A DNA stretch of 64,000 bases, taken from positions 97,297-161,296 of the forward strand of contig DATHTE010000133.1 in assembly GCA_035463475.1 (NCBI GenBank), given 5' to 3'. The position numbers were made by a program, and so were the translations under genes. The DNA comes from Vicinamibacterales bacterium (GTDB taxonomy: Bacteria > Acidobacteriota > Vicinamibacteria > Vicinamibacterales > 2-12-FULL-66-21). Every line of letters begins with the position of its first letter. The first letter of the stretch is position 1. This document shows, piece after piece, positions 1 through 64,000 of this stretch. The notes beneath the pieces were generated by a model. It did not search any database. It saw only the letters and a list, made by a program, of their open reading frames with translations, and was not told the origin of the DNA.

Positions 1-148
1 GAACAACGGCGGCCAGCGCCGCCAGCATGGTGAGCGTCAGTCGGGGGGCGGCCATTCGGCACCTCCACCCGGCATATCGGCAGGAACGGTGCCACGGCTG
101 ATGGGAGAAATGGTGTGAAAGTGGGCGAAACCAGCGCCTGGCGCTGTC

Positions 149-1456
149 CTATCTCCAGGGCATGAGGCGCTCGATCCACTGGACGCGCGTGAGGTCGTTG
201 TAAATGACGGTCACCATGAGCGCCATGAGCACCATGAAGCCCGCCAGCAGCAGCCGCTCCTTGGCGCGCACGCTGAAGTCGCGACGCGCGACCCCCTCGA
301 GCGCCATGATGGCGATGTGCCCCCCGTCGAGCACCGGGATCGGCATCAGGTTCAGCAGCCCGAGATTGAGCGAGATCATCGCCATGAGGTTGAGCAAGGG
401 GATCCAGCCCATTTCGGCCGCGCCCCCCGAGAGCTCCGCAATCCCGACGGGGCCCATCAACTGCCTCACCGAGGTCTCGCGCGTGAACAGGCCGGCGAGC
501 GTCGTGAAGATCAGACGCGTCCACTCCCAGTTCCGCTGGAAGCTCAGGCCGATGGCTTGAAAGAACGACGGTTCGATCGTGCGCAGCTCGAACGGGCTCA
601 GGTCCGCCCCGATGCGCCTGTTCACGGGAGTGACTGACACGTCCCGTACCTGCCCGTCGCGCCGGATCGTGAAGATGATCGGCTTTCCGTCGCGCGAGCG
701 GATGTGCCGGATCAGCTCGTCGTTCTGAAGTTCCTTCCGCCCGTCGGCGGCGAGGATGACGTCACCCTTCCGCAGCCCCGCGTTCGCCGCCGGTTCGCCG
801 GGCCTCACCGACATGATCTGCGGGAGCACGCGCGGCTGAACGCCGATGTCGCCGACTTCGTACTTGGTCTGGCCGATCGGCGTCACGTGAAAGCGGTGGC
901 GCCGGCCGTCGCGGACCGCGATGATCTCGACCTCCCGGCCCGCCTTCGGCAGGATCGCGAGGCTGTAGGCCTCCCAGTCCGGGACCTCGCGATCGTCGAT
1001 CTCGACAATCTGATCGCCGGGTCGCAGGCCGGCCGCTTCGGCGGGGGATTTCGGCAGGACCTTTCCGATGACGACCGGTTCGCTCTCGAACGCCGGAACG
1101 TCCGCGCCCTGGTAGAGCACGAACGCCATCACGACGACCGCGAGCACGAGGTTCATCGCGGGGCCCATGATGTAGACCAGGAACCGTTCCCACTTGCTCC
1201 GGGACAGGAACTCGTCGGGACGGCCGGTCAGCGACTCGTCCGGGTTTTCTCCCGCCATCTTCACGTATCCGCCGAGCGGGATGGCGCTGACCGCGTACTC
1301 GGTGTCACCCCGCCGAAACTTCAGCAGCTTCGGGCCGAAGCCGAGGGAAAACGTCAGCACACGCACGCCGATGCGGCGCGCCATCAGGAAATGTCCCAGC
1401 TCGTGCACGAAGACGAGCACTCCCAGGACCAGCAGAAACGCCCAGATAGTGGTCAT
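149..1456 (-). CDS. rseP: RIP zinc metalloprotease RseP (M50 site-2 protease with PDZ domain)
   Basis: 435-aa ORF; HELGHF (HExxH) in first TM helix, PDZ-like middle region, NLMPIPVLDGGH second motif; last gene of the conserved uppS-cdsA-dxr-rseP cluster. Confidence 0.92.
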   Translation of the reverse strand: MTTIWAFLLVLGVLVFVHELGHFLMARRIGVRVLTFSLGFGPKLLKFRRGDTEYAVSAIPLGGYVKMAGENPDESLTGRPDEFLSRSKWERFLVYIMGPAMNLVLAVVVMAFVLYQGADVPAFESEPVVIGKVLPKSPAEAAGLRPGDQIVEIDDREVPDWEAYSLAILPKAGREVEIIAVRDGRRHRFHVTPIGQTKYEVGDIGVQPRVLPQIMSVRPGEPAANAGLRKGDVILAADGRKELQNDELIRHIRSRDGKPIIFTIRRDGQVRDVSVTPVNRRIGADLSPFELRTIEPSFFQAIGLSFQRNWEWTRLIFTTLAGLFTRETSVRQLMGPVGIAELSGGAAEMGWIPLLNLMAMISLNLGLLNLMPIPVLDGGHIAIMALEGVARRDFSVRAKERLLLAGFMVLMALMVTVIYNDLTRVQWIERLMPWR

Positions 1457-1471
1457 AACCCTCGATCAATT

Positions 1472-2674
1472 CTAGCAAGCCTCGGGACGCCCGCCGGTCT
1501 GGGCCTCTGCGAGGAGCTCTTCGGCCCGGGCGCGGGCCCAGGCATCGGCCTCGCGGACGTCGGTCAGGGATTTGACGTCCACGGCGGGCCGGCGTTCCGC
1601 GTCTTCGATCGCGCGCTCGATCAGGCGCGGAATTCCGGTAAACGGCAGGCGATGCGCCAGAAACGCCCTGGCGGCCACCTCGTTGGCGGCGTTCAGCACG
1701 ATGGGCAGCGCACCGCCGTCGCGCAGCGCGCGGAACGCCAGCGCGAGGCACGGGAAGCGGTGCGGATCCGGGGGCAGAAAGTCCAGTCGCCCGGCCCGTG
1801 TGAGGTCGAGACGTTCGAGTGTGCCGTCCCAGCGCTCGGGATACGAAAACGCATACTGGATGGGCAGCCGCATGTCCGTCACGCCGAGCTGCGCGAGCAC
1901 GGATCCGTCTTTCAGCTCGACCATCGAGTGCACGATCGACTGCGGGTGCACGACCACATCAATCCGCCCCGCCGGCACGTCGAACAGCCAGTGCGCCTCG
2001 ATCACCTCGAGCCCTTTGTTCATCAGGGTCGCCGAATCGACCGTGATCTTGGGCCCCATCCGCCACGTCGGGTGGCGCAGCGCGTCCTCCGGCGTCACGC
2101 GCTCGAGCTCCTGGTCGGAGAGCGTGCGGAACGGCCCGCCGGAAGCCGTCAGGATCAGCCGTTCGACGTCGCGTGGGTCGCGGCCGTGCAGGCACTGGTG
2201 GATGGCGTTGTGTTCGCTGTCAACCGGGAGGATCCGCACGTCGCGCCGTCGCGCCGCCTCGGTCACGACGAAACCCGCCATGACCAGCACTTCCTTGTTG
2301 GCCAGCGCAACGGTCTTCCCAGCTTCGATCGCGGCGAGCACCGCGTCGAGACCAGCGGTGCCCGAGGACGCGAAGAGAACGATGTCCACGTCGGGGTGCG
2401 TCGCGACGGCCACCAGTCCCTCGGCGCCGTGCGCCGTGACGTCGAAGCGGGCGCCGGCGGGCATCCCGTTTCGCGCTTCGGCGAGGGCCGCGCGGCTGGC
2501 CATCGCGATGGCCCGCGGGTGGAAGCGCTGAACCTGCGAGACGAACAGCGGCGCATTCACGCCGGCCGCGAGCCCCACCACCTCGACGCGATCGGGATAC
2601 GCCTCGGCGACCGCCAGCGCGCTGCGGCCGATCGATCCGGTCGAGCCGAGAATCGCGACGCGCTTCCGTGTCAT
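1472..2674 (-). CDS. dxr: 1-deoxy-D-xylulose 5-phosphate reductoisomerase
   Basis: C-terminal 400 codons of the 685-aa track ORF; start set at ATG 2674 (MTRKRVAILGSTGSIGRS), overlapping the cdsA stop as ATGA; GSTGSIG NADPH motif, DSEHNA and HPTWRMG motifs; upstream part of the track ORF is Arg/Pro-rich GC artefact overlapping cdsA. Confidence 0.93.
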   Translation of the reverse strand: MTRKRVAILGSTGSIGRSALAVAEAYPDRVEVVGLAAGVNAPLFVSQVQRFHPRAIAMASRAALAEARNGMPAGARFDVTAHGAEGLVAVATHPDVDIVLFASSGTAGLDAVLAAIEAGKTVALANKEVLVMAGFVVTEAARRRDVRILPVDSEHNAIHQCLHGRDPRDVERLILTASGGPFRTLSDQELERVTPEDALRHPTWRMGPKITVDSATLMNKGLEVIEAHWLFDVPAGRIDVVVHPQSIVHSMVELKDGSVLAQLGVTDMRLPIQYAFSYPERWDGTLERLDLTRAGRLDFLPPDPHRFPCLALAFRALRDGGALPIVLNAANEVAARAFLAHRLPFTGIPRLIERAIEDAERRPAVDVKSLTDVREADAWARARAEELLAEAQTGGRPEAC

Positions 2675-3465
2675 GCGCGCATCACCGCGTACCTGAGGAA
2701 CACGTAATAGACGGGCGCGGCGAAGAGCCAGCTGTCGATGCGGTCCAGCAGACCGCCGTGCCCGGGAATCAGCCCGGAACTGTCTTTCACGCCGGCGCTG
2801 CGCTTCAGCAGCGACTCGAACAGATCGCCGACGATGCCGAGCGCCACGAGCGCGGCGCCGAGCAGCGCGAGCGAGAGCGGCGCGATGCCCGGCAGCCAGT
2901 AAAGTCCGAGCGCCACCGACGCCGCGGTGCCCGCGACCAGCCCGCCGATCGCCCCTTCCACCGTCTTCTTCGGGCTGATCGACGGCGACAGCAGCCGCCG
3001 GCCGAGCGCGCGACCGGCATAGTACTGCCCCGTGTCGCTGATGACGATGATCGCGATGAGCACGAGGACCGCCTCGCGGCTCACCGACGCCCGCACGGCG
3101 ACGAGCGCGCCGATCGGCACGCCCAGGTAGATCAGCGGGAACAGGCTCGCCGCCGCTTCCCGCAGCCGCGCCGCGTCGGGCTGACCCGAGCCGACCGTCA
3201 GCCCTCCGACGACGATCAGCGCCGAAATGAAGACGACGTCGAGCGGCGAGCCGGGCGTGGCCATCGCGATGGCCGTGGCCGCGGTCGCCACGAGCGAAAC
3301 GAGGAGGTACACCGGAGCGCCGAGGCGCGCCGCGAGGTCGGCGTACTCGAAGAAGGCGACCACGAGCGCCGCGAGCGCGAGGAGCAGCGTCGCTATCGGA
3401 GGTAGGAACCAGATGGTGCCGAGGACGATCGGCAGCAGGACGAGCGCGCTCAGAACGCGGACCAT
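2671..3465 (-). CDS. cdsA: phosphatidate cytidylyltransferase
   Basis: 264-aa polytopic membrane ORF; C-terminal signature SLLKRSAGVKDSSGLIPGHGGLLDRIDS; position between uppS and dxr. Confidence 0.9.
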   Translation of the reverse strand: MVRVLSALVLLPIVLGTIWFLPPIATLLLALAALVVAFFEYADLAARLGAPVYLLVSLVATAATAIAMATPGSPLDVVFISALIVVGGLTVGSGQPDAARLREAAASLFPLIYLGVPIGALVAVRASVSREAVLVLIAIIVISDTGQYYAGRALGRRLLSPSISPKKTVEGAIGGLVAGTAASVALGLYWLPGIAPLSLALLGAALVALGIVGDLFESLLKRSAGVKDSSGLIPGHGGLLDRIDSWLFAAPVYYVFLRYAVMRA

Positions 3466-3491
3466 CGTCAGGAGGGGGCAGATCCGACCCC

Positions 3492-4316
3492 CTATCGCCC
3501 GGCCACCACGGGCTGCGGGATGCCGCCATACCGGCGCTCGCGCTTCTGATAGGCGAGGATCGCCTCCAGCAGGTGACGCTTGCGGAAGTCCGGCCAGAGC
3601 GTCTCGGTGACCCAGATCTCCGAGTACGCGATCTGCCAGAGCAGGAAGTTGCTGACGCGCATCTCGCCGCTCGTGCGGATGAGCAGGTCCGGATCCGGCT
3701 GGCCGGAGGTGTAGAGCAGGCTCGAGATCCGCGGCTCGTCGATCTCGTCGGCGCGGAGTCCGTCCGCGATCGCGCGCTTCACGGCGTCCACGATCTCCGC
3801 GCGCCCGCCGTAGTTGAGCGCGATGTTGAAGAGCATGCCCGTGCAGGCGGCGGTCTTCTGCTGCCCGCTTTCGAGCTCGGCGCGCACGTCCGGCGCGAGA
3901 TCCTCGGGGCGGCCGATCACGTTGAACCGGATGTTGTTGCGCAGCAGCGTGTTCAGCTCGAGCCGGAGATACCGCTTGAGCAGCATCATCAGCGTTGACA
4001 CTTCCGTCGCGGGGCGCTTCCAGTTCTCGACCGAGAACGCATACAGCGTCAGGACGCGGACACCGAGGCGCGCCGACGACTCGACCACGTCACGGACCGA
4101 GTCGATGCCCGCGCGGTGCCCTTCGACCCGCGGCAGGTGGCGCTGGGCCGCCCAGCGACCGTTCCCGTCCATGATGATCGCGACATGTCGGGGAAGCCGG
4201 TCGAAGTTGACCTGCCGCACCAGCGCCTCCTCGGCTGAGCCGGGAGGGCAGACGGACAGGATGTCATCAAAGGACATGAGGCGGTTTCGAGACGCTAAAT
4301 ATTGATCATACCGCAC
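3492..4316 (-). CDS. uppS: isoprenyl transferase (undecaprenyl diphosphate synthase)
   Basis: HVAIIMDGNGRWA motif and RTSGE..SNFLLWQ motif; alternative start at ATG 4277 (MSFDDIL) possible. Confidence 0.9.
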   Translation of the reverse strand: MRYDQYLASRNRLMSFDDILSVCPPGSAEEALVRQVNFDRLPRHVAIIMDGNGRWAAQRHLPRVEGHRAGIDSVRDVVESSARLGVRVLTLYAFSVENWKRPATEVSTLMMLLKRYLRLELNTLLRNNIRFNVIGRPEDLAPDVRAELESGQQKTAACTGMLFNIALNYGGRAEIVDAVKRAIADGLRADEIDEPRISSLLYTSGQPDPDLLIRTSGEMRVSNFLLWQIAYSEIWVTETLWPDFRKRHLLEAILAYQKRERRYGGIPQPVVAGR

Positions 4317-4364
4317 TTAGCGGCGTGCGATCCCTCATACTTTGCACGACAAAGTGCCTGCGCG

Positions 4365-5099
4365 TCAATAGTCGACCGAAACGAGGAAAAGCCCGCGCGC
4401 CGGTGCCGTAGGCCCCGCCCGCGAACGGTCGCGCGAGGCGAGAACGTCGATCACCCATTCGGGGCGTGCGCGTCCCGCACCCACTTCCACCAGCGTCCCC
4501 ACGATCGCGCGCGCCATGTGACGCAGGAACCCGTCGGCGGTCGCGACGACGGAGAGGCGCGGCTCGCTGAAGCTGACGTCAAGCACCGACAGGTCGCGCT
4601 CCGTCGCCCTGACGTCGCTGCCCGCGGCCCGGAATGCCGCGAAATCGTGGCGCCCCACGAGCGCGCGCGCGGCCGCCCGCATCGCGGGCACGTCGAGCGG
4701 CTGCGGCACGTGCCAGGCATAGCGGTGCTCGAACGCCGAGACGAACGGCGCGTTCACGATGCGGTACTCGTAGGTCTTGGACCGCGCGGAGAAGCGCGCG
4801 TGGAACGTGTCTGCGACGCGGCGGGCATCGACGACGCGCACCTCCGGCGGCAAGGCCGCGTTCAGCGCGCGCTGCAGCGTCTGGTCGTCGAGGGAGGTGG
4901 TCAGCGCCACGCTGGCGACCTGCCCGAGCGCATGGACGCCCGCATCCGTGCGCCCGGCGCCGATGACGGTGACCGGCGCTCCTTCGATCGGTTCGAGCGC
5001 CTGTTCGATCAGTCCCTGGATCGACGTCCCGGCCGCCTGGCGCTGCCAGCCGACGTAACTCGTTCCGTCATACTGAAGAGTGAGTTTGACGGTTGGCAC
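4365..5099 (-). CDS. truA: tRNA pseudouridine(38-40) synthase
   Basis: 244 aa; YDGTSYVGWQRQ and GAGRTDAGVHA catalytic-Asp motif. Confidence 0.9.
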   Translation of the reverse strand: MPTVKLTLQYDGTSYVGWQRQAAGTSIQGLIEQALEPIEGAPVTVIGAGRTDAGVHALGQVASVALTTSLDDQTLQRALNAALPPEVRVVDARRVADTFHARFSARSKTYEYRIVNAPFVSAFEHRYAWHVPQPLDVPAMRAAARALVGRHDFAAFRAAGSDVRATERDLSVLDVSFSEPRLSVVATADGFLRHMARAIVGTLVEVGAGRARPEWVIDVLASRDRSRAGPTAPARGLFLVSVDY

Positions 5100-5100
5100 G

Positions 5101-5667
5101 TCAGGCGCGGGATCCCGGCTTCACGACGGGTTCGCCGGCGGCGCACAGCGGACAGGCTTCCGGCTGGTGCGTGGGAAGGACGTACTCGACCAGCGCGACG
5201 AACGGCACGTCGAGGCCGTGCCCATGGCTGCGGTTGATGATCGCGGCGGCCCCGGTCACGCGCGCACCGGCCGCGCGCGCGACGTCCATGGTTTCGCGGG
5301 TCGAGAGTCCCGTCGTGAACACGTCTTCGACGACGAGCACGCGTTCGCCGGGACCGAGCGCGAAGCCTCGGCGCAGCGTCATCGCGCCTTCCTGCCGCTC
5401 GGCGAAGATCGCGCGCACGCCCAGCGCGCGGGCCACCTCGTGGCCGATGACGATGCCGCCCATCGCGGGCGACAGCACCGCCTCGATGTCCAGGTGCCGG
5501 ACTTTGTCCGCCAGCGCCCGCCCGAGCGCTTCAGCGGCAGGCGGGTCCTGCAGCACCAGCGCGCACTGCAGGTACCCCGGGCTGTGCAGCCCCGACGAGA
5601 GCCGGAAATGCCCCTCGAGCAGCGCGCCCGACCGGCGGAACAGATTCAGGACCTCGTCGGGATGCAT
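5101..5667 (-). CDS. pyrE: orotate phosphoribosyltransferase
   Basis: 188 aa; GHFRLSSGLHS N-terminus and PRPP-binding VLVVEDVFTTGLST motif. Confidence 0.85.
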   Translation of the reverse strand: MHPDEVLNLFRRSGALLEGHFRLSSGLHSPGYLQCALVLQDPPAAEALGRALADKVRHLDIEAVLSPAMGGIVIGHEVARALGVRAIFAERQEGAMTLRRGFALGPGERVLVVEDVFTTGLSTRETMDVARAAGARVTGAAAIINRSHGHGLDVPFVALVEYVLPTHQPEACPLCAAGEPVVKPGSRA

Positions 5668-5669
5668 GG

Positions 5670-5717
5670 CCTTCTGCCTTCTACCTTCTGCCTTCTACCT
5701 TCTGCCCTCTATTCTCC
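5670..5717. repeat. tandem heptamer array (CCTTCTG/CCTTCTA) x6-7; minus-strand reading CAGAAGG/TAGAAGG
   Basis: Read directly: ccttctg ccttcta ccttctg ccttcta ccttctg ccctcta ttctcc; spans the peptidase stop codon (5695-5697) and ends 2 nt before the pyrE ATG. Confidence 0.9.
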
Positions 5718-8196
5718 TCAGGTTCTTCTCGAACAGGTTGAGGATCCGCTTGTATTCGTCCGCCCAGCTGGTGGCTTCCGTGAAGCCATGATTCTCGACG
5801 GGATACACCGCCAGTTCCCAGTTCTCCTTGCGCAGTTCGATCAGCCGCTGCGCGAGCCGCACCGAGTCCTGGAAGAACACGTTGGTGTCCACCATGCCGT
5901 GGCAGATGAGCAGCGCGCCCCTCAGCCCCTCGGCGAAATAGATCGGCGAGCTGCGCTTGTACGCCTCGGCGTCTTCCTGCGGCAGGTTGAGGATGTTGGC
6001 CGTGTAGCCGTGGGCGTAGTGCGCCCAATCGGTCACCGGCCGCAGTGCGGCGCCGGCGGCGAACACGTCCGGCGTCGTGAACATCGCCATCAGCGTGATG
6101 AAGCCGCCGTAGCTGCCGCCATACAGCCCGATGCGGCGCGGGTTCACACCCTGACGCGCGGCGAGGTACTTCGCGCCGTCCACGATGTCGTCGAGGTCCT
6201 TGCCTCCCATGTGCCGGTAGATGGCCGTACGCCAGTCGCGTCCGTAGCCCGCGCTGGCGCGGTAGTCGACGTCGAGCACGACGTAGCCTCGCGAGGCGAG
6301 CAGGTTGTGGAACATGTACTCGCGGTAGTACGTGGACCAGTACTTGTGCGCGTTCTGCAGGTAGCCGGCGCCGTGCACGAACACCACGCCCGGGCGGGCG
6401 GGATCCGGCTTCGCGCCGATCATCTCCGGCCGATACAGCCGCGCGTACACCTCCGCGCCGTCGCGCGCCGTGAACGTGACCAGCTGAGGATCGATCCATT
6501 TGAACGCCCGCCACTCCGGCGCGGGTGTGGTCGTGACCTGCGTAGCAGTGGCGCCGGCCCGGTTCGGCATCAGGAACACTTCCGGCGGGCGTGTCGCAGA
6601 CGAGTGGAGGACGGCGAGCGTCGATCCGTCGGGCGACACCTCCGCATGGTTCGCGCCCGTCATGGTCGTGATCCGCGTCCGGCGTCCGCCGTCGATCGGC
6701 ACCGAGTACACGTGACGCTCCCCCGGGTGCTGCTCGGTCGAGGTGAGGTAGAAGGTCGTCCCGTCCGCCGAGAGCGAGACGTTCTCGACCTCGAACTTGC
6801 CCTCGGTGATCTGCACCGCGCGCGGCGTGGGCGCCGTTACGTCGAGCGTGAACAAGTGCATCCAGCCGTCGCGCTCGGAGAGGAAGGAGAGCCGCCGCCC
6901 GTCCTCCAGGAACTGCGCGGTGGGCGCCGTAGATCGGAAGCCTCCTCCCCCGTCGCGGATCCAGGCCGGATCGTGGGCATGCTCCAGCACACGCGCCTTG
7001 CCCGTCCCAGGGTCCACCTCGACGATCCAGCGGTCCTTGTTGTCGGTCGCGCGCGCCGACGCGACCGCGTGCCCGCCGTCGGACGAGACGTCGGGCATCG
7101 TCCAGCGCACCTCGCGAGCCGCCGCCTTGCTCTTTTCCGCGGCGCGATCGGACGGCTGCGGCTGGCTCGGACCGCGCGACGTTCCCGGCTCGGACGTGGT
7201 GTCCTGTTTCCCCGCCGCCGCAAACGATGCGTCGGCCCAGACGCTCTTTCCCGACTTGAGGTTCAGCACCGCGAGGGAGCGCTTCTCCTGAGCGTCACCC
7301 ACGTTCGTGCGACCCGGAATCATCTCGGTGTACGAAGACTCGGTGACGTAGGCCGGGATCTCTTCACGCTTCGCGCCCTGCGGGCGTTCCGAGACGAGGA
7401 TGAAGACGTGCTCGTCGTCCGGGGACAGCAACAGGTCGATCGCGCTCTGCCCGTCGCGCAACTCGAATTTCGGCAGCGCCGCCCGCTCGTCCCGCTCCTC
7501 CGTCTTCTTTCTCTGTTCCGCTTCTTCACGAACGTGCTCGATCAGCTTCTGTTCCTCGTCGCGGAGGTACTTCTGGCTGTCGGTCACGCGCGGCTCCGCC
7601 TTGCGCGGCGCGACGTCGGTCAGCTGCACGAGCAAGCCGCCGCTCTGGTTCGCCGACGCCGGTACGATGAAGAGGTTCCCGCCGCGCGTGAACGTGACGT
7701 GGGTCTCCTTCCGGGCCCAGCGCGGGTTCGACTCGGCATCCGTCGTCCGGGTCATTTGCGTTCGCGTGCCGGCGATGGTGTCCACGAGCACGACGTCGCC
7801 TCGATCGATGAACAGCACCCGTCGGCGCTCGCGGTCCCAGCGGCCGCCCGACGCGGGAGGCGCGAGCTTTCGCCCGTCGTCGGTCAGCTTCGCCAGCCCC
7901 GCACCGTCGCTCCCGACCACCCAGGTCGAATACTCGTCTTCACCTGGAAGCCGGCGCTCGAAGTACACGCGCCTCGAGTCTCCCGACCACCTCAGGCCGA
8001 TCGGCGGGTATCCCACGAGCTCCGGACCACGCATGATGCTGTCGATCGTGAGATTGAGCGCAGGCACGCGGACCGGGGCAGCAGCCTGGGGCGGCACCCG
8101 CTCCGAGGGTCCCCGTGCCGCGGGCGCCGAGGAGAGCGCGAGGGCCAGCGCGGGCGCAAGTGCATATCGGTGAAGGAGCTGGCGGGATCGAACCAT
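5695..8196 (-). CDS. S9 family serine peptidase (prolyl oligopeptidase / DPP-like, beta-propeller + alpha/beta hydrolase)
   Basis: 833 aa with signal-peptide-like N-terminus; GGSYGG nucleophile elbow, C-terminal hydrolase fold motifs (HGMVDTNV). Confidence 0.85.
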   Translation of the reverse strand: MVRSRQLLHRYALAPALALALSSAPAARGPSERVPPQAAAPVRVPALNLTIDSIMRGPELVGYPPIGLRWSGDSRRVYFERRLPGEDEYSTWVVGSDGAGLAKLTDDGRKLAPPASGGRWDRERRRVLFIDRGDVVLVDTIAGTRTQMTRTTDAESNPRWARKETHVTFTRGGNLFIVPASANQSGGLLVQLTDVAPRKAEPRVTDSQKYLRDEEQKLIEHVREEAEQRKKTEERDERAALPKFELRDGQSAIDLLLSPDDEHVFILVSERPQGAKREEIPAYVTESSYTEMIPGRTNVGDAQEKRSLAVLNLKSGKSVWADASFAAAGKQDTTSEPGTSRGPSQPQPSDRAAEKSKAAAREVRWTMPDVSSDGGHAVASARATDNKDRWIVEVDPGTGKARVLEHAHDPAWIRDGGGGFRSTAPTAQFLEDGRRLSFLSERDGWMHLFTLDVTAPTPRAVQITEGKFEVENVSLSADGTTFYLTSTEQHPGERHVYSVPIDGGRRTRITTMTGANHAEVSPDGSTLAVLHSSATRPPEVFLMPNRAGATATQVTTTPAPEWRAFKWIDPQLVTFTARDGAEVYARLYRPEMIGAKPDPARPGVVFVHGAGYLQNAHKYWSTYYREYMFHNLLASRGYVVLDVDYRASAGYGRDWRTAIYRHMGGKDLDDIVDGAKYLAARQGVNPRRIGLYGGSYGGFITLMAMFTTPDVFAAGAALRPVTDWAHYAHGYTANILNLPQEDAEAYKRSSPIYFAEGLRGALLICHGMVDTNVFFQDSVRLAQRLIELRKENWELAVYPVENHGFTEATSWADEYKRILNLFEKNLRRIEGRR

Positions 8197-8319
8197 GGCG
8201 GGAAGTATACAATCGGGAAACTCTGGCGGTCGCCAATCCGTCTTTACTTGGCGGGGCTGGATCTTTGCTTCGATCGCGGTCGAAGGGTTCCTTCCGCAAT
8301 TTCCCTGGAGAGAGGCACG

Positions 8320-9993
8320 ATGAGTTTTATCCGCAGTTTTTCGGGCCGCGCTCGTCTTGCGGCGGCGGGCGTGGCGTTCGGGGCGCTGTTCGCTTCAGGA
8401 ACGGCGCTGTCTGAAGCCGGACAGGCGGCGCCGGCGCAGCCCGCCGGGCAGCCGGTGGCGCAGACGCCGACGAGCCCGGAGACCGGCCCGGTTCGACGCT
8501 TCAGCGTGGACGAGGCCGTCACCATGGCGCTGGAGCACAACCTGAACCTCCGAGCCGAGCGGCTCAACCCGCAGATCCAGGACCTCGGCATCGCGCAGGC
8601 GAGGGCCGCCTTCACGCCGAGCTTCTTCACGACCATTCGCACGAGCAGCGACGAGTCGCCGCCGGAGAGCTTCCTTTCGGGAAGCGGCAACACGATCACG
8701 GACGAGCGGTTCTCGTCCAACCTTGGCGTCCGCCAGCAGCTCCCCTGGGGAGGCGGCAGCTACCAGGTGAGCTGGGCGGGATCGCGGCGGGAAACCACGG
8801 GCTTCACCAGCTTCAACCCGCAGCTTGGGTCGAATCTCGACGCCCAGATCACGCAGCCGCTGCTGCGGAACTTCAGGATCGACTCGCTGCGGCAGCAGCT
8901 CCTGCTGAACACCAAGCAGCGTGAAATCGCCGACGTGCAGCTCCGGGAGGCCGTGGCGCAGACGACGCGGACGGTGCGCAACGCGTACTGGGACCTCGTC
9001 GCCGCCGTCGCGAACCACCAGGTGCAGCTCCAGTCGCTCGAGCTCGCGCGTGAGTCGCTGCGCAACAACCGCACGCGCGTCGAGGTCGGCACGATGGCGC
9101 CGATCGACATCGTCGAGGCGGAGGCGGAAGTCGCGCGCAACGAAGAAGCAGTGATCGTGTCCGAGGCGAACATCCGGTCGTTCGAGGACCGGTTGCGCGC
9201 GCTCATCGCCGACCCGACGCAGCCGGACTTCTGGTCGATGCGGATCGAGCCGACGGACCAGCCGGTGATGACGCCGCCGAAGCCCATCGACCTGGACGCC
9301 GCCGTGAGGAACGCGCTGGACAACCGTACGGACATCATCCAGACGCGCAAGCAGCTGGAGAGCGCCGACATCAACATCCGCTACTTCACCAACCAGCGGC
9401 TGCCGGACGTGAACCTCGAGGCCGCGTACGGGCTGACGGGCCTCGGCGGCACGGAGTACGAGTTCGATCGGACCGGAGGGTTCCCACCGCCAATCATCGG
9501 GCGGACGAACCGCAGCTTCCAGTCGGTGTTGAGCGACGTGTTCCGCAACCAGTTCCCCTCGTGGACCCTGGGCGTGTCGGTCGGCTATCCGATCGGGCGC
9601 AGCCAGGCCGAGGCGGGGCTCGCGCGCGCGCGGCTCGAGAACACCCGGGCGCGAACGTCGCTGGCGAACCTGCAGCTGCAGGTGACGACGTCGGTGCGCG
9701 AGGCGGCGCGGCAGGTGAACACGAACCTGAAGCGCGTGCAGGCGACGCAGGTGGCGCGGGGACTCGCCGAGCAGCGTCTCGCCGCCGAGCAGAAGAAGTT
9801 CAACGTCGGCATGTCCACGACGTTCATCGTCTTCCAGGCGCAGCGCGAGCTGACGAACGCGCGCAACAACGAGCTGCGCGCGATCATCGACTACAACCGC
9901 TCGATCGTTGATTTCGAGGCGATCCAGCAGATACCGCTGGGCGGGAGCGCGTCGGTGAACGTGGCGAGTACTGGAACCGCGGGCGTGCGGTAA
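8320..9993 (+). CDS. TolC-family outer membrane efflux protein
   Basis: Last 557 codons of the 1637-aa track ORF; start at ATG 8320 (MSFIRSFSGRARLAAAGVAFGALFASG signal peptide) preceded by GGAGAGAGG; two repeated coiled-coil/beta-barrel halves typical of OEP family. Confidence 0.85.
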   Translation: MSFIRSFSGRARLAAAGVAFGALFASGTALSEAGQAAPAQPAGQPVAQTPTSPETGPVRRFSVDEAVTMALEHNLNLRAERLNPQIQDLGIAQARAAFTPSFFTTIRTSSDESPPESFLSGSGNTITDERFSSNLGVRQQLPWGGGSYQVSWAGSRRETTGFTSFNPQLGSNLDAQITQPLLRNFRIDSLRQQLLLNTKQREIADVQLREAVAQTTRTVRNAYWDLVAAVANHQVQLQSLELARESLRNNRTRVEVGTMAPIDIVEAEAEVARNEEAVIVSEANIRSFEDRLRALIADPTQPDFWSMRIEPTDQPVMTPPKPIDLDAAVRNALDNRTDIIQTRKQLESADINIRYFTNQRLPDVNLEAAYGLTGLGGTEYEFDRTGGFPPPIIGRTNRSFQSVLSDVFRNQFPSWTLGVSVGYPIGRSQAEAGLARARLENTRARTSLANLQLQVTTSVREAARQVNTNLKRVQATQVARGLAEQRLAAEQKKFNVGMSTTFIVFQAQRELTNARNNELRAIIDYNRSIVDFEAIQQIPLGGSASVNVASTGTAGVR

Positions 9994-10300
9994 GCCGCAG
10001 AGGACGCCTGGGAGGTGCACGGGACGCGGGCACGGCGCGCTGGTGACGCGCGGACCACGATGCTCAGACATAGACGAAACGGGTGTACAGGGCGGCGTCC
10101 ACGCCGGCCGTGATCCCTAAATAGCTGAGCGATAAGGGATTCTGCGCATTCTCCGCGCTGCTCGTTTGCAACCATAGGGGCAGGCCGCGTGAGCCGCCCG
10201 TCAGCCACCACGTCCGCACCAAGCGAACGGTCAGCTGGACGACGAAGTCCAAAGCCTTCATCCAGTCGATGACCTGTGCGCGACAATCGGGTTCTCCGCC

Positions 10301-11146
10301 GTGACTTGGTATAGTCCACTCGTGCCGAAGCTCTCGGTCACGATCATCACGAAGAACGAGGCTGGGAACATCGCCGCGGCGATCGGGTCGGTCGCCTGGG
10401 CCAACGACGTGCTCGTGGTGGACTGCGGCAGCACCGACGCCACCGTCGAGATCGCGCGCGCGCGTGGCGCCCGCGTACTGCACCGGGCGTGGCAGGGGTT
10501 CGCGGAACAGAAGAACTACGCCGCCGGGCAGGCGGCCTACGACTGGATCCTCTCGCTCGACGCCGACGAGCGCGTAACGCCCGCGCTCGCCGACGAGATC
10601 CGCGCCCTCATGGCGGCGGATCCGCCGCCGCATCCCGGCTACCGCATCCCGCGTGTGAGCTGGTACCTGGGCCGATGGATCCGCACCACCGACTGGTATC
10701 CGGATCGCCAGCTGCGGCTGTACGATCGGCGCCGCGGGAGCTGGCAGAATCGGCGTGTGCACGAGTCAGTCACGGTGCAAGGCGCCGCGGGCCGGCTCAC
10801 GCACGAGATCCAGCACCGGCCGTATCGCGACCTCGCCCATCACCTCACCACGATGAACCGCTACACGACCCTCGCGGCCGAGGAGATGTACGAGCAGGGC
10901 CAGCGGTCCGGGCTGGGCTCGATCCTGTTCCTGCCCGTCGCAGCCTTCATCCGAAACTACCTCCTGCGGCGCGGGTTCATGCAGGGCACGAGGGGCCTGA
11001 TTATCTCGCACCTCAACAGCTACTACGTCCTGCTGAAGTTTCTGAAACTCTGGGAGCTTCAGACCACGGGAACGGCGGCGGATCCCGGAGCGCCGGATCC
11101 GCACGTCCGCACGCCGGAGCCCGGCGCGCGCGAAGCGGCGGGGTGA
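10301..11146 (+). CDS. glycosyltransferase family 2
   Basis: LSVTIITKNEAGNI...VVDCGSTDATVEIA...SLDADE motifs (GT-A DxD); codon 10301 is GTG; in-frame GTG 10322 is an alternative start. Confidence 0.85.
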   Translation: MTWYSPLVPKLSVTIITKNEAGNIAAAIGSVAWANDVLVVDCGSTDATVEIARARGARVLHRAWQGFAEQKNYAAGQAAYDWILSLDADERVTPALADEIRALMAADPPPHPGYRIPRVSWYLGRWIRTTDWYPDRQLRLYDRRRGSWQNRRVHESVTVQGAAGRLTHEIQHRPYRDLAHHLTTMNRYTTLAAEEMYEQGQRSGLGSILFLPVAAFIRNYLLRRGFMQGTRGLIISHLNSYYVLLKFLKLWELQTTGTAADPGAPDPHVRTPEPGAREAAG

Positions 11147-12267
11147 TGTTTTCGCTCCACATCGACACCGCGAGGAGCTGGCGTGGCGGTCAGGCGCAGG
11201 TGCTGATGACGGCGCTCGGCCTGCGCGAGCGGGGCCACCGCGCCGCGCTCGTCGTGCACCCCGAGGGGGTGCTCCGCCAGCGGTTGAGCGAAAGTCACGA
11301 CGTGATACCGCTGGCGCCGCGCAGCGAAATGGACCTGGGCGCCGCGTGGAAGCTGTCGCGCGTCATCCGGCAGCTCGCCCCTGACGTCGTCCACGCGCAC
11401 GACTCGCATGCGGTGGCGATGGCCTCCTCCGCGCTCGCGATGGCGGCGCCCACGCCGCGCCCGCCGCTCGTCATGTCGCGACGCGTCGATTTCCACGTCC
11501 GCAAGAACGCGCTCTCGCGATGGAAGTACAACCAGGTGGACTGCTTCGTCTGCGCGTCCGACGCGATCCGCCGGATGCTGGTCGCGGACGGCATCCCCGA
11601 GGAGCGCGCGGTCGTGGTCTACGACGGCGTCGACGTCGGCAAGCTCGACGCGGTCCCGTCCGCGAGCATTCACGAGGCGTTCTGGCTTCCGCACCAGGCG
11701 CCCGTCGTCGTCAACGTGGCCGCGCTGGTGCCGCACAAGGGCCAGCGCCATCTCGTCGAGGCGGCGGCGATGGTGCTCCGGCAGGTGCCGGACGCGCGGT
11801 TCGTGATCTTCGGCGAGGGCGAGCTGCGCGACGCGCTGGAACGGCAGATCCGCTCGCGCGACCTCGCGAAGCACGCCCTGCTCGCGGGCTTTCGGGCCGA
11901 CGTGCTCGCGCTCTGCAAGACCGCCGACCTGTTCGCGATGAGCTCCGTCGCCGAAGGACTCGGCAGCGCGCTGCTCGACGCGATGGCGTGCGGCAAGGCG
12001 GTGGCAGGGACGACGGCCGGCGGCATCCCCGAGGCGGTCGTCCACGGCGAGACGGGCCTGCTCGTCCCGCCACGCGACGACGAGGCGCTGGCGGACGCGA
12101 TCGTGAGGCTGCTGCGCGACGCCGGGCTCCTGGAGCGCTTCGGGCGGGCGGGGCGCGCACGCGTCGAGGAGCACTTCAGCGCCGAGCGGATGGTGACTGG
12201 CGTGCTGAACGCGTACGCGCTGGCCATCTCGCGCCCGGCGATCGCTTCGGCCGACACACGCCCTTGA
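11146..12267 (+). CDS. glycosyltransferase family 1 (GT4-type)
   Basis: Start ATG 11146 overlaps the preceding TGA (TGATG); MFSLHIDTARSWRGGQAQV; C-terminal EGLGSALLDAMACGKAVAGTTAGGIPEAVVHGETGLLVPP GT-B motif. Confidence 0.85.
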   Translation: MFSLHIDTARSWRGGQAQVLMTALGLRERGHRAALVVHPEGVLRQRLSESHDVIPLAPRSEMDLGAAWKLSRVIRQLAPDVVHAHDSHAVAMASSALAMAAPTPRPPLVMSRRVDFHVRKNALSRWKYNQVDCFVCASDAIRRMLVADGIPEERAVVVYDGVDVGKLDAVPSASIHEAFWLPHQAPVVVNVAALVPHKGQRHLVEAAAMVLRQVPDARFVIFGEGELRDALERQIRSRDLAKHALLAGFRADVLALCKTADLFAMSSVAEGLGSALLDAMACGKAVAGTTAGGIPEAVVHGETGLLVPPRDDEALADAIVRLLRDAGLLERFGRAGRARVEEHFSAERMVTGVLNAYALAISRPAIASADTRP

Positions 12268-13093
12268 GCGGGCAGTCCCGGTTTCCCCTCCTCGTCCCGT
12301 AGCCGCACATCCCCGCCATGCCGATGTGACACAGCGAAAAGTCGTAGCGCACGGGATCCTCCGGCGAGAGTGCGCGCAAGCCCTCAGTGATCTCGACGGC
12401 CATCTTCCAGCCCGGCGTGGACCGCCGCGTCAGGCCGAGGCAGCGCCCCAGCCGGATCACGTGCGTGTCGAGCGGAACGACCAGCCTGGCGGCCCGCACG
12501 CGGCTCCAGACGCCGAGATCGACGGCATCGCGCCGAACCATCCAGCGGAGGAACAGGTTCAGGCGCTTGCAGGCGCTGCCGGCGGAGGGGCGCGGAAAGA
12601 AATGGCAGATGCCGATCCTCGCGCGGCGCGTGCCGTAGATTGCCGTCAGGTCGAATGCGAGCGCGCGGCGGCAGAAGCTGTCGAGCGCCGGGCCGATGTC
12701 CGCGTGTCCGTCCGGGTCCTCCTCGAGGAAGAACGACTCGAGCGAGCCGGACTGCTCCAGCATGCGCCGCAGTACGAGGAGCAGCGCCGCGAGGTCCTTG
12801 CCGGTGACCCAGCGGTGCACCAGCGGGCGCAACTCCGGATGGCGCGGGGGATCGAATGCGCGGACGAAGGCGTGCGGCGACGGGCCGAGGACCGCGAACA
12901 GCCGCTCGATGGAATGGAGCACGCTCGCGACGCGCCCGAACGCGAGCGCCGCGGCGCAGAACCCGGCAACCTCCAGGTCGCGCGGGTCGGAGAAGCGGCG
13001 AACGAGATGGACGGGGTCCGCGGCGGAATCCTCGCGGTTGAAGGCGTCGTACTGCGCGTCGAGGACGTCGCGGTACGCGGCGAGCGCTACCAC
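12176..13093 (-). CDS. TIGR02757/DUF2400 family protein (HhH-GPD-related, function unknown)
   Basis: Recognised from LVRRFSDPRDLEVAGFCAAALAFGRV, CKRLNLFLRWMVR, PLDTHV and terminal CxxxxxC motifs; start set at GTG 13093 because the upstream part of the track ORF overlaps the preceding gene. Confidence 0.65.
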   Translation of the reverse strand: MVALAAYRDVLDAQYDAFNREDSAADPVHLVRRFSDPRDLEVAGFCAAALAFGRVASVLHSIERLFAVLGPSPHAFVRAFDPPRHPELRPLVHRWVTGKDLAALLLVLRRMLEQSGSLESFFLEEDPDGHADIGPALDSFCRRALAFDLTAIYGTRRARIGICHFFPRPSAGSACKRLNLFLRWMVRRDAVDLGVWSRVRAARLVVPLDTHVIRLGRCLGLTRRSTPGWKMAVEITEGLRALSPEDPVRYDFSLCHIGMAGMCGYGTRRGNRDCPLKGVCRPKRSPGARWPARTRSARQSPSARR

Positions 13094-13713
13094 GTGGTGA
13101 TCGGCGTGCCCTGCGCGCACATCGGGCACGAGTCGATCGTGTAGTTGCGCGCGGACTCGTACGCGGCGAGCGCGAAGTTCGGCACGCCGACGTCCACCAC
13201 CGACTCGCCGCGGTCGTAAATCTCGACGGTCGCCACGAGCTCGCCTCCCGCCTGCCGCACGAGTTCGGCACACCGTTCGAACGTCTTCCCCGTGTTTCGC
13301 ACGTCGTCGGCGAGGAGCACGCGTTTGCCGGAGATGTGGCGGGCGTAGAACGGCCGGAGCACGAAATGCCCGGGCTGCTCCTGCGTGAACGGCGCGAACT
13401 GCGAGCGCGGCAGCGTGAGGGGACGGCGCCCGTCGAGCAGTCCGGCGAGCGTGTGCGCGAGGAGCGCGCCGCCCGTGACCGGACCGGCCACCACCTCCGT
13501 TTGCTGAAGCACGTGGCTGGGGATGACGTCGAGCAGGTCCTGCGCGAGCTGCCAGATGGTCGACGGATGCCGGAACAGCTGGTGCGGGTTCAGGTAGACG
13601 CGGCCGTGATAGCCGTTGCCGTAATCGAAGTGCCCGTTGACCATGAGCACCTCGAAATCCTGCAGCTTTTTGAGCGCCTGCAGCCGCACCTCATCGCGCC
13701 GCGACACGCACAT
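13087..13713 (-). CDS. phosphoribosyltransferase-domain protein (second PyrE-like PRTase inside the pyr operon)
   Basis: PRPP loop VLLADDVRNTGKTF; start ATG 13713 overlaps pyrC by 23 nt, alternative GTG 13689 lies 1 nt after the pyrC stop. Confidence 0.7.
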   Translation of the reverse strand: MCVSRRDEVRLQALKKLQDFEVLMVNGHFDYGNGYHGRVYLNPHQLFRHPSTIWQLAQDLLDVIPSHVLQQTEVVAGPVTGGALLAHTLAGLLDGRRPLTLPRSQFAPFTQEQPGHFVLRPFYARHISGKRVLLADDVRNTGKTFERCAELVRQAGGELVATVEIYDRGESVVDVGVPNFALAAYESARNYTIDSCPMCAQGTPITTW

Positions 13714-15022
13714 CCTCCAGGGTGGCCGCGCCGGGCGCGTCCGGGTTGACGTACACGATCCGCCCGGCGACGAGCGTCGCCCCCACGCCGCCGCGCAGCG
13801 TCCAGCCGTCGAACGGCGTGTTCTTCGACCTGGATCGCAGCAGCGCCGCCGCAACCGTCGTCCGCATGTCGGGGACGAGCAGCGTCACGTCCGCGGCGGA
13901 ACCTTCCGCGAGCGTGCCCCCCGGGACGTTCAGGATCCTCGCCGGGTTCGAGGACAGCAGCTCGACGAGCCGCGGCAGCGTGATGCGGCCGGCATGCACC
14001 AGGCGATCGAACACGAGCGGGACCGCCGTCTCGAGGCCGACGATGCCGAACGGCGCGCGATCGAACTCGACGAGCTTCTCGTCGTAGTGATGCGGCGCGT
14101 GGTCCGTCGCGATCGCGTCGATCGACCCGTCGGCGAGCCCCTCGATGAGCGCGTCGCGGTCCGCCTCCTCGCGCAGCGGCGGGTTCATCTTGACGTTCGT
14201 GTCGTAGCCCTTCAACGCCGCGTCGGTGAGCACCAGGTGGTGCGGCGTCACCTCGCACGTCACGCGCACGCCGCGCGCCTTGCCGTCGCGGACCGCGCGG
14301 AGCGACCCGCGCACGCTCATGTGCGCGATGTGGACCCGCGCGTTCGCGAGCGCGGCGAGCGTCACGTCGCGGGCCACCATGATCTCCTCCGCGGCGGCGG
14401 GAATCCCGCGCAGGCCGAGCGCGGACGCCTCGTAGCCCTCGTGGGCGACGCCGTCCGCCTTGAGCGACGGATCTTCGCAGTGGTCGATCACCGGCATGCC
14501 GAACATGCCGGCATACTCCAGCGCGCGCCGCATGAGCAGCGCCGTCGCGACCGGCTTGCCATCGTCGGAAACAGCCACGCAGCCCGCCCGCCGCAGCTCC
14601 GCGATGTCCGCGAGCTGCTCCCCCTTCGATCCGCGCGAGACGGCGCCGACCGGGTACACGCGCGCCTGCCTCGCCTCGGCCGCCTTGCGCAGGATCAACT
14701 CGGTGATGGCGGCGTGGTCGTTGACCGGGTCCGTGTTCGGCATGCACGCGACGGCGGTGAACCCACCCGCGACCGCCGCGGCGGTGCCGGTCGCGACCGT
14801 TTCCTTGTGCTCCTGGCCCGGCTCGCGCAGGTGCACGTGCATGTCGATCAGCCCCGGCGTGACGATCCACCCCCGAGGCACCTCGAGGACGGCGGCGTCT
14901 CCGACGGGCAGGTCCTTGCCGATCCGCGCGATGCGCTCTCCTTCGATGAGCACGTCGGCTGGCCCGTTCAGGCCCTGCCGCGGATCGATGACGTGCCCGC
15001 CCTTCAGCATGCGCCTCGTCAT
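13691..15022 (-). CDS. pyrC: dihydroorotase
   Basis: 443 aa; [10 protein letters not shown] metal-binding motif, amidohydrolase fold; overlaps pyrB stop. Confidence 0.92.
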
Positions 15023-15983
15023 GATGTCGCCTGCGCCTCCGCACCCCCGCCGAGCAGGTAGAGCACCGCCATCCGGACCGCGACGCCGTTGGCCACCTGC
15101 TCGAGGATCACCGAGAAGGGCCCGTCCGCGACCGCGGAATCGATCTCCACGCCGCGGTTCATCGGGCCGGGGTGCATGATGATTGCGTCGGCTTTCGCGA
15201 GCTTCGCGCGCGCGGGGGTGAGGCCGAACTCTTCGAAGTACTCGCGCGTGGTCGGGAAGAAATGGCCGTGCATCCGCTCCTGCTGGATGCGCAGCATCAT
15301 CACGACGTCCGCGTCATCGACGGCTTCTTCGATCCGCGTCGTCGCGGCAACGCCGAACCGTTCGACATCGGGCGGCAGCAGCGTCGCGGGGGCACAGACC
15401 TGCACGTGCGCCCCGACCTTGTTCAGGAGGATGGCGTTCGACCTGAACACGCGGCTGTGGAACAGGTCGCCGACGATTGCGACCTTCAGTCCCTCGAGCC
15501 GTCCCTTGCGCTCGCGGATCGTGAACGCGTCGAGCAGCGCCTGCGTGGGATGTTCGTGCAGGCCGTCCCCCGCGTTCACGACGTGCGAGCGGCAGATGCG
15601 CGCGAGCAGGTGGCAGGCGCCCGACGAGGAGTGCCGCATGACGATGATGTCCGGCGCCATCGCCTCCAGGTTGCGGACCGTGTCCACGAGCGTCTCCCCC
15701 TTGACGACGCTGGACACGGCGGTGGCGATGCTCAGCGTGTCGGCGCTCAGGCGCTTCTCCGCGACTTCGAACGACGTGCGCGTCCGCGTGCTGGGCTCGA
15801 AAAAGAGGTTGACGACGGTCCGGCCGCGCAGCGCCGGCACCTTCTTGATCGGGCGCGAGCCGATCTCCTTCATCGCCTCGGCCGTGTCGAGCACGAGGAG
15901 GATCTCGTCCTTCGAGAGGTCTTCGATCCCCAGCAGGTGCCGGCCGCGGAGCGACGTCCGCCCGACGATCGCCGTCTCGGGGC

Positions 15984-15987
<4 letters not shown>
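15019..15987 (-). CDS. pyrB: aspartate carbamoyltransferase catalytic subunit
   Basis: 322 aa; FFEPSTRTR and HPTQ, HPGP motifs. Confidence 0.93.
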
Positions 15988-16526
<539 letters not shown>

Positions 16527-16557
16527 GATGCAGGTGGAGGAGCAGGAGGTGTCACGG

Positions 16558-16592
16558 CAGACCTCTTCGCGGCCTCGCTGGACCGCGGTTAA
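16558..16592 (-). promoter_or_regulatory. candidate PyrR-binding RNA hairpin in the pyrR leader
   Basis: Minus-strand RNA reads UUAACCGCGGUCCAGCGAGGCCGCGAAGAGGUCUG: stem CGCGG/CCGCG enclosing UCCAGCGAGG, followed by GAAGAGG; resembles the remembered PyrR binding-loop core (approximately UCCAGAGAGGCU...GAAGG); 32 nt upstream of the pyrR ATG. Confidence 0.6.
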
Positions 16593-16620
16593 AGAGCGAG
16601 GGGGAGTGTATCACACACGT

Positions 16621-16842
16621 CGATCGGGTAACCGGTCATCGCGGAATCGGGGAATCGCACGATCGGGGAATCGGGTAATCGGCAATCGGGTAAATTGGAC
16701 CGGGGAATCGGGGAATCGGGTCATCGTGGGCGCCATAATGCGAGGCGACGGCACGATTACCGATCCCATGGCCCGATTGCCCGCTTACCCGATTACCGAT
16801 CGTGCCATCACCCGATTTACCCGATTATCATTTACCGATCGG
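16621..16842. repeat. about 220-bp dyad-symmetric array of 7-8 nt units (AATCGGG-type on the left arm, CCCGATT-type on the right arm)
   Basis: Read directly: left arm gaatcgg ggaatcg ... ggtaatc ggcaatc gggtaa...; right arm cgattac..cccgattgc..acccgattac..cccgatttacccgatt; ends cgatcgggtaa / ttaccgatcgg are inverted; fills the whole spacer between the AlkP-family gene stop (16843) and the pyrR leader. Confidence 0.9.
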
Positions 16843-18630
16843 CTAGCGTCCGGCCATCAGCGTCTCATACGACCTGATGAACACAATCGGCCTGCTGTCC
16901 GAGAACTCCTTCACGAACAGGTCCGTGCGCGCGAAGCCGTCCATGTCGCGGCCGACGGGGAGCCCGAGGTAATAGAGAATCGTCGGCGCGACGTCCACCA
17001 CCGCGCCGCGCTGGAGCTTGCCGGAACGCACGCGCGCGCCGTACGCGAGCAGAAACCCATCGGGCGCGCGCTCGTGCGTGCCGCTCATCCGCACGTCCCC
17101 GAGCAGCTGCGCCAGCAGGCGCTTCGGCACCGTCATCGGCTCCATGCCGAAGCCCGACACCACGAGCAGGAGATCGTCGGGACCGAGCGTCGCGATCTGG
17201 GCGCCAATCTCGGCGTCGAGAAACGCGTAGTACCGATCGAGCACCGCGCCGTGGCGCCGAACGTCCGCCTCCGAGACGTTGCCGAACGCCCGCGGCATCG
17301 CGTAGCGGAGATACGTGTGCCCGACCGCGTCGATGCCGGCATAGCGGACGGCCAGCAGCCCCGGGCGAATCGACGCCGACAGCTCGCGCGCGAGTCGGCC
17401 GTAGATGCGGTCCCACCGCGCCGGCTGCTCCTGCAGCGGTTCGAGGCCGCTGGCAGAGGCATTGACCGGCACCGGCGCGATCTCCGGGGCCTGCGGCGCG
17501 TCGAAGAACGCGTCACGCGCGGCGGGCAGGACCTCGGCTGGATATGCGACCGTCTCGTCAACCAGCCGCAGCAGCGAACGCGACACCAGGTGCAGGCGAT
17601 CGGAGATCAGGAACCCGCGGATCGGTTGCGCCGGGTACGTCACCGGCCAGCGGACGACGCCGCTCGAGATCCCGCGCGTGGCCAGCAGGCTCCAGAGCGG
17701 ACGCGCGCGCCATGAGGAGGACGAGTGCGGCGCGGCCTGCACGAGGCCGAAGCGGACGAGCGCGTGCGCCAGGCAGTAGTCCGGCAGCAGCTGCACGGCG
17801 TGGGTGCGCGAACGGACGTAATAGAGCGCGCTGCTCGGCACGCCGTTGCGCGGCGGGTACTTGCCGGTGGCGACGGCGGCCCACACCGGCTCCGGCTGCG
17901 TCGGGCGCAGCGTCGCGAGGTCCATCGCCGCGCCACGGTCGAGGATGCGCCCGAAGTTCGGAAACCGGCCCTCCACCGCCCGCGGCCACAAGTAGTCGAG
18001 CGAGGCCCCCTCGAGCAGCACCAGCACGACGCGACCGGCACTGGCCTCCGTGTCCCCCCCGCTCGTGGCGGCCGTGGCGGGCGCCGTGAACGGCTGCGCC
18101 GCAGGTGGCCGCAGCTCACCGAACCCTCGCGCCGCCAGCGGCAACGCCAGCGACGCGCCGAGCGCGAGGCTGAGGATCGCGGCCGCCGCGCGGCTGCCCC
18201 GCCAGCCGATCGAGTACGACGCGATCGCGATCGACAGCAGCACCGCCGCGACGCCGGTCGCGCCGATGGCTCCCGCGGCCATCCCCCGCGCCGCGTCCTC
18301 GCCGATCGCCACCGAGAAGGCGCGCAGGTTCAGCCACATCAGCAGCGCCGCGCCGCCGCAGAGCAACGTGCCGAACCACGCCTGCAGCCGCACGCTGACC
18401 CATGCCGGTCCGCGCACCGGCACGCCGATCACCTCGAGCAGCAGCATCGCCCCGTAGCAGCCCACCGCGAGGTGCACACCATAGAGCGCCGAGAGCGCAG
18501 CGTACCACTCGATCACGACCCGATCGAACACTGGAAGGTGCGGATTCAACTGCAGCAGCAGAATCGTGAGGTACGCGGCGCCGACGAGCCCGGCGATCAA
18601 CGCGTTGGAGAGCAGTCGAAGGTACCGCAC
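16843..18630 (-). CDS. membrane-anchored alkaline-phosphatase-superfamily protein (type I phosphodiesterase/nucleotide pyrophosphatase-like)
   Basis: 595 aa; about 5 N-terminal TM helices, then VVLVLLEGASLDYLWP...TLRPTQPEPVWAAVATGKYPPRNG and DAVGHTY metal-site-like motifs; start codon is GTG. Confidence 0.7.
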   Translation of the reverse strand: MRYLRLLSNALIAGLVGAAYLTILLLQLNPHLPVFDRVVIEWYAALSALYGVHLAVGCYGAMLLLEVIGVPVRGPAWVSVRLQAWFGTLLCGGAALLMWLNLRAFSVAIGEDAARGMAAGAIGATGVAAVLLSIAIASYSIGWRGSRAAAAILSLALGASLALPLAARGFGELRPPAAQPFTAPATAATSGGDTEASAGRVVLVLLEGASLDYLWPRAVEGRFPNFGRILDRGAAMDLATLRPTQPEPVWAAVATGKYPPRNGVPSSALYYVRSRTHAVQLLPDYCLAHALVRFGLVQAAPHSSSSWRARPLWSLLATRGISSGVVRWPVTYPAQPIRGFLISDRLHLVSRSLLRLVDETVAYPAEVLPAARDAFFDAPQAPEIAPVPVNASASGLEPLQEQPARWDRIYGRLARELSASIRPGLLAVRYAGIDAVGHTYLRYAMPRAFGNVSEADVRRHGAVLDRYYAFLDAEIGAQIATLGPDDLLLVVSGFGMEPMTVPKRLLAQLLGDVRMSGTHERAPDGFLLAYGARVRSGKLQRGAVVDVAPTILYYLGLPVGRDMDGFARTDLFVKEFSDSRPIVFIRSYETLMAGR

Positions 18631-18650
18631 GAAGGTTATACTGCTCCCAT

Positions 18651-19460
18651 ATGCCCATCGACGTCGAGGCTGCCGTGCTGTCGAGCACGCGGCTGTCCGA
18701 CGACTACAACGTCCTCGCGCTCGCGGCGCCCGATCTGGCGGCGGCCGCGCGGCCCGGCCAGTTCGTCATGGTGAAGGCCAATTCGGGCACCGACCCGCTG
18801 CTGCGCCGGCCGTTCTCGATCTTCCAGGTGCTCCGCGACGCGGGAGGCCGCGCCACAGGGTTCACGCTGCTCAACAAGCGCGTCGGTCGCGGAACCACGC
18901 TGCTGTTCCAGGCGCCGGCGGGCACGCGCCTGTGCTGCCTGGGCCCGCTGGGGCGTCCTTTTCACACGATTGATCCGCCGGCGGAGGCCTGGATGGTCGC
19001 TGGTGGTGTCGGGCTCGCGCCGTTCGCCACGCTGGCCGAGGCGCTGCGGGATCGCGGCACACCGATGACCCTGTTCTATGGCGCGAGGAGCGCGGCCGAG
19101 TTGTTCTTCGCCGATGAGTTCGCCCGGCTGGGGGCCCGGCTCGTGCTCGCCACCGAAGACGGAAGCCGCGGGGAACGCGGCCTCGTTACTGCGCCGCTCG
19201 AGCGCGCGCTCCGCGACGGCGCCGCCGCCGCGCACCTCTTCGCGTGCGGGCCCACGGCGATGATGAAGGCGGTGGCCGCCCTCGCCGCGGCGCATCGCCG
19301 CCCGTGCCACGTGTCGCTCGAGCAGGTGATGGGCTGCGGACTCGGCGGCTGCTACAGCTGTGTCGTCAGCGTCCGTGACGAGCGGGGGAGGCCGCATTTC
19401 GTTCGATCCTGCGTCAACGGCCCGGTGTTCGACGCGCAACACATCCTGTGGGACGCGTGA
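18651..19460 (+). CDS. pyrK: dihydroorotate dehydrogenase electron-transfer subunit
   Basis: 269 aa; RRPFSIF FAD motif and C-terminal [11 protein letters not shown] 2Fe-2S motif. Confidence 0.9.
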
Positions 19461-20398
19461 TGGACTTCGTCACACCGCTCGGACCGCTCACGCTGAAGAA
19501 TCCGCTCATCGCGGCGAGCGGCTGCTTCGGTTACGGCGTCGAATACGCGGAGGTCGTCGATCTGTCCACGCTTGGTGCTGTCGCCGTGAAGGGGCTCTTC
19601 CTCGCCGAGCGCGAGGGGCACCGACCGCCGCGCATCGTGGAAACCCCCTCCGGCATGCTCAACGCCATCGGGCTCCAGGGGATTGGCGTCCACCGGTTCG
19701 TCCGCGAAATGATGCCCGAACTGCGGCGGCTGCGCGCGACGGTCATCGTGAACGTATGCGGGACGACACTGGAGGAGTACGTCGAGGTGGCGCGCGTCCT
19801 CTCGGACTGCGAAGGCGTGGCCGCGCTGGAGCTGAACATCTCCTGCCCGAACATCAAGGAAGGCGGGATCCAGTTCGGCTGCAGCCTCCCGGGCACTCGG
19901 CAGGTGGTCGCCGCGGTTCGGAAGGCCACGCCGCTGCCGATCATCCCCAAGCTGACGCCGAACGTCACCGACGTCGCCTCGTTCGCGCGCGCGTCGGAAG
20001 AAGCCGGGGCGGATGCGGTATCGCTCGTCAACACGTTTCTCGCGATGGCGATCGACGTGAACACGCGGCGCCCGAAGCTCTCCAACATCGTCGGCGGGCT
20101 GAGCGGGCCCGCGATCCGGCCGATCGCCGTCCGCATGGTCTACGAGTGCCGCCAGGCAGTGAAGATCCCGATCATCGGCATCGGAGGGATCGCGTCGGCG
20201 GAGGACGTGGCGGAGTTCATGATCGCAGGCGCAAACGCGGTCCAGGTCGGCACCGCGAACTTCGTGGACCCGTTCATCTGGCCGAAGCTGCTCGCCGGGC
20301 TCGAGTCGTTCATGCAGCGTCACGGCCTCGCGCGGCTCGCCGACATCGTCGGCACCGTGGACACCAGCAGGCAGGACCAGGTGTGGATCAGCTCATAG
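19448..20398 (+). CDS. pyrD: dihydroorotate dehydrogenase (class 1B catalytic subunit)
   Basis: 316 aa; [28 protein letters not shown] motifs; overlaps pyrK end. Confidence 0.92.
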
Positions 20399-21096
20399 TC
20401 GCCCTGGATGTCGACTCGGCATCGCGGGCGCGGGAGCTGGCGGACGCGCTCCGGGGCACGGTGGGCGCGTTCAAGATCGGCAGCCGGCTGTTCACCGCAG
20501 AGGGGCCGCGGTTCGTGCGGGAGCTCGCGGAACGCGGCGACCGTGTGTTTCTCGACCTCAAGTTCCACGACATCCCGAACACGGTTGCGGGGGCCGTCGA
20601 TGCCGCGACGCGGCTGGGCGTGTGGATGGTCAACGTGCACGCGGCCGGCGGCCGCGACATGATGCGCGCGGCGAGGGAGGCGGCGGCGCGCGCCGCCGCG
20701 CACACCGGCGTCCCGCGGCCGCTCGTGATCGCGGTCACGGTGCTGACGAGCCTGTCGCGCGAGGACCTGGAGGAAACCGGCATTCCGCGGGAGCCGATCG
20801 CGCAGGTCGAGGCGCTGGCGCGGCTCACGAAGGCATCGGGGCTCGACGGGGTCGTCGCGTCGCCGCTGGAGACGGCGGCGGTGCGGGCCGCGTGCGGCCC
20901 GTCGTTCGCGATTGTCACGCCGGGCATCCGCGGGGCGTCGGACGCGCCGGGAGATCAGGCGCGCACGATGGCGCCGCGCGAGGCGGTCGAGGCCGGCGCG
21001 AGCTACCTCGTTGTCGGCAGGCCGATCATCGCCGCGCCGGACCCCTTGCGGGCCGCACGCGACATGGCGCGGGAACTGGGGCGAGCGGAGATGTGA
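20383..21096 (+). CDS. pyrF: orotidine 5'-phosphate decarboxylase
   Basis: End of the 578-aa track ORF; start at in-frame GTG 20383 ([10 protein letters not shown]); [13 protein letters not shown] motif; overlaps pyrD stop. Confidence 0.88.
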
Positions 21097-21126
21097 GGAC
21101 GCCGTCACATCTCCGCAGCGGGAACG

Positions 21127-21702
21127 TTACTTGGCCGTGAAGATGAAGTGGCCGCGGCGGTTCTGGGACCAGCAGCTCTCGTTCTCTTCTTGGCAGAATG
21201 GCTGCTCTTCCCCCTTGCTGACGACCTGGACCCGATCGTTGGGCACGCCAAGGCTGACGAGATAGTCGCGCGTCGCATCGGCGCGGCGCTCGCCCAGCGC
21301 GAGGTTGTACTCGTTCGTGCCGCGCGAGTCGCAGTGCCCCTCGATCAGGATGCGCGTGCTCGCCCACCGCTTCAGCCACGCGGAGTTCTTGTCGAGGCTC
21401 GCGCGCGCCTCCTCGCCGAGCGCCGCGCTGTCGTACTCGAAGAACACGTCCGCGAGCGGCTTCTCCGCGTTGAGTTCGTCGAGCGTCTTCTTCGCGAAGA
21501 TCTCCTCCTCGCTGAGTGGCTTTGGCGCCGGCGGTGGTGGCGGTGGCGGTGGTGGCGGAGGCGGCGGTGGCGGAGCGGGCTCCGCGGGCGGTGGCGGTGG
21601 CGGCGGTGCCGTCTCCGGCTGCTTCTTGCCGCAGCCGATCGCAGCGATAAGCGCGCAGCAAAGCGTGAGGGTGGATAGAATTCGCAGCGTTCTTTCCATC
21701 AT
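21127..21702 (-). CDS. pal: peptidoglycan-associated lipoprotein (OmpA-family, Pal) with long poly-proline linker
   Basis: Start at ATG ATG 21702 (MMERTLRILSTLTLCCALIAAIGCG lipobox); about 30-residue Pro-rich tract; OmpA-like domain with GHCDSRGTNEYNLALGERRA. Confidence 0.88.
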   Translation of the reverse strand: MMERTLRILSTLTLCCALIAAIGCGKKQPETAPPPPPPPAEPAPPPPPPPPPPPPPPPAPKPLSEEEIFAKKTLDELNAEKPLADVFFEYDSAALGEEARASLDKNSAWLKRWASTRILIEGHCDSRGTNEYNLALGERRADATRDYLVSLGVPNDRVQVVSKGEEQPFCQEENESCWSQNRRGHFIFTAK

Positions 21703-21739
21703 GGCGCTGAGCTTAACGACTCGATAGGGGCGTGTCAAT

Positions 21740-22510
21740 TTGGATCGGCTCCTGGAAGCGACCGCGCGTGCCGAGCAGCAGCACTTCTGGTGGCGCGGGT
21801 TCCGCGCGTTCGTTCGCCCGGCGCTCGAGCGCGCCGCCGCCGGCCGCCGTGTGCGGATCCTGGACTGCGGGTGCGGGACGGGCGCGAACCTTCCGCTGCT
21901 GCGGCAGTTCGGGACGGCGACCGGCATCGACCTCACCTGGTCCGGCCTGTCGTTCGCGCGCGCGCGCGGGGAACGCCGCGTGGCGCAGGCACGCGCCGAC
22001 GCGCTGCCGTTCGCGGACGGGACCTTCGACCTGGTGACCTCCTTCGACATGCTGCAGTGCCTGCCCGATCCCGTCGAGCGGGCGGCGCTCGCCGAGATGC
22101 GACGCGTCCTCGGCCCGGGCGGGCACCTCGTGGTCAACGTCGCCGCGCTCGATCTGCTCTGGGGCAACCACTCCATCCTCGCGCGCGAGGTGCGGCGCTA
22201 CACGAAGCAGCAGCTGAGCGACCGGCTCGAGGCGGCCGGGTTCGCGCCGCTGCGCGTCACGTACACGAACGCCGTCCTCTTCCCGATTCTCGCGCCGCTG
22301 CGTCTGGCGCAGCGTGCGATGGGCCTGGCGACGTCGGACCTCGACGAGAAGGCGCAGCAGGAGGTCGGGATTCCGCCCGCCCCGGTCAACGCGGCGCTCA
22401 CCGCGTTGCTGCGCCTCGAGAGCGCGGCGCTTCGCCTCGTCAACATGCCGGTCGGGAGCTCGCTGCTCGGGATCGCGACCGTGGGGTCAGGTCTGGAACG
22501 CCCCGTTTAA
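21740..22510 (+). CDS. class I SAM-dependent methyltransferase
   Basis: 256 aa; RILDCGCGTGANL motif I; substrate unknown. Confidence 0.75.
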   Translation: MDRLLEATARAEQQHFWWRGFRAFVRPALERAAAGRRVRILDCGCGTGANLPLLRQFGTATGIDLTWSGLSFARARGERRVAQARADALPFADGTFDLVTSFDMLQCLPDPVERAALAEMRRVLGPGGHLVVNVAALDLLWGNHSILAREVRRYTKQQLSDRLEAAGFAPLRVTYTNAVLFPILAPLRLAQRAMGLATSDLDEKAQQEVGIPPAPVNAALTALLRLESAALRLVNMPVGSSLLGIATVGSGLERPV

Positions 22511-22583
22511 CGGACAGGAGTGACAGCGCGGCACTGCGCGTGTCGCTCCTGTTGGTTAAACGAGGCGTTCCAGACCTGACCCC
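22483..22583. repeat. about 100-nt near-perfect palindrome (outer arms 20/20 bp) acting as a probable bidirectional terminator
   Basis: ggggtcaggtctggaacgcc (22483-22502) is the exact reverse complement of ggcgttccagacctgacccc (22564-22583); inner segments cgtttaac/gttaaacg and gacaggag/ctcctgtt also pair; both convergent genes stop inside it. Confidence 0.85.
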
Positions 22584-23946
22584 ACGACCTGGCGAACACG
22601 TACAACGGCGGGGTGGTCAAGAGCTGGTGCGACGGGCTCGCCCGCAGCCTGTCGATTCGGGCGCGGACCCCTTCCGACCCGAGTGGCCACAGGTCGCCCA
22701 CTTCGCAGAGCACCACGTAGTCCGGATCCACCGCTGGGAGCAGCTCCCGGCCTGCCGCCTGGAGCCCCGTCCGATGCGGCAGGTGCGGGATCAGATTCGG
22801 TTGCGCCAGCACGAGACCCGGCCCGAGCGCGGGCAGGTTGCGGCGTACCTCCAGTCCAGCGCGCAGGTCGCGCCAAGGTCGGCGGGCGAACGTCAGCCAC
22901 AGCGGCGAGTCCACGACCGTCCACATCGTGAGCGCAAGAGCTGCAGGGGCGATGAAGCGCGGCCGCCGGGCAGCCAGCTTCGCGGCGCCGAAGACCGCCG
23001 CCACGAAAAGCCACGGGAGCACGGCCCAGAAGTAGTGGCCGAGCACAGCCGCCTGCAGTGTGTCCGATCGCGCGGCGAAGTTCAGGGCAAGCCCGGGGAC
23101 GACGACGGCGAGCCACGCGGGGGCCAGCCAGCACAGGAACGCCGTCGTCGCCGTGAGCGTGGCGATCCGGCCGAGCGAGGTGACAGAGAGGATCCGGCGC
23201 GCGGCGTCGAGGAGCGTTTCGCCAGACCCGCCCAGACGCGCTTCGATGAAGGGATTGGCGGCGCCCAGGCCATCGCGCACGCGGGCGGCCGGGATCGCCA
23301 CCTGCACCGCCACCACGAGCCATACGGCTGACACCACGACCAGCGTCAGACCGCGCCTTCGATTCCCCGTCAGCGCGAGCAGGATCCCGAATGCCGCCAG
23401 GTAGAGCGGCATGTCTTCCTTGCATCCGAGGGCAAGCACCGCCAGCGTCCAGAATACCCAGGACGAGCGTTTCGTGAGCGACACGTAGATCAGTCCCAGC
23501 ACGAGCGCAGGCTCCAGGCTCTCAACGTAGAAGTAGCTGGTCACGGCGCTGTGCGACCGGCGTGAGAAGAGGAACGCGAACAGCAGCGCGAGCCGCATCG
23601 CCCGCGGCACTTCGCGATCTGCGAGCAGGAACAGCAGCACGGCCGCGACTGCCGTCGCCAGCAGTTGCACGGCAATCAGCAGTTCAGGCCGCGGCGCAAC
23701 GACATACACGGGAAGCAGGGCCAGCAGCGTCGGCATGAAATGGTGCGACCAGAGGGTGTGGCCCATGAACGGCACCGCCCCGGCGCTACCTTGCGTGGCG
23801 CTCCACAATGCGTAATCGAACACTGACAGATCGAACGCGTTCGTTTTCAGGCTGTAATGCGCGATGAACGCGAGCGGGACGTAGATCGCGCTCCATGCGC
23901 CGATCACGATCGCCAGCTCGCGCCGGACGGTCCACGGGGCAGTCAT
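22507..23946 (-). CDS. DUF2079-like polytopic membrane protein
   Basis: 479 aa, many TM helices; N-terminal NAFDLSVFDYALWS motif recalled from DUF2079; start overlaps the upstream gene stop (ATGA). Confidence 0.6.
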   Translation of the reverse strand: MTAPWTVRRELAIVIGAWSAIYVPLAFIAHYSLKTNAFDLSVFDYALWSATQGSAGAVPFMGHTLWSHHFMPTLLALLPVYVVAPRPELLIAVQLLATAVAAVLLFLLADREVPRAMRLALLFAFLFSRRSHSAVTSYFYVESLEPALVLGLIYVSLTKRSSWVFWTLAVLALGCKEDMPLYLAAFGILLALTGNRRRGLTLVVVSAVWLVVAVQVAIPAARVRDGLGAANPFIEARLGGSGETLLDAARRILSVTSLGRIATLTATTAFLCWLAPAWLAVVVPGLALNFAARSDTLQAAVLGHYFWAVLPWLFVAAVFGAAKLAARRPRFIAPAALALTMWTVVDSPLWLTFARRPWRDLRAGLEVRRNLPALGPGLVLAQPNLIPHLPHRTGLQAAGRELLPAVDPDYVVLCEVGDLWPLGSEGVRARIDRLRASPSHQLLTTPPLYVFARSWGQVWNASFNQQERHAQCRAVTPVR

Positions 23947-25880
23947 TCCGAGGTCGACAGCGACGTGGCGTACACGACCTTGGTTCCTGCTGCCGTCACG
24001 CGTGTGAGCGGCAGCGTCCGGACGAAATCCAGCAACGGCGCCGGCGACAGGGACTCATCCACGACGACATACCCGATCGTCGAACGCTGAACGAGCGCCG
24101 TCCACTCGGCGTCGAGTCCCTGCAGTCGGACCTGCGGCAGCACCCGTCCCTCGGACAGGCTGGTGAAAACCTCGAGGACGGGGTCGGCGAGCACCCGCCG
24201 GTACACCTGGCGTGGCACCCTGGAGATGTAGCCGTTCATCAGCCGTTTCTCGTGCACGGTCTGAGACACCAGTATCCCGGTGTCCATGCGGCCGATCCCA
24301 CCCGTTCCGTCCCGCATCCCGAAGGGCACTTCCAGGACCGTGACGTCGCGCGGATCAGCCCTGACGGCGGCATAGACAGGCGACACCTCCGCGCTTGCGA
24401 GGGGGCGCGGGACGGGGAGCAGCTCGAACGCGAGTGCCGCGGCCGCGACGCCCACGGCGAGCCCGCGCCGGCCCACTCGGTCCAGCGCCCACGCGAACAG
24501 CACGGACACGCCAATCAGCATCGGGATCGCGAAGCGCGTGGGCGATCGGGCGGCGCCAAGGATGGGAACGTACCGCAGGAAGGCCCAGGGGGCTGGCACA
24601 TGGGTGTTCACCTGCGCGACGGTGACGAAGGGCCCGAGCGCAAGCAAGGCAAAGCAGACGGTCGCGATCACGAACACCGTCGGCGGCCGCAGCCTCCGGA
24701 AGCACGCGAGCGCGATCACGACAATGGCCACCCACGGCACCGAGACGACGTTCTCCGGCAGCGCGTCGGGGCGCGTCGTCAGGAAGTCGCGAATCGCGGC
24801 CGGCGCAAGCGGATGGAACGGATTGGGCAGGAAGAACGCCAGCAGGTCGGCGCCGGCCGGACTGCTCCGCCAGTACACCGTCTCCTGCAGGCGCCCTCCG
24901 GCCTGCAGCCTGCCCGCCGCCGCGACGAGAAGCGGTGAGAGAAAGAGGGCGCAGGCGAACACGCCCGCGCCGAGCTGCACGAGCGGGAGGCGATCCGCCG
25001 GTCGCTCGAGGACGAGCCTCCCGCGGCGACCGAGCGCGAGCCACCCCCGGATCGCCGCGAGAACCGTCAGGACCAGCACCGGCGTGTAGAGGGACCGCAG
25101 GCCGATCGTCCGGCCGAAAAGCGCGACCTCTGTGCCGCCGGTCAGGACGATGAAGACGATCACCGCAGCCACCAACACAGCGGGGACAGTCACCATCAGT
25201 CCCAGGTATCGGAGCGACGGTGACTGTCCCCGTTTCTCCCACCGGAGCAGACGCGCGGCCAGCACGCAGCCGAGCAGCGGCACGCAGTACAGGCCGTAAT
25301 AGGCGTCGCAGATGGCGGCCCACGCGGCGCACACACCGGCGAGGACGGCGTCGCCCAGCGAACGCCGGTCCGCCGTGCGCAGCACGAACCAGAGAAAGAA
25401 CGCGAGCGGCGCCGCGGCAACGAGACTCTGGTGCGCCGTGCTCCTCGCGATCATCGTGGGCGAGCAGGCGAACAGCGCGCCCGCGAGCCACGCCACCGCG
25501 TCGCGGTCCGTGACCCGGCGGGCGAGCAGGAACACGCCGAACCCGGACAGCGCCTGCATGAAGAGCCAGGTCACGTTGAACGCCGCGACCAGGCCGAAGG
25601 CAGGGACCAGCGGCAGCGCGATCACGTCCTGGAAGATCGTGTAGTTATGCAGCGCGAGGTCGACCCGCCGCCCGCCAGCGAACACGTGGTCCGTCGAGAG
25701 CGGCGAGACGCCGTGCCCGATCAGCTCGTGGCGGAACACCCACAGGTTCCAGACGTACACGCCGGTGTCGCCGGAGGGATGACCGGGAAGCGTCGCGCGC
25801 AGCTGGCCGGTGAGCGGCCAGGCCGCGGCGAGCACGAGCAGCGCGTACGCGCCGAACGCGAGCGCGGCTCGTCGAACCAC
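23943..25880 (-). CDS. large polytopic membrane protein of unknown function (possibly GT-C-like)
   Basis: Start set at GTG 25880, 2 nt after the larE-like stop (VVRRAALAFGAYALLVLAAAW); about 645 aa with a hydrophobic N-terminal two-thirds and soluble C-terminus; upstream part of the 885-aa track ORF overlaps the larE-like gene. Confidence 0.55.
   Translation of the reverse strand: MVRRAALAFGAYALLVLAAAWPLTGQLRATLPGHPSGDTGVYVWNLWVFRHELIGHGVSPLSTDHVFAGGRRVDLALHNYTIFQDVIALPLVPAFGLVAAFNVTWLFMQALSGFGVFLLARRVTDRDAVAWLAGALFACSPTMIARSTAHQSLVAAAPLAFFLWFVLRTADRRSLGDAVLAGVCAAWAAICDAYYGLYCVPLLGCVLAARLLRWEKRGQSPSLRYLGLMVTVPAVLVAAVIVFIVLTGGTEVALFGRTIGLRSLYTPVLVLTVLAAIRGWLALGRRGRLVLERPADRLPLVQLGAGVFACALFLSPLLVAAAGRLQAGGRLQETVYWRSSPAGADLLAFFLPNPFHPLAPAAIRDFLTTRPDALPENVVSVPWVAIVVIALACFRRLRPPTVFVIATVCFALLALGPFVTVAQVNTHVPAPWAFLRYVPILGAARSPTRFAIPMLIGVSVLFAWALDRVGRRGLAVGVAAAALAFELLPVPRPLASAEVSPVYAAVRADPRDVTVLEVPFGMRDGTGGIGRMDTGILVSQTVHEKRLMNGYISRVPRQVYRRVLADPVLEVFTSLSEGRVLPQVRLQGLDAEWTALVQRSTIGYVVVDESLSPAPLLDFVRTLPLTRVTAAGTKVVYATSLSTSE
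25181..25232. repeat. 14-bp perfect inverted repeat (cggggacagtcacc / ggtgactgtccccg) with 24-nt spacer, inside a CDS
   Basis: Read directly; encodes the hydrophilic segment ..EKRGQSPSLRYLGLMVTVP.. of the membrane protein; shares the 11-mer GGACAGTCACC with the terminator hairpin at 27778-27823. Confidence 0.85.
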
Positions 25881-25882
25881 GT

Positions 25883-26749
25883 TCAGAGGGCTTTCAGGCG
25901 TAATCCTTCGTTCAGGCTGCCGGTGCGGTAGCCGCGCAGGTCGAGCGTGACCTGTTCGTACCCGATTTCGCGCAGGTCGTGCCAGATGCGTTCGCGCATG
26001 TACGGATCGACGGCGCGCGGCAGCTCGTCGAGGCCAATCTCGAGCCGCGCCATGCTGTCGTGGTGCCGCACCCGGCAGACGCGGAAGCCCAGGTCCCGCA
26101 GGACCGCCTCCGCGCGCTCGATCATCCTGAGCTTCTCTTCCGTCACCTCGCTGAAGTGCGGAATGCGGGACGAGAGGCAGGCGGACGCGGGCTCGTCCCA
26201 CGTCGGCAGGCCGCGCAACCGCGAGAGCTCGCGGATCTCTTCCTTGCCGAGATCGACATCGTCGAGGGGGCTGCGCACGCCGAACTCGCGCGCCGCGGCG
26301 CGCCCGGGGCGGTAGTCGCCGCGGTCGTCGGCGTTGCTTCCGTCTACGACGACGGCGATGCCGCGCGCGCGCGCGGCGGCCGTGAGGTGCGTGTACAGCT
26401 CGTGCTTGCAGTAGTAGCAGCGATCGCCGGCGTTCGCGCGGTACTCCGGCCGCGCCATCTCGTCGGTCTGGATGAACTCGTGGCGCAACCCGAACTGGCG
26501 CGCCACGCGCAGCGCGATCTGGCGGTGACGATCGGGATAGCTGGGGCTCTCGGCGGTGATGCAGAGCGCGCGATCGCCGAGCACGTCGGTGGCCATGCAC
26601 GCGAGGTACGCGCTGTCGACGCCTCCGCTGAATGCGACGATCACCGACCCGTACTCGCGCAGCACGCCGGCGAGGACCTGCTGCTTATGCTGGACGGCCG
26701 GCGCCACGCGCTCCGGCGCCGCGGCCGTCGCGTGGTTCATTCTTCCCAA
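25883..26749 (-). CDS. LarE-like PP-loop ATP pyrophosphatase (TIGR00268 family)
   Basis: 288 aa; SGGVDS PP-loop, CYYCK (CxxC) and SACLSSRIP Cys motif as in LarE-type sulfur transferases; no larB/larC in the window. Confidence 0.75.
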   Translation of the reverse strand: MGRMNHATAAAPERVAPAVQHKQQVLAGVLREYGSVIVAFSGGVDSAYLACMATDVLGDRALCITAESPSYPDRHRQIALRVARQFGLRHEFIQTDEMARPEYRANAGDRCYYCKHELYTHLTAAARARGIAVVVDGSNADDRGDYRPGRAAAREFGVRSPLDDVDLGKEEIRELSRLRGLPTWDEPASACLSSRIPHFSEVTEEKLRMIERAEAVLRDLGFRVCRVRHHDSMARLEIGLDELPRAVDPYMRERIWHDLREIGYEQVTLDLRGYRTGSLNEGLRLKAL

Positions 26750-26988
26750 TCTCCTTCTTCTTCTTCGTCGTCGTCGCCGAGGTCGTCGTCCTCGTCGAAG
26801 TCCGCTTCCTCGTCGTCCTCTTCTTCCTCGTCGTCCTCTTCGTCGTCGCCCGCGAGCTCCAGCTCGAGAGGATCAACGCCCGTCACGACGAAACTCTCGC
26901 CGCACTCGGCGCAATCGACCTGGTCGCCTTCCTCGACATCCGTTTCGTCGATGTCGAGTTCGGCGTCACATTCCGGACACGTGGCCAT
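26737..26988 (-). CDS. LysW-like zinc-ribbon protein with extended poly-acidic C-terminal tail
   Basis: Start ATG 26988; MATCPECDAELDIDETDVEEGDQVDCAECGESFVVTGVDPLELE has the CPxC...CxxC ribbon and the PLxLE segment; tail DDEEDDEEEEDDEEADFDEDDDLGDDDEEEEGDWEE ends in a DW-E-E motif like the LysW EDWGE terminus; overlaps the larE-like start by 13 nt. Confidence 0.7.
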   Translation of the reverse strand: MATCPECDAELDIDETDVEEGDQVDCAECGESFVVTGVDPLELELAGDDEEDDEEEEDDEEADFDEDDDLGDDDEEEEGDWEE

Positions 26989-27063
26989 AGTCGCTCCTGG
27001 CGCCGCGCGCCTGCGCGGAGAGTTCGGATTATAGACAGAACCTGATACATTCTGCAATGCAAC

Positions 27064-27768
27064 GTGACCGCGAAAACCGTGCTGATTGCTGATGATACGG
27101 CGTTCGTTCGCGACCGGTTCGCGAATGCGCTGCTGTCCGCCGGCCACCACGCCCTGACGGTGAAGAGCGCGGCGGAACTGCTGGCGCGCGTGCGCGCGGA
27201 CCGCGAGCGGCTCGATCTGCTGCTCGTCGATTTGCGGCTCCCGCACGCGGGCGGCGTCGAGCTGATCCGGTCGATTCGGAAGCTGGATGAAGGGCGCCTC
27301 GCGATCCTGGTGTTCAGCGGCACGATCGGCAACGCCGAGGAGGTGCGCACGCTGGCGTCGCTCGGCGTCGCGGGGTACATCAACGAATACAGCGCGGTGC
27401 AGCACATTCTGCCGTCGCTCGCGCCGCACCTGTTTCCCGACAACTTCAATCGTCGCGGCAGTCCGCGCGTGGTGCTGGGAATCCCGGTAGCGTACCGCTT
27501 CGGCACCACGATCGCCGCGGCGCTCACGCTGAACCTGAGTAAGGGAGGGCTCGGCGTGCGCACGATGAGCCCCCTTGACGCCGGCATGAAGGTGCGCGCG
27601 CGCTTCCGGCTGCCCGGATCGAAGCGCGACATCGAGGCCGAGTCGCGCGTCGCGTGGAGCGATCGCCGCGTGGGAATGGGCTTCCAGTTCGAGAAGGTCT
27701 CCCCCGACGACCAGGCCGCGATCGACGCCTTCGTGGATCAGCATTTCTTCTCGAACAGGCGGAGCTGA
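27064..27768 (+). CDS. response-regulator receiver domain fused to a PilZ (c-di-GMP-binding) domain
   Basis: 234 aa, GTG start; REC domain with LLLVDLRLP acceptor Asp; C-terminal RRGSPR (RxxxR) and NLSKGG (D/NxSxxG) PilZ motifs. Confidence 0.8.
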   Translation: MTAKTVLIADDTAFVRDRFANALLSAGHHALTVKSAAELLARVRADRERLDLLLVDLRLPHAGGVELIRSIRKLDEGRLAILVFSGTIGNAEEVRTLASLGVAGYINEYSAVQHILPSLAPHLFPDNFNRRGSPRVVLGIPVAYRFGTTIAAALTLNLSKGGLGVRTMSPLDAGMKVRARFRLPGSKRDIEAESRVAWSDRRVGMGFQFEKVSPDDQAAIDAFVDQHFFSNRRS

Positions 27769-27777
27769 CGGAAACGA

Positions 27778-27823
27778 GGACAGTCACCAATTGTCCTCTT
27801 CTTGGGACAATTGGTGACTGTCC
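27778..27823. terminator. bidirectional hairpin terminator (19-bp perfect stem)
   Basis: ggacagtcaccaattgtcc (27778-27796) / ggacaattggtgactgtcc (27805-27823), 8-nt loop; lies between convergent stops at 27768 and 27833. Confidence 0.8.
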
Positions 27824-27832
27824 CCGTGCGTT

Positions 27833-29968
27833 CTACTCCGCCCGCAGCAGCCGCAGGCTGTTCGCGATGACGACGAGCGATGCGCCCATGTCGGCGACGA
27901 CGGCCATCCACAGCGTGGCCAGTCCCGCGATGGCGAGAACGAGGAACGCGGCCTTCAGCGTGAGCGAGAACACGATGTTCGCGCGCATGTTGCGGAGCGT
28001 CGCGCGGCTCAACCGCAGGGCGTAGGGAATCTTCAACAGTTCGTCCGCCATCAGCGCGACGTCCGCCGTCTCGAGCGCGGCGTCGGTGCCCGCCGCACCC
28101 ATCGCGATGCCCACGTCGGCCGCCGCGAGCGCGGGGGCGTCATTCACACCGTCGCCGACCATCGCGACGACGCCGTGCGTCGCCTTGAGACGCCGGACCA
28201 CCTCCACCTTGTTCTCCGGCAGCAGCTCGGCGCAGACCTCGTCAATCCGCAAGTCGGACGCGAGGGCGCGTGCGGTGGCCTCGTTGTCCCCCGTGAGCAG
28301 CGCCACGTGCCGGACGCCCTGTCCACGCAGCAATTCGACCGCGTCTTGCGCCGCCTCGCGCGTCTCGTCGGCGACGGCAATGATCCCCGCCACGCCGCCG
28401 TCGCGCGCGACCAACACCGCGGTGCGCGCCGCGGCGGACAGCCGCGCCACCTCGGCGTCCACCGCCGGCGAACACCATCCCCGTTCCTCGATGAGCCGGT
28501 GGCTGCCGATGAATGCCGGCGCGCCGTTCACGATCGCCTGCGCGCCCAGCCCCGGCAGCGCTTCGAACCGTTCCGCCGGCATCGCCCGGATGTTCTGCGC
28601 CGTCGCGTGCCGCACGATCGCGTCGGCGATCGGGTGCTCCGACCGACCCTCGAGCGATGCCGCGAGCGCCAGCACGTCGCGCGCCCCGGCGCCGTTGACC
28701 GGCACGACCTCCACGACGTTGACGCGCCCCCGCGTCAGCGTCCCCGTCTTGTCGAACGCGACGCATGTGACCTCTCCGGTGCGCTCCAGGTGAACGCCGC
28801 CCTTGATGAGCACGCCGCGCCGCGCCGCGCCGGCGAGCGCCGAGACAATCGACACGGGAGTCGAGATGACGAGCGCGCACGGGCACGAGATCACGAGCAG
28901 CACGAGCGCCCGGTAGAACCACTGCGCGAACGAACCGCCGCCCGCCAGCGGCGGCACAATCGCGACCAGCACGGCCAGCGCCAGCACGATGGGCGTATAG
29001 ACCCGCGCGAAGCGGTCGATGAAGGTCTGCGTGGGCGCGCGCTGCGCCTGCGCGCGCTCCACCAGGTGGATGATGCGCGCGAGCGTCGTGTCGCGCCGCG
29101 GCCGGCCGACGACGATCTCGAGCGCGCCGCGCCCGTTGATCGTCCCTGCGAACACCTCGTCGCCAGCCGACTTGTCCACCGGCAGCGATTCGCCCGTGAC
29201 GGGCGCCTGGTTGACGAAGCTGCTGCCCGCGTCCACGTGACCGTCAACCGGGATCTTCTCACCGGGCCTGACGATGACCCGGTCCCCCACCCGCACGTCG
29301 TCGGCCGAGATGCGCAGTTCGCGCCCGTCCCGCCGCACGAGCGCGTCGGCAGGCGTGAGGTCCATCAGCGCGCGGATCGCGCCGCGCGCGCGGTCCATGC
29401 TGCGGGCCTCGAGCAGTTGGGCGAGCGCGAACAGGAAGACGACCGTCGCCGCTTCGAACCACTCGCCGATGAGCACGGCGCCGGCCACCGCGACGAGCAT
29501 CAGCACGTTGATGTCGAGCACGCGGTTGCGAGCGGACGTGAAGGCCCGCCGCGCCACCGTGGCGCCGCTGGCCAGGGTCGCGGCCGCCAGCAACACGAGC
29601 TGAAGCACGGGCCAGGCGTCTGCCACATAGGCCACCCCGGCCACCGCAAGCGCGCCGCCCGAACCGAGGACGAGCCACTGCCGCCAGCGCAGCGACCCGG
29701 CGGGTACGACCGGCTCCTCGTGCTCGAGCCAGGCGCGCATGCCCGTCTGCGCCACCGCCTCGGCGATGACGGCCGCCGACACGCGCGCGGCGTCGTATTT
29801 CACGCGCATGCGCTGGGCAAGCACGTCGGCGTCGAGGGACTCGATCCCCTCCAGCCGCTTCAGCCGGCGCTGGAGGATCGCGACCTCCTCGTGACAGTCC
29901 ATGCCCTCGACCTTGAACGTCGATTCGGCGTGGACCTCGCAGATCTCGCAGGCGGCGGCGCGGGCCAT
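27833..29968 (-). CDS. heavy-metal-translocating P1B-type ATPase (Zn/Cd/Pb-type CPC pump)
   Basis: 711 aa; N-terminal HMA-like domain, SCPCALVISTP, DKTGTLT, GDGVNDAPAL motifs. Confidence 0.9.
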   Translation of the reverse strand: MARAAACEICEVHAESTFKVEGMDCHEEVAILQRRLKRLEGIESLDADVLAQRMRVKYDAARVSAAVIAEAVAQTGMRAWLEHEEPVVPAGSLRWRQWLVLGSGGALAVAGVAYVADAWPVLQLVLLAAATLASGATVARRAFTSARNRVLDINVLMLVAVAGAVLIGEWFEAATVVFLFALAQLLEARSMDRARGAIRALMDLTPADALVRRDGRELRISADDVRVGDRVIVRPGEKIPVDGHVDAGSSFVNQAPVTGESLPVDKSAGDEVFAGTINGRGALEIVVGRPRRDTTLARIIHLVERAQAQRAPTQTFIDRFARVYTPIVLALAVLVAIVPPLAGGGSFAQWFYRALVLLVISCPCALVISTPVSIVSALAGAARRGVLIKGGVHLERTGEVTCVAFDKTGTLTRGRVNVVEVVPVNGAGARDVLALAASLEGRSEHPIADAIVRHATAQNIRAMPAERFEALPGLGAQAIVNGAPAFIGSHRLIEERGWCSPAVDAEVARLSAAARTAVLVARDGGVAGIIAVADETREAAQDAVELLRGQGVRHVALLTGDNEATARALASDLRIDEVCAELLPENKVEVVRRLKATHGVVAMVGDGVNDAPALAAADVGIAMGAAGTDAALETADVALMADELLKIPYALRLSRATLRNMRANIVFSLTLKAAFLVLAIAGLATLWMAVVADMGASLVVIANSLRLLRAE

Positions 29969-30367
29969 CTACGCCCTCCGCGCCCGGCTCGCCTGCGCGC
30001 GCTCGGCCACGTGGCGGCTGGCCTGGTGGAAGAGGCTGATGATGTGGCGGTCGTCGAGCGCGTAGAAGATCATCCGACCCGCGCGGCGCGACCGAACCAG
30101 CCGCATGTTCCGCAGCAGCCGCAACTGGTGCGACACCGCCGACTCCGACAGCCCCACGAGGGCCGCCAGGTCGCAGACGCACAGTTCATCGCGCGAGAGC
30201 GCGTCGAGAATCCTCACCCGCGTCACGTCGCCGAGCACCTTGAAGGTTTCAGCCAGCTCGCCGGCGGCCTCGGGGGGTACCAGCGCGGCCCGCGCGGCCC
30301 TGACGCGCTCGGGGTTCAGGTGGGTGACGTCGCAGAGGTCTGGATCTTTAGCCACGGACACCTGCAC
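29969..30367 (-). CDS. ArsR/SmtB-family metal-sensing transcriptional repressor
   Basis: 132 aa, GTG start; ELCVCDLA metal site and wHTH SESAVSHQLRLLR; abuts the ATPase start. Confidence 0.88.
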   Translation of the reverse strand: MQVSVAKDPDLCDVTHLNPERVRAARAALVPPEAAGELAETFKVLGDVTRVRILDALSRDELCVCDLAALVGLSESAVSHQLRLLRNMRLVRSRRAGRMIFYALDDRHIISLFHQASRHVAERAQASRARRA

Positions 30368-30440
30368 ATGTGCTCATATATCCAGTATATCCGAACCCAT
30401 CTTTCTGCTACTAATTAGAGATCCACAGGGGGATTGAACG

Positions 30441-31439
30441 GTGATTGAGGTCCAGCACCTGACCAAGCGCTACGGCCCCGTGACGGCCGTGGACGACATC
30501 AGCTTCCGCGTCGAACGCGGCGAAATCCTCGGCTTCCTCGGCCCAAACGGCGCCGGCAAGACCACGACCATGCGCATCCTGACCGGCTACATACCGGCGA
30601 CCGACGGGCGCGCGACGGTGGCCGGCTATGACGTGTTCGACCAGCCGATCGAGGCCAAGCGGCGCACCGGCTACCTGCCGGAAACGCCCCCGCTCTACCC
30701 GGACATGACCGTGCGCGAGTATCTCAACTTCGTCGCGCGCATCAAGGGCGTGCCCGCCGCGCAGCGGAACACCCGCGTCGCCGCGGCGATGGAGCGCACG
30801 CGCGTGGCCGACGTGGCGGGGCGGCACTGCGCCAAGCTCTCGAAGGGCTACCGCCAGCGCGTCGGCCTGGCGCAGGCCATCATTCACAATCCCGAGGTGC
30901 TGATCCTCGACGAGCCGACCGCCGGGCTCGACCCCAAGCAGATCATCGAGACGCGCGAGCTGATCCGCAGCCTCGCCGGCGATCACACGGTGATCCTCAG
31001 CACGCACATCCTGCCGGAGGTCGCGCACACCTGCCAGCGGATCGTCATCATCAACAAGGGGCGCGTGGTCGCGGTGGACACACCCGATAACCTCACCGCG
31101 CGCCTGCGGGGGACCGAAGCGATGTACGTGCAGGTGGACGGCGGCGGCACGGACGCCGCGCGCGCGCTCGAGGTCGTGCCGGGTGTCACGCGGGTGACGC
31201 TCGCGGACCAGCGCAACGGCGTGTCGGGGTACGAAGTGGAGAGCGCAAAGGGGCAGGACGTCCGGCGCGACCTGGCGCGGACGATCGTGTCGCGCGGATG
31301 GGGCCTGCTCGAACTGCGGCCGCTCCGCATGAGCCTGGAAGAGATCTTCCTGCACCTGACCACCGAGGACGCGGCAGAGGACTCCACCGCTTCGACCGAC
31401 GCCCCGGCGCCGTCCGCTCCGGAGGTGGGGCATGCGTAA
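30441..31439 (+). CDS. ABC transporter ATP-binding protein (GldA-like, ABC-2 type)
   Basis: 332 aa, GTG start; Walker A GPNGAGKTT, signature LSKGYRQR, Walker B LILDEPT. Confidence 0.88.
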   Translation: MIEVQHLTKRYGPVTAVDDISFRVERGEILGFLGPNGAGKTTTMRILTGYIPATDGRATVAGYDVFDQPIEAKRRTGYLPETPPLYPDMTVREYLNFVARIKGVPAAQRNTRVAAAMERTRVADVAGRHCAKLSKGYRQRVGLAQAIIHNPEVLILDEPTAGLDPKQIIETRELIRSLAGDHTVILSTHILPEVAHTCQRIVIINKGRVVAVDTPDNLTARLRGTEAMYVQVDGGGTDAARALEVVPGVTRVTLADQRNGVSGYEVESAKGQDVRRDLARTIVSRGWGLLELRPLRMSLEEIFLHLTTEDAAEDSTASTDAPAPSAPEVGHA

Positions 31440-32199
31440 CACGCTCGCGATTGCCGGAAAGGAGCTGCGCTCCTACTTTGCCTCGCCGGTGGCGTACATC
31501 ATCACCGGCCTGTTCGCCATCGCGTTCGCCTTCTTCTTCGTCAACACGGTTGCGTGGTTCGTGCAGCGCAGCATGGGCATGGACCAGTTCGGGGGCGGCC
31601 AGCCCGTCAACGTCAACCAGGACGTGATCAGGTTCGTCCTGAGCCAGGCGGCCGTGCTGATGCTCTTTCTCCTGCCGATGATCACGATGCGCACGTACGC
31701 GGAGGAGAAACGCTCCGGAACGATGGAGCTGCTCCTGACCTCGCCGCTCACCGACGTGCAGATAATCCTGGGTAAGTTCCTCGGCGCGCTGGCGCTGTAC
31801 GCGGGGATGCTGTTCGTGACGGCGCTCTACATCGGCATGCTCTACAAGTTCGGGCGGCCCGAGGTGAAGCCGCTGATTGCAGCGTATCTCGGCCTGCTGC
31901 TCCTCGGCGGCGCCTTCATCTCCGTGGGGCTGTTCATCTCGAGCCTGACCAGGAACCAGATCGTGGCCGCGGTCGGCACCTTCACGCTCGCGTTGATGCT
32001 GTGGATCATCGACTGGGTCGGCGACCAGGCTGGACCGACCACGCGCGAGATCGTGTCGTATCTCTCGATCACGAAACATTTCGAGGACTTCTCGAAAGGG
32101 GTCATCGACACGAAGCACGTGGTCTATTACCTGAGCTTCATCACGTTCGGCCTCTTCCTCACGGCGAAGTCGGTCGACACGGAACGCTGGAGAGGGTGA
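31432..32199 (+). CDS. ABC-2 type transporter permease (GldF-like)
   Basis: 255 aa, six TM helices, overlaps the ATPase gene end. Confidence 0.8.
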   Translation: MRNTLAIAGKELRSYFASPVAYIITGLFAIAFAFFFVNTVAWFVQRSMGMDQFGGGQPVNVNQDVIRFVLSQAAVLMLFLLPMITMRTYAEEKRSGTMELLLTSPLTDVQIILGKFLGALALYAGMLFVTALYIGMLYKFGRPEVKPLIAAYLGLLLLGGAFISVGLFISSLTRNQIVAAVGTFTLALMLWIIDWVGDQAGPTTREIVSYLSITKHFEDFSKGVIDTKHVVYYLSFITFGLFLTAKSVDTERWRG

Positions 32200-32200
32200 C

Positions 32201-33772
32201 GTGCTCAAGCGCATTCTGAATCTGATCGGATGGCTCGGCGCGGCGCTCGTGCTGGCCGCGGTGGCGCTTTCGCTGCTCAGGCCCGAACTGGTCACCTGGC
32301 GGAAGGGGCTGGCTATCGCCGGCCTGGTTTGCACGCTGCTCTACATGCTCAGCCAGTGGCGCGAGATCGGCCGGAGCCTGGCGCGGCGGCAGGTCCGTTA
32401 CAGCGCCGTGTCGGCGGGCAGCGTCGTCGTCGTGCTGCTGATTCTCGCGGGCATCAACTACATCGCCAACCGGCAGTCCAAGCGGTGGGACCTGACGGCC
32501 GGCGGGCAGTACACACTGTCGGACCAGACGAAGAAGATCCTGGGCAGCCTCAAGCAGCCCATGAAAGTGCGCGTGTTCGCAACCTCCCAGGCGGAGGGGC
32601 CGCTGCGCGATCGCCTGACGGAGTACGCCGGCGAGACCCGAAACCTGTCGATCGAATACATCGATCCGTTGAAGCACCCGGAGCTCGCGGGACAGTACCA
32701 GGTGCAACAGGACGGCACCGTGGTGTTCGACTACAACGGGCGCGTGGAGCGGGCGACCTCGCCGAGCGAACAGGACCTGACCAACGCCATCGTCAAGGCG
32801 GTTCAGGGAGAGCAGAAGAAGGTCTACTTCGTGCAGGGCCACGGCGAGAAGGACACCGGCAGCTCGGAACGCAGCGGCTACAGTGGCGTGTCCGACGCGC
32901 TCCGCGGAGACAACTTCACGATCGAGCGGATCGTGCTCGCGCAGCAGACCTCCGTCCCCGCCGACGCGGCCGTCGTCGTCGTCGCCGGGCCGCGCACCGA
33001 TTACCTGCCCGCGGAGATCGACATGCTGCGCGCGTATCTCCGCAAGGGAGGCAAGGTCCTCCTGATGCTCGATCCGCCGGAACGGAATGACAGTCCCGCG
33101 CAGCCAAACCTCGTCGCGCTGGCGCGCGAATGGGGCGTGGAGGTCGGCAGCAACGTGGTGGTGGACCTGAGCCCCGCGGGACGGCTGCTCGGCACGGGCC
33201 CGTCGGTGCCCGTCGCGGCGAGCTATCCGTCGCACCCCATCAACGATCGCATGGAAGTGCTCACCGCGTACCCGCTCGCGCGATCGATCGCGCCCGTCTC
33301 GGGCGGCGTCAACGGCCACGTCGCGCAGGCGATCGTCGAGACGAGCGCCAACAGCTGGGCAGAGACCGACCTGAAGGGGCTGCTCACGAGCGGCGAGGCG
33401 CGGCGCGAGGAGAACACCGGCGACAAGCCTGGCCCCGTGGCGCTCGCCGCCGCCGTGTCTGCGCAGGCGCCGGAGGCCCCTGCTCCGGCTGAGGGGCAGA
33501 GCAAGCCCGAAACGAGAGTGGTGGTGTTCGGCGACTCCGACTTCGCGTCGAACGTCGCCCTCGGCGTGCAGGGCAACCGCGACTTCTTCCTGAACACCGT
33601 CAACTGGCTCGCGCAGCACGAGGACATGATCGCGATTCGCAGCAAGGAGCCCAGCGACCGGCGCCTGACAATGACCGCCGGCGAGCAGCGGGCGCTGGTC
33701 CTGCTATCGCTGCTCGTCATCCCCGGGCTCATCATCATCGCGGGCGTGCACGCCTGGTGGCGGAGGCGTTAG
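32201..33772 (+). CDS. GldG-family ABC-transport auxiliary protein
   Basis: 523 aa, N- and C-terminal TM anchors with a large periplasmic domain; order ATPase-permease-GldG-DUF4340 is the usual arrangement. Confidence 0.75.
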   Translation: MLKRILNLIGWLGAALVLAAVALSLLRPELVTWRKGLAIAGLVCTLLYMLSQWREIGRSLARRQVRYSAVSAGSVVVVLLILAGINYIANRQSKRWDLTAGGQYTLSDQTKKILGSLKQPMKVRVFATSQAEGPLRDRLTEYAGETRNLSIEYIDPLKHPELAGQYQVQQDGTVVFDYNGRVERATSPSEQDLTNAIVKAVQGEQKKVYFVQGHGEKDTGSSERSGYSGVSDALRGDNFTIERIVLAQQTSVPADAAVVVVAGPRTDYLPAEIDMLRAYLRKGGKVLLMLDPPERNDSPAQPNLVALAREWGVEVGSNVVVDLSPAGRLLGTGPSVPVAASYPSHPINDRMEVLTAYPLARSIAPVSGGVNGHVAQAIVETSANSWAETDLKGLLTSGEARREENTGDKPGPVALAAAVSAQAPEAPAPAEGQSKPETRVVVFGDSDFASNVALGVQGNRDFFLNTVNWLAQHEDMIAIRSKEPSDRRLTMTAGEQRALVLLSLLVIPGLIIIAGVHAWWRRR

Positions 33773-35125
33773 ATGCGGCGCGAGCGCTCGTTCCTGATCC
33801 TGGTGGTGCTCGGGATCGCGCTAGGCGCGTACATCTACTTCGTCGAGCGCAAGCGTCCCGCGTCTGACGAGCCCGAGCAGAAGGCGAAGGTGTTCGAAAA
33901 CGTCCAGGAGGCGGAGGTCGAAGAGATCGTCGTGACCGCGCAGGACGCCACCACCCGGCTGAAGAAGGCCGGCGACTCGTGGCAGATCGTCGAGCCGATC
34001 AAGGCCGACGCAGACCGCGAGCAGGTCAACAATCTCACGGGCAACTTCGCCACGCTGGAACGCAACGCCGTCGTGGACGAGAATCCGGCCAGCGTGAAGC
34101 AGTTCGGCCTGGATCCGCCGCGCGCCGACGTCTCGTTCCGAACCAGGGGCTCGAGCACGATGCGCCGCCTCCTGGTGGGAAACAAGGCGCCTGCCGGCGG
34201 CGACCTGTATGCGCAGGTGGGCGGCGAGAAGCGCGTCATCCTCATTTCGGGCTTCATGGACAACGTCTTCGCCAAGACGACGTTCGACCTCCGCGACAAG
34301 TCGGTCCTGCGGTTCGATCGTGACAAGACGGACGCGCTCGAGATCGTGTCGTCGGGCCGGAAGATGCGTCTCGTGCACTCGCCCACCGAGTGGCGAATGG
34401 CCGAACCGCTGCAGGTGAGGGCCGACTTCGGCACAGCCGAGGGAATCGTCGGTCGGCTGGCGACGACGCAGATGCGCTCGCTGGTGTCGAGCGAGGCGGA
34501 GCCGGCGCTGTTGAAGCAACATGGGCTGGCCGATCCGGCGCACACGGTGACGATCGTGAGCGGCAGCTCGCGGGCGTCGCTGCTGATCGGCTCGCCGGGG
34601 CCGGACGGCACGCTCTACGCGAAAGACGCGGCGCGCCCGCTCGTGTTCACCGTCGAGTCCTCCCTGGCTGACGATCTGAAGAAACCGCCGAGCGAGTTCC
34701 GCCGCAAGGACGTCTTCGACTTCCGGCCCTTCAACGCGACTCGCGTGGACATCGCCCGCGACGGCAAGACCTTCACCTTCGAGAAGGTCAAGGCGGACGA
34801 GAAGAGCGCGCCGGGCACCGTGAAGTGGCGGCAGACCGCGCCCGCCCCGCGCGATGTCGATCTCCAGAAGATGGACTCGCTCCTGTCGGCGTTCTCGAAC
34901 CTCCGGGCGGATTCGTGGGTTGACAAGGCGGCGGGGCTCGGGCTGGAACGCCCGCAGATCGCCTTCGCTGTCAGCTTCGACGACGGCAAGAAGCAGGAGC
35001 GGCTCTCGTTCGCGAAGCAGGGCGACGCCGCACACGTCGTGCGGGCGGACGAGCCTGGCGCGGCGAAGATCCCGACCACGGACTACGACGCCGCGGTGCG
35101 GGCGCTCGACGACGTGTTGAAATGA
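33773..35125 (+). CDS. DUF4340-domain protein
   Basis: 450 aa, single N-terminal TM helix, repeated beta-rich modules; conserved partner downstream of GldG-like genes. Confidence 0.65.
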   Translation: MRRERSFLILVVLGIALGAYIYFVERKRPASDEPEQKAKVFENVQEAEVEEIVVTAQDATTRLKKAGDSWQIVEPIKADADREQVNNLTGNFATLERNAVVDENPASVKQFGLDPPRADVSFRTRGSSTMRRLLVGNKAPAGGDLYAQVGGEKRVILISGFMDNVFAKTTFDLRDKSVLRFDRDKTDALEIVSSGRKMRLVHSPTEWRMAEPLQVRADFGTAEGIVGRLATTQMRSLVSSEAEPALLKQHGLADPAHTVTIVSGSSRASLLIGSPGPDGTLYAKDAARPLVFTVESSLADDLKKPPSEFRRKDVFDFRPFNATRVDIARDGKTFTFEKVKADEKSAPGTVKWRQTAPAPRDVDLQKMDSLLSAFSNLRADSWVDKAAGLGLERPQIAFAVSFDDGKKQERLSFAKQGDAAHVVRADEPGAAKIPTTDYDAAVRALDDVLK

Positions 35126-36591
35126 GCGGGGTCCGCGCGCGGCTCGCCCCGCTCGCCGCCGCCGTCCTGCTGGCGTCCGGAACGATCGGCGCGCAGCGCG
35201 CGCCCGATCGCGCGACCCTGCGCCGCGACATCGACGCCGTGATGGCGGCGCCCCTCCTGTCCCGCTCTCACTGGAGCATCCGCGTCAAGTCGCTGGATCG
35301 CGGCGACGTCATCTACGAGCAGAATCCCCGCAAGCTGGTGATGCCCGCGTCGAACATGAAGGTGTTCACGATGGCGGGTGCGGCCGAGCGTCTGGGATGG
35401 GACCACCGCTTCGAGACCACGCTCGAGACCGGCGCGCCGATCGCCGACGGCATGCTGCAGGGGGATCTCGTCGTGAGAGGCAGCGGCGATCCGACAATTG
35501 CGCTTCGAGATGATGTCGCCGTGCGGGCGTTCGATGACTGGGCGCGGCAGCTCCGCGACGCGGGCGTCTCGACGATCGCGGGCCGCATCGTGGGCAATGA
35601 CGATGCGATGGAGGATGAAGAGCTGGGGAACGGCTGGGCGTGGGACGACCTCGGCTACGGGTACGCCGCGCCGGTCACCGCGCTGGTGTTCAACGAGTCG
35701 CTCGTCCGCGTGAACGCGCGGCCCGGCACGCGCGCCGGCGACCCCGCGCTCATCGAACTCGTCCCGGCCGCGGGCCACGGGCTGACGATCGTGAACCGTG
35801 TCACGACGGGCGAGGCGACCGAGCCGGAGAGCTTCGCCGCACGCCGTGCGCGCGGATCCCCGGAGCTGGAGCTGGTGGGCCGCGTGCCGATGGCCAGCGA
35901 ACCTGTCGCGACGCTGACCGCATCGGTCGAGAACCCCACGCTGTATTTCGCGCGGTCGTTGCGCTCGGCGTTGATAGCGCGCGGCATCCGGGTCGAGGGG
36001 GACGCCGCCGACCAGGATCTGCTCCCGCCGTGGGACGCGATCCGGTCCGCCAGGCCGCTTCGCGTCCTGGCGCGCCATCGCTCAGCCCCGCTCACGGACA
36101 TCGGTCGGACGTTCATGAAAGTGAGCCAAAACCTCTACGGCGAGCTGCTCGTCAAGTCGATCGGCTCGGGCACGACCGCCGAAGGGCAACGTGCCGTCCG
36201 GGAGACGCTCGACCGGTGGGGGGTGCCGCGCGACGGCTATATCCTCGCGGACGGTTCGGGTCTGTCGCGGCTGAACTTCGTGTCCGCCGACGCGCTGGTG
36301 ACGATTCTCGAGCACCTCTACGCAGACCCGCGTCACCGCGAGCCCTTCCTGCAGGTGCTGCCGGTCGGCGGAACAGACGGGACGCTGCGCAACCGGCTCC
36401 GCGCGTCGTGGACGGCGGGGAACGTCCACGCGAAAACCGGCTCCATCACGAACGTCCGGGCACTGTCCGGGTACCTGAAGACCCGAAGTGGCGAGATGCT
36501 GGTGTTCTCGATCGTCGCGAACAACTTCAGCCTGCCGGCGTGGCGGATCGAGCGGGTGATTGATCTGATCGTGGAAATCGCTGCGCGATAG
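35122..36591 (+). CDS. dacB: D-alanyl-D-alanine carboxypeptidase/endopeptidase (PBP4, S13 family)
   Basis: 489 aa; signal peptide, PASNMK (SxxK), and HAKTGS (KTG) motifs. Confidence 0.85.
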   Translation: MSGVRARLAPLAAAVLLASGTIGAQRAPDRATLRRDIDAVMAAPLLSRSHWSIRVKSLDRGDVIYEQNPRKLVMPASNMKVFTMAGAAERLGWDHRFETTLETGAPIADGMLQGDLVVRGSGDPTIALRDDVAVRAFDDWARQLRDAGVSTIAGRIVGNDDAMEDEELGNGWAWDDLGYGYAAPVTALVFNESLVRVNARPGTRAGDPALIELVPAAGHGLTIVNRVTTGEATEPESFAARRARGSPELELVGRVPMASEPVATLTASVENPTLYFARSLRSALIARGIRVEGDAADQDLLPPWDAIRSARPLRVLARHRSAPLTDIGRTFMKVSQNLYGELLVKSIGSGTTAEGQRAVRETLDRWGVPRDGYILADGSGLSRLNFVSADALVTILEHLYADPRHREPFLQVLPVGGTDGTLRNRLRASWTAGNVHAKTGSITNVRALSGYLKTRSGEMLVFSIVANNFSLPAWRIERVIDLIVEIAAR

Positions 36592-38986
36592 GAGCCGTGG
36601 CCGACAGGGCGCGCATCGGCGCGAGCAGCAGCGCGTAAAGCGCGGCTGCGACGGCCAGGTTGGCGTCGATGCTGACCCACATCGAGACGCCAACCGCCGC
36701 GATGGCGGCGAGCACGCCGCACGCGCCGTTCACCCCCCACATCCACGCGGTCGCCTCGTCCGAGTGCCGGCCCACCAGGCGCATCCCGATAGGAAAACAG
36801 AAGCCGAGCAGCGTGGACAACGGTGCCGTGAACGCCAGCACGACGGCCGAGCGCCAGGGCAGGGCGAGCGGCGCGGCCGCGCGGAACGCGGCGGGCAGGG
36901 CGGCCAGGTCTATCGCGATGAGCGCGGCGATCGCGAGCGGCAGGACCATGTAGCGGCGGCCGGGGATCGCCAGCCGGTCAGACCACATGCTGCCCAGGCC
37001 GGCGAACAGGATCATCGAGAACAGGATGATGGCGAAGGTGTACGTCGGGTGCCCCAGCAGGACGGAGAACCGCTGCAGGAAGGCGACCTGCACGAGCATG
37101 AAGCCGCACCCGATCGCCGCGAAATAGAACAGCGCCGAGCCGAACGTGGCGCGCGGCATCGGCAGGCGTCCGCGGCGCAGCAGCGGCCACGCGATGACGA
37201 ACAGCACCCCGACGAGCGCCACGGCAAACAGCAGCACCAGTGTGCCGGTCGCACGGATGTTGCCCCAGATCACGCCTCCCCGCGGCGTGTCGAACGCGCG
37301 CGCGAACCGCGTCGGCTTGAGCATGTTGAAGAAGAACGGGCGGCGATCGAGGGGGGGCGTGTAATCGAAGTCGGGGTCGGCCGCGGCCGCGGTCAGCTCG
37401 CTGTGCGAGCGGCTGTTCGCCAGCCGTTCGAGCCGCGGGGATGCCGCCGCGTGCCAGGGGGAGACCAGCATCCTGAAGCCCTCCTCCGCCGCGAGGCGCT
37501 CGATCGCATGCCGATCCTGGTCGTCGAACGGCTGCGGGGCGACGATGAGGGTCGCGACCGAGCGGCGCGCCGCCATCACGAGGTGCGCACGCGGCGACTC
37601 GACGCCGCGGTCGATGAGGGACGCGACGCCGAGGGCGAGCAGCCGGTTGGTCTCCGAGACGTTCGACGGATTGAACCAGCGGGACACGCTGAAGACGCCC
37701 CGCGGCGTCAGCCGCGAGAGGAACAGCTGCCACGCCTCCCGCGTGTACAGGCCGTTTTCGGTGAGGCTGAACGCGCCCGCGCCGGTCGCCGCCCACGTGT
37801 CGATCAGCGACATCTGCAGCACGTCGAAGCGTTCGGTGGCGCGGGCCAGAAACGCGCGAGCCTCGTCGTGCACGAGGCGGACGCCAGGCGTGTCGGCGAG
37901 CCGCGCGAAGGTTCGATGGGAGCCCGCCAGCGTGTCCACCAGGATGCCGTTGATCTCGATCCCGGTGATCTCCGTGTTGCCGCCCCAGAGCGCCGCCAGC
38001 AGGTCGCGGCCACCCCCGACGCCGATCACCGCGGCGCGGCCGTGCCGCAGGTGATGCGGCAGCGACGTGACGTCGTGGCTCACCCAGTCGAGCTCCTCGA
38101 CCCGGCCGTCCCAGCGAGTGATCGGCGTGCCCGCTTCACCATCGATGAGCACCCACGCCAGCGTCGCCTCCCGGGCCGGCGCCCGCTTCCCTGCCCCCCA
38201 CAGGAACACGGTCCCCTTCCGCGGAGCCTGGACGATGACAAATGAGTGGCTGTTCCAGGCGGTGCTGTCCACGCCGTCGCCTTCGGTGACCAGCGGCCGG
38301 TTCTTCGCCATGATCGGCATCAGCCCGCGGTCGGCGCGCGCGTTGGCGATCGCGAGCGTGGCGCAGAGCGCGGCAAGCGTCCACGCGCCCCACGCGCGCC
38401 TGATGCCGGCGAAGCGGTGCAGGGCGACGGACCCGAGCGCCGCCGCGGTCGCGGCCGCCAGGGCCGTCGAGCTGAGGTTCGTGCCATCGAGCAGCGGCAC
38501 GACGGCGAGGCAGCCGGCGGAGGCGCCCAGCAGGTCCCACGCGTAGGTCCGCCCGATCGGCGCGCCGGTCCGCGTCAGCGCGAGGGTGACGACCACACCC
38601 GAGAGGTAGAACGGCACCGCGAGAACGAGCGTCGCGACAGCAAGCGTGGTGACCTCCATCGCAAGCTGCGCGCTGCCGATCGGGATGGGCACGCACAGGT
38701 TCACCACGTGCGAGATCGCGATCGACGCGGCGAAGAGCAGCGAGCTGCGCGCGAGTGCGCCGCGTGCTCGCGCGCCGATCATCGCGTCTCCCGCCAGGAA
38801 CACGCGAACAGCGCCCGCCGACATGCCCAGCATCGCGAGCGACACCGCGAAGAACGACAGGTGATACCAGGTCAGGACGGAGAGCAGCCTCGAGTCCAGC
38901 ACCTCGAGGACCAGCGTGGCAAAGGTGACGAGGAACAGGCCAGCGGCGAGCGAGCGCGTGCCGGCCTGCGCCGGGGTGGAAATCAT
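36527..38986 (-). CDS. polytopic membrane protein with embedded spermidine-synthase-like methyltransferase-fold domain
   Basis: 819 aa; TM bundles flank VIGVGGGRDLL...GIEINGILV...LQMSLIDTWAA (aminopropyl/methyltransferase-fold); function unknown. Confidence 0.6.
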   Translation of the reverse strand: MISTPAQAGTRSLAAGLFLVTFATLVLEVLDSRLLSVLTWYHLSFFAVSLAMLGMSAGAVRVFLAGDAMIGARARGALARSSLLFAASIAISHVVNLCVPIPIGSAQLAMEVTTLAVATLVLAVPFYLSGVVVTLALTRTGAPIGRTYAWDLLGASAGCLAVVPLLDGTNLSSTALAAATAAALGSVALHRFAGIRRAWGAWTLAALCATLAIANARADRGLMPIMAKNRPLVTEGDGVDSTAWNSHSFVIVQAPRKGTVFLWGAGKRAPAREATLAWVLIDGEAGTPITRWDGRVEELDWVSHDVTSLPHHLRHGRAAVIGVGGGRDLLAALWGGNTEITGIEINGILVDTLAGSHRTFARLADTPGVRLVHDEARAFLARATERFDVLQMSLIDTWAATGAGAFSLTENGLYTREAWQLFLSRLTPRGVFSVSRWFNPSNVSETNRLLALGVASLIDRGVESPRAHLVMAARRSVATLIVAPQPFDDQDRHAIERLAAEEGFRMLVSPWHAAASPRLERLANSRSHSELTAAAADPDFDYTPPLDRRPFFFNMLKPTRFARAFDTPRGGVIWGNIRATGTLVLLFAVALVGVLFVIAWPLLRRGRLPMPRATFGSALFYFAAIGCGFMLVQVAFLQRFSVLLGHPTYTFAIILFSMILFAGLGSMWSDRLAIPGRRYMVLPLAIAALIAIDLAALPAAFRAAAPLALPWRSAVVLAFTAPLSTLLGFCFPIGMRLVGRHSDEATAWMWGVNGACGVLAAIAAVGVSMWVSIDANLAVAAALYALLLAPMRALSATAPIAQRFPRSDQSPARSATPAG

Positions 38987-38990
38987 GCCG

Positions 38991-40196
38991 TCACGACGGC
39001 TGCGTGGATCCCGCCGCGGCGGCGATCAGCTGGCGGGCGGCCTCGAGCACCGCGCCGGGAGCGCCGTCGAGCCCGCCTGCCTGCGCCAGTTCGGGGCGTC
39101 CGCCACCGCGGCCGCCGAACTGCGCGGTCAGCGCCTTGACCGCGGCCCCGGCGTCGAACGCGACGTCGGCGCCGCGCGCGATCGCCACCAAGCCGCCGGC
39201 GGGATTGAAGAACGCCGCGACAACGTCGGGCGTCGCGGCCGCCGCGCTCGCCAGCGCTTTCAGACCGCCGGCGTCCCACTCCACGGTCTCGACGACGACG
39301 CGCCAGCGGCCGAGGCGCGCCGCGCGATCGACGCAGCCGCCGGCTTCGAACCCGGCGAGCTTCTCCTGCAGCCCGCGGATGGCGCGCTGCTGGTCGCGCG
39401 CCTCGGACTGCAGCCGCGCGATGGCGTCCGGCAGCTCGGACGGCAGCACCGAGAGCTGCCGGATGCTGCCCGCGAGCGCGTCGCGCATCGCGCCGAACGC
39501 GCGAAGGGCGCGGCCGCCGCAGACGAACTCGATACGGACGCCGCCCTTGTACTTCTCCGAGCCGCTCACCGCGATGAGGCCGATCGATCCGCTCCGCGCC
39601 ACGTGCGTGCCTCCGCACGCGGACATGTCGTAGCCCTCCACCTCCACGATGCGCAGCTTGCCCGTGCGCTTCGGTTCCTTGCGGAGCGGCAACGCGGCGG
39701 CCTCCTCGTCGCTGGCGAACCTCACCGTCACGGGACGGTTCTCCCAGACGATCCGGTTGGCCTCGCGCTCGACCCGCGCGAGCTCCGCGGCCGCCAGGTC
39801 GCGCGACAGGTCGATGGTGCTGCGCTCCGTGCCCAGGTGAAAGCTGACGGTGCGCGCCGCGAGCACCTTCTCGAACGCGGCCGAGAGCACGTGCTGGCCG
39901 GTGTGCTGCTGCATGTGATCGAAGCGGCGGTCCCAGTCGATCCGTCCCGTCACGGCACCGCCAGGGGAGACTTCCCGGTCGAGCACGTGGACGACCGCGC
40001 CGTCCTCGCGATCGATGACGTCGATCACCGCCGCGTCGCCGAGCGTTCCGGCATCGGAGGGCTGACCGCCGCTGGTCGGATAGAACGCGGTGCGATCGAG
40101 AACGGCCGCGGGACGCCCGTCGTGCGGAGAAGCGTCCACGACGGTGGCCTCGAACTCCCGCGCGTAGGCGTCCGTGTAGTAGATGCGGTGCGTCAT
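38991..40196 (-). CDS. alaX: alanyl-tRNA editing protein (AlaX-L type)
   Basis: 401 aa; HTGQHVLS and CGGTHV zinc motifs of the AlaRS editing domain plus C-terminal DHHA1-like region. Confidence 0.85.
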   Translation of the reverse strand: MTHRIYYTDAYAREFEATVVDASPHDGRPAAVLDRTAFYPTSGGQPSDAGTLGDAAVIDVIDREDGAVVHVLDREVSPGGAVTGRIDWDRRFDHMQQHTGQHVLSAAFEKVLAARTVSFHLGTERSTIDLSRDLAAAELARVEREANRIVWENRPVTVRFASDEEAAALPLRKEPKRTGKLRIVEVEGYDMSACGGTHVARSGSIGLIAVSGSEKYKGGVRIEFVCGGRALRAFGAMRDALAGSIRQLSVLPSELPDAIARLQSEARDQQRAIRGLQEKLAGFEAGGCVDRAARLGRWRVVVETVEWDAGGLKALASAAAATPDVVAAFFNPAGGLVAIARGADVAFDAGAAVKALTAQFGGRGGGRPELAQAGGLDGAPGAVLEAARQLIAAAAGSTQPS

Positions 40197-40928
40197 TCAG
40201 GCCTCGCGGCCGCGCGCGTCCGCCCCGGCGGGCGCGCTCGCGCGCAACAGCGGATCGCGCGCGCCCGCCTCGTGGAACCCGCGCGCGCGCAGACGGCAGC
40301 TGTCGCAGCGACCGCACGGCAGCCCCTCCGGGGATGGGTCGTAGCAGCTGTGGGTCAGGCCGTAATCGAGCCCGAGCGCCAGGCCGGCGCGGATGATGTC
40401 CGCCTTGCTCATGTGCAGGAGCGGCGCCTCGATCGTGATGGCGTGACCCTCCACCCCCGCCCGGGTCGCGAGCGTCGCCATCCGCTCGAACGCCCGCAGA
40501 TATTCGGGACGACAGTCCGGATACCCGGAGTAGTCGATCGCGTTCGCGCCGATGACAATGGCGCTCGCGCCGACCACTTCGGCCCACGCGAGCGCGAGCG
40601 AGAGCAGCACCGTGTTCCGCGCCGGCACGTAGGTGGAGGGGATCTCCGGAGCGTCCAGCGTCCGGTCCTTCGGAACCGCGCCGCCGCCCGTCAACGTCGA
40701 TCCGCCGACGGCGTCGAGGTTTACCGTGAGCTCGAGCCGGCGCGCGACGCCGAGGGCGCGCGCGACGCGCTCCGCCGCGCGCAGCTCCTGGGCGTGGTGC
40801 TGGCCGTACCGCACCGTGAGCGCGTACAGCTCCGCCCCGCGCGACTTGACGATCGCCGCCGCGGTGTACGAGTCGAGTCCGCCGCTGAGGAGCACAACGG
40901 CGCGTGACGCCGGCGACATCGGTTTCAT
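40197..40928 (-). CDS. queC: 7-cyano-7-deazaguanine synthase
   Basis: Start at ATG 40928 ([22 protein letters not shown]-loop); C-terminal CGRCDSC zinc cluster. Confidence 0.9.
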
Positions 40929-40957
40929 TGTAGTATGTCGCGGCCGGGAGAACCGAC

Positions 40958-41290
40958 GTGCCGAAGGCGACGTTTTACTGGAAACCGACCTGAACGACAT
41001 GCCGCAACGCCAGGAGTCTTCTGGCGCAGCAGCGCGTGGAGGTCGAAGATCGGGACATCAGCAAGGAACCGCCGACGCGCGAGTTCCTCGAACGGCACGT
41101 CGACGCCGACCGCTTCCTCGATTTTGTGAGCACCCGAAGCCCGGTCTTCAAGCAGCAGCCGCTGCCGAAATCCAAAAAGGAAGCCATCGACCTCATGATG
41201 GAGCACCCGAACCTGATCAAGCGCCCGATCCTCGTCAGGGGTTCGAAAGTGATCTTCGGGTTCGACAAGGAGAAGTACAAGGGGCTGTGA
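40958..41290 (+). CDS. ArsC/Spx-family thiol(selenol) oxidoreductase-like protein, candidate selenoprotein with in-frame UGA at 40991-40993
   Basis: Track ORF 41036-41290 lacks the family N-terminus; the same frame upstream reads GTG(40958)[27 protein letters not shown] and joins it, giving the FYxxPxCxxCRKAxxxL pattern with TGA at the first Cys position; C-terminal [12 protein letters not shown] family motif. Confidence 0.6.
41001..41033 (+). promoter_or_regulatory. SECIS-like stem-loop downstream of the in-frame UGA
   Basis: Upper stem CGCCAG (41008-41013) / CUGGCG (41021-41026), 7-nt loop GAGUCUU; lower pairs G41001-C41033, C41002-G41032, G41004-C41030, C41005-G41029; loop begins about 20 nt after the UGA. 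Confidence 0.5.
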
Positions 41291-41315
41291 CCGGCGCGCC
41301 CCTCCGCAGGGCCGC

Positions 41316-42254
41316 ATGGGCGAGATTCGGATCGGGACGTCGGGCTGGAGCTACGCGTCGGGGCAGGGCACGTGGAACGGCGTGTTCTATCCCGCCGGGC
41401 CGGCGCGCCCGCGCGGCTTCAAGGAGCTGGCGTTCTACGCGCAGCATTTCGACACGGTCGAGATCAACTCCACCTTCTACCGGCCTCCCGCCGCCTCGAG
41501 CGCGAAGAAGTGGGTCGGGCTGACGCCCCCCGGCTTCGAGTTCTCCGTGAAGCTCTATCAGAAGTTCACGCACCCGGAGATGTTCGTGAAGGCCACCGGG
41601 CAGGACCCCCACGACCTCGGACGGGCCGACGTGGACGAGTTCCGGTCCGGTATTGAGCCGCTCGCGGAGAGCGGCAAGCTGGGCGTGCTGCTCGCGCAGT
41701 TCCCGGCGAGCTTCCGAAGCGACGACAACGCCCGCGGGTACGTCGCGTGGCTGCTCGAGACGTTTCGCGAGTACCCGATGGCCGTGGAGCTGCGTCATCG
41801 CAGCTGGAGCGACAATTCCGGGGAGACGCTCGCGATCCTGGCGGCCACCGGCGCCGCCTGGGTCCAGATCGACGAGCCGAAGTTCCGGTTCTCGATCCGC
41901 CAGACCTTCCGGCCGAACACCCCGGGCCTGTTCTACATGCGGCTGCACGGCCGGAACGCGGCCAACTGGTGGACCCACAAAGCGTCGGAGGACCGCTACA
42001 ACTACCTGTACACGTCTGACGAGCTGAAGCCGGTCGCTGAGGCGGTGGAAGGTGCCGCGCGCGTCACGCGCAAGGCGTACGTCTACATGAACAACCATTA
42101 CTCCGCGAAGTCGGTCGTCAACGCGGCGGTGCTGAAGCACCAGCTGGGACTGGACGTGCCGGGCGAGTACCCACCGGAGTTCCTCGAGCGATACCCCGAG
42201 GTCGCGGGGATCGTGAAGCCTACCTCGCGCCCCCCTTCAGGTACATTCTTTTGA
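41316..42254 (+). CDS. DUF72-domain protein
   Basis: 312 aa; IRIGTSGWSY...FYAQHFDTVEINSTFYRPP family signature. Confidence 0.8.
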   Translation: MGEIRIGTSGWSYASGQGTWNGVFYPAGPARPRGFKELAFYAQHFDTVEINSTFYRPPAASSAKKWVGLTPPGFEFSVKLYQKFTHPEMFVKATGQDPHDLGRADVDEFRSGIEPLAESGKLGVLLAQFPASFRSDDNARGYVAWLLETFREYPMAVELRHRSWSDNSGETLAILAATGAAWVQIDEPKFRFSIRQTFRPNTPGLFYMRLHGRNAANWWTHKASEDRYNYLYTSDELKPVAEAVEGAARVTRKAYVYMNNHYSAKSVVNAAVLKHQLGLDVPGEYPPEFLERYPEVAGIVKPTSRPPSGTFF

Positions 42255-42819
42255 TCACGTCGCCGACCTCCGCCTGATCGACGACGTTCATCCCCGAGAG
42301 GACCTGGCCGAAGATCACGTACTTGCCGTTCAGGCTCAGAATGTTGCGCCGCAGGATGTAGAACTGGCTGTCGGCCTGCCTCGGATCGCCCGCGTGCGCC
42401 ATGCCAACCGCTCCACGAATGTTGGGGCGTCGCTTCGAGAACTCCGCGACACCCACCGGCTTGCCGCTGCCCGAGGCCGGGCCGCTCCCCCAGAGCTCCC
42501 GTTTCGTGTAGTCGCGCGTCTGCGGGTCCCCCATCTGAATGACGAAGTTCTCCTCGGAGCGATGGATCCGGAGGCCGTTGTAGAACCGGCGCCTCACGAG
42601 CGTCAGGATGTGCTCGACCGTCTTCGGCGCATCTTCCGGATACGTTTCGAACTCGATCGTCCCGCGGCTCGTTTCGATCACGATGACGGGCCCGGCACCC
42701 GGCGACGGCTTGGCCGGAGCCTCGGGCTTCGGCTGGGGCTTCGGCGCGGGTTTCTCCTGTGCCGCGGACGGAATCGCGAAGAACAACAGCGCGATGAGCA
42801 ACGTGATCCTGCGATGCAT
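42220..42819 (-). CDS. secreted peptidyl-prolyl cis-trans isomerase (cyclophilin type)
   Basis: Start at ATG 42819 (MHRRITLLIALLFFAIPSAAQ signal peptide); cyclophilin core FYNGLRIHR...FVIQMGDP. Confidence 0.85.
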   Translation of the reverse strand: MHRRITLLIALLFFAIPSAAQEKPAPKPQPKPEAPAKPSPGAGPVIVIETSRGTIEFETYPEDAPKTVEHILTLVRRRFYNGLRIHRSEENFVIQMGDPQTRDYTKRELWGSGPASGSGKPVGVAEFSKRRPNIRGAVGMAHAGDPRQADSQFYILRRNILSLNGKYVIFGQVLSGMNVVDQAEVGDVIKRMYLKGGAR

Positions 42820-42848
42820 GGCGACCTCTGGATGTGTGATGCGCCGGA

Positions 42849-43502
42849 TTATAGCGGCTTCGCGGGCTTTCCGGTTTTGGTCACCCCGACCTTCGGACAC
42901 ACATCCGCGAGGACGCACTCCGGACACAGCGGGTAGATCGGACGGCAGACGTTTTGTCCCCACGTGACCAGGTAGAGATTGATCAGCGGCCACCAGCGCC
43001 GCGACGCGACCTTGTACAGCGCGTGCTCCGTCTGCTCCGGCGTACGGGTCCGGACCCAGCCCATGCGATTGGAGATGCGATGCACGTGCGTATCGACGCA
43101 GATGTTCGCGCGACTGTTGTGCGCCAGGATGAGGACGAGGTTCGCGGTTTTGCGGCCGACGCCCGGCAGGGTGAGCAGTTCCTGCATCGTGGAGGGCACG
43201 ACACCGTCGAAGCGCGAGAGGATCTGCTTGCAGGCGGCTTTCACGTGCCGCGCCTTGTTCCGATAGAAAGACACGGGGTAAATCAGCTTGCGAATCGTGG
43301 GGACGGGCAGCCTGGCCATCGCGCGGGGCGTGCGCGCCGCGCTGAACAGCCGCGTCGATGCCGCGGCGGTCACCTCGTCCCGGGTCTGCGCGGACAGCAT
43401 CGTCGCGATGAGGACCTCGAATGGATCCTCCTGGCTGTCTTCCGCGATCTTCTCCACCGCCGGCTCGTCGAGCCCGTCAATCGCCTTCGCCAGGCGTCGC
43501 AT
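42849..43502 (-). CDS. nth: endonuclease III
   Basis: HhH-GPD LPGVGRKTANLVL, catalytic VDTHVHR, 4Fe-4S CRPIYPLCPECVLADVC; start taken at ATG 43502 (MRRLAKAI); the track start 43583 would translate a heptamer repeat array. Confidence 0.85.
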   Translation of the reverse strand: MRRLAKAIDGLDEPAVEKIAEDSQEDPFEVLIATMLSAQTRDEVTAAASTRLFSAARTPRAMARLPVPTIRKLIYPVSFYRNKARHVKAACKQILSRFDGVVPSTMQELLTLPGVGRKTANLVLILAHNSRANICVDTHVHRISNRMGWVRTRTPEQTEHALYKVASRRWWPLINLYLVTWGQNVCRPIYPLCPECVLADVCPKVGVTKTGKPAKPL

Positions 43503-43525
43503 GACGGTGCTGACCGGCGCAGCAT

Positions 43526-43574
43526 CGAATGCCGAATACCGAGTGCCGAATGCCGAACGTCGAAGAGCGAGTCG
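43526..43574. repeat. tandem heptamer array CGAATGC-type x7
   Basis: cgaatgc cgaatac cgagtgc cgaatgc cgaacgt cgaagag cgagtcg read directly. Confidence 0.85.
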
Positions 43575-43579
43575 CATGA

Positions 43580-44536
43580 TCATGTCACCGCCGTGAGCGC
43601 CGGCCGCCCGTTCAGCACCTCGATGACGTTGCGCGCCGCCAGCTCCGCCATCGCGGTGCGCGTTTCCCGGGTCGCGCTGCCGAGATGGGCCGCGAGCACC
43701 ACGTTGTTGAGCGCGAGCAGGTCGGGGTGGACCTGCGGCTCGCGCTCGTAGACGTCGAGCGCGGCACCCGCCAGCAGCCCCTCCCGGAGCGCCCAGGCAA
43801 GCGCCTCTTCGTCGACCACGGGGCCGCGCGACGTGTTCACGAGATACGCGCTCCGCTTCATGCGGGCGAGCGCCCGGCGGTCGAACAGGTGCGACGTCTC
43901 AGCCGTGAGCGGCGTGTGGATCGACACGACGTCGGAGCCGACGAGCAGCTCGTCGAAGCTCACCGAACGTGCCTTCGCCGGAGGATCGTGCGCCGGGCCC
44001 ATCCGATCGTAGTACGCGACGGACATCCCGAACGCGGGCGCGCGGGCCGCGACGGCGCGGCCGATGCGGCCGAGCCCCACGATTCCGAGCTGCTTGCCCT
44101 CGAGCTCCATCCCGAGCATGTAATCGAGGCCCCAGCCGCGCCATTGGCCGGACCGCACGACGCGGTCCGATTCCGCAATGCGCCTCGTGGCAGCCAGGAT
44201 GAGCCCCCACGTGAACTCCGCGACGGCACCGGTGAGCACGTCGGGTGTGTTGGTGACGACCACGCCGCGCTCGCGCGCGGCGGCGAGATCGACGTTGTCG
44301 TAGCCAACCGCGACGTTGGCCACGATCCGGAGGTCGCGGCCCGCCTCGAGCAGCTCGCGGTCGATCCGGTCGGTGAGCAGCGACACCAGCGCACGCTTGC
44401 CCGGCACACGCGCGACCAGCTCTTCGTGCGGCAGCGAGGCCGCGCGGGTGTTCATCTCGACGTCGCAGTGGCGCTCGAGCAGCTCGATGACCGAGGAGGG
44501 CAGCCGGCGCGTGACGAGGATGGGAGGGCGATCCAT
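43580..44536 (-). CDS. D-isomer-specific 2-hydroxyacid dehydrogenase (glyoxylate/hydroxypyruvate reductase-like)
   Basis: 318 aa; GIVGLGRIGRAVA NAD motif, catalytic R..E..H pattern (NTSRG, AALDVYE, HLGSAT). Confidence 0.85.
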   Translation of the reverse strand: MDRPPILVTRRLPSSVIELLERHCDVEMNTRAASLPHEELVARVPGKRALVSLLTDRIDRELLEAGRDLRIVANVAVGYDNVDLAAARERGVVVTNTPDVLTGAVAEFTWGLILAATRRIAESDRVVRSGQWRGWGLDYMLGMELEGKQLGIVGLGRIGRAVAARAPAFGMSVAYYDRMGPAHDPPAKARSVSFDELLVGSDVVSIHTPLTAETSHLFDRRALARMKRSAYLVNTSRGPVVDEEALAWALREGLLAGAALDVYEREPQVHPDLLALNNVVLAAHLGSATRETRTAMAELAARNVIEVLNGRPALTAVT

Positions 44537-44562
44537 GTCGAGCGACGCGCGTCAGTTCTGCG

Positions 44563-44826
44563 TCAGTGCCCGTGCGACTGGCAGTACCCGCAGTGGTTGC
44601 AGCGGACCGCGGGCTCGATGAAGCAGGGGCCGTCGCTCTCCTCGCCGCTGAGCACGTTGTGGCGTGCGTGGCTCGCGTGCCACGCGAGCGGCAGCAGACG
44701 CGGCGCCGAGTACTGGTGCGCCCGCTCCGCGGGGCCCACGGACTGGGCGCGGGCCGACCCGGGCGCGGCGCCCAGGTGCCGCGAGACGACCTCACGGACC
44801 AGCGCGCGAACCGCTTCTTCGTTCAT
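44563..44826 (-). CDS. small Cys/His-rich protein with N-terminal encapsulation-peptide-like helix (BMC-associated, function unknown)
   Basis: 87 aa; MNEEAVRALVREVVSRHLG amphipathic helix, Pro/Ala/Gly linker, C-terminal CFIEPAVRCNHCGYCQSHGH (C-x7-C-x2-C-x2-C plus His); start overlaps the BMC-P stop as ATGA. Confidence 0.6.
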   Translation of the reverse strand: MNEEAVRALVREVVSRHLGAAPGSARAQSVGPAERAHQYSAPRLLPLAWHASHARHNVLSGEESDGPCFIEPAVRCNHCGYCQSHGH

Positions 44827-45101
44827 GCGTCGATTCCCACGTCCACCGCGTCGACGATCCCCACGACCGCGGCGTCGACCGGCGCGGCTTTGCGGCCAAG
44901 GGCGTCCCCCGCCGCCTTCCCCTCGAGCACGACGAGCACCTTCTCGCCCACGCCCGCGCCGACGGAATCGATCGCGAGCACGGTGTTCCCGCGCGGGGCG
45001 CCCGCGAGCGTGAGGGGCTGCACGAGCAGCAGCTTCGCGCCGTGGAGCTTGCGGTGCTTCTGCGTCGAGACCACGGTGCCGACCACGCGCGCGATCTGCA
45101 T
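44823..45101 (-). CDS. BMC-P pentameric vertex protein (EutN/CcmL family), paralog 3
   Basis: Internal start MQIARVVGTVVSTQKHRKLHGAKLLLVQP (codon 89 of the 180-aa track ORF); full EutN-like length of 92 aa. Confidence 0.85.
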   Translation of the reverse strand: MQIARVVGTVVSTQKHRKLHGAKLLLVQPLTLAGAPRGNTVLAIDSVGAGVGEKVLVVLEGKAAGDALGRKAAPVDAAVVGIVDAVDVGIDA

Positions 45102-45105
45102 GCGG

Positions 45106-45381
45106 TCACGCCTGCGGCTGATAGTCCCATTCGTCGACGATGCCGATGATCGCGGCGTCGGTCGGCGGCTCGACGGGATAGAAGGGGAACGCGGCCTCGC
45201 GGCCGCGCACGAAAAACACGCGCTCGCCGACGCCGGCGCCGACCGAGTCGGTGGCGACCAGGGTCTTGCCCACGTCCTGGCCGTCGGCGGCGATGGGTTG
45301 CAGGACCAGGAGCTTGATCGAGACGAGGTTCTCGTCCTTGCGGGTCGCCACCACGTCGCCGACAACGCGCGCGAGCTGCAT
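45106..45381 (-). CDS. BMC-P pentameric vertex protein (EutN/CcmL family), paralog 2
   Basis: 91 aa; [29 protein letters not shown]...ATDSVGAGVGERV. Confidence 0.88.
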   Translation of the reverse strand: MQLARVVGDVVATRKDENLVSIKLLVLQPIAADGQDVGKTLVATDSVGAGVGERVFFVRGREAAFPFYPVEPPTDAAIIGIVDEWDYQPQA

Positions 45382-45650
45382 CAGTCCACCACCTCGATGG
45401 TGTCGATGATGCCGACGATGGCGGCGTCCACCGGGCAGTCCTTCATGCCGGAGGCCATGCGCGCGGAGCTGCCGCTCACGATGAGCACCGTCTCGCCGAC
45501 GCCGGCATCGACGGTGTCTACCGCGACGAGGTAGTTCGCGTCGAGCTTGCCTTTCGGGTCCACGGGGCGGGCCAGCAGGAGCTTGCTGCTCACGAGGCGC
45601 TCGTCCTTCCTCGTGGCGACGACGGTGCCGACGATCTTCGCCAGGATCAC
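45381..45650 (-). CDS. BMC-P pentameric vertex protein (EutN/CcmL family), paralog 1
   Basis: 89 aa; [29 protein letters not shown]...[13 protein letters not shown]. Confidence 0.88.
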
Positions 45651-45973
45651 GCCTTCGCCGTGTTCGCCTTGCCGATCGGCAGCGCGTCCTCGAGGTTGGC
45701 GTGCGGGCGCGGAATGACGTGCACCGACACGAGCTCGCCGACGCGGCGGGCGGCTGCCGCGCCCGCGTCGGTCGCGGCTTTCACGGCGGCGACGTCGCCG
45801 CGGACGATCGCGGTCACGTAGCCGGCGCCGATCTTCTCCCAGCCGACCAGCGTCACCTTGGCGGCCTTGACCATCGCATCGGCCGCTTCGATCATCGCGA
45901 CCAGGCCTTTGGTCTCGATCATCCCCAGCGCTTCACCCATCAGAGCCTCCAGATCGTGCGCACGCGCCCTCAC
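45647..45973 (-). CDS. BMC-H hexameric shell protein (PF00936-type, PduA/EutM/CcmK-like)
   Basis: [58 protein letters not shown]; ATG 45973 overlaps the aldolase stop (ATGA); ATG 45940 ([10 protein letters not shown]) is the more family-typical start. Confidence 0.9.
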
Positions 45974-46830
45974 TTCAGGGCGCGGATCGCATCCTCAATC
46001 AGTGCTGCCAGTTCGCCGTATGTTAGCCGAATTTCCTGATCCGCTCCTAGCGCCGCGGCGGCGGCCAGGCGCGGCCCGCCGGGCGGCACGTCGGCGGCGC
46101 GCACGACCTGGCAGGCGGCGTTCCCCTCGGCCGTGCCGGCGCGCGCGGGCACCTGGTCCGGCGGGCAGATTGGTGCCGGCGACGCGATGCCGTACGTGCC
46201 GCGGAGCCGTTGCAGGCGATCGACCTCCTCGCGCGAGAGCACGCGCTCGCGCCCGAGCAGGCGCGCCACGAGGCTGATTCTCGCGAAGTGCTCGATCGTC
46301 TCCATCTTGTAGTACGCCGCGTACAGCTCGTGCCCCACGGTCAGCGCGCCGTGGTTGGCCAGGAGCAGGCCGTCGTGTGCCTTGATGTATGCCTCGACGG
46401 CGTGCGCCAGCTCCGGCGTCGACGGCGTGCCGTACTCCGCGATGGGAATGCTGCCGAGCGTGGTCACGACCTCGGCGAGGACCGCGCGATCGAGCGGGAT
46501 GCCCGCGACGGCAAAGCCGGTGGCGATCGGCGGGTGCGCGTGCACCACGGCGCTCGCGTCCGGCCGGTTCCGGTAGACCGCCAGGTGCATCAGCAGCTCG
46601 GACGAGGGATCGCGATCGCCGGCGAGTTTCTTGCCCGACATGTCGGTGACGACCATCATGTCGGGTGTCATGAAGCCCTTGGAAACACTCTTGGGGGTCG
46701 CCAGCAGCCGCTGGCCGTCGAGGCGCACGCTGATGTTGCCGTCGTTCGAGGCGCAGTAGCCGCGCGCGTACAACCGGCGGCCGACCTCAACGATCGCCGA
46801 CCGGAGCGCGTCTTCCGGCGTCGGGGCCAT
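45970..46830 (-). CDS. class II aldolase/adducin-family protein with C-terminal encapsulation-peptide-like extension
   Basis: 286 aa; FucA/AraD-like core with Zn ligands (VVHAHP, LANHG); about 70-aa extension ending in the amphipathic helix [20 protein letters not shown] after a Pro/Ala/Gly linker. Confidence 0.85.
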
Positions 46831-46833
46831 GTG

Positions 46834-47121
46834 CTAGCGGGCCGTCCGCGCCTTGCGCGCGAACTCGTCGCGGCACCGCTCGGAGCAGAAGTACCGAATG
46901 AGCGCGCCGTCACGAGCGGCGAGGGCCCGCCCCGGCACGACGTACGTGCCGCACACCGGATCGCGCGAGAGCGCCACGCCCGTGTCGAGTCTGCCCCCGG
47001 GCCGGCGCTCGTCGAGCCCAAGGCCGCGGCGCACGCCCGAGACCAGACGCCACACTGCCTGCACGACCAGCACGATGAGGATGACCGTCAGGAGGAAACG
47101 GACCATGAGCGGGCTACTCAC
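46834..47121 (-). CDS. membrane-anchored YHS/TRASH-like small protein
   Basis: 95 aa; N-terminal TM helix, then DPVCGTYV...YFCSERCRDEF pattern. Confidence 0.6.
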   Translation of the reverse strand: MSSPLMVRFLLTVILIVLVVQAVWRLVSGVRRGLGLDERRPGGRLDTGVALSRDPVCGTYVVPGRALAARDGALIRYFCSERCRDEFARKARTAR

Positions 47122-47749
47122 TGCCGCGCGAGGGCACTCCGGGCGTCGCTCCGGTCAGATCGGGGTGGGCGGACTTCACCGCCTCGAGGGCCTGCTTCGC
47201 GGCGCGACCCTCCTCGCTGTCGGGAGCGATCTTCACGACCTGCTCCCACGCCTCCGAGGCTCCTTTGAGATCCTGCTTGCCGAACGCGCGGACGATGCCG
47301 ACGTTCAGCAGCGTCTTGGCGTGGGTGGGATCGATCGACAGCGACTTGTCGAACTGCGCGAGCGCCCGGTCCGCCTGGTTGCTGTAGTAGTAGCTGACGC
47401 CCAGATCGGTGCTCACGTTGACGTTGCGGGGATCGATCTGCAGCGCCTGCTCGTACCAGCGGATCGCCTCGGTGAACTGCTCCGCGTCGAAGTACAGGTT
47501 GCCGAGTTGCACGCGCGGTTTCGCGTCGCGCGGCGCGGTCGACGCCGCGCTTTCGAGCGCGCGCACCTGCTCAGGGTCGACCGGCTTGGGCGCCGGCGCC
47601 GTTGGTGCGGGAGCCGTGGCGGCGGTCTGCGCCGCCGGCGCGGCCATCCCGGGCGCGGCCGGGCGCACCTGCTGCGTGCCCAGCACCCAGCCGACGAGAA
47701 GGCCGAAAAAGGCGCCGGAGATCGCGAAGACGATGGACTCGCGCTGCAT
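47114..47749 (-). CDS. membrane-anchored TPR-repeat protein
   Basis: 211 aa; TM helix, Ala/Pro linker, three TPR-like repeats (LGNLYFDAEQFTEAIRWYEQALQIDP...). Confidence 0.7.
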   Translation of the reverse strand: MQRESIVFAISGAFFGLLVGWVLGTQQVRPAAPGMAAPAAQTAATAPAPTAPAPKPVDPEQVRALESAASTAPRDAKPRVQLGNLYFDAEQFTEAIRWYEQALQIDPRNVNVSTDLGVSYYYSNQADRALAQFDKSLSIDPTHAKTLLNVGIVRAFGKQDLKGASEAWEQVVKIAPDSEEGRAAKQALEAVKSAHPDLTGATPGVPSRGSE

Positions 47750-47758
47750 AAGAAGAAT

Positions 47759-47845
47759 GGGGTCTGACCCTATTTTTACGAGATCCGTAAGTCGGTTCGC
47801 GCGGATAGGCGACTTACGAATCTCGTAAAAATAGGGTCAGACCCC
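47759..47845 (-). terminator. long AT-rich hairpin (about 36-bp stem) between the hydrolase stop and the TPR gene start
   Basis: ggggtctgaccctatttttacgagat (47759-47784) pairs perfectly with atctcgtaaaaatagggtcagacccc (47820-47845); inner ccgtaagtcg/cgacttacga also pair; on the minus strand it is followed by AUUCUUCUUAUG. Confidence 0.7.
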
Positions 47846-47846
47846 A

Positions 47847-48551
47847 TTATAGCGTCCGGTGAAACCACTCGACGAGCATGCGGACGAGATCGCCGGCGCG
47901 CGACAGCATCCTCGTGCCGTGCCCCGCTTCGTCCAGGACGATCTGCTCACGGCTGCCGTTCTTGTCGGCCTTGACGAGGTCGCGGAGGGTCCGCAGCGCG
48001 TAGGCGTCCTCGCGGCTCGCCACGAGCAGCATCGGCCGGGGGCTGTATTTCCGCACGTGCTGATCGATCCTGATCCCGCGATAGTCCATCGTGGGCGAGA
48101 GGAGGGCGAGTGACCGGACGGCCGGATCGCCCGCCGCGTAGGTGACCGCCACGTTGGCGCCGAGCGAGGCGCCCGCCAGGCCGATGCGATCAGCCTGCAC
48201 GTCCGGACGGCTGGCGAGGTACTGTCGCGCCGCGGCCACGTCCTTGATCAACGGCGTCAGGACACCGGAGTCGTCCGCCGACGGCGGGGACTCGCCGTGG
48301 CCGCGGAAGTCGATCGCCAGCGCCGCGATCCCGTCCGCGGCGAGGCGCCCCGCGACCGGTTCCCAGTCCCTCCGGTTCCGCGTGAGCATGTGCAGCAGGA
48401 TCACGGCGGGCGCCGGCCTGCGCGAGGGCTCGAAGAAGGTGGCGGAGATCAGGGCGCCGTCCGCGGCGCGGAACGACACGCGGTGGGTGCGTTGCGCGGC
48501 GGCCGGCAGCGCGAAGACCAGGACCAACGCGGCCGGCAGCGCGCGTCTCAC
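47847..48551 (-). CDS. secreted alpha/beta hydrolase (dienelactone-hydrolase/S9-like)
   Basis: Start at GTG 48551 overlapping the pdxJ stop (GTGA); signal peptide VRRALPAALVLVFALPAAAQ; GASLGA nucleophile elbow, HG motif. Confidence 0.75.
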   Translation of the reverse strand: MRRALPAALVLVFALPAAAQRTHRVSFRAADGALISATFFEPSRRPAPAVILLHMLTRNRRDWEPVAGRLAADGIAALAIDFRGHGESPPSADDSGVLTPLIKDVAAARQYLASRPDVQADRIGLAGASLGANVAVTYAAGDPAVRSLALLSPTMDYRGIRIDQHVRKYSPRPMLLVASREDAYALRTLRDLVKADKNGSREQIVLDEAGHGTRMLSRAGDLVRMLVEWFHRTL

Positions 48552-49282
48552 CCCAGCACCGACAAGTACTCGCGCACGACCGTGGACAGCCCCACGAACA
48601 CGGCGCGACTGATGATGGCGTGGCCGATCGATACCTCGTCGAGGTGCGGCAGCGCGCGAAACAGAACGAGGTTGTCGAGGTCGAGGTCGTGCCCCGCGTT
48701 CACGCCGAGGCCGAGCTGGTGGGCGAGCTCCGCGGTCTGGACGTAGCGCCCGAAGCTCTCGCGCGCCGCGCGCTCGTCCGCCTCGAACGCGCGCGCGTAC
48801 GGTTCGGTGTACAGCTCGACGCGATCGCCGCCCAGGTCCGCCGCCCATCGGATGGCGTCGGGTTCCGGATCGACGAACAGGCTCACGCGGATCCCGCGCC
48901 GCTTGAGCCCGTCGATGGTGCTCGCCAGAACGGCCCGCGGCGTGTCCGGTGGCCAGCCGGCCTGGCTGGTGATCTCCCCGGGCCTCACCGGCACGAGCGT
49001 GCACTGATCCGGCTGGATCTCCTCGACGAGCGCGAGCAGCTCGGGGCGCGGATCCCCCTCGATGTTGTACTCGACCCTGCCGCGCAGCGGCTTCAGGAAC
49101 GCCGCCATGGCGCGGACGTCGGCCGGCCGGATGTGCCGCTGATCCTGGCGCGGGTGTACCGTGACGCCGGGCGCGCCGGCCTCGACGCAGACACGGGCCG
49201 CCTCGAGCGGATCCGGCACCGAGCCGCCGCGCGCGTTGCGGAGCGTGGCGACCTTGTTGACGTTGACGGACAGGCGGGCCAT
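48548..49282 (-). CDS. pdxJ: pyridoxine 5'-phosphate synthase
   Basis: 244 aa; LSVNVNKVATLRNARGG, HPRQDQRHI motifs. Confidence 0.92.
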   Translation of the reverse strand: MARLSVNVNKVATLRNARGGSVPDPLEAARVCVEAGAPGVTVHPRQDQRHIRPADVRAMAAFLKPLRGRVEYNIEGDPRPELLALVEEIQPDQCTLVPVRPGEITSQAGWPPDTPRAVLASTIDGLKRRGIRVSLFVDPEPDAIRWAADLGGDRVELYTEPYARAFEADERAARESFGRYVQTAELAHQLGLGVNAGHDLDLDNLVLFRALPHLDEVSIGHAIISRAVFVGLSTVVREYLSVLG

Positions 49283-50623
49283 CTACGCGCCGATTTCGCG
49301 CCGCACCGCGTCGGCGATCTGCTGCGCCCACGCCTGGATCTCGTGCTGATCGCGCCCTTCAATCATGATGCGGAGGAGCGGCTCGGTACCCGAGTACCGC
49401 ACGAGCAGCCGTCCCTGGCCTTCGAGCGAACGCTCCACCTGCCGCACCGCGCCGGCAACCGGCGGCAATTCGCCGAGCTCGCGCTTTTCGCGCACGCGCA
49501 CGTTCACCAGCACCTGCGGGAAGGTCTTGAGATCCGAGGCGAGGTCGGCCAGCTCCCGCCCGGTCTCCGCCATCACGCGCAGCACGCGAAGCGCCGTGAC
49601 GATGCCGTCGCCGGTGAAGAGGTGATCGAGGAAGATGATGTGCCCGGACTGCTCTCCGCCGAGCCCGATGCCGCGCTGCAGCATCTCCTCCATCACGTAC
49701 TTGTCGCCGACGGCGCATCGCACCATGCCGATGCCGCGCTGTTTCAGGGCGAGCTCCAGACCGATGTTGCTCATCACCGTCGCCACGATGGCGTTGCCCG
49801 GCAACGCGCCGCTGGTCTGCATCTGGCTGGCACACATCAACAGCACGGCGTCGCCGTCCACGATCCGGCCGTCGGCGTCCACGAAGATCGCGCGGTCGCC
49901 GTCACCGTCGAACGCCACGCCGAGGCGATGTCCCCCGTCGCGCACGATCCGGCGGAGCCGATCGGGGTGCGTGGACCCGCACTCGAGGTTGATGTTGCGC
50001 CCGTCGGCGCGGTCCCCGGTGATCGTGACGTCGAAGCCATAGCCCCGAAACACCTTCGGGGCCACGCTCGTCGTGGCGCCGTTTGCCAGGTCGAGCGCGA
50101 TCCGCACCTTGCCCAGCGGGGCCGCATCCGGCAGCGCCTCGCGCGCGTGGGCGATGTACCTGTCCGTGAAGTCGCAGGGCTCGATCTCGGGCTCCGTGCC
50201 GGGATCGACCTGCCACGAATCCTCGTCGACGATTGCCTCGATCTCCCGCTCGAGCTTCTCGCTGAACTTCTCGCCCCGCCCCGAGAACACCTTGATGCCG
50301 TTGTCCTGGAACGGATTGTGTGACGCCGAGATGACGAGGCCCGCGTCGAAGCCGAGGGCTCGCGAGATGTAGGCGACGGCCGGCGTCGGGATCACCCCCG
50401 CGCTGGTCAGCGTGGCCCCCTGCGAGTGCACGCCGCGAGCGAGCGCGCGCTCGATCCACGGGCCAGACTCGCGCGTGTCGCGTCCGGCGACCAGGCGAAG
50501 CGGACGCCCCGGGTGCGGCAGCGCGCGCACGAGCGCGGCGCCGAGCCGTTCGATCGTCCGCTCGTCCAGCGGCGTTTGGCCGGCGATGCCGCGGACCCCA
50601 TCGGTGCCGAAAAGACGGGACAT
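49283..50623 (-). CDS. glmM: phosphoglucosamine mutase
   Basis: 446 aa; FGTDGVRG and SASHNP phosphoserine loop. Confidence 0.93.
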   Translation of the reverse strand: MSRLFGTDGVRGIAGQTPLDERTIERLGAALVRALPHPGRPLRLVAGRDTRESGPWIERALARGVHSQGATLTSAGVIPTPAVAYISRALGFDAGLVISASHNPFQDNGIKVFSGRGEKFSEKLEREIEAIVDEDSWQVDPGTEPEIEPCDFTDRYIAHAREALPDAAPLGKVRIALDLANGATTSVAPKVFRGYGFDVTITGDRADGRNINLECGSTHPDRLRRIVRDGGHRLGVAFDGDGDRAIFVDADGRIVDGDAVLLMCASQMQTSGALPGNAIVATVMSNIGLELALKQRGIGMVRCAVGDKYVMEEMLQRGIGLGGEQSGHIIFLDHLFTGDGIVTALRVLRVMAETGRELADLASDLKTFPQVLVNVRVREKRELGELPPVAGAVRQVERSLEGQGRLLVRYSGTEPLLRIMIEGRDQHEIQAWAQQIADAVRREIGA

Positions 50624-50641
50624 AGTATCGATTCTATCCTG

Positions 50642-50682
50642 TCAGGGTTCAGGCTTCAGCGTTCAGGATTCAGGTTCAGGGC
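50642..50682. repeat. tandem heptamer array TCAGGGT-type x6
   Basis: tcagggt tcaggct tcagcgt tcaggat tcaggt tcagggc read directly; contains the ybbR-like stop codon (50663-50665). Confidence 0.85.
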
Positions 50683-51325
50683 TGACGGGCACGATCTCGA
50701 CGACGACCCTTGCGGCCTGCGGTGTGCGGAGGCGGACGGTGGTGCGCACGACGCCGATGTTCACGGTGTCGATGACGTACGCGCTGGCGCCGCCGATGTT
50801 CACCGGCTCGGTGGTCGCCTCGGAAATCAGGCGCACGTGCTCCTCCGGTCCGACGATCTCCACGGTGGCGGGCTCGGCGCGGACGGCGCGGACGCGATAG
50901 CCCGGCGCCGGATCGCCCTCGAGCGCCGGCGCCACGGGCACGATGCGGGCGGCGGTCGGCTGCAGGTCGAGCGACAGCGTCGGCGGCTGCACCTGCACGA
51001 CGGAGATGCCGTACGGACGATTGACGGCGTCCGCCTGGATGTGGAACAGCCGCAGCCCTTTCCGCGCCGTTCGCAGGTCCATCGTCACCACGATTTCGCC
51101 GGGCTGCAGCTTGCTCAGGATGCCCGAGGATCCCCGCAGGCGCACGTCGACCGTCCCGGGAGGATCTCCCACGATCTCCATCCCTTCCGGGACGTTTCGG
51201 AACTCGAGCGGGACGCGCATGCTGCGCTCGACGACGTGCTCCCCCGCGACGACGAACCACAATCCCCCCGCGACCAGCAGCGCGAGCACCTTCAGCCCGA
51301 AGTTCTGGAAAGGGTTCAACGACAT
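50663..51325 (-). CDS. YbbR-domain protein (CdaR-like regulator of diadenylate cyclase)
   Basis: Start ATG 51325 overlapping the cdaA stop; N-terminal TM helix then YbbR-like repeats; position between cdaA and glmM. Confidence 0.8.
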   Translation of the reverse strand: MSLNPFQNFGLKVLALLVAGGLWFVVAGEHVVERSMRVPLEFRNVPEGMEIVGDPPGTVDVRLRGSSGILSKLQPGEIVVTMDLRTARKGLRLFHIQADAVNRPYGISVVQVQPPTLSLDLQPTAARIVPVAPALEGDPAPGYRVRAVRAEPATVEIVGPEEHVRLISEATTEPVNIGGASAYVIDTVNIGVVRTTVRLRTPQAARVVVEIVPVSPEPES

Positions 51326-52143
51326 CACAGCCCCATGTACGCGGTCTCGGCGGCGCGCGAACCCCCGCGGCGCGGCGCGATCAACGCCTGCAGGCGCTGC
51401 GTGAGCTGATCGGGATTGAGGCTGCGGTCGATGTCTCCCTCGAGCGCGAGCGAAATCTGGCCGCTCTCTTCCGAGACGACGATCGCGACGGCGTCGCTCT
51501 CCTCGCTGATCCCGATCGCCGCGCGGTGGCGCGTGCCGAACTCTCGGCCGATCTTCGGGTTCACCGTCAGCGGCAGGAAGCACGCAGCGGCGGCGATGCG
51601 GTTCTCCTGGATGATGACCGCGCCGTCGTGCAGCGGAGAGCCGGCCTGGAAGATCGTGACCAGCAGGTCGTACGTGAGCGTCGCGTCGAGCGGAATCCCG
51701 CTCTCGATGTAGTTCCGGAGCCCGATCTCGCGCTCCACGACGAGGATCGCCCCGGTCCGCTGCGCCGAGAGCATCTGCGCCGCGACGACGAGCTCCGCGA
51801 TCGCTTCCTCCGCCGCCTGGGACCGCGCGAAGTACCGGAAGAACGGGGCGCGACCGAGGTGCGCCAGCGCGCGACGGATGTCCGACTGGAAGATCACGAT
51901 CGCGGCAAACGCGACATAGAGGAGCATGTTCCGGATCATCCAGTTCACCGTTTGCAGCGGCAGGAGTCCGGACATGAAGAACAGGACAATGACAAGGAAG
52001 GAGCCGAGCGCCATCTGCACGGCGCGGGTGCCGCGAATCAGCTTCAGCGCCTCGTAGACAACAAAGGCGACGACCAGGATGTCCAGGACGTCCCACCAGG
52101 AGATGGGGGCACGCCTCAGGAGCGTCTGCAGATACTGGAGCAA
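51325..52143 (-). CDS. cdaA: diadenylate cyclase CdaA (DisA_N domain, membrane-anchored)
   Basis: 272 aa; three TM helices, GAILVVERE, LHDGAVII, GTRHRAA motifs. Confidence 0.9.
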   Translation of the reverse strand: MLQYLQTLLRRAPISWWDVLDILVVAFVVYEALKLIRGTRAVQMALGSFLVIVLFFMSGLLPLQTVNWMIRNMLLYVAFAAIVIFQSDIRRALAHLGRAPFFRYFARSQAAEEAIAELVVAAQMLSAQRTGAILVVEREIGLRNYIESGIPLDATLTYDLLVTIFQAGSPLHDGAVIIQENRIAAAACFLPLTVNPKIGREFGTRHRAAIGISEESDAVAIVVSEESGQISLALEGDIDRSLNPDQLTQRLQALIAPRRGGSRAAETAYMGL

Positions 52144-52158
52144 CGAGGCTAGCTTAGC

Positions 52159-52395
52159 CTATATCCCTCTGAGCTGATCATCGAGCGCCGCGAGCGCCTG
52201 CTCGAGCATCCGCCGGTGCGCGGGGTTGCTGACGCGCTCGAGGTCCGCGAGCAGACGCGCGCGCGACAGTTCGAGCGTGCGGCGCCGATCCAGCCGCTCG
52301 CGCTCCTCCGCCGAGGTCGCAGGACCTGCCGTCGTCTTTCGGGCGGCCTCTTCCTGCTGGGCCTCTACCTGTTTGCTTTCGAAGCCGCGGGCCAT
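52159..52395 (-). CDS. small charged coiled-coil protein, unknown function
   Basis: Start taken at ATG 52395 (MARGFESKQVEAQQEEA); the longer track start 52428 would run into the repeat array. Confidence 0.45.
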   Translation of the reverse strand: MARGFESKQVEAQQEEAARKTTAGPATSAEERERLDRRRTLELSRARLLADLERVSNPAHRRMLEQALAALDDQLRGI

Positions 52396-52414
52396 ACCAG
52401 GCGATTCTAGTCCA

Positions 52415-52496
52415 TCGGTAATTGGCAATCGGGGTCATCGGGTAATCGCACGATCGGGTAATCGGGGAATCGGCAATCGGGTAGTGGGATTACCAG
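52415..52496. repeat. AATCGGG-type heptamer array, second copy of the element at 16621-16842 (left-arm homolog)
   Basis: ggtcatcgggtaatcgcacgatcgggtaatcggggaatcggcaatcgggta here versus ggtcatcgcggaatcggggaatcgcacgatcggggaatcgggtaatcggcaatcgggta at 16634-16692. Confidence 0.85.
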
Positions 52497-53369
52497 TTAC
52501 TCGATGTGCGTGACCTCCCGCCGGATCCGGTCCGCGACGCGGACGACGTCCGCCATGGCTGCTACGCCGTGCACGCGGACGATGTGGGCGCCGAGGAGCA
52601 CGGCGGCGGCCACTGCGGAAGCGGTCGCCCATTCGCGCTGGTCCGGAGAGCGATCGCCGATCGCCTCGTTCAGAAACGACTTGCGCGATGCGCCGATCAG
52701 GATCGGCAGATCGAGCGCCGACAGGGCGTCGAGCCGGGCGAGCGTCGCAAAGCTGTGTTCGGGCCGCTTGGCGAAGCCGAGGCCCGGATCGACGACAATC
52801 TGCCCGCGGGCAATGCCGCAGGAGACGGCAAACGCGACCCGCTGCCCGAGTTCATCCACCACTTCCCGGACCGGATCGTGATAGACCGCGTCCCGGTACA
52901 TGTCCGCGGAGCGGCCGCGCGTGTGCATCAGCACGATGGGCATGCGTCGCCGCGCCGCAATGTCGCCCAGCGCGGGCTCGTAGACGAGCCCGCTGATGTC
53001 GTTGACGATCGAGGCCCCGGCGTCGAACGCCGCGTCCGCCACGTCCGCCTTGTAGGTATCGATCGAAATCGGCACGGAGACGCGTCGCGCGAGCGCCTCG
53101 ATGACCGGTATGACGCGGCGCTTCTCTTCCTCGGTGGACACGGGAACCGCGCCCGGGCGCGTGGACTCCCCACCGACGTCGAGCAGATCCGCCCCGGCGT
53201 CCACCATGGTCAGGCCGGCATCCACCGCCCGCGTGGCATCGAAGTGCGCGCCGCCGTCGGCAAAGGAGTCGGGGGTGATGTTCAGGATCCCCATCACGAG
53301 CGTGCGCGGGCCGAGACGCACCGCATCGCCGTTCGGCAGGGTGAGGGTGTAGGGCTTGCGGGGGAACAC
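52497..53369 (-). CDS. folP: dihydropteroate synthase
   Basis: Start at GTG 53369 (V-FPRKPYTLTLPNG); GILNITPDSFADGG and DVGGESTRPG motifs; upstream part of the 379-aa track ORF is translated repeat array. Confidence 0.88.
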   Translation of the reverse strand: MFPRKPYTLTLPNGDAVRLGPRTLVMGILNITPDSFADGGAHFDATRAVDAGLTMVDAGADLLDVGGESTRPGAVPVSTEEEKRRVIPVIEALARRVSVPISIDTYKADVADAAFDAGASIVNDISGLVYEPALGDIAARRRMPIVLMHTRGRSADMYRDAVYHDPVREVVDELGQRVAFAVSCGIARGQIVVDPGLGFAKRPEHSFATLARLDALSALDLPILIGASRKSFLNEAIGDRSPDQREWATASAVAAAVLLGAHIVRVHGVAAMADVVRVADRIRREVTHIE

Positions 53370-53374
53370 GAACG

Positions 53375-53532
53375 GGTCCGTCCGACAAGGTCCGACAAGG
53401 TTCGATCGGTTCGATCGGTTCGATAGGTTCGACAGGTTCGACAGGTTCCGGGTTCGAGTTCGCCTGAACCCTTCGAACCTATCGAACCTTTCGGACCTTT
53501 CGAACCTTTCGAACTTTTCGAACCGTTCGAAA
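53375..53532. repeat. dyad-symmetric array of 9-10 nt tandem repeats (TTCGAYMGG x about 8, then NTTCGAACC x about 7)
   Basis: Read directly: tccgacaagg x2, ttcgatcgg x2, ttcgatagg, ttcgacagg x2 ... then cttcgaacc tatcgaacc tttcggacc tttcgaacc tttcgaac ttttcgaacc gttcgaaac; fills the ftsH-folP spacer. Confidence 0.9.
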
Positions 53533-55430
<1,898 letters not shown>

Positions 55431-55434
<4 letters not shown>

Positions 55435-56825
55435 GCAAGTTCCCCCAAACGCCTGACCTTCAAGAGTAACACGGCCCCTTCCGGGCTCGTGACCCGGAAG
55501 TCCTCTGCAACGGTGTGGCCGACAATCCAGACAATCCGGTCGCGGCCATCCACGACCAGCGGGACGCGATCCCGCTCATTTCGAGGCACTTTGCGGTCAA
55601 CAAAGTAATCCTGCAGTTTTTTCCGGCCCGCCAGCCCGGCGGGCCGGAAACGGTCACCGCGCCTCCGGTTCCGCACGGCCATATTGCCGGACACGGCCGC
55701 GGCGGACACGGTAACCTGATCCGGTGTTTCGGCTCGATCAGCCGGGCCGATTACGATTTCAGCCGTGATGGCGACGCCACTCTCCCGGACGCGGGCCTCT
55801 CCAGGAATAGACAACGGATACGTGAAAATGTTCGATTCCGGGGCATTCTGCGCCCCCCGGCCCCTTCCCGGCCCCAGCGCGAGCGTCTTCCCGTCCACCT
55901 CCGCGTGAATGCCCGGCAGGTCCAGCGCCCCGGACTCGAGCGCCAGGACCGCGTCCACGTGCTTCAGGCCGATGAAGCGTCCGGCCGCGACACCCGCCAT
56001 GGCCCGCAGGAGAACGCGCCGGGCGATGGCCGGATGCAGCGCCTTCAAGCGCGCCACGTCCAGCCGGAGCGAGCCATCCTCACTAGGTAAGACGACTGCC
56101 GGAGTCGCTTCGATTGCCTGCGCCTCGAGAAAATTCGCGTCAGCGTCGGCAATGTCGGCGGCGCGCGCGATGGCCTCCCCGGCTCCGGGCACGATGCGCT
56201 CCAGCGCGGGCAACAGCTCGTGGCGAATCCGGTTGCGCGGGATCGATAGGTCGGCGTTCGTCGCATCGGTCCGAAACGCAATCGCACGGCCTTCGAGCCA
56301 GGCGTGCAGCTCTGCCCGCCCGACGTCGAGCAGCGGGCGGACGATGGCGTGGCGCCTTCGCCGGATGCCGCTCAGGCCCCGAGGGCCCGCCCCGCGAAGC
56401 AGACGCAGCAAGAACGTCTCCGCCTGGTCGTCCCGCGTGTGCCCCACGGCGATAACGTCGGCGTTCAGTCCGGCCCGGGCGCGCTCCAGGAACTCGTAAC
56501 GCAGCCTGCGTCCCGCGTTCTCGACCGAGGTCTTCCACTCGCGCGCGGCGGCCGCCACGTCCGCACGTTCAGACACGAACTCGACGGCAAGCGAGCCGCC
56601 CAGCTCGCGGCAGAACGCTTCGTCGGCGTCCGCGTCCGCGCCGCGCAGGCCGTGGTGGAGATGGGCGAGACCCACGAGCTTCAGGCCCGCGGCCCCCTGG
56701 AGCTCCCGAAGAAGGTGCGCCATTGCGACCGAGTCCGGGCCGCCCGAGACGGCGGCGATCACACGAGATCCCTTCGGAATCAGGCTGCGGACGGTGCGGA
56801 GGACGCGCTCCGGTACAGGGTGCAT
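55431..56825 (-). CDS. tilS: tRNA(Ile)-lysidine synthase
   Basis: 464 aa; SGGPDS PP-loop, overlaps the ftsH start; tilS-ftsH-folP order is conserved. Confidence 0.9.
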
Positions 56826-56878
56826 GTCCGCCTCAGGCGGACACCAGGTAGGGCCAGCCTGCAGGCGGACCAGAAAAG

Positions 56879-56955
56879 TGGTGCCGGTGCAGGGACTTGA
56901 ACCCCGGACACTGCGGATATGAGCCGCATGCTCTAACCATCTGAGCTACACCGGC
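56879..56955 (-). tRNA. tRNA with CAU anticodon (elongator Met or lysidine-dependent Ile2; not an initiator)
   Basis: Hand-folded cloverleaf: acceptor GCCGGTG/CACCGGC, D arm GCTC..GAGC, anticodon arm TGCGG-CTCATAT-CCGCA, T arm CGGGG-TTCAAGT-CCCTG, discriminator A, encoded CCA; G1-C72 pair argues against an initiator. Confidence 0.85.
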
Positions 56956-56981
56956 AGGAACCCCTAAGTATAACAAACAAA

Positions 56982-57015
56982 TCAGGGTTCAGGGTTCGGG
57001 CTCGGGTGCGAGGAT
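56982..57015. repeat. short heptamer array TCAGGGT TCAGGGT TCGGGC TCGGGTG CGAGGAT
   Basis: Read directly between the OMP stop (57017) and the tRNA promoter region; same unit as the array at 50642-50682. Confidence 0.7.
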
Positions 57016-57016
57016 T

Positions 57017-59335
57017 CTAGAAACGGTGGAGGTACGACGCCTTGAAGAACAGGCCGCGCCGGCTCGTGTCGTACTCGCCGCGGCCGGGAATCCACTCGCC
57101 GCCGACGTAGTCGCGCCGTTCGATCAGCGACCCGTAACCGGCGTAGACGACCGTGCCCGGGCGGAGCTCGTACGACGAAAGGAAATCGGTCAGCACCCGA
57201 TAGCGCGAGCTGTCGTACTGAACGATGCCGCGGACGAAGAACTGGCGCGAGAACTGGTACGTCGTCCGGCTGTAGATGATGTCGAGGTCGTAGACCCGTT
57301 CGCCTGTCTCCGCCCGATCGAACGCCACCCGCCGGTACTCGAGTCGTTGCGAGAGGCGGCCGCCGGGCTGCAGCGTGGAGCCGACGCTGACATCCTGGAT
57401 CCGCCCCTCGAACGGCGCGATTGGATCGTAAAACACCGCCTCGCCGAACCTGTGCTGCCCGTCCAGATACAGCCAGCGAAACAACTGGACCTCGCCCTGC
57501 GTTCGCCAACCTGCACGCCCGAACCGCTGGTTGGCCCACGTTTCGAACCCGTCGAAGCGATCGAAGCGCAGGAACCCGGACCTCGTGAAACGGAGCCTGA
57601 CGGCGGACACCTGGATCAGTTCGTTGCCGCCCGCGTTGCGATCCCGCCCGCCCTGCGTGAACGAGAACGGCGATATGCGGCGCAACCAGGGATACCGGTT
57701 CTTGTCCGGATAGAAGTTGTACTCGACGAACCCCCAGCCGCTCGTGATGCCGACGCGGTTGATGAACGCGGTGTCCATCTGGAAGTCGCGGCCGTAGTGC
57801 TCTCCATAGCCGACCACGACCAGGCGGCGCGTGCTGTATTCGTAACCCGCCTGCGCGCCCAGTCCTGACCTGGACTCGGCGGCGTGCGCCGGCCGCGACG
57901 TCGAACCCAGCACGAAACCGCTGACACGCTGGCTCGAACCCACGCGCCACGAGAGATCCGCTCCGGCGACGCGGTTGAATCCACCCGCGAACTCGGAGTC
58001 GAACGCAAGGGCGCCGACGTAGTTGCTCGGGCCGAGGCTGTACTGGCCGCGAAGCACGTTGAACAGGCGGTCCTTCCCGGTGTCGGGATCGCCCGCCGGG
58101 AGATTCCGCCCCGGGCCCTGGTCGAGCGCGGTGAGCGTTCCGAAGGTGAAGCGACCAGCGCTCCCGGTCAGCTTCGCGCCGAACACCGGATCGACAATCC
58201 GCCGCGTGTGCACGGCGTACTGCAGGCTGTTGTCGCTCCCCTGGCCCGCGAGTTTGAAGAAGCCGGCCCCCTCCATGAAGAACGGCCGCTTCTCCGAAAA
58301 GAAGATCGGGAACCGCTGGTTCACTTCGACCTGGAACGCGTCGCTCTCGACCTGGCTGAAGTCGGGGTTCAGCGTCGCGTCGAGCGTGACCGTGGACGTG
58401 AGCCCGTACTTGGCGCTCACGCCGAAGTCTCCGTCGCGGTCCGCCGATCCCCAGCGATCCGGCGTCTCGCGCGACTGGTTCGTGGCATAGGTCGTGGACG
58501 GGATGATCTCGCGCGGAAGGCGCGGCTGCAGCTCGTCGAAGGCGAGCGCGGCGTGACGCTCGAAGACCCATTTGCCGGGCTCGAGCGGCGGCCACGACAC
58601 GGAGACGCCGGTGCGGCTCACACGGCGCCAGAACAGAATGCCCATGCGCACGTCCGCGCCGCCACGGAACCGGATGCTCTGCAGCGGCAGACGGATCTCG
58701 ACCGCGTATCCGAGCTCGTTGCGCCTGGCCGCGCTGTCCCACACGTAGTCGGGGGATGCGTCTTCATCGCCCGCCACGCTGTTGAGCATGTCGAGCTGCA
58801 CGCCGCTGGGGTTCACCATCAGGTGATAAGAGAGCTGCCCGGTGCCGAGCGCGTCGAGACTGAGGCCGACCCAGTCGTCCGCCCAGATGTTGTCGCGGCG
58901 GGTGATAGATGTCTTGATGGCGTCTGGTTGCGGGTCGAGGCACTGGAACGCGAAGTACAGGTATTCCTGGTCGTGCGCGATCCAGACCTTCGTTCGCTGC
59001 GGGATGCTGTCGCCGTGCAGCGGGTTGTAGGACCGCCACTCGTCGGTGTCGAGCTGGGGTCCTCGCCACGCGGCCTCATCCAGCACTCCGTCGATGTTGG
59101 GAGGCTGGGTCAGGCGCTGCGACCGCAGTTCGGGCCGCGTGTCCTGCGGCGCGAGTATCCCTGCGGATACGCGGCAGGGCGATATCCAACCCACGACCGA
59201 CAGCAGCAGGAGCGCCGCCAATGCTGGAGCTGGCAATCGGCCCACGAAGTCATTAGACGGAAATGGGCGGACCTTCGTTTGGTGGCTGGATCTGAGCGAC
59301 ACCGACGACTGAGCGCTCACTGACGCGCTCTTCAC
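57017..59335 (-). CDS. outer-membrane protein with CBM9-like N-terminal domain and DUF5916-like beta-barrel
   Basis: 772 aa; signal peptide, DGVLDEAAW...YLYFAFQC..DD.VGLSLD CBM9-like segment, long beta-strand-rich region ending ...FKASYLHRF (aromatic C-terminus). Confidence 0.65.
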   Translation of the reverse strand: MKSASVSAQSSVSLRSSHQTKVRPFPSNDFVGRLPAPALAALLLLSVVGWISPCRVSAGILAPQDTRPELRSQRLTQPPNIDGVLDEAAWRGPQLDTDEWRSYNPLHGDSIPQRTKVWIAHDQEYLYFAFQCLDPQPDAIKTSITRRDNIWADDWVGLSLDALGTGQLSYHLMVNPSGVQLDMLNSVAGDEDASPDYVWDSAARRNELGYAVEIRLPLQSIRFRGGADVRMGILFWRRVSRTGVSVSWPPLEPGKWVFERHAALAFDELQPRLPREIIPSTTYATNQSRETPDRWGSADRDGDFGVSAKYGLTSTVTLDATLNPDFSQVESDAFQVEVNQRFPIFFSEKRPFFMEGAGFFKLAGQGSDNSLQYAVHTRRIVDPVFGAKLTGSAGRFTFGTLTALDQGPGRNLPAGDPDTGKDRLFNVLRGQYSLGPSNYVGALAFDSEFAGGFNRVAGADLSWRVGSSQRVSGFVLGSTSRPAHAAESRSGLGAQAGYEYSTRRLVVVGYGEHYGRDFQMDTAFINRVGITSGWGFVEYNFYPDKNRYPWLRRISPFSFTQGGRDRNAGGNELIQVSAVRLRFTRSGFLRFDRFDGFETWANQRFGRAGWRTQGEVQLFRWLYLDGQHRFGEAVFYDPIAPFEGRIQDVSVGSTLQPGGRLSQRLEYRRVAFDRAETGERVYDLDIIYSRTTYQFSRQFFVRGIVQYDSSRYRVLTDFLSSYELRPGTVVYAGYGSLIERRDYVGGEWIPGRGEYDTSRRGLFFKASYLHRF

Positions 59336-59375
59336 ACGCCCAGGCGGAGGCCGGCCGGCAGCTGCGTTGGACCCC

Positions 59376-59409
59376 GGCGGTCTCGGCTGTCTCGGCGGTC
59401 TCAGCGGTG
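59376..59409. repeat. tandem nonamer array GGCGGTCTC GGCTGTCTC GGCGGTCTC AGCGGTG
   Basis: Read directly in the spacer between 59451 (upstream stop) and 59335 (OMP start). Confidence 0.8.
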
Positions 59410-59450
59410 AAAGCCTCGATACCGACCCAGCCGAAACGCTCCACTAAAGA

Positions 59451-60434
59451 TTAGCCCCTGTCTCGCGCGGCGTCCACGAGCGCCGCCGCGAGCAGCGGAA
59501 TCAGGATCTCGTGCGGTCCCACGAGCGAGAAGCCGCGGCCGGATCCGGCCACCGGGCGCGCGACCACGTTGGTTTCCGGGCGGTAGTGCCGCAGGAAGTC
59601 GATGTTCACCGTCGTCAGGCCAGCGAGCGCGACGCCCCGGTTCCGCGCGAGCGCGACCGCCTTGAGAAACACCTCCGGCAGGATCACGGCGGAGCCGCAG
59701 TTCAAGTACACGCCGTGTTCGAGGCGCGCGACGTTGGACACGAAGTAACGGAAGTCCCGCAGGCTCCCTTCGCCGAGCGCCGCGCCGGAGGCGGCGGGAT
59801 GCATGTGGATGATGTCCGTCCCGATCGCGACGTGCACGGTGATCGGGATGTTCAGGCGGCCGGCCGCCGCGAGGATGCTCCGGCTCGCGTGCGCAGGCGC
59901 CGACTGGTGCAGGTGCATCGCGACTGCCTGCCCCAGGCCGAAACCGGCGGCGACGCCGTCGTTGATGATCTGGTTCAGCTGCGTACCGGTCTCCTCCGCC
60001 ATCCCGAAACGTCCCGGTCCAAGGGACTCGTCCACGTCCTCAGAAGTGGCGCCGCCGAGGGCCACCTCGAAGTCGTGAATGACCCCCGCGCCGTTGGTGG
60101 CGAGGGCTGAAACGAATCCGCGTTCCATGAGATCGATCAGGATCGGCGCCAGGCCGGTCTTCACGACGTGCGCGCCGAACCCCCAGAGCACACCCGCGTC
60201 TTTTGCGCGCGCATCGAGGATCGCCGCGACCACTGCCTTGAAGTCCCCGGCGGCCTGGATCGTGGGCATGGAGTCCAGCAGCGCGCGGACAGCGCGGGGA
60301 TCGGCGAGCGGCCTCGCGAAGTCCGCCGCGTTCGCCTTGCTGCGCCGCGAGGCGAGCGGGTACGTACGGATGCCGGTCATGTCGAACGCTTCGTAGGAAA
60401 AGATCACTGAGGTGCTCCGGTTGTTCCTCACCAA
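59451..60434 (-). CDS. conserved hypothetical protein (possibly deoxyhypusine-synthase-like fold)
   Basis: 327 aa; GFGAHVVKTGLAPILIDLMERGFVSALATNGAGVIHDFEVALGGATSEDV; family assignment is from memory only; alternative start ATG 60380 (MTGIRTYPL). Confidence 0.4.
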   Translation of the reverse strand: MVRNNRSTSVIFSYEAFDMTGIRTYPLASRRSKANAADFARPLADPRAVRALLDSMPTIQAAGDFKAVVAAILDARAKDAGVLWGFGAHVVKTGLAPILIDLMERGFVSALATNGAGVIHDFEVALGGATSEDVDESLGPGRFGMAEETGTQLNQIINDGVAAGFGLGQAVAMHLHQSAPAHASRSILAAAGRLNIPITVHVAIGTDIIHMHPAASGAALGEGSLRDFRYFVSNVARLEHGVYLNCGSAVILPEVFLKAVALARNRGVALAGLTTVNIDFLRHYRPETNVVARPVAGSGRGFSLVGPHEILIPLLAAALVDAARDRG

Positions 60435-61492
60435 ATCAACATGGCGTCGCCGTAACTATAGAACCGGTAGCCCTCCTCCACAGCTTCCCTGTATGCCGCG
60501 AGCACCGCATCCCTCCCAGCGAAGGCGGAAACGAGCATGAGCAGCGTCGAGCGCGGCAGGTGGAAGTTCGTCATCAGCGCGCCGACGACCTGGAAGTGGA
60601 AGCCGGGATAGATGAAGAGATCCGCCGTCGCGTCGCCGGCGCGGACCGTCCCGCTCGCCTTCAGCGCGGCGTCCTCGAGCGCTCTCGTGGTGGTGGTCCC
60701 CACGGCGACAATCCGCCGCCGGTGCCCAAGAGCCGCGCCGATCGACCGCGCCGCAGCCTCGGAAATCGAATAATGCTCGGGGTCGACGGTGTGCTCCTCG
60801 ACCGTCTCGACGCGGACCGGCTTGAACGTGCCGTAGCCGACGTGCAGCGTGATCGACACCCGCTCGATGCCGCGTGCGTCGAGCGACCGCAGCAGCTCGT
60901 CGCTGAAGTGCAATCCCGCGGTCGGCGCCGCGACCGAGCCGCGCTCGCGCGCGTAGATGGTCTGGTAGCGTTCCCGGTCAGCCGGTGTATCGGCGCGCGT
61001 GATGTAGGGTGGCAGCGGCACGTGCCCGAGCTGCTCGATGAGGCGATCGACGCCTTCCGGGCCCTCGCTCCACAGACGGATGACGCGCCGGCCGTAGAAG
61101 CGCCGCTCCAGCACTTCGCCATGCAGGGCGGCGTTCCCCCGCTCGAACAGGACGCGCGCGCCCGGCCGGAGCTTCTGCCCCGGGTGCATCAGCGCCTCGT
61201 ACAAGACGCCCTCCGCGGGAGCGGGCGTCGCGGTCCCCTTCCCGATCAGCATGCACTCGACGGCCGCCCCCGTCGGCACGCGCCGGCCGAGCAGTCGCGC
61301 CGGGAACACCCGCGTGTCGTTCACGACGAGCAGATCGTCCGGTGCGAGCAGCGATGGCAGATCCGCCACGCCGTGGTGCGCGGTCGCGCCGCTCCGGCGA
61401 TCGAGCACCATCAGGCGCGAGGCGCCCCTGGGCGCCGGATCCTGCGCAATCAGGCGCGGCGGCAGCTCGTAGTTGAAATCCGAGACCTGCAT
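60428..61492 (-). CDS. queA: S-adenosylmethionine:tRNA ribosyltransferase-isomerase
   Basis: 354 aa; MQVSDFNYELPPRLIAQ N-terminus, GHVPLPPYI, TNFHLPRSTLLMLV motifs. Confidence 0.92.
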   Translation of the reverse strand: MQVSDFNYELPPRLIAQDPAPRGASRLMVLDRRSGATAHHGVADLPSLLAPDDLLVVNDTRVFPARLLGRRVPTGAAVECMLIGKGTATPAPAEGVLYEALMHPGQKLRPGARVLFERGNAALHGEVLERRFYGRRVIRLWSEGPEGVDRLIEQLGHVPLPPYITRADTPADRERYQTIYARERGSVAAPTAGLHFSDELLRSLDARGIERVSITLHVGYGTFKPVRVETVEEHTVDPEHYSISEAAARSIGAALGHRRRIVAVGTTTTRALEDAALKASGTVRAGDATADLFIYPGFHFQVVGALMTNFHLPRSTLLMLVSAFAGRDAVLAAYREAVEEGYRFYSYGDAMLIW

Positions 61493-61521
61493 TCTCGTGG
61501 GCTACAATCCTCAAGCGTACC

Positions 61522-62592
61522 ATGCAGGCTGCACACGTCATCGCCGCCGTCCTCGTCATCTACTTCCTGCAGTGGGCGCAGGAACTGCTGATCCCGATCG
61601 TGCTCGCGGCGCTGATCAGCTTCATCCTGGCGCCGTTCGTCCGGCTGATGCGGCGCCTCTGGATCCCGCGCGTCGTGGCCGCGGCCCTCGCCATCGTGAT
61701 GTTGGCAGCGGTGATCGGCGTCGGCGTCTGGGCGGTCTCCGACGATGCGATCCAGGTGGTGGAGGGCCTGCCGGCCGCAGCTCGTCAGCTCCGCGGAAGG
61801 CTGCGCACCGCCGGCCCCGCGGAGCAGGGACCGCTCGAAAAGGTCCAGCGCGCGGCCACCGAACTGGAGAGGACCGCGGCGGCCGCGGCTCCGCCGGAGC
61901 GCGCCCTGGGCGGCGTCCAGCGCGTCGAGGTCGTCGAACCCGCTTTTCGCGCGCGCGACTATCTCTGGTGGGGCGGCATGGGCCTCGTCGGTTTCGCCGG
62001 CCAGCTCGTGATGATCCTGTTTCTCAGCTATTTCCTGCTCGCGAGCGGCGACCTGTACAAGCGCAAGTTCGTCAGGCTGGCCGGTCCGAGGCTCGCGCAC
62101 CGGCGCATCACGACGCAGATCATCGACGACGTCTCCGAGCAGGTCGGACGTTTCCTGCTCACGCTGCTGGGGACGAGCCTGATCGTGGCGGCCGCGACCG
62201 GCTTCGCGCTGTGGTGGTACGGCCTCGAGAGCTGGTTGTTCTGGGGCATTGCCTCCGGTGTGCTCAACACGATCCCCTACTTCGGCCCGATCATCGTCAG
62301 TGCCGCGCTCGCGGTTGTCAGCCTGCTCCAGTTCGGAACCTTGACGGCGGTGGCGTCGGTCTTCGGGATCGCGTTCACGATTACGGCGATCGAGGGGTGG
62401 CTGCTCACGCCCACGCTGATGGGGCGCGCGGCCAGCATGAACCCGGTGGCAGTATTCATCGGCCTGCTGTTCTGGGGCTGGGTCTGGGGACTATGGGGAG
62501 TCGTGCTCGCCGTCCCGTTGATGATGCTGGTGAACGCGTTCTGCCAGCGCGTCGAGGACCTGCAGTGGGTTTGCGAGCTCCTGGGCGAGTGA
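61522..62592 (+). CDS. AI-2E family transporter (UPF0118/PerM-like)
   Basis: 356 aa, 7-8 TM helices, IPYFGPII and GWVWGLWGVVLAVPL motifs. Confidence 0.8.
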   Translation: MQAAHVIAAVLVIYFLQWAQELLIPIVLAALISFILAPFVRLMRRLWIPRVVAAALAIVMLAAVIGVGVWAVSDDAIQVVEGLPAAARQLRGRLRTAGPAEQGPLEKVQRAATELERTAAAAAPPERALGGVQRVEVVEPAFRARDYLWWGGMGLVGFAGQLVMILFLSYFLLASGDLYKRKFVRLAGPRLAHRRITTQIIDDVSEQVGRFLLTLLGTSLIVAAATGFALWWYGLESWLFWGIASGVLNTIPYFGPIIVSAALAVVSLLQFGTLTAVASVFGIAFTITAIEGWLLTPTLMGRAASMNPVAVFIGLLFWGWVWGLWGVVLAVPLMMLVNAFCQRVEDLQWVCELLGE

Positions 62593-62601
62593 CGCGCGCG
62601 G

Positions 62602-63060
62602 TCAGACCAGCTGCCGGCCGATCCAGATGACGACAAGCACCGGCAGCGCGGCGAGCGCCAGCGCGACGACGATGGCGGCGCCCACGAACAGCCAGTCCGC
62701 CCTCGTCGCGCCTCGACGCTCGAAACTGTGCTGCTCGAGCAGACGCACGTTCGCCTGGTTCGCTTTCCAGACGATGTCCACGGCGTCGCCGAGGAACGGG
62801 ACCAGGCCGAGCGTCGCGTCGATCCCCGCGTTGAACAGCATCCGCGCGATGACGACCTTAGGCACGCGTAGCTTCCACGCGTGCGCGATCACGAGGATGC
62901 TGAAGATCGGCCCGACGAAATCGCCCAGGCCCGGCACCAGCCCGATGATCGGATCGAGGCCGAAGCGGACGTTCGTGCCCGGCACGCGGAACTGGCTGTC
63001 GAGCAGCCTCGCCCAGCGGCGGATGGTCTCGAGGTCGCCGGGCGATGTGGCCTGTCTCAC
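62602..63060 (-). CDS. DUF4112-domain membrane protein
   Basis: LLDSQFRVPGTNVRFGLDPIIGLVPGLGDFVG family signature; start set at GTG 63060, because the track ATG 63174 would overlap the neighbouring fragment ORF. Confidence 0.65.
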   Translation of the reverse strand: MRQATSPGDLETIRRWARLLDSQFRVPGTNVRFGLDPIIGLVPGLGDFVGPIFSILVIAHAWKLRVPKVVIARMLFNAGIDATLGLVPFLGDAVDIVWKANQANVRLLEQHSFERRGATRADWLFVGAAIVVALALAALPVLVVIWIGRQLV

Positions 63061-63070
63061 GCGCGCCCCG

Positions 63071-63211
63071 TTACGACGGGGATCCCGCCTTCTCGTCGTG
63101 GGCTGACTGGAACGCCCGATTGGTGACGTCCTCACCGGCCTGCGCGGCCATCCCGAAGCCTTCCTGGCTGTCACGACTGGTCTGGATCAGGTTGGTCAGC
63201 GTGGCAACCAT
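63071..63211 (-). pseudogene. truncated DUF2383 (PA2169-like four-helix-bundle) remnant
   Basis: MVATLTNLIQTSRDSQEGFGMAAQAGEDVTNRAFQ matches only the first helix pair of the roughly 150-aa family as I remember it; ORF stops after 46 codons. Confidence 0.35.
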
Positions 63212-63322
63212 CCTCACTCCCATGCGGCTGAGTGGAGCAAGGAGCACGCCAGCCGGGCGCCGCGGCCGGGCCACGCCGTTTGCGCGGGGCTTGCGGGCAT
63301 GTTACAGGTGGAGGTTGCCGAC

Positions 63323-64000
63323 ATGAGGGTCTGGCCCGGAACGCCCTACCCGCTCGGCGCCACCTGGGACGGCGTCGGCGTCAACTTCGCTCTCTTTTCG
63401 GAGCACGCCACGCGCGTTGAGCTGTGCCTGTTCGAGTCGGCGGCCGACCCGAGCGAATGTCTGACCATCTCGCTTCCCGAGCACACCGACCGCGTGTGGC
63501 ACGGCTACCTTCCGGACGTCCGGCCCGGGCAACTCTACGGGTACCGGTTGCACGGGCCTTTCCAGCCGGGCGCGGGTCATCGATTCAACCCCAACAAACT
63601 GCTGTTCGATCCGTACACGAAGGTCGTCGGCCGACCGGCGCGTTGGCACGAGTCGCTGTACGGCTACACGTTGGGAGACGCCGACAAAGACCTGTCGTTC
63701 GACTGGCGCGACAGTGCTCCGTACGCCCCCCTCGCCATGGTCGCCGACGGCGCGTTCACGTGGGGAGACGATCGCCCGCCCCGCACACCCTGGCACGAGA
63801 CCATCATCTACGAGCTGCATGTGAAAGGGATGACGCGGCTTCATCCGAGGATTCCCGAAACGCTGCGCGGCACGTTCCTCGGGCTCGCGTCGGAACCGGC
63901 GCTGCGTCATCTGCTGGATCTCGGCGTCACGGCCGTGGAGCTGATGCCGACGCACTACCACTTGGACGAGCCGCACCTCGTGCGCCGCGGGCTGACGAAC
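63323..64000 (+). CDS. glgX: glycogen debranching enzyme GlgX (partial, continues past window end)
   Basis: Hand translation from ATG 63323: MRVWPGTPYPLGATWDGVGVNFALFSEHATRVELCLF...GYRLHGPFQPGAGHRFNPNKLLFDPY; not in the track because no stop is reached; the 224-aa minus-strand track ORF is its shadow. Confidence 0.88.
   Translation, partial: MRVWPGTPYPLGATWDGVGVNFALFSEHATRVELCLFESAADPSECLTISLPEHTDRVWHGYLPDVRPGQLYGYRLHGPFQPGAGHRFNPNKLLFDPYTKVVGRPARWHESLYGYTLGDADKDLSFDWRDSAPYAPLAMVADGAFTWGDDRPPRTPWHETIIYELHVKGMTRLHPRIPETLRGTFLGLASEPALRHLLDLGVTAVELMPTHYHLDEPHLVRRGLTN

Follow-up and report, generated by a model that had tools for sequence, protein, structure and literature searches.

Arrays of tandem heptanucleotides have been on record in cyanobacteria for decades, and genome surveys have reported them for almost twenty years; to our knowledge, both the preference for 7 nt and the function are unexplained. 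The cyanobacterial arrays, termed short tandemly repeated repetitive (STRR) heptanucleotide sequences, were reportedly described in heterocystous species by Mazel et al. in 1990. Their consensus units include CCCCAGT, TTGGTCA and CAACAGT. Other bacterial repeats are built differently: the REP/BIME elements of enterobacteria are ~35 nt long, are not internally periodic, form one conserved family per genome and are linked to RAYT, while phase-variation contingency repeats are perfect and hypermutable, and occur in promoters or ORF 5' ends of surface or virulence genes.

STRR arrays consist of 7-bp units with hairpin potential and are also found inside operons, such as between hupS and hupL (PMC2670836). 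Long simple sequence repeats with units of 5-11 nt, among which heptanucleotides dominate, were surveyed by Mrazek, Guo and Shah in 2007, as later papers summarize that work (PMC4679880, PMC4692102), and again by Huang and Mrazek in 2014 (PMC4060949). Rehm et al. 2015 (PMC4692102) reported GGGAATC arrays of both direct and inverted arrangement in Xanthomonas, and GGGGA(C/T)T repeats in Nostoc. In marine Beggiatoaceae, one unit, TAACTGA, is used genome-wide in direct repeats, in sets of 2-6 copies (MacGregor 2015, PMC4679880).

The arrays studied here are located in a stretch of 64,000 nucleotides, hereafter the window, from a Vicinamibacterales bacterium (Acidobacteriota; G+C 69%). A preliminary description of this DNA had spoken of at least nine arrays and listed eight loci, all eight of which were recovered by Tandem Repeats Finder (TRF):

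5669-5711, minus strand: direct array, (CAGAAGG/TAGAAGG)n in mRNA sense (TRF period 7/14, CCTTCTG/CCTTCTA, 96% matches at period 14)
16619-16727, no strand assigned: left arm of an inverted-pair array, AATCGGG(N) units, copy 1 of an ~80-nt element (TRF 16623-16726; alignment and blastn)
16763-16846, no strand assigned: right arm of an inverted-pair array, CCCGATT(N) units, inverted copy of the ~80-nt element (TRF 16772-16827)
43526-43574, minus strand: degenerate direct array, GCATTCG in sense (TRF 43526-43557, CGAATGC x4.6; fold z +0.7)
50642-50682, minus strand: direct array, ACCCTGA in sense, between ybbR/cdaR and glmM (TRF 50642-50681, TCAGGGT x5.9; fold z -0.4)
52407-52490, plus strand: third copy of the ~80-nt AATCGGG(N) element, single and without inverted partner (TRF 52413-52483; fold z -1.1)
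53375-53532, no strand assigned: inverted-pair 9-mer array with GGTTCGAYA units, a central palindrome and TTTCGAACC units (TRF arms 53380-53448 and 53466-53531)
56982-57015, minus strand: short decayed ACCCTGA array (TRF 56982-56997, TCAGGGT x2.3, then degenerate units; fold z -1.9)
59375-59408, minus strand: GC-rich 9-mer array, AGACCGCCG in sense, 3.8 copies (TRF, CGGCGGTCT x3.8; fold z -0.1)

Several arrays run into stop or start codons, as initially noted. The 5669-5711 array, which has a 14-nt higher-order period, spans the stop codon of the S9 peptidase gene (TAG, 5695-5697) and reaches to within 1 nt of the ATG (5667) of the phosphoribosyltransferase gene. Similarly, the array at 50642-50682 contains the ybbR TGA stop (50663-50665), and the final bases of the right arm at 16763-16846 include the TAG stop (16843-16845) of a phosphodiesterase-family gene. 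The 52407-52490 element is located just 3' of the folP stop (52497), and the 53375-53532 array occupies the entire ftsH-folP spacer, ending 1 nt from a stop codon (53533). The weakest array of the set, 59375-59408, is located upstream of a DUF5916/CBM9 gene, at least 40 nt from its farthest possible start.

The 56982-57015 array adjoins a tRNA-Met gene (56879-56955), which it precedes by 27 nt, beside a -10-like TATACT box (56967-56972, minus strand); arrays of other units are also found directly upstream of tRNA-Met in three relatives (L006, L008 and L013, the prefix L denoting relatives' loci throughout). The 43526-43574 array probably belongs to the ORF of nth (endonuclease III), which starts at 43583, and falls in its N-terminal tail rather than in a 77-nt spacer. 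The frame is open throughout this array, and the ENA gene call gives a 244-aa protein with an ATGA overlap. This tail is poorly conserved; relatives have -4 overlaps at this gene, and in them a conserved TVERV-M stretch is translated ahead of the internal Met.

As a chance control, either the intergenic segments or the entire window were shuffled with dinucleotide counts preserved. TRF returned 9-10 rows of period 7-9 in the window compared with ~0 in the shuffles, and the arrays are longer than expected by chance for the composition. At least five unrelated units (CCTTCTR, AATCGGG, CGAATGC, TCAGGGT and GGTTCGAYA) are present within 64 kb of one genome, mostly in degenerate arrays (66-85% matches, TRF). 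The initial impression that each array has its own unit was mistaken, since AATCGGG is used at two loci and TCAGGNT at two, with a third TCAGGNT locus 7 kb past the left end of the window. The window contains three copies of the ~80-nt AATCGGG element, which have a common irregular higher-order pattern and are distributed over two loci 36 kb apart, in both orientations. The right arm at 16763-16846 is 80% identical to the 52.4-kb copy over 85 nt (E 2e-14), and the 52407-52490 copy is 84% identical to 16619-16692 over 75 nt (E 5e-16). Periods of 7 and 9 nt are both present as described, but the dichotomy was too neat, as AATCGGG arrays mix 7- and 8-nt units. Across the data set, pairs of arrays at different sites of one genome have a common unit (distance <=1) in 20/109 cases (18%), compared with 4.6% between genomes, a degree of sharing that 0/2000 permutations reached; the units of most arrays were found once in the sampled sequence.

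The location of the arrays was surveyed in 303 kb of Vicinamibacterales-like sequence, comprising the window genome and 11 syntenic relatives with the same gene order. Far from being equally frequent in coding regions, period-7 arrays are located outside genes in 34 cases and inside in two, both doubtful, one being a gene-caller artefact and the other a marginal GC-rich array of 3.6 copies. The corresponding numbers are 8 outside and 0 inside for period 8, and 7 outside and 4 inside for period 9; these two periods are minor and all others rare. Other acidobacterial classes carry arrays too, and in their loci 38 period-7 arrays fall outside genes and 8 inside, of which six look like gene-call or ORF-edge effects and two are marginal. 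Both the intergenic bias and the heptanucleotide dominance that characterize long simple sequence repeats of 5-11 nt are therefore present. The density of ~160 arrays of period 7-9 per Mb is locally high and is extrapolated from one syntenic region.

The placement between co-directional minus-strand genes, at first thought invariable, merely reflects local gene order: in relatives, arrays track the background mix of spacer types without favouring co-directional spacers, and they occur in every non-coding context and in both orientations. Array-bearing spacers are long, with arrays making up most of the length of many, whereas orthologous spacers without arrays are mostly short among the 12 genomes. 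The ybbR/cdaR-glmM spacer of relatives, for example, measures 0-66 nt and the array is absent. Both the presence and the unit of an array at a given spacer vary between species. Conservation of position in its strict form was not found, presence at a spacer being about what the high background density predicts, but array type is kept at its site in closer relatives (L010/L011, 84% FtsH identity; L031/L055, 87%). The flanking genes are housekeeping genes (ftsH, folP, glmM, pyrR) with no common theme.

The same organism is represented by a second assembly (ENA ERZ27272645, contig k141_777275), which may share a sample with the window and covers window positions 1-54057, and thus not the 59375-59408 array. 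It differs from the window by 28 SNPs (0.05%) before a divergent last 84 nt, and by two indels only, namely a 12-nt in-frame change in a coding tandem repeat and an additional 28 nt in the 5669 array. This array, the purest of the set, has nine units in the second assembly compared with five in the window, a difference of exactly four heptamers, which expands the S9 peptidase-phosphoribosyltransferase spacer from 27 nt to 55 nt. The other five of the six array loci are unchanged, including 16763-16846 and 50642-50682. Within a trio of strains that are 98-98.8% identical (L131, L143 and L144), most indels in comparisons with L131 are single 7-nt units within arrays, and about two thirds of the gapped bases between L143 and L144 fall in arrays. 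Moreover, both arms of hairpins change together in this trio (+7/+7, +14/+7, +7/+6). A single 7-nt indel distinguishes L149 from L159 and is located in a GGAATTT array. The length variation by slipped-strand mispairing that had been suggested as a possibility is thus seen between strains, in the four-unit change as well as in the 7-nt steps of the trio.

Direct arrays are predicted to fold no better than shuffles (z +0.7 to -1.9 in the window, including -0.5 for 5669-5711). The arms at 16619-16727 and 16763-16846, by comparison, can together form a hairpin of -118.8 kcal/mol (z -6.4). The 53375-53532 array, whose central palindrome pairs GGGTTC (53450-53455) with GAACCC (53466-53471), reaches -86.9 kcal/mol (z -7.2), and 0/200 shuffles fold equally well. 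About one third of the arrays in the data set occur as inverted pairs, 16 pairs in all, with strong hairpin potential, imperfect stems of 60-110 bp and a location directly 3' of genes. The role in RNA structure that had been suggested for the arrays therefore remains plausible for inverted pairs, as RNA or DNA structure, but not for direct arrays. RNA folds of the two strands do not differ in stability (sense is favoured in 4 inverted pairs, antisense in 9), and thus there is no G-U signature that would indicate selection at the RNA level. No U-tract follows the inverted-pair stems of the window, which are therefore not canonical intrinsic terminators, and a consensus terminator scan of 42-61 kb found none at any array.

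Downstream of ftsH, a stem followed by a T-run is observed in L001, L025, L041, L044 and L047, amounting to a canonical terminator in L001, L044 and L047, for example, and a plain hairpin in L003. Inverted arrays surround a central hairpin at the same site in L006, L008, L010, L011, L024, L031, L055 and the window. Of the 110-nt stretches that follow ftsH, 44% fold with z < -2.5, compared with 20% of control co-directional spacers. We suggest that this series, comprising plain terminators, hairpins with a few repeated units and long periodic hairpins, indicates how such hairpins grow.

The analogy to STRR sequences drawn in the preliminary description holds in detail. Both systems consist of tandem 7-nt units in non-coding positions, including operon spacers, with a few families per genome that recur at many sites and with inverted hairpin arrangements; the function of STRR sequences is likewise unexplained, with transcript stability or translational coupling having been suggested. 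The acidobacterial arrays are distinct in coming from another phylum with a G+C of 69%, in having units that do not match the STRR consensus and differ between related genomes, in including some 8- or 9-nt unit derivatives, and in their documented unit-step polymorphism between strains, with both hairpin arms changing together. Long simple sequence repeats, insofar as later papers summarize the surveys, are likewise longer than chance, biased to intergenic regions, dominated by heptanucleotides and presumed to originate by slippage; so summarized, the surveys did not single out Acidobacteria, where local density is high and one third of arrays are inverted pairs.

Two window loci use the Xanthomonas unit GGGAATC, of which AATCGGG is a rotation, and in both systems direct and inverted arrays occur near ORF ends, and between the same genes in related species with variable length and sequence. 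However, one unit dominates the Xanthomonas genome, whereas the acidobacterium has several unrelated ones, most not capable of forming a G-quadruplex (G4). The Beggiatoaceae TAACTGA repeats are similar in being intergenic heptamer direct repeats, often a few nt from start codons and with stop codons in the unit, but the acidobacterial arrays comprise many units, are longer and include inverted pairs. Only the inverted-pair arrays resemble REP/BIME elements, in being hairpins dispersed downstream of genes within operons, where they could plausibly protect 3' ends or cause attenuation, whereas the short length without periodicity, single conserved family and RAYT link of REP have no counterpart shown in the arrays. 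Phase-variation contingency repeats were considered and rejected, because the arrays are mostly imperfect (66-85%), flank housekeeping genes and are unchanged at 5/6 loci at 0.05% SNP divergence.

On balance, we consider it probable that the arrays are non-coding, heptanucleotide-based tandem repeats made by slippage, representing the acidobacterial counterpart of STRR sequences and 5-11-nt long simple sequence repeats, with inverted pairs serving as 3' hairpins and direct arrays being mostly neutral. Arrays would lengthen and shorten by replication slippage in whole-unit steps, and some heptanucleotide units would be lengthened to 8 or 9 nt. Since 7 is not a multiple of 3 and many units contain a stop codon, arrays would be purged from gene interiors, and would pile up in spacers and at extreme gene ends. 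Copying of some arrays to other sites and in inverted orientation would produce a few unit families per genome. Judging from sequence and predicted folds, the function of inverted pairs is most likely that of ordinary 3' hairpins, whether as terminators or attenuators or as REP-like barriers to 3' exonucleases, and slippage may have built their periodic arms from a small ancestral hairpin. Direct arrays appear to be mostly neutral spacers of variable length, which may incidentally tune the coupling of adjacent genes. Simple local slippage alone predicts neither the genome-specific unit families, nor the persistence of unit type at a spacer in L010/L011 and L031/L055 (84-87% FtsH identity), nor the overwhelming predominance of 7-nt units over those of 5, 6 or 8 nt, which leaves room for selection or a dedicated mechanism.

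One alternative is that the arrays are tandem binding sites whose trans-acting factors recognize DNA or RNA in 7-nt registers, such as a cold-shock or S1-type single-strand-binding domain contacting one heptamer per domain, with units co-evolving genome by genome. Such an idea was put forward for the TAACTGA repeats, citing heptamer binding by CspB (MacGregor 2015, PMC4679880), and would be consistent with unlinked sites of one genome sharing unit families far more often than different genomes do, with retention of unit type in L010/L011 and L031/L055, and with direct arrays being unstructured and therefore accessible as single strands. We nevertheless regard it as unlikely, given the presence of at least five unrelated units in 64 kb, the different units of different species at one orthologous spacer, the occurrence in all non-coding contexts and both orientations, the degeneracy of most arrays (66-85% matches) and the lack of a common theme among the flanking housekeeping genes. 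In particular, the role as protein-binding sites that had been suggested earlier is unlikely for any one sequence-specific protein, because units are unrelated within the genome and vary by species at a given spacer.

It is also improbable that the arrays are small non-autonomous mobile or palindromic elements (REP/BIME or MITE-like) spread by a transposase such as RAYT, with heptad periodicity being secondary. The three ~80-nt AATCGGG copies with their irregular core would fit such an origin, as would three ATGGCTR hairpin elements with a common unit and similar centre within 8.5 kb in L143/L144, which have corresponding copies in L131. However, neither target-site duplications nor defined terminal inverted repeats were seen, and no transposase, including RAYT, is present in the Pfam annotations of the second assembly's genes (window 1-54 kb). 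In addition, most units occur once in the sampled sequence, and strains differ by unit-sized slippage events rather than by insertion or excision of whole elements.

A dedicated mechanism that measures 7 nt, and makes, homogenizes and disperses heptad arrays in Acidobacteria and, by extension, the cyanobacterial STRR and Xanthomonas GGGAATC arrays, appears quite improbable. Candidates would be a specialized polymerase, primase or reverse-transcriptase activity, or hairpin-directed template switching. If true, unit families would be specific to each genome as a result, and the periodic hairpins so built would replace canonical terminators in high-G+C lineages.

Very improbable, in our view, is that the arrays influence transcription or replication by adopting non-B DNA conformations, as G4 or i-motif structures of the type proposed for Xanthomonas GGGAATC and Nostoc GGGGAYT. 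In favour, one unit is shared with Xanthomonas by cyclic permutation, four or more G3 tracts are available in both the AATCGGG and the TCAGGGT arrays on the plus strand, from which the genes of this region are transcribed, and G4 formation by such oligonucleotides was reported in vitro (PMC4692102). Yet a G3 or C3 tract is present in just 24/126 period-7 units of the data set, a share estimated to be no more than composition predicts, and the CCTTCTR, CGAATGC and 9-mer arrays cannot form G4. With respect to the GGGAATC/GGGGAYT repeats with at least four G-tracts, AATCGGG arrays fit and the other five window units do not, and even in Xanthomonas a regulatory role was not found (PMC4692102). Finally, although short-read assemblers can miscount tandem repeats, a reading of the arrays as assembly artefacts or chance low-complexity sequence is effectively refuted: the second assembly matches the array loci base for base, with the sixth locus off by an exact unit multiple, no array is as long as a read or as the k = 141 to which the contig name prefix points, arrays of this kind recur in dozens of independent genomes and contigs, and shuffles yield none.

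Heptamer arrays in general are already known (PMC4692102, PMC4679880, PMC4060949), and it is the lineage that is new: within the searchable literature, the surmise that such arrays had not been described for Acidobacteria appears to be true. As an independent third lineage with heptamer architecture, Acidobacteria argue for a general cause rather than a cyanobacterial quirk. In this dominant yet poorly studied soil phylum, direct arrays, inverted hairpin pairs, genome-specific families and unit-step polymorphism are abundant. We note that the arrays mislead gene callers into extending ORFs through them or truncating genes at stops within them, and that the purest arrays provide ready VNTR markers for strain-resolved metagenomics of Vicinamibacterales.

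The eight intergenic arrays of 7-nt or 9-nt units picked out by eye in the preliminary description were all recovered by Tandem Repeats Finder (TRF) at the same coordinates and are plain in the raw sequence. Their gene context is taken from a map of the window based on codon log-odds, which was cross-checked against Pfam and the gene calls made independently for a second assembly of the same organism (ENA ERZ27272645, contig k141_777275).

Gene context of the arrays (protein-coding neighbours from the codon log-odds gene map)
5669 array: spacer between an S9 peptidase gene and a phosphoribosyltransferase gene
16.6 kb array: spacer between a phosphodiesterase-family gene and pyrR
43.5 kb array: spacer between a 2-hydroxyacid dehydrogenase gene and nth
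50.6, 52.4 and 53.4 kb arrays: inside the cluster tilS-ftsH-folP-(orf78)-cdaA-ybbR-glmM
56.98 kb array: upstream of tRNA-Met
59.4 kb array: upstream of a DUF5916/CBM9 gene

Arrays of period 7-9 are essentially absent after dinucleotide-preserving shuffling, applied either to the intergenic segments or to the window in full. Additional TRF matches at 21.5 kb and 35.4 kb have periods that are multiples of three, lie inside genes of the second assembly and are ordinary coding repeats. The former (21529-21617) is a GC-rich repeat of period 6/9/15/33 (GGCGGTGGT...) that codes for a low-complexity stretch within a 203-aa ORF of unknown function (21127-21738, minus strand; second-assembly gene call). 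At gathering thresholds, tRNA is the sole Rfam match, with no known RNA family over any array. The 78-aa ORF between folP and cdaA (52159-52395, minus strand; MARGFESKQVEAQQ..., coiled-coil-like) has no Pfam match and a weak codon score, and is missing from the folP-cdaA spacer in 11 of 11 relatives; it may be either a genuine small gene or a gene-calling error.

By its FtsH, whose best genome matches are 76-84% identical, the window belongs to Vicinamibacterales (Acidobacteriota). The distribution of the arrays was assessed in the window and eleven syntenic Vicinamibacterales-like loci (303 kb, ~22 kb of it non-coding). The arrays are not equally frequent in coding DNA: period 7 is represented by 34 arrays outside genes versus 2 inside, period 8 by 8 versus 0 and period 9 by 7 versus 4, and other periods are rare. 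Neither of the two period-7 calls inside genes is convincing, one being a gene-caller artefact and the other a marginal GC-rich array of 3.6 copies; the generic gene caller applied to the loci is still error-prone. Among 68 loci from other acidobacterial classes, period 7 yields 38 arrays outside and 8 inside genes, six of the latter resembling gene-call or ORF-edge effects and two being marginal, and the heptamer-array pattern is therefore phylum-wide, though not universal. Two Vicinamibacterales-like loci with the gene order of the window and the highest G+C content of the set (L007 and L009, 71-74%) carry no intergenic heptamer arrays, so that array load varies strongly within the order. 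The placement between co-directional minus-strand genes, ascribed earlier to every array, reflects local gene order, and a preference for such spacers was rejected (35 of 46 arrays of known context, compared with 135 of 169 spacers, are co-directional).

One array may itself be translated. The nth (endonuclease III) ORF (42849-43583, minus strand) probably starts at 43583, with an ATGA overlap with the upstream stop codon as in relatives, and given this start the CGAATGC array probably encodes part of the basic N-terminal tail (RRSAFGTRYSAFD); a heptamer array would then be tolerated within a coding region. At 44563-46830 (minus strand) lies a bacterial microcompartment cluster, comprising one BMC shell gene, three EutN/CcmL genes and a class II aldolase, whose synteny is kept across Vicinamibacterales loci.

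The second assembly covers window positions 1-54057 (loci L081, L162, L163 and L164) and carries the arrays within this range, none of which is missing. It differs from the window by 28 SNPs (about 0.05%) ahead of its divergent last 84 nt, and by only two indels. The divergent end (53974-54057, inside ftsH, 17 mismatches) seems to be a strain-variable or chimeric stretch. The first indel adds 28 nt to the 5669 array, which has nine CAGAAGG/TAGAAGG units in the contig versus five in the window, with stop-to-start spacers of 55 nt and 27 nt, respectively. The second indel falls at 42723 inside a cyclophilin-type peptidyl-prolyl isomerase gene (Pro_isomerase), where a tandem repeat of 12-nt units (GGGCTTCGGCTG) differs by 12 nt and the frame is kept. 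The 5669 array, which varies, has the highest purity of all (96% matches); the degenerate arrays within 1-54057, among them both inverted pairs, in which a unit array and its reverse-complement array form two hairpin arms, have the same sequence in both assemblies. GAAGG motifs of the 5669 array are placed upstream of an ATG; a Shine-Dalgarno role was dropped as a general explanation, since a GAAGG-like motif is not common to the other start-adjacent arrays. Exact look-ups of FtsH and of the 60428-61492 protein gave no match, and the right-hand 10 kb, with the 56982 and 59375 arrays, is therefore without a second assembly; a metagenome scan with FolP returned only relatives of <=66% identity and no further same-species contigs.

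The FolP scan also yielded a trio of soil contigs (L131, L143 and L144) that are 98-98.8% identical. In comparisons with L131, most indels are single 7-nt units within ATGGCTR/CAGCCAT inverted pairs, and between L143 and L144 about two thirds of the gapped bases fall within arrays of this type; two further loci (L149 and L159) differ by one GGAATTT unit. The suspected length variation is thus borne out, as whole-unit steps between strains at the 5669 array (+28 nt) and within the trio (7-nt indels). Slippage in whole-unit steps would lengthen and shorten the arrays; the unit-step change is observed, and slippage is the molecular mechanism that we infer. The hairpin arms of the trio change jointly (+7/+7, +14/+7 and +7/+6), which, in this small sample, is compatible both with selection for pairing and with templated correction between the arms. 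We estimate roughly that arrays change some 100-1000 times as fast as a single site, well below the pace of the phase-variation repeats of contingency loci.

Gene order is kept in twelve genomes (g60428 ... tilS-ftsH-folP-cdaA-ybbR-glmM-pdxJ ... 2HADH-nth). The spacers that hold arrays differ from genome to genome, arrays in the same spacer of two genomes usually have unlike units, and array-free spacers are mostly short. From these spacer lengths and shifting positions we conclude that the long spacers are largely created by the arrays and that arrays turn over extensively between species. No support is found in Vicinamibacterales for positional conservation above background, as ftsH-folP arrays are present in 5 of 12 genomes versus ~4 predicted by local density. 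Within genomes, units are shared: 20 of 109 same-genome array pairs at different sites have a common unit (distance 1 or less, in any rotation or strand), compared with 4.6% between genomes, and the observed value was reached in 0 of 2000 permutations. An enrichment of G-tracts among the units was rejected.

The AATCGGG arrays at 16619-16692 (plus strand), 16763-16846 (minus strand) and 52407-52490 (plus strand) represent three copies of a single ~80-nt higher-order pattern that contains an irregular AATCGCACGATCGGG core (84% identity over 75 nt, E 5e-16; 80% over 85 nt, E 2e-14). Units of TCAGGNT make up the arrays at 50.6 kb and 56.98 kb, and a third such array is found between an aminotransferase gene and an ALAD gene 7 kb past the left end of the window. 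Some arrays have therefore been copied, directly or inverted, rather than having arisen independently; duplication to new sites or in inverted orientation is demonstrated for two families and would be an occasional event. Several hairpin elements of the trio, only a few kb apart (L143 1737-1830 and 7536-7600, L131 about 6335-6383), have a common ATGGCTR unit and a similar centre, each terminates in CATGAC beside a likely start codon, and together they look like a dispersed family of periodic palindromes. A hairpin with a PyrR-binding loop GGUCCAGCGAGGCC (16563-16596, minus strand; partial match to Rfam RF00515, 25.5 bits, under the gathering score) is found just upstream of the pyrR-pyrB-pyrC cluster (15984-16526, 15019-15987 and 13691-15022), and the AATCGGG inverted pair therefore lies between the stop codon of the upstream gene and a likely pyr attenuator leader.

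Direct arrays, with units in one orientation, fold no better than shuffles (z +0.7 to -1.9). The inverted pairs at 53370-53532 and 16600-16845 form highly stable imperfect hairpins, with dG of -86.9 kcal/mol (z -7.2) and -118.8 kcal/mol (z -6.4), respectively; 16 such pairs were found, to which about a third of the arrays belong. Because RNA folds of the two strands do not differ in stability (4 pairs favour the sense fold and 9 the antisense), there is no G-U signature of transcript selection; RNA-level selection on the transcribed strand was rejected on present data, and the symmetry of the pairs looks like a DNA-level feature.

The ftsH-folP spacer provides a comparative series. Directly 3' of the ftsH stop codon, a stem and then a T-run are seen in five loci (L001, L025, L041, L044 and L047); the hairpin after ftsH is plain in L003, and in L051 and L054 a (CAGTTCT)n direct array sits between the stop codon and the terminator. 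In the window and in L006, L008, L010, L011, L024, L031 and L055, unit and reverse-complement arrays flank a short central palindrome. The units of L031, L055 and L024, AAAGGCA and TGCCTTT, iterate the A-tract, stem base and U-tract of a terminator. In 44% of loci the 110 nt 3' of ftsH have a fold z-score below -2.5, compared with 20% for control co-directional spacers, and the conserved feature after ftsH is therefore a 3' hairpin, which the periodic arms elaborate. The type of unit found here is kept in closer relatives, namely L010/L011 (84% FtsH identity) and L031/L055 (87%).

In the best-supported account the inverted pairs, judged by their position and this series, probably serve as 3' hairpins, acting as terminator or attenuator or as a barrier to exonucleases. 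The direct arrays would be largely neutral spacers of variable length. The window hairpins have no U-tract, which speaks against a canonical terminator role, and a consensus terminator scan of 42-61 kb places no terminator at any array. Arrays are purged from ORF interiors, as their distribution shows, since 7 cannot be divided by 3 and stop codons are present in units such as TAGAAGG and ACCCTGA. The account does not explain why 7 nt is so strongly preferred, why unit families are genome-specific or why a unit persists at one site across 13-16% FtsH divergence.

Heptanucleotides are described as dominant among long simple sequence repeats of many bacteria in passages of PMC4679880 and PMC4692102, citing Mrazek 2007, and of PMC4060949. 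A Xanthomonas genome has about 185 arrays of GGGAATC, both direct and inverted, which occupy the same gene pairs in related species and differ in length (PMC4692102); their unit is a rotation of the AATCGGG of the window. Separate heptamer families are known from Chloroflexus and Beggiatoaceae (PMC6749651, PMC4679880). The analogy drawn earlier with the STRR heptanucleotide repeats of heterocystous cyanobacteria is apt in that these are 7-bp repeats forming hairpins inside operons, with suggested roles in transcript stability or translational coupling (PMC2670836), but by sequence and lineage the present arrays are not members of that family. A literature search on Acidobacteria or Vicinamibacter found nothing relevant on such heptamer repeats. 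The arrays are genuine, numerous and characteristic of the lineage, and Acidobacteria are a new lineage for a known, functionally unexplained kind of repeat, the general phenomenon being already known. New details are the series leading from a terminator to a periodic hairpin, hairpin arms that change jointly, the dispersed ~80-nt higher-order element and an array probably placed within the nth N-terminal tail.

In four genomes a 7-8-nt array, with a different unit in each, lies 25-45 nt upstream of the same tRNA-Met:

Window: 56982-57015
L006: 8337-8419
L008: 8313-8346
L013: 8374-8402

These arrays are located about where a -35 or UP element would be, and each adjoins a -10-like box (TATACT, TATAAT or TAAACT), which in the window lies at 56967-56972.

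What the first reader, a model, noticed from the sequence alone, without database searches (positions are those of the whole stretch)
16621..16842. 220-bp dyad-symmetric array of AATCGGG units between the AlkP-family gene and the pyrR leader, with a G-quadruplex-type run
The left half consists of GGGAATC/GGTAATC/GGCAATC units. The right half is their reverse complement (GATTACC, CGATTGC, CCGATTT), and the termini are inverted (cgatcgggtaa ... ttaccgatcgg). The whole spacer can therefore fold into one long imperfect hairpin or cruciform. Plus-strand positions about 16702-16730 read GGGGAATCGGGGAATCGGGTCATCGTGGG: four G-tracts with loops of 4, 4 and 7 nt, a canonical G4 motif on the template strand of the pyr operon. 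The structure resembles a MITE-like or REP-like element built from microsatellite units. I have not seen this architecture described.
Basis: seen in the sequence. Interest (0 to 1): 0.6.

Follow-up and report, generated by a model that had tools for sequence, protein, structure and literature searches.

The report
Inverted octamer-repeat hairpin between two genes
The spacer in front of the pyrimidine operon of a soil acidobacterium is filled by two facing runs of an 8-base repeat (GGGNAATC) that can fold into one long hairpin; this is a real but little-studied kind of bacterial repeat, already described as a 7-base version in Xanthomonas, and its function is still unproven.

Summary
Window 16621-16842 holds about 11 GGGNAATC units, a 27-nt centre, then their reverse complement. 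The period is 8, not 7. It fills the gap from the stop codon of a phosphodiesterase-family gene to the extended -10 of the pyrR promoter.

- **Fold:** either strand folds into an imperfect hairpin of about 80 bp (z about -5).
- **G4 motifs:** With G4 allowed, the predicted optimum is still the hairpin.
- **Prior description:** Rehm et al. 2015 described GGGAATC arrays in Xanthomonas, including convergent pairs next to stop codons.
- **New here:**
  - the host is Vicinamibacterales;
  - the period is 8;
  - the unit occurs in more than 120 metagenome contigs;
  - polarity is strict: of 130 arrays, the inverted partner lies 3' of the G-rich arm in 46 and 5' in none;
  - the two arms and a solo copy at 52.4 kb are in-register paralogues;
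  - relatives carry unrelated 7-9-nt dyads, plain hairpins or nothing at the same spot.

My best reading is a fast-evolving repeat hairpin in a terminator slot that marks a transcript boundary. That function is inferred, not shown.

The parts
16621..16726 (.). Left arm: about 11 degenerate GGGNAATC units, G-rich on the + strand. In the sense (minus-strand) RNA this is the C-rich 3' arm of the hairpin. Its outer unit overlaps the -35 region of the pyr promoter.
   Evidence: TRF period 8/16 at 16623-16726; ATCG spacing mostly 8; pairs with the right arm.
16727..16753 (.). Non-repeat centre (loop region) of the dyad, with only a weak 4-bp local stem.
   Evidence: Folds; no unit periodicity here.
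16754..16842 (.). Right arm: the reverse-complement units (NCCCGATT on the + strand). In the sense RNA this is the G-rich 5' arm. It starts 0 nt after the stop codon of the upstream gene.
   Evidence: TRF 16772-16827 CCCGATTA x7; in-register alignment with the left arm and the 52.4-kb copy.
16702..16730 (+).
   Evidence: Regex G3+N1-7 x4. Not used in the minimum-free-energy structure when G4 is allowed.
16765..16790 (-). Mirror G4 motif on the transcribed-sense strand, GGGTAAGCGGGCAATCGGGCCATGGG.
   Evidence: It folds as a G4 only when isolated from the complementary arm.
16843..16845 (-). TAG stop codon of the PF01663 phosphodiesterase-family gene (16843-18630). This is the outer boundary of the element.
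16605..16613 (-). Extended -10 (TGATACACT) of the pyr promoter. This is the inner boundary of the element.
   Evidence: Read. A TGnTAnnnT-like element sits 9-15 nt upstream of CTCTTTAA in nearly all Vicinamibacterales relatives examined by eye. The simple consensus scan did not call it.
16563..16596 (-). PyrR-binding hairpin of the pyrR leader. It is outside the repeat element.
   Evidence: Partial RF00515 match, model positions 4-37, 25.5 bits, below the gathering score; conserved in relatives.
52407..52490 (.). Solo paralogue of one arm (G-rich on +), lying between the folP stop codon (52497-52499, minus strand) and the start of a small ORF at about 52396.
   Evidence: 84% and 80% identity to the two arms. 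It shares the irregular unit GCACGATCGG at the same alignment column and the outer end CTAG[CT]C[CG]ATCGGTAA.
53380..53531 (.). A second dyad with the same architecture but an unrelated 9-nt unit, (AGGTTCGAY)n ... (GAACCTTTC)n. It fills the ftsH-folP spacer and starts 1 nt after the ftsH stop codon.
   Evidence: TRF; sequence; fold -86 to -89 kcal/mol; gene assignments.

Best explanation
What it is: an inverted pair of degenerate tandem arrays of the G-rich octamer GGGNAATC. This is an 8-nt variant of the GGGNATC-type intergenic simple-sequence repeats known from Xanthomonas and Nostoc, here in a Vicinamibacterales (Acidobacteriota) genome.

How it arose (inferred): an arm module of about 90 nt was duplicated in inverted orientation, and such arrays are remodelled by replication slippage. 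The module also exists as a solo copy 36 kb away.

How it works (inferred, not shown): it occupies the slot between the stop codon of the upstream gene and the pyr promoter, where related genomes have ordinary GC hairpins. When the upstream gene is transcribed, its 3' end folds into an imperfect RNA hairpin of about 80 bp. That hairpin would act as a transcript-boundary element by pausing or terminating RNA polymerase, by blocking 3' exonucleases, or by offering an RNase III site. The effect would be to separate the upstream transcript from the PyrR-controlled pyr promoter.

The G4 motifs are a by-product of GGG-containing units and are outcompeted by the hairpin.
For: Identity:
- The same class is described in the literature with the same context rules: convergent pairs, G-rich strand on the coding strand within 50 nt of the stop codon.
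- I recovered those rules for the octamer in metagenome contigs.

Origin:
- The two arms and the 52.4-kb copy align in register and share an irregular decamer that is absent from the arrays of all metagenome loci.
- The only indel between two 99.9%-identical assemblies is 4 units of another array at 5669.
- Between L006 and L067 the array region is 0-68% identical with large indels, while the flanks are 80-95% identical.

Terminator slot:
- Six of seven dyads examined start 0-10 nt after a stop codon and end at the next promoter's -10.
- The orthologous spacer holds plain GC hairpins in L019 and L002.
- Downstream of an orthologous tRNA gene, the window has a GC hairpin where L135 has an AATCGGGG dyad.
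- Several octamer dyads enclose a GC hairpin followed by a few T (L101, L140).
- In Xanthomonas RNA-seq, transcripts start or stop at such repeats more often than at control repeats.

G4 is secondary:
- The minimum-free-energy structure with G4 allowed is the hairpin.
- Sister dyads lack G-tracts.
Against: - There are no transcript data for this organism.
- No U-tract follows the hairpin, and the terminator scan found nothing on the sense strand.
- L016 and L018 keep the same gene order with under 20 nt between stop codon and -10, so no hairpin is required at this position.
- The hairpin is equally stable on both strands and there is no excess of G-U pairs on the sense strand, so there is no sign of RNA-level selection.
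- Arms of sister dyads are often unequal (L005 4.6 versus 10.4 units; L140 3 versus 10).
- Sequence turnover is fast, which also fits a neutral mutational product.
- The distribution over co-directional, convergent and divergent spacers did not differ from expectation in my crude gene calls.
- The strict G-arm-first polarity is not explained by a plain hairpin function.
Confidence: 0.42

Rival explanations
1. Mutational by-product with no selected function. In this lineage 7-9-nt units expand by slippage wherever constraint is absent. Arrays grow until they meet the stop codon on one side and the promoter on the other. The hairpin is incidental.
For: - About 50 arrays of many unrelated units occur in 265 kb of Vicinamibacterales DNA, and those with 7- or 8-nt units are mostly non-coding.
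- Copy number varies between near-identical assemblies.
- The array region turns over fast relative to its flanks.
- Presence or absence varies among relatives at the same site, including spacers with no structure at all.
- There is no strand asymmetry in pairing.
- The element fills the stop-to-promoter gap exactly.
Against: - Polarity is strict: of 130 arrays, 46 have the inverted partner 3' of the G-rich arm and none has it 5'.
- Arrays abut stop codons even in long spacers, with distance to the stop of -9 to 20 nt while distance to the next start reaches 1164 nt.
- The same octamer recurs in contigs of 40-72% GC.
- Xanthomonas transcript ends are enriched at such repeats.
- Pure slippage does not create the inverse arm or the dispersed in-register copy.
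Confidence: 0.3
2. A REPIN- or MITE-like non-autonomous mobile element. The arm of about 90 nt is the mobilised module, the hairpin doublet is the transposition-competent form, and solo arms are remnants.
For: - There are three in-register paralogous modules in 64 kb, sharing irregular units and an outer-end motif.
- The doublet has a fixed polarity, as expected for a structure recognised as a unit.
- The location is extragenic and next to gene 3' ends.
- Orthologous sites differ by presence or absence (tRNA locus).
Against: - There is no target-site duplication at either end.
- There is no second full-length copy in 74 kb of this genome.
- Unit number, arm length and centre differ widely between dyads.
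- Generic arrays of the unit align at about 80% anyway.
- The module is not a 20-40-nt palindrome and has no symmetric GTAG/CGTC head.
- No transposase was identified, and none was searched for genome-wide.
- The unit is nearly absent from viral contigs and there was no plasmid hit.
Confidence: 0.15
3. G-quadruplex regulator. The G-tracts on each strand fold into G4 DNA or RNA that blocks polymerase or recruits proteins, and the repeat exists to provide four G-runs.
For: - Two of the seven canonical G4 motifs in 64 kb lie in this 222-nt element, one per strand.
- Oligonucleotides of the related GGGAATC repeat form G4 in vitro, and four-unit arrays are preferred in Xanthomonas.
Against: - In silico, the complementary arm outcompetes G4 on both strands.
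- Most G-tract spacings in the arms exceed 7 nt because of irregular units.
- Dyads with the same architecture and position in this window and in relatives use units without G-tracts.
- The + strand motif is upstream of the pyr promoter, not within the operon.
Confidence: 0.07
4. An array of binding sites for a DNA- or RNA-binding protein, such as a nucleoid-associated, operator-like or centromere-like protein that reads the 8-nt unit.
For: The units are regularly spaced in direct and inverted orientation, and the array overlaps the -35 region of the pyr promoter. The same unit is conserved across many contigs.
Against: Many unrelated units show the same architecture within one genome. The units are highly degenerate. 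An 8-bp period is out of helical phase. No candidate protein was identified.
Confidence: 0.04

Closest known systems
GGGAATC / GGGGA(C/T)T G-rich heptamer repeats of Xanthomonas and Nostoc (Rehm et al. 2015, PLoS One, PMC4692102)
   Same: - The unit core is almost identical (GGG-N-AATC).
- Arrays are degenerate, tandem and intergenic.
- The G-rich strand lies on the coding strand within 50 nt of the stop codon, and the C-rich strand lies upstream of start codons.
- Convergent inverted pairs able to form stem-loops are frequent.
- The arrays have G4 potential.
- Length varies between relatives.
- The function is unresolved.
   Different: - The period is 8, not 7.
- The host is Acidobacteriota (Vicinamibacterales) and other soil taxa, not Gammaproteobacteria or Cyanobacteria.
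- The arms are long (about 90 nt) and occur as in-register paralogous modules.
- The same genomes hold equivalent dyads built from many unrelated 7-9-nt units.
Cyanobacterial STRR heptamers and TAACTGA heptamer repeats (MacGregor 2015, PMC4679880)
   Same: Short (7-nt) tandem units in intergenic spacers, often right next to start codons, with variable copy number and unknown function.
   Different: Those are almost always direct arrays; 169 direct sets against one indirect set are reported in one genome. They have different units and no long hairpin.
REP / BIME / REPIN elements of Proteobacteria
   Same: Extragenic, clustered at gene 3' ends, occurring as singlets and as inverted doublets that fold into hairpins, with proposed roles in termination and mRNA stabilisation. 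This comparison is from my own knowledge and the abstract of PMC3733652.
   Different: REP units are 20-40-nt imperfect palindromes with a GTAG or CGTC head and are linked to RAYT transposases. Here the module is a non-palindromic tandem array of about 90 nt, has no such head, and has no known mobilising gene.
Rho-independent (intrinsic) terminators, including bidirectional ones
   Same: The position is immediately after a gene end, before the next promoter. The minimal unit pair AAUCGGGG...CCCCGAUU has a GC stem flanked by A on the 5' side and U on the 3' side. The slot is shared with plain GC hairpins in relatives.
   Different: The stem is about 80 bp rather than 5-20 bp, there is no U-tract, and the consensus scan did not detect it.

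Membership tests
GGGNATC-type G-rich intergenic SSR arrays (Rehm et al. 2015) | Tandem array of at least 2 units containing GGGAATC, with heterogeneous units allowed | tested here: met
   GGGGAATC, GGGTAATC and GGCAATC units; about 11 units per arm.
GGGNATC-type G-rich intergenic SSR arrays (Rehm et al. 2015) | Heptameric period | tested here: not met
   TRF period 8/16; ATCG spacing mostly 8. The same holds in the metagenome arrays.
GGGNATC-type G-rich intergenic SSR arrays (Rehm et al. 2015) | Intergenic, with the G-rich strand on the coding strand within 50 nt of the upstream stop codon | tested here: met
   The G-rich arm of the sense strand starts 0 nt after the TAG at 16843-16845. The same rule holds in metagenome loci.
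GGGNATC-type G-rich intergenic SSR arrays (Rehm et al. 2015) | Occurrence as convergent inverted pairs | tested here: met
   Across octamer arrays, 46 have the partner on the 3' side and 0 on the 5' side.
GGGNATC-type G-rich intergenic SSR arrays (Rehm et al. 2015) | At least 4 G-tracts that actually fold into a G4 | not testable with these tools
   The motif is present on both strands. Folding in vitro needs CD or stop assays. In silico the hairpin wins.
GGGNATC-type G-rich intergenic SSR arrays (Rehm et al. 2015) | Unit-number variation between close relatives | tested here: inconclusive
   This element is identical in the 99.93% assembly. Another array in the window differs by 4 units. L006 and L067 arrays differ strongly.
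REP / BIME / REPIN | Unit is a 20-40-nt imperfect palindrome with a GTAG or CGTC head | tested here: not met
   The arms are tandem arrays. The long inverted pairs link the two halves; only short pairs touch the centre, such as I12 and I21. CGTC occurs next to both ends but in direct, not mirrored, orientation, and is absent at the solo copy.
REP / BIME / REPIN | Many dispersed copies plus a cognate RAYT transposase | not tested
   Only three modules were seen in 64 kb. No whole genome was available, and no search for RAYT was made.
MITE | Terminal inverted repeats flanked by a target-site duplication, with multiple full-length copies | tested here: not met
   The flanks ...cacacgt | element | ctagcgtc... 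share no direct repeat. The only other copy is a single arm. No empty site at high identity was available.
Canonical intrinsic terminator | Short GC-rich hairpin followed directly by a U-tract | tested here: not met
   No terminator-like site on the sense strand in the spacer. The 3' flank reads CGACGUGUGUGAUACAC.
PyrR attenuator / binding site (RF00515) | PyrR-binding hairpin with the UCCAG-GAGG loop | tested here: not met
   The binding hairpin lies outside the element, at 16563-16596. The element itself gives no Rfam match.

The most novel reading that the evidence does not exclude
The G-arm-first dyads of 7-9-nt units may be a distinct and widespread class of self-propagating intergenic elements in soil bacteria. 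On this reading they are made by a polar, dedicated process, for example reiterative synthesis at 3' ends, hairpin tips or breaks, or mobilisation of a hairpin doublet. That process would explain the complete absence of the opposite polarity and the dispersed in-register copies. Cells would use the elements as bidirectional transcript-boundary modules that replace classical terminators.
Probability: 0.1. Interest if true: 0.7.

Novelty: new variant of a known kind. Interest (0 to 1): 0.4.

Why it matters
Bacterial tandem repeats with 6-9-nt units are common in some large, GC-rich genomes but have hardly been studied. Only one detailed paper exists for the closest relative of this repeat, and it left the function open.

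This locus adds four things. The phenomenon extends to Acidobacteriota and to an 8-nt period. It obeys a strict polarity and a gene-end rule. It sits where other genomes place terminators. Its unit sequence can be swapped entirely between relatives while the architecture stays.

If these dyads are shown to end or process transcripts, they would be a terminator-like device that genomes can generate and resize by simple slippage. Annotation of terminators and operons in poorly studied soil phyla would then need to take them into account. They also break short-read assemblies and could serve as variable-number typing markers.

Tried and rejected
- **Rfam:** at gathering thresholds, and at E up to 10 on the spacer, there was nothing in the element. 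The only relevant hit was a partial PyrR hairpin outside it.
- **Promoter and terminator scan:** no sense-strand call in the spacer.
- **Plasmid BLAST with the whole element:** no match, possibly because of the low-complexity filter.
- **Viral contig scan with the 3-unit pattern:** 6 hits in 2.9 million contigs, so no phage link.
- **Literature search with the octamer strings:** returned only primer noise. A search with GGGAATC found only Rehm 2015 and two papers on variable-number tandem-repeat typing.
- **Sense-strand RNA selection:** I compared G-U with A-C mismatches and the two strands' energies. There was no consistent asymmetry in 7 dyads.
- **Spacer type:** enrichment in co-directional or convergent over divergent spacers was not different from expectation (32/11/6 against 61/22/17% of intergenic bases). 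My GC3-based gene caller is crude and put 19 arrays 'inside' genes.
- **Orthologous-site conservation of the unit:** rejected. Relatives with the same gene order have other units or none.
- **Extending the genome:** only 10 kb was gained. The second look-up failed and the ENA contig ends inside the window's range.
- **Rejected on period and architecture without a dedicated tool:** CRISPR, iterons, and a coding or small-peptide reading.

Full report
**1. The observation**

Window 16621-16842 is the whole non-coding gap between two points. One is the TAG stop codon of a PF01663 (type I phosphodiesterase, alkaline-phosphatase superfamily) gene at 16843-18630 on the minus strand. The other is the promoter and leader of pyrR (15984-16526, minus strand), which is followed by pyrB and a dihydroorotase-like gene.

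TRF finds a period-8 array (ATCGGGGA x10.8; wider extent 16623-16726) and its inverse (CCCGATTA x7, 16772-16827). ATCG recurs 11 times in the left 110 nt against 0.9 expected, mostly 8 nt apart. A two-unit pattern gives 8 hits in the window against 0.1 expected. The unit is therefore an octamer, GGGNAATC, with occasional 7-nt and irregular units.

The two halves are complementary (46-nt arms at 72% ungapped, and many shorter pairs). Folded with short flanks, the spacer gives a long hairpin as RNA (window 16527-16860, minus strand; -146.7 kcal/mol, z -5.1) and as DNA (window 16610-16850, plus strand; z -5.5). The 222-nt element alone forms 80-84 pairs.

The G4 motif at 16702-16730 is exact and has a mirror twin on the minus strand at 16765-16790. 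Only seven such motifs exist in the 64 kb. An independent metagenome assembly that is 99.93% identical over 20.5 kb carries the element unchanged, so it is not an assembly artefact.

**2. Boundaries and context**

On the sense (minus) strand the element begins 0 nt after the stop codon. It ends 7 nt before an extended -10, TGATACACT (16613-16605). Next comes the PyrR-binding hairpin CUCUUUAACCGCGGUCCAGCGAGGCCGCGAAGAG, which is a partial RF00515 match (25.5 bits, below the gathering score).

In nearly all Vicinamibacterales relatives I examined by eye, a TGnTAnnnT-like element sits 9-15 nt upstream of CTCTTTAA. I therefore place the pyr promoter downstream of the repeat.

The organism is assigned to Vicinamibacterales from the record titles of the best PyrR matches, which are 70-85% identical.

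**3. It is one of many**

- The same window holds a solo array of the same unit at 52407-52490, between folP and a small ORF.
- It also holds a second dyad of identical architecture but an unrelated 9-nt unit at 53380-53531. That dyad fills the ftsH-folP spacer and starts 1 nt after the ftsH stop codon.
- Several one-sided 7-nt arrays are also present.
- Across 265 kb of Vicinamibacterales DNA I counted about 50 arrays of period 6-11. Those with 7- or 8-nt units are mostly non-coding, and at least ten arrays are arranged as inverted pairs.

The orthologous phosphodiesterase-to-pyrR spacer is the most telling comparison.

| Locus | Content of the spacer |
|---|---|
| L005 | dyad of CAGTTTC / AACTGGC |
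| L006, L067 | dyad of CAGTCGT-type units |
| L011 | dyad of GCGGCTA / CTAGCCG |
| L021 | dyad of GGTTCG-type units |
| L002, L019 | plain GC hairpins |
| L016, L018 | almost no spacer |

All five array-bearing spacers fold into hairpins of -52 to -190 kcal/mol. The architecture recurs at this site while the sequence does not.

**4. Distribution and rules for the octamer**

Their GC content ranges from 40 to 72%. It hit only 6 viral contigs.

Of 130 arrays with sufficient flanks, 46 have an inverted partner 3' of the G-rich arm and none has one 5' of it. The null rate is 1.2%. The dyad is therefore always 5'-(AATCGGGN)n...(NCCCGATT)n-3' on both strands.

In co-directional spacers, arrays that are G-rich in the mRNA sit 0-10 nt after the stop codon. 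Arrays that are C-rich in the mRNA sit 0-20 nt before the next start codon. Dyads hug the stop codon even when the next gene is hundreds of bases away. The other-unit dyads are also G-rich-arm-first in most cases, judged by eye.

**5. Origin and dynamics**

The left arm, the reverse complement of the right arm and the 52.4-kb copy align in register at 78% column identity. All three carry the irregular decamer GCACGATCGG at the same column. That decamer is absent from every array in the metagenome loci. Two of the three copies share the outer end CTAG[CT]C[CG]ATCGGTAA. They are therefore paralogous modules of about 90 nt, not independent expansions. A caveat is that any two arrays of this unit align at about 80%.

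The two arms are the most diverged of the three pairs: 79.5% against 84% and 80%. This gives no sign that arm complementarity is being maintained.

Slippage is active in the lineage. The only indel between the two near-identical assemblies is 28 nt, which is four units of the GCCTTCT array at 5669. Between L006 and L067 the flanks are 80-95% identical and the promoter plus PyrR hairpin 86%, but the array region is 0-68% identical with large indels.

**6. What it probably does**

Two independent loci show dyads occupying the place of ordinary hairpins.

- One is the pyrR-upstream spacer.
- The other is the region just 3' of an orthologous tRNA gene. There the window has a GC stem-loop (GTCCGCC-TGA-GGCGGAC) and contig L135 has an AATCGGGG dyad.

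Some octamer dyads enclose a GC hairpin followed by a few T (L101, L140). In Xanthomonas, transcripts start or stop at the related repeats more often than at control repeats, and the repeats are under-represented in transcript interiors.

I therefore commit to a transcript-boundary role for the RNA hairpin, through termination or pausing, a 3'-exonuclease barrier, or RNase III processing. My confidence is 0.42.

Several results count against this reading.

- There is no U-tract and no terminator call on the sense strand.
- Relatives exist with no spacer at all.
- The two strands are equally stable, with no sense-strand excess of G-U pairs.
- Arms are often unequal.
- There is no spacer-type enrichment in my crude analysis.

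A neutral slippage product (0.30) and a REPIN- or MITE-like mobile module (0.15) remain serious rivals. The G4 reading is weak (0.07). With G4 energies enabled the optimum is still the hairpin on both strands, and sister dyads have no G-tracts.

**7. Comparison with what is known**

Rehm et al. 2015 (PMC4692102) described GGGAATC heptamer arrays in Xanthomonas and GGGGA(C/T)T arrays in Nostoc. Their main points match what I see here.

- There are about 185 arrays per Xanthomonas genome, about 90% of them intergenic.
- Arrays lie on average 28 nt from the 5' neighbouring ORF.
- There are 70-75 convergent pairs per genome with stem-loop potential.
- G4 formation was shown in vitro.
- The function was left unresolved.

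The present element shares the unit core, the context rules and the convergent pairing. It fails one defining feature, the 7-nt period. It also adds a new phylum. Huang and Mrazek 2014 scored 7- and 8-nt repeats as not over-represented in the four Acidobacteria genera then available. It is not a member of the REP, MITE or canonical-terminator families on the features I could test. I rate it a new variant of a known kind.

**8. Verdict**

The claim of novelty is overstated, and the G4 emphasis is probably misplaced. Interest is moderate at 0.40. The open points that could raise it are the absolute polarity, the dispersed in-register copies, and the replacement of terminator-like hairpins by repeat dyads.

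Noticed in passing
window 53380-53531: A second dyad-symmetric array with an unrelated 9-nt unit, (AGGTTCGAY)x5.7 then (GAACCTTTC)x7.3. It fills the ftsH-folP spacer, starts 1 nt after the ftsH stop codon, and folds at -86 to -89 kcal/mol.
   Followed up: partly
window 5669-5710 (and L202): A heptamer array (GCCTTCT; AGAAGGC on the sense strand, which resembles a Shine-Dalgarno sequence). It lies directly upstream of the ATG of a PF00156 gene and overlaps the end of an S9-peptidase gene. The window has 6 units and the 99.9%-identical ENA contig has 10. This is the only indel between the two assemblies.
   Followed up: partly
window 16523-16555 (minus strand); L094 about 4320-4400: A 10-codon upstream ORF ([10 protein letters not shown]) starts 6 nt after the GAAGAGG of the PyrR-binding hairpin. 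Its TGA stop overlaps the pyrR ATG (ATGA). In contig L094 an upstream ORF of about 30 codons does the same (TAATG) and contains an AATCGGGT-family array in its stop-free orientation. This suggests PyrR controls pyrR by hiding the upstream ORF's ribosome-binding site, with translational coupling to pyrR.
   Followed up: partly
L082-L208 (metagenome and viral loci): Absolute polarity of the octamer dyads: of 130 arrays, 46 have the inverted partner 3' of the G-rich arm and 0 have it 5'. A plain hairpin function does not explain this.
   Followed up: partly
window 50642-50681, 56980-57010; L202 18351-18404: A second recurrent unit family, TCAGGNT, occurs at three or more loci of the same genome. 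One copy overlaps the end of a YbbR-domain gene, where the unit supplies TGA stop codons.
   Followed up: no
L135 93-212 versus window 56765-56881: Downstream of an orthologous tRNA gene (94% identical), L135 has an AATCGGGG dyad where the window has an ordinary GC stem-loop. This is a presence/absence difference in a terminator slot.
   Followed up: yes
L004 3735-3833: A run of N lies at the orthologous phosphodiesterase-pyrR spacer. It may be an assembly gap or masked stretch at the spot where relatives carry repeat dyads. The same locus has an (ACTTTCTC)x7 array inside the pyrR leader.
   Followed up: no
window 1-64000 versus ENA ERZ27272645 k141_777275: The window is not the ENA contig that encodes identical proteins. 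The two differ by 15 SNPs in 20.5 kb, and the contig would end inside the window's range, so the window comes from another assembly of a near-identical strain.
   Followed up: yes
window 43526-43557: A CGAATGC x4.6 heptamer array lies at the junction of two co-directional minus-strand genes. It is unclear whether it is in the 5' end of the downstream gene or in the spacer.
   Followed up: no

Follow-up and report, generated by a model that had tools for sequence, protein, structure and literature searches.

A predicted ArsC/Spx-family UxxC selenoprotein with a conserved SECIS-like hairpin in soil Vicinamibacterales

A 64,000-nucleotide stretch of a Vicinamibacterales assembly (GenBank GCA_035463475.1, contig DATHTE010000133.1), referred to here in its entirety as the window, contains an ArsC/Spx-like gene for which the ORF list gives just one product, an 84-aa protein encoded at 41036..41290. 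When the same frame is followed upstream, it crosses an in-frame TGA. The original prediction was that this gene starts at GTG 40958, that the TGA at 40991 to 40993 is read as selenocysteine (Sec), and that the product has 110 residues. The question raised by the locus is whether this TGA terminates translation or is recoded. On the evidence presented here, positions 40958 to 41290 very probably encode a 110-residue thioredoxin-fold redox protein of the ArsC/Spx/YffB type, in which UGA 40991 to 40993 is recoded as Sec by means of a selenocysteine insertion sequence (SECIS) hairpin. The features discussed are the following.

40946..40951, plus strand: GGGAGA, a Shine-Dalgarno-like motif 6 nt before the GTG, read from the sequence (weak evidence).
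40958..41290, plus strand: predicted ArsC/Spx-family selenoprotein coding sequence of 110 codons plus stop, ending in KYKGL (Pfam, NCBIfam, and full-length homologues).
40958..40960, plus strand: GTG start codon, the only start after TAG 40931 to 40933, 11 codons 5' of the UGA.
40991..40993, plus strand: in-frame UGA, predicted Sec12 and first position of UxxC (TGA/Cys alternation in relatives; aligned with Cys10 of Spx).
41000..41002, plus strand: TGC, predicted resolving Cys15 of UxxC (Cys invariant in the alignments; aligned with Spx Cys13).
41009..41025, plus strand: SECIS-like hairpin core, GCCAGG / AGUCU / UCUGGC (RNAalifold consensus, covariation, and forced codons).
41036..41038, plus strand: GTG taken as the start by ORF callers and read here as internal Val27 (a start codon in 27 of 131 related loci).
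41288..41290, plus strand: UGA, the true terminator of the predicted selenoprotein gene (sequence reading).
41316..42254, plus strand: DUF72 (PF01904) gene (3e-56), 25 nt 3' of the predicted selenoprotein gene.

Reading of the sequence bore out the proposed start, TGA, and 110-aa frame. The closest in-frame stop 5' of GTG 40958 was TAG 40931 to 40933, and between this TAG and the TGA no ATG, GTG, or TTG was found in frame besides GTG 40958. The TGA was followed by ACG ACA TGC, giving U-T-T-C at the position of C-T-T-C in homologues, and the frame remained open from there through to TGA 41288 to 41290, for a total of 110 codons. A database entry of 84 aa with 99% identity, located on a 100-kb ENA soil contig, represented the same truncated call.

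A protein search yielded 3,459 homologues; identity was 62 to 78%, at 100% coverage, for the best of those that were full length. More than 100 full-length homologues in this identity range aligned from residue 1, rather than beginning at the position of 41036, and in these the first Cys of CTTC lay opposite TGA 40991 to 40993. The 110-aa protein, with Cys in place of Sec, matched Pfam ArsC (PF03960; 56.6 bits, cutoff of 24; E value, 3.3e-15) over residues 7 to 108, which covered positions 1 to 77 of the 79 in the profile, and the glutaredoxin fold was matched in the same profile search. The 84-aa fragment matched only positions 41 to 77, that is, the C-terminal half of ArsC, so the strand and helix at the N terminus of the modeled fold would be missing from it; the expectation that the upstream codons restore the N terminus of the family was thereby upheld. 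The Cys-substituted protein also passed, marginally, the model for the Spx/MgsR family (TIGR01617, arsC_related; 76.6 bits versus a cutoff of 75.05). An AlphaFold model of a natural Cys homologue that is 76% identical to the window protein (P0001; pLDDT, 90.6) has a strand at residues 5 to 8 followed by a helix at residues 13 to 24, which would place residue 12 at the helix N terminus, as in thioredoxin-fold CxxC proteins.

The codon at this position was compared across 160 motif-bearing loci, collected in two scans, the first of species-representative genomes and the second of JGI/ENA metagenomes. The genome loci were all from Acidobacteriota metagenome-assembled genomes (MAGs), most of which carried the label Vicinamibacterales and one Bryobacteraceae, and the metagenome loci were on soil contigs; the median pairwise identity of the encoded proteins was 77%. 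At the first Cys position, 144 loci had TGA, 15 had TGC, and 1 had TGT, and neither TAA nor TAG occurred there in any of the 160. Of 131 distinct TGA loci, 127 had a start codon exactly 11 codons 5' of the TGA (ATG 125, GTG 6). Synonymous variation was present on both flanks of the TGA, and the three codons 5' of it varied only synonymously (AAG/AAA, CCC/CCG/CCA, and ACC/ACG/ACT). The 91-codon register contained no further stop in any of 159 loci, so that, together with the synonymous variation before the TGA, the pseudogenized N terminus that had been named as a possible refutation of the original prediction was not found in relatives. Taken together, the codon, synonymous-variation, stop, and start counts in relatives rule out three readings: that the gene is a pseudogene, that the TGA is a sequencing error, and that the protein is truly short.

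The short-protein reading holds that the UGA is a real stop and that the functional product is the 84-aa protein initiated at GTG 41036, without a redox motif, the 11 codons before the UGA being a leader peptide or non-coding. This product is what ORF and gene callers output, and the fragment still matches Pfam ArsC. The reading fails, however, because a start codon was present at the position of 41036 in only 27 of the 131 distinct TGA loci, the equivalent codon in relatives usually being ATC or GTC, and in many loci the first in-frame start lay 45 to 68 codons downstream of the TGA. The partial profile match described above also counts against it, as do the conservation of the region from the UGA to 41036 in frame as protein (T-T-C-R-N-A-R) and the synonymous evolution of the 11 codons 5' of the UGA. 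Contradicted by these comparative data, termination at UGA 40991 to 40993 is considered extremely unlikely.

Were the TGA the outcome of a nonsense mutation, or of an error in sequencing, in a gene of the Cys type, the locus would be a pseudogene or an artefact. Such an origin would need a single-nucleotide change from TGC, and two long-read MAG loci (L078 and L080) did have frameshift-like N-terminal disruptions. Against this, the same TGA recurs in 144 of the 160 loci, which are independent and come from numerous assemblies and sequencing projects; the frame is intact on either side, TAA and TAG never take its place, and a hairpin accompanies it. These data refute this reading and leave it next to no probability. 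Genome-wide reassignment of TGA was also ruled out: on a near-identical contig (L001), 15 of the 23 genes called use TGA as their normal stop, and TGA ends the predicted selenoprotein gene itself. Because TGA is the normal and commonest terminator here and also terminates this gene, recoding of UGA 40991 to 40993 would be site specific. A GC3-filtered screen of the window for other UGA-interrupted genes returned only ordinary TGA-ended genes, with a filter strict enough to miss the selenoprotein gene too.

The RNA downstream of the UGA was more stable than expected by chance. The fold of positions 40985 to 41050 had a free energy of -30.1 kcal/mol, compared with -20.0 +/- 2.8 kcal/mol for shuffled sequences (z = -3.55), and 0 of 200 shuffles were as good. 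From a gap-free alignment of 132 distinct TGA sequences, RNAalifold retained only an apical hairpin, CCAGR/YCUGG (alignment columns 32 to 36 with 42 to 46). In the window, this conserved part begins 16 nt after the UGA and consists of a 5-bp stem (41010 to 41014 with 41020 to 41024) and a 5-nt loop (41015 to 41019); about a third of the sequences had a sixth, G-C pair, the window being one of them (41009 with 41025). The stem-loop had originally been placed at 41001 to 41033, with a 6-bp upper stem and a 7-nt loop. The hairpin exists and its apical part (41009/41010 to 41024/41025) is conserved, but the lower stem is specific to the window sequence, and although the SECIS call was right in substance, the conserved element is smaller, with 5 to 6 bp and a 5-nt loop.

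The loop followed the pattern A-G-U-N-N, in which the G (41016 in the window) was invariant and the U (41017) was present in 120 of 132 sequences (91%). In Escherichia coli fdhF, loop nucleotides G23 and U24 lie at a similar distance from the UGA. According to the legend of Fig. 7 in PMC2398784, bacterial SECIS elements are marked by a conserved guanosine in the apical loop. A permissive Rfam search of positions 40940 to 41100 gave chance-level matches only and no family for the hairpin, and the SECIS core motif occurred at this site only, with no second copy in the 64-kb window.

Covariation in the stem was concentrated at the loop-closing pair, which was A-U in 107, G-C in 22, and G-U in 3 of the 132 sequences and was broken in none. 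A distant locus, from Bryobacteraceae (L081; 45% identity), kept the TGA along with a compensated hairpin (GCGAGG/CCUUGC) in which C-G at another stem pair becomes G-U. The aligned cells were paired in 89% of cases, versus 16 to 61% when the 3' partner was slid by 1 to 3 columns, and the observed covariation score was reached by 0 of 500 shuffles. Four of the five stem pairs varied in 2 or fewer of the 132 sequences, so most of the covariation evidence comes from the closing pair, the rest being a single sequence at another pair. The stem is part of a conserved stretch of coding sequence (N-A-R-S-F-L), so codon choice provided a sharper test. The Arg codon in the stem was AGA or AGG in 132 of 132 sequences, whereas the Arg three codons earlier was encoded by CGN in 115 of 120. 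The remaining stem and loop codons were nearly as constrained (Ala GCC in 131, Leu CUG in 130, and Ser AGU in 114 of 132), with Ser AGU supplying the G-U of the loop.

These data bear on whether the hairpin might be a mere by-product of the conserved peptide A-R-S-F-L, with no function as RNA. Its position within conserved coding sequence is compatible with such an origin, and the four nearly invariant stem pairs are uninformative either way. The codons are, however, fixed to pairing-competent synonyms despite a window G+C content of 69% and the use of CGN by the neighbouring Arg; the change from AGA/UCUGG to AGG/CCUGG is coordinated, with no A-C combination seen; and in Cys-form genes the stem is lost, a similar peptide being encoded there by different codons. 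An origin as a by-product is therefore rated very unlikely on codon choice, coordinated change, and the Cys forms.

Among the Cys forms, the hairpin was degraded, with 9 of 15 keeping just 3 of 6 pairs, and the mean local minimum free energy was -3.9 kcal/mol, versus -9.2 kcal/mol for Sec forms. The Cys forms were scattered among the Sec forms, with nearest Sec neighbours at 86 to 96% identity, as is usual where Sec and Cys exchange. A few Cys forms kept the stem (L003, L029, and L131), and the closest relatives of some of these were Sec forms at 91 to 96% identity, which suggests that they are recent conversions. The Sec form accounted for approximately 90% of the sampled loci.

Decoding of the UGA as Sec would call for the Sec insertion machinery. 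Searches with E. coli SelA, SelB, and SelD (tblastn) found no selA, selB, or selD in the 64-kb window or in any of the fetched loci (approximately 160 flanks). ARAGORN and Rfam searches of the window gave only a tRNA-Met and no tRNA-Sec, and ARAGORN gave no tRNA in 60 related loci. Among other Acidobacteria, Sec use has been reported for three families with four selenoproteins (PMC1794560) and for Occallatibacter riparius (PMC12013277); the literature searched contained no link between Vicinamibacterales and selenocysteine.

The lack of Sec machinery genes in the window and fetched flanks is compatible with the UGA being decoded but not as Sec, either by a tRNA-Sec-like opal suppressor (a SelC*-type tRNA-Cys or an allo-tRNA), which would insert Cys or another residue, or through hairpin-stimulated near-cognate read-through. 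In keeping with this, Acidobacteria often carry tRNA-Sec-like allo-tRNAs, which may be nonsense suppressors, and SelC* tRNA-Cys is a possible opal suppressor in other phyla (Mukai et al., PMC5389517). SelC* was, however, reported in Firmicutes, Thermodesulfobacteria, Nitrospirae, and Proteobacteria and not in Acidobacteria (PMC5389517). The UGA also falls exactly on the redox Cys of CxxC and alternates with TGC/TGT, the signature that defines selenoproteins, and both the hairpin position and the loop G are as expected of a SECIS bound by SelB. Moreover, with Cys as the inserted residue, it is hard to see what selection would maintain a UGA plus a costly hairpin in approximately 90% of lineages. 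Decoding by a residue other than Sec is thus regarded as quite improbable, and Sec insertion is the preferred reading.

Under Sec insertion, UGA 40991 to 40993 would be recoded co-translationally, giving the motif Sec12-Thr-Thr-Cys15. The CCAGR/YCUGG hairpin with its A-G-U-N-N loop would act as a bacterial SECIS that brings SelB and Sec-tRNA(Sec) to a ribosome stalled at the UGA, with selA, selB, selD, and tRNA-Sec assumed to be present in the host genome, and UGA 41288, which has no such hairpin, would direct normal termination. In the protein, Sec12 at the N terminus of helix alpha-1 would be the attacking nucleophile, and Cys15 would resolve the intermediate by forming a selenenylsulfide. 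From fold and motif, the product is most likely a selenol/thiol oxidoreductase of the ArsC/Spx/YffB superfamily, and we infer its redox chemistry, and action on a substrate, on this basis.

Foldseek searches with the homologue model returned Spx, YffB, and ArsC-family proteins. Spx is a redox-sensing, RNA-polymerase-binding regulator of Bacillus subtilis and Firmicutes. It gave the best sequence match (PDB 1Z3E and 3L78; phmmer E value, ~1e-11; ~28 to 32% identity; TM score, 0.70 to 0.81), and Sec12 and Cys15 aligned with Spx Cys10 and Cys13, in agreement with the Spx-like N-terminal motif initially proposed, so that the CxxC redox switch of Spx is present here as UxxC. Arg60 of Spx is conserved in the window clade as well. 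The position of Spx Gly52, in contrast, is Arg in the window protein, and across 159 loci it was R in 104, H in 30, D in 13, N in 7, and G in 1. Gly52 of Spx contacts the alpha subunit of RNA polymerase at its C-terminal domain (alpha-CTD), and G52R abolishes both that interaction and Spx function (PMC2801614). The protein is also shorter (110 versus ~131 residues), the C-terminal tail of Spx being missing, and the Spx-specific models failed (NF002459, 50.1 bits versus 123; NF009885, 31.1 versus 152; NF009210, 30.4 versus 159). A canonical Spx was rejected on these three grounds, the replacement of the RNA polymerase-contacting Gly52 by Arg or His first among them.

A true Spx/MgsR-type redox-sensing transcription regulator carrying Sec in a Gram-negative phylum would have to contact RNA polymerase through an interface other than that of Gly52 and alpha-CTD Tyr263; the Tyr263 partner is reported to be absent from Gram-negative bacteria (PMC2801614). 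Were this so, the protein would be the first selenoprotein transcription factor, with a selenol-based redox switch and the DUF72 protein as a partner in its circuit, but a regulatory role of this kind is judged improbable, and the oxidoreductase reading is retained.

Glutaredoxin-coupled ArsC (E. coli R773, PDB 1I9D) belongs to the same Pfam family, has the same fold, and carries its N-terminal nucleophile in the same loop, but its identity to the window protein is only ~20 to 22%, with a lower target-normalized TM score. The motif is UxxC here and CxxS or UxxS in ArsC and in the "ArsC 1" selenoproteins of the Global Ocean Sampling (GOS) study. Arsenate reductase function was rejected: the equivalog models failed (TIGR00014, 41.2 bits versus a cutoff of 106.05; NF007456, 24.8 bits versus 242), and no ars genes were found near the selenoprotein gene. 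YffB is an ArsC-family protein of uncertain function. Its structure (PA3664, PDB 1RW1) had the highest TM score to the homologue model (0.84/0.82), and its length is similar (~114 aa), but sequence identity was ~27%, and the "ArsC family reductase" model NF008107 gave 35.9 bits against a cutoff of 121.

ArsC-like selenoproteins with UxxC are of a kind already known, catalogued since 2006 to 2008 and covered by an NCBI-curated model. ArsC-like selenoproteins were predicted in Desulfotalea and Desulfuromonas in 2006 (PMC1794560). The GOS study then described "Arsenate reductase 1" (pfam03960, UxxS) and "Arsenate reductase 2" (cd03032, UxxC), the latter with 42 Sec and 238 Cys sequences (Zhang and Gladyshev 2008, PMC2398784), and an entry reading "arsenate reductase-like protein, COG1393, UxxC" appears in a 2022 review (PMC9312934). 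These three sources agree with the statement accompanying the original prediction that such proteins have been predicted and none characterized. "Arsenate reductase 2," compared by description only, resembles the window protein in its ArsC-superfamily thioredoxin fold, in having Sec as the first residue of an N-terminal UxxC, in its many Cys homologues, and in having been predicted from UGA/Cys pairing plus a downstream stem-loop. The ArsC-like sets of the GOS study and the 2022 review are mainly from marine metagenomes, whereas the window clade is from soil Vicinamibacterales/Acidobacteriota. The curated ArsC-family model that allows for Sec, "ArsC family (seleno)protein" (NF041106, ArsC_rel_Se_1), gave the window protein 25.3 bits, below its cutoff of 85, so the protein is not a member of that family. 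No selenoprotein-aware NCBIfam model reached its cutoff for the protein, and this may account for the truncation of the clade to ~84 aa by gene callers.

What is new is a clade, from soil Vicinamibacterales and other Acidobacteriota, in which the Sec form is predominant, together with its compact covarying SECIS, its conserved DUF72 partner, and the failure of any selenoprotein-aware NCBIfam model to reach its cutoff. The gene does not reveal a new mechanism. Recognizing it corrects a systematic annotation error, in which gene calls across Vicinamibacterales, a very common soil lineage, reduce it to 84 residues lacking the active site. The class of ArsC/Spx-like selenoproteins with UxxC, which has few members, is thereby enlarged by an internally consistent set of 132 distinct sequences. 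The hairpin could be used to train or benchmark predictors of bacterial SECIS elements and selenoproteins. Sec insertion at this site implies selenium dependence of these soil Acidobacteria.

The gene neighborhood points to a conserved selenoprotein-DUF72 gene pair. DUF72 matches were found in 73 of 77 genome loci, and in about 70 of the 77 the gene was directly 3' and on the same strand, so the two genes probably form one operon; of the other copies, one lay approximately 2 kb away (L050), and one was upstream on the opposite strand (L071). The predicted selenol/thiol oxidoreductase would probably act together with the DUF72 protein encoded downstream. Upstream of the start codon, a -10-like box had been noted; TAGTAT is present at 40931 to 40936, but a sigma-70 scan gave no promoter-like site. 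The GGGAGA at 40946 to 40951 is not a conserved feature, because only 44 of 131 related loci had a loose Shine-Dalgarno-like motif 5' of their start. The divergent queC gene (40197 to 40928) lies 29 nt from GTG 40958, and in most relatives a queE-like radical-SAM ORF is located between queC and the predicted selenoprotein gene.

A homologue of the 110-residue ArsC/Spx-family selenoprotein was found in a Bryobacteraceae MAG, which belongs to a different acidobacterial class (locus L081, 3019-3102). Identity was only 45%, with the TGA present and the SECIS-like hairpin compensated (GCGAGG/CCUUGC). The Sec form therefore reaches beyond Vicinamibacterales.

In protein alignment, a single JGI homologue (P0017) read KPTWTTC, with Trp located exactly where Sec or Cys stands. 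The codon is presumably TGG, a single-nucleotide difference from TGA, and the substitution could reflect either a sequencing error or a genuine TGA-to-TGG change. In two loci from long-read MAGs (L078, ~3001-3322, and L080, ~3001-3319), the C-terminal part was conserved in frame and the N-terminal translation was scrambled. This disruption looks like a frameshift, arising from an assembly error or from a real pseudogene. The frame was intact in the other 159 loci, unlike in these two.

Most related genomes (L003 to L082) contained a queE-like radical-SAM ORF of ~250 aa, flanked by the selenoprotein gene on one side and the divergent queC on the other, for example:

L006 2232-2987, minus strand: queE-like radical-SAM ORF with a CDLRCSWC motif

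In the window and the near-identical contig L001, only 29 nt (window 40929-40957) separate the queC start from the selenoprotein start codon, and queE is thus absent at this position. Two further minus-strand ORFs in the window were as follows:

36527-38986, minus strand: 819-aa ORF, called as a gene on the related contig
38991-40196, minus strand: 401-aa protein with tRNA_SAD and DHHA1 domains

No Pfam family was on record for the 819-aa ORF. In the 401-aa protein, the gene for which adjoins queC, alanyl-tRNA synthetase is represented solely by these C-terminal pieces; the protein is an AlaX-like stand-alone editing-domain protein.

A bacterial microcompartment cluster was also present in the window:

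~44800-46850, minus strand: microcompartment cluster, placed from L001 13800-15807
46830-45972, minus strand: class II aldolase ORF of the cluster

Besides the aldolase, the cluster comprised one BMC-H shell gene, three EutN/CcmL pentamer genes in succession, and small ORFs without domains.
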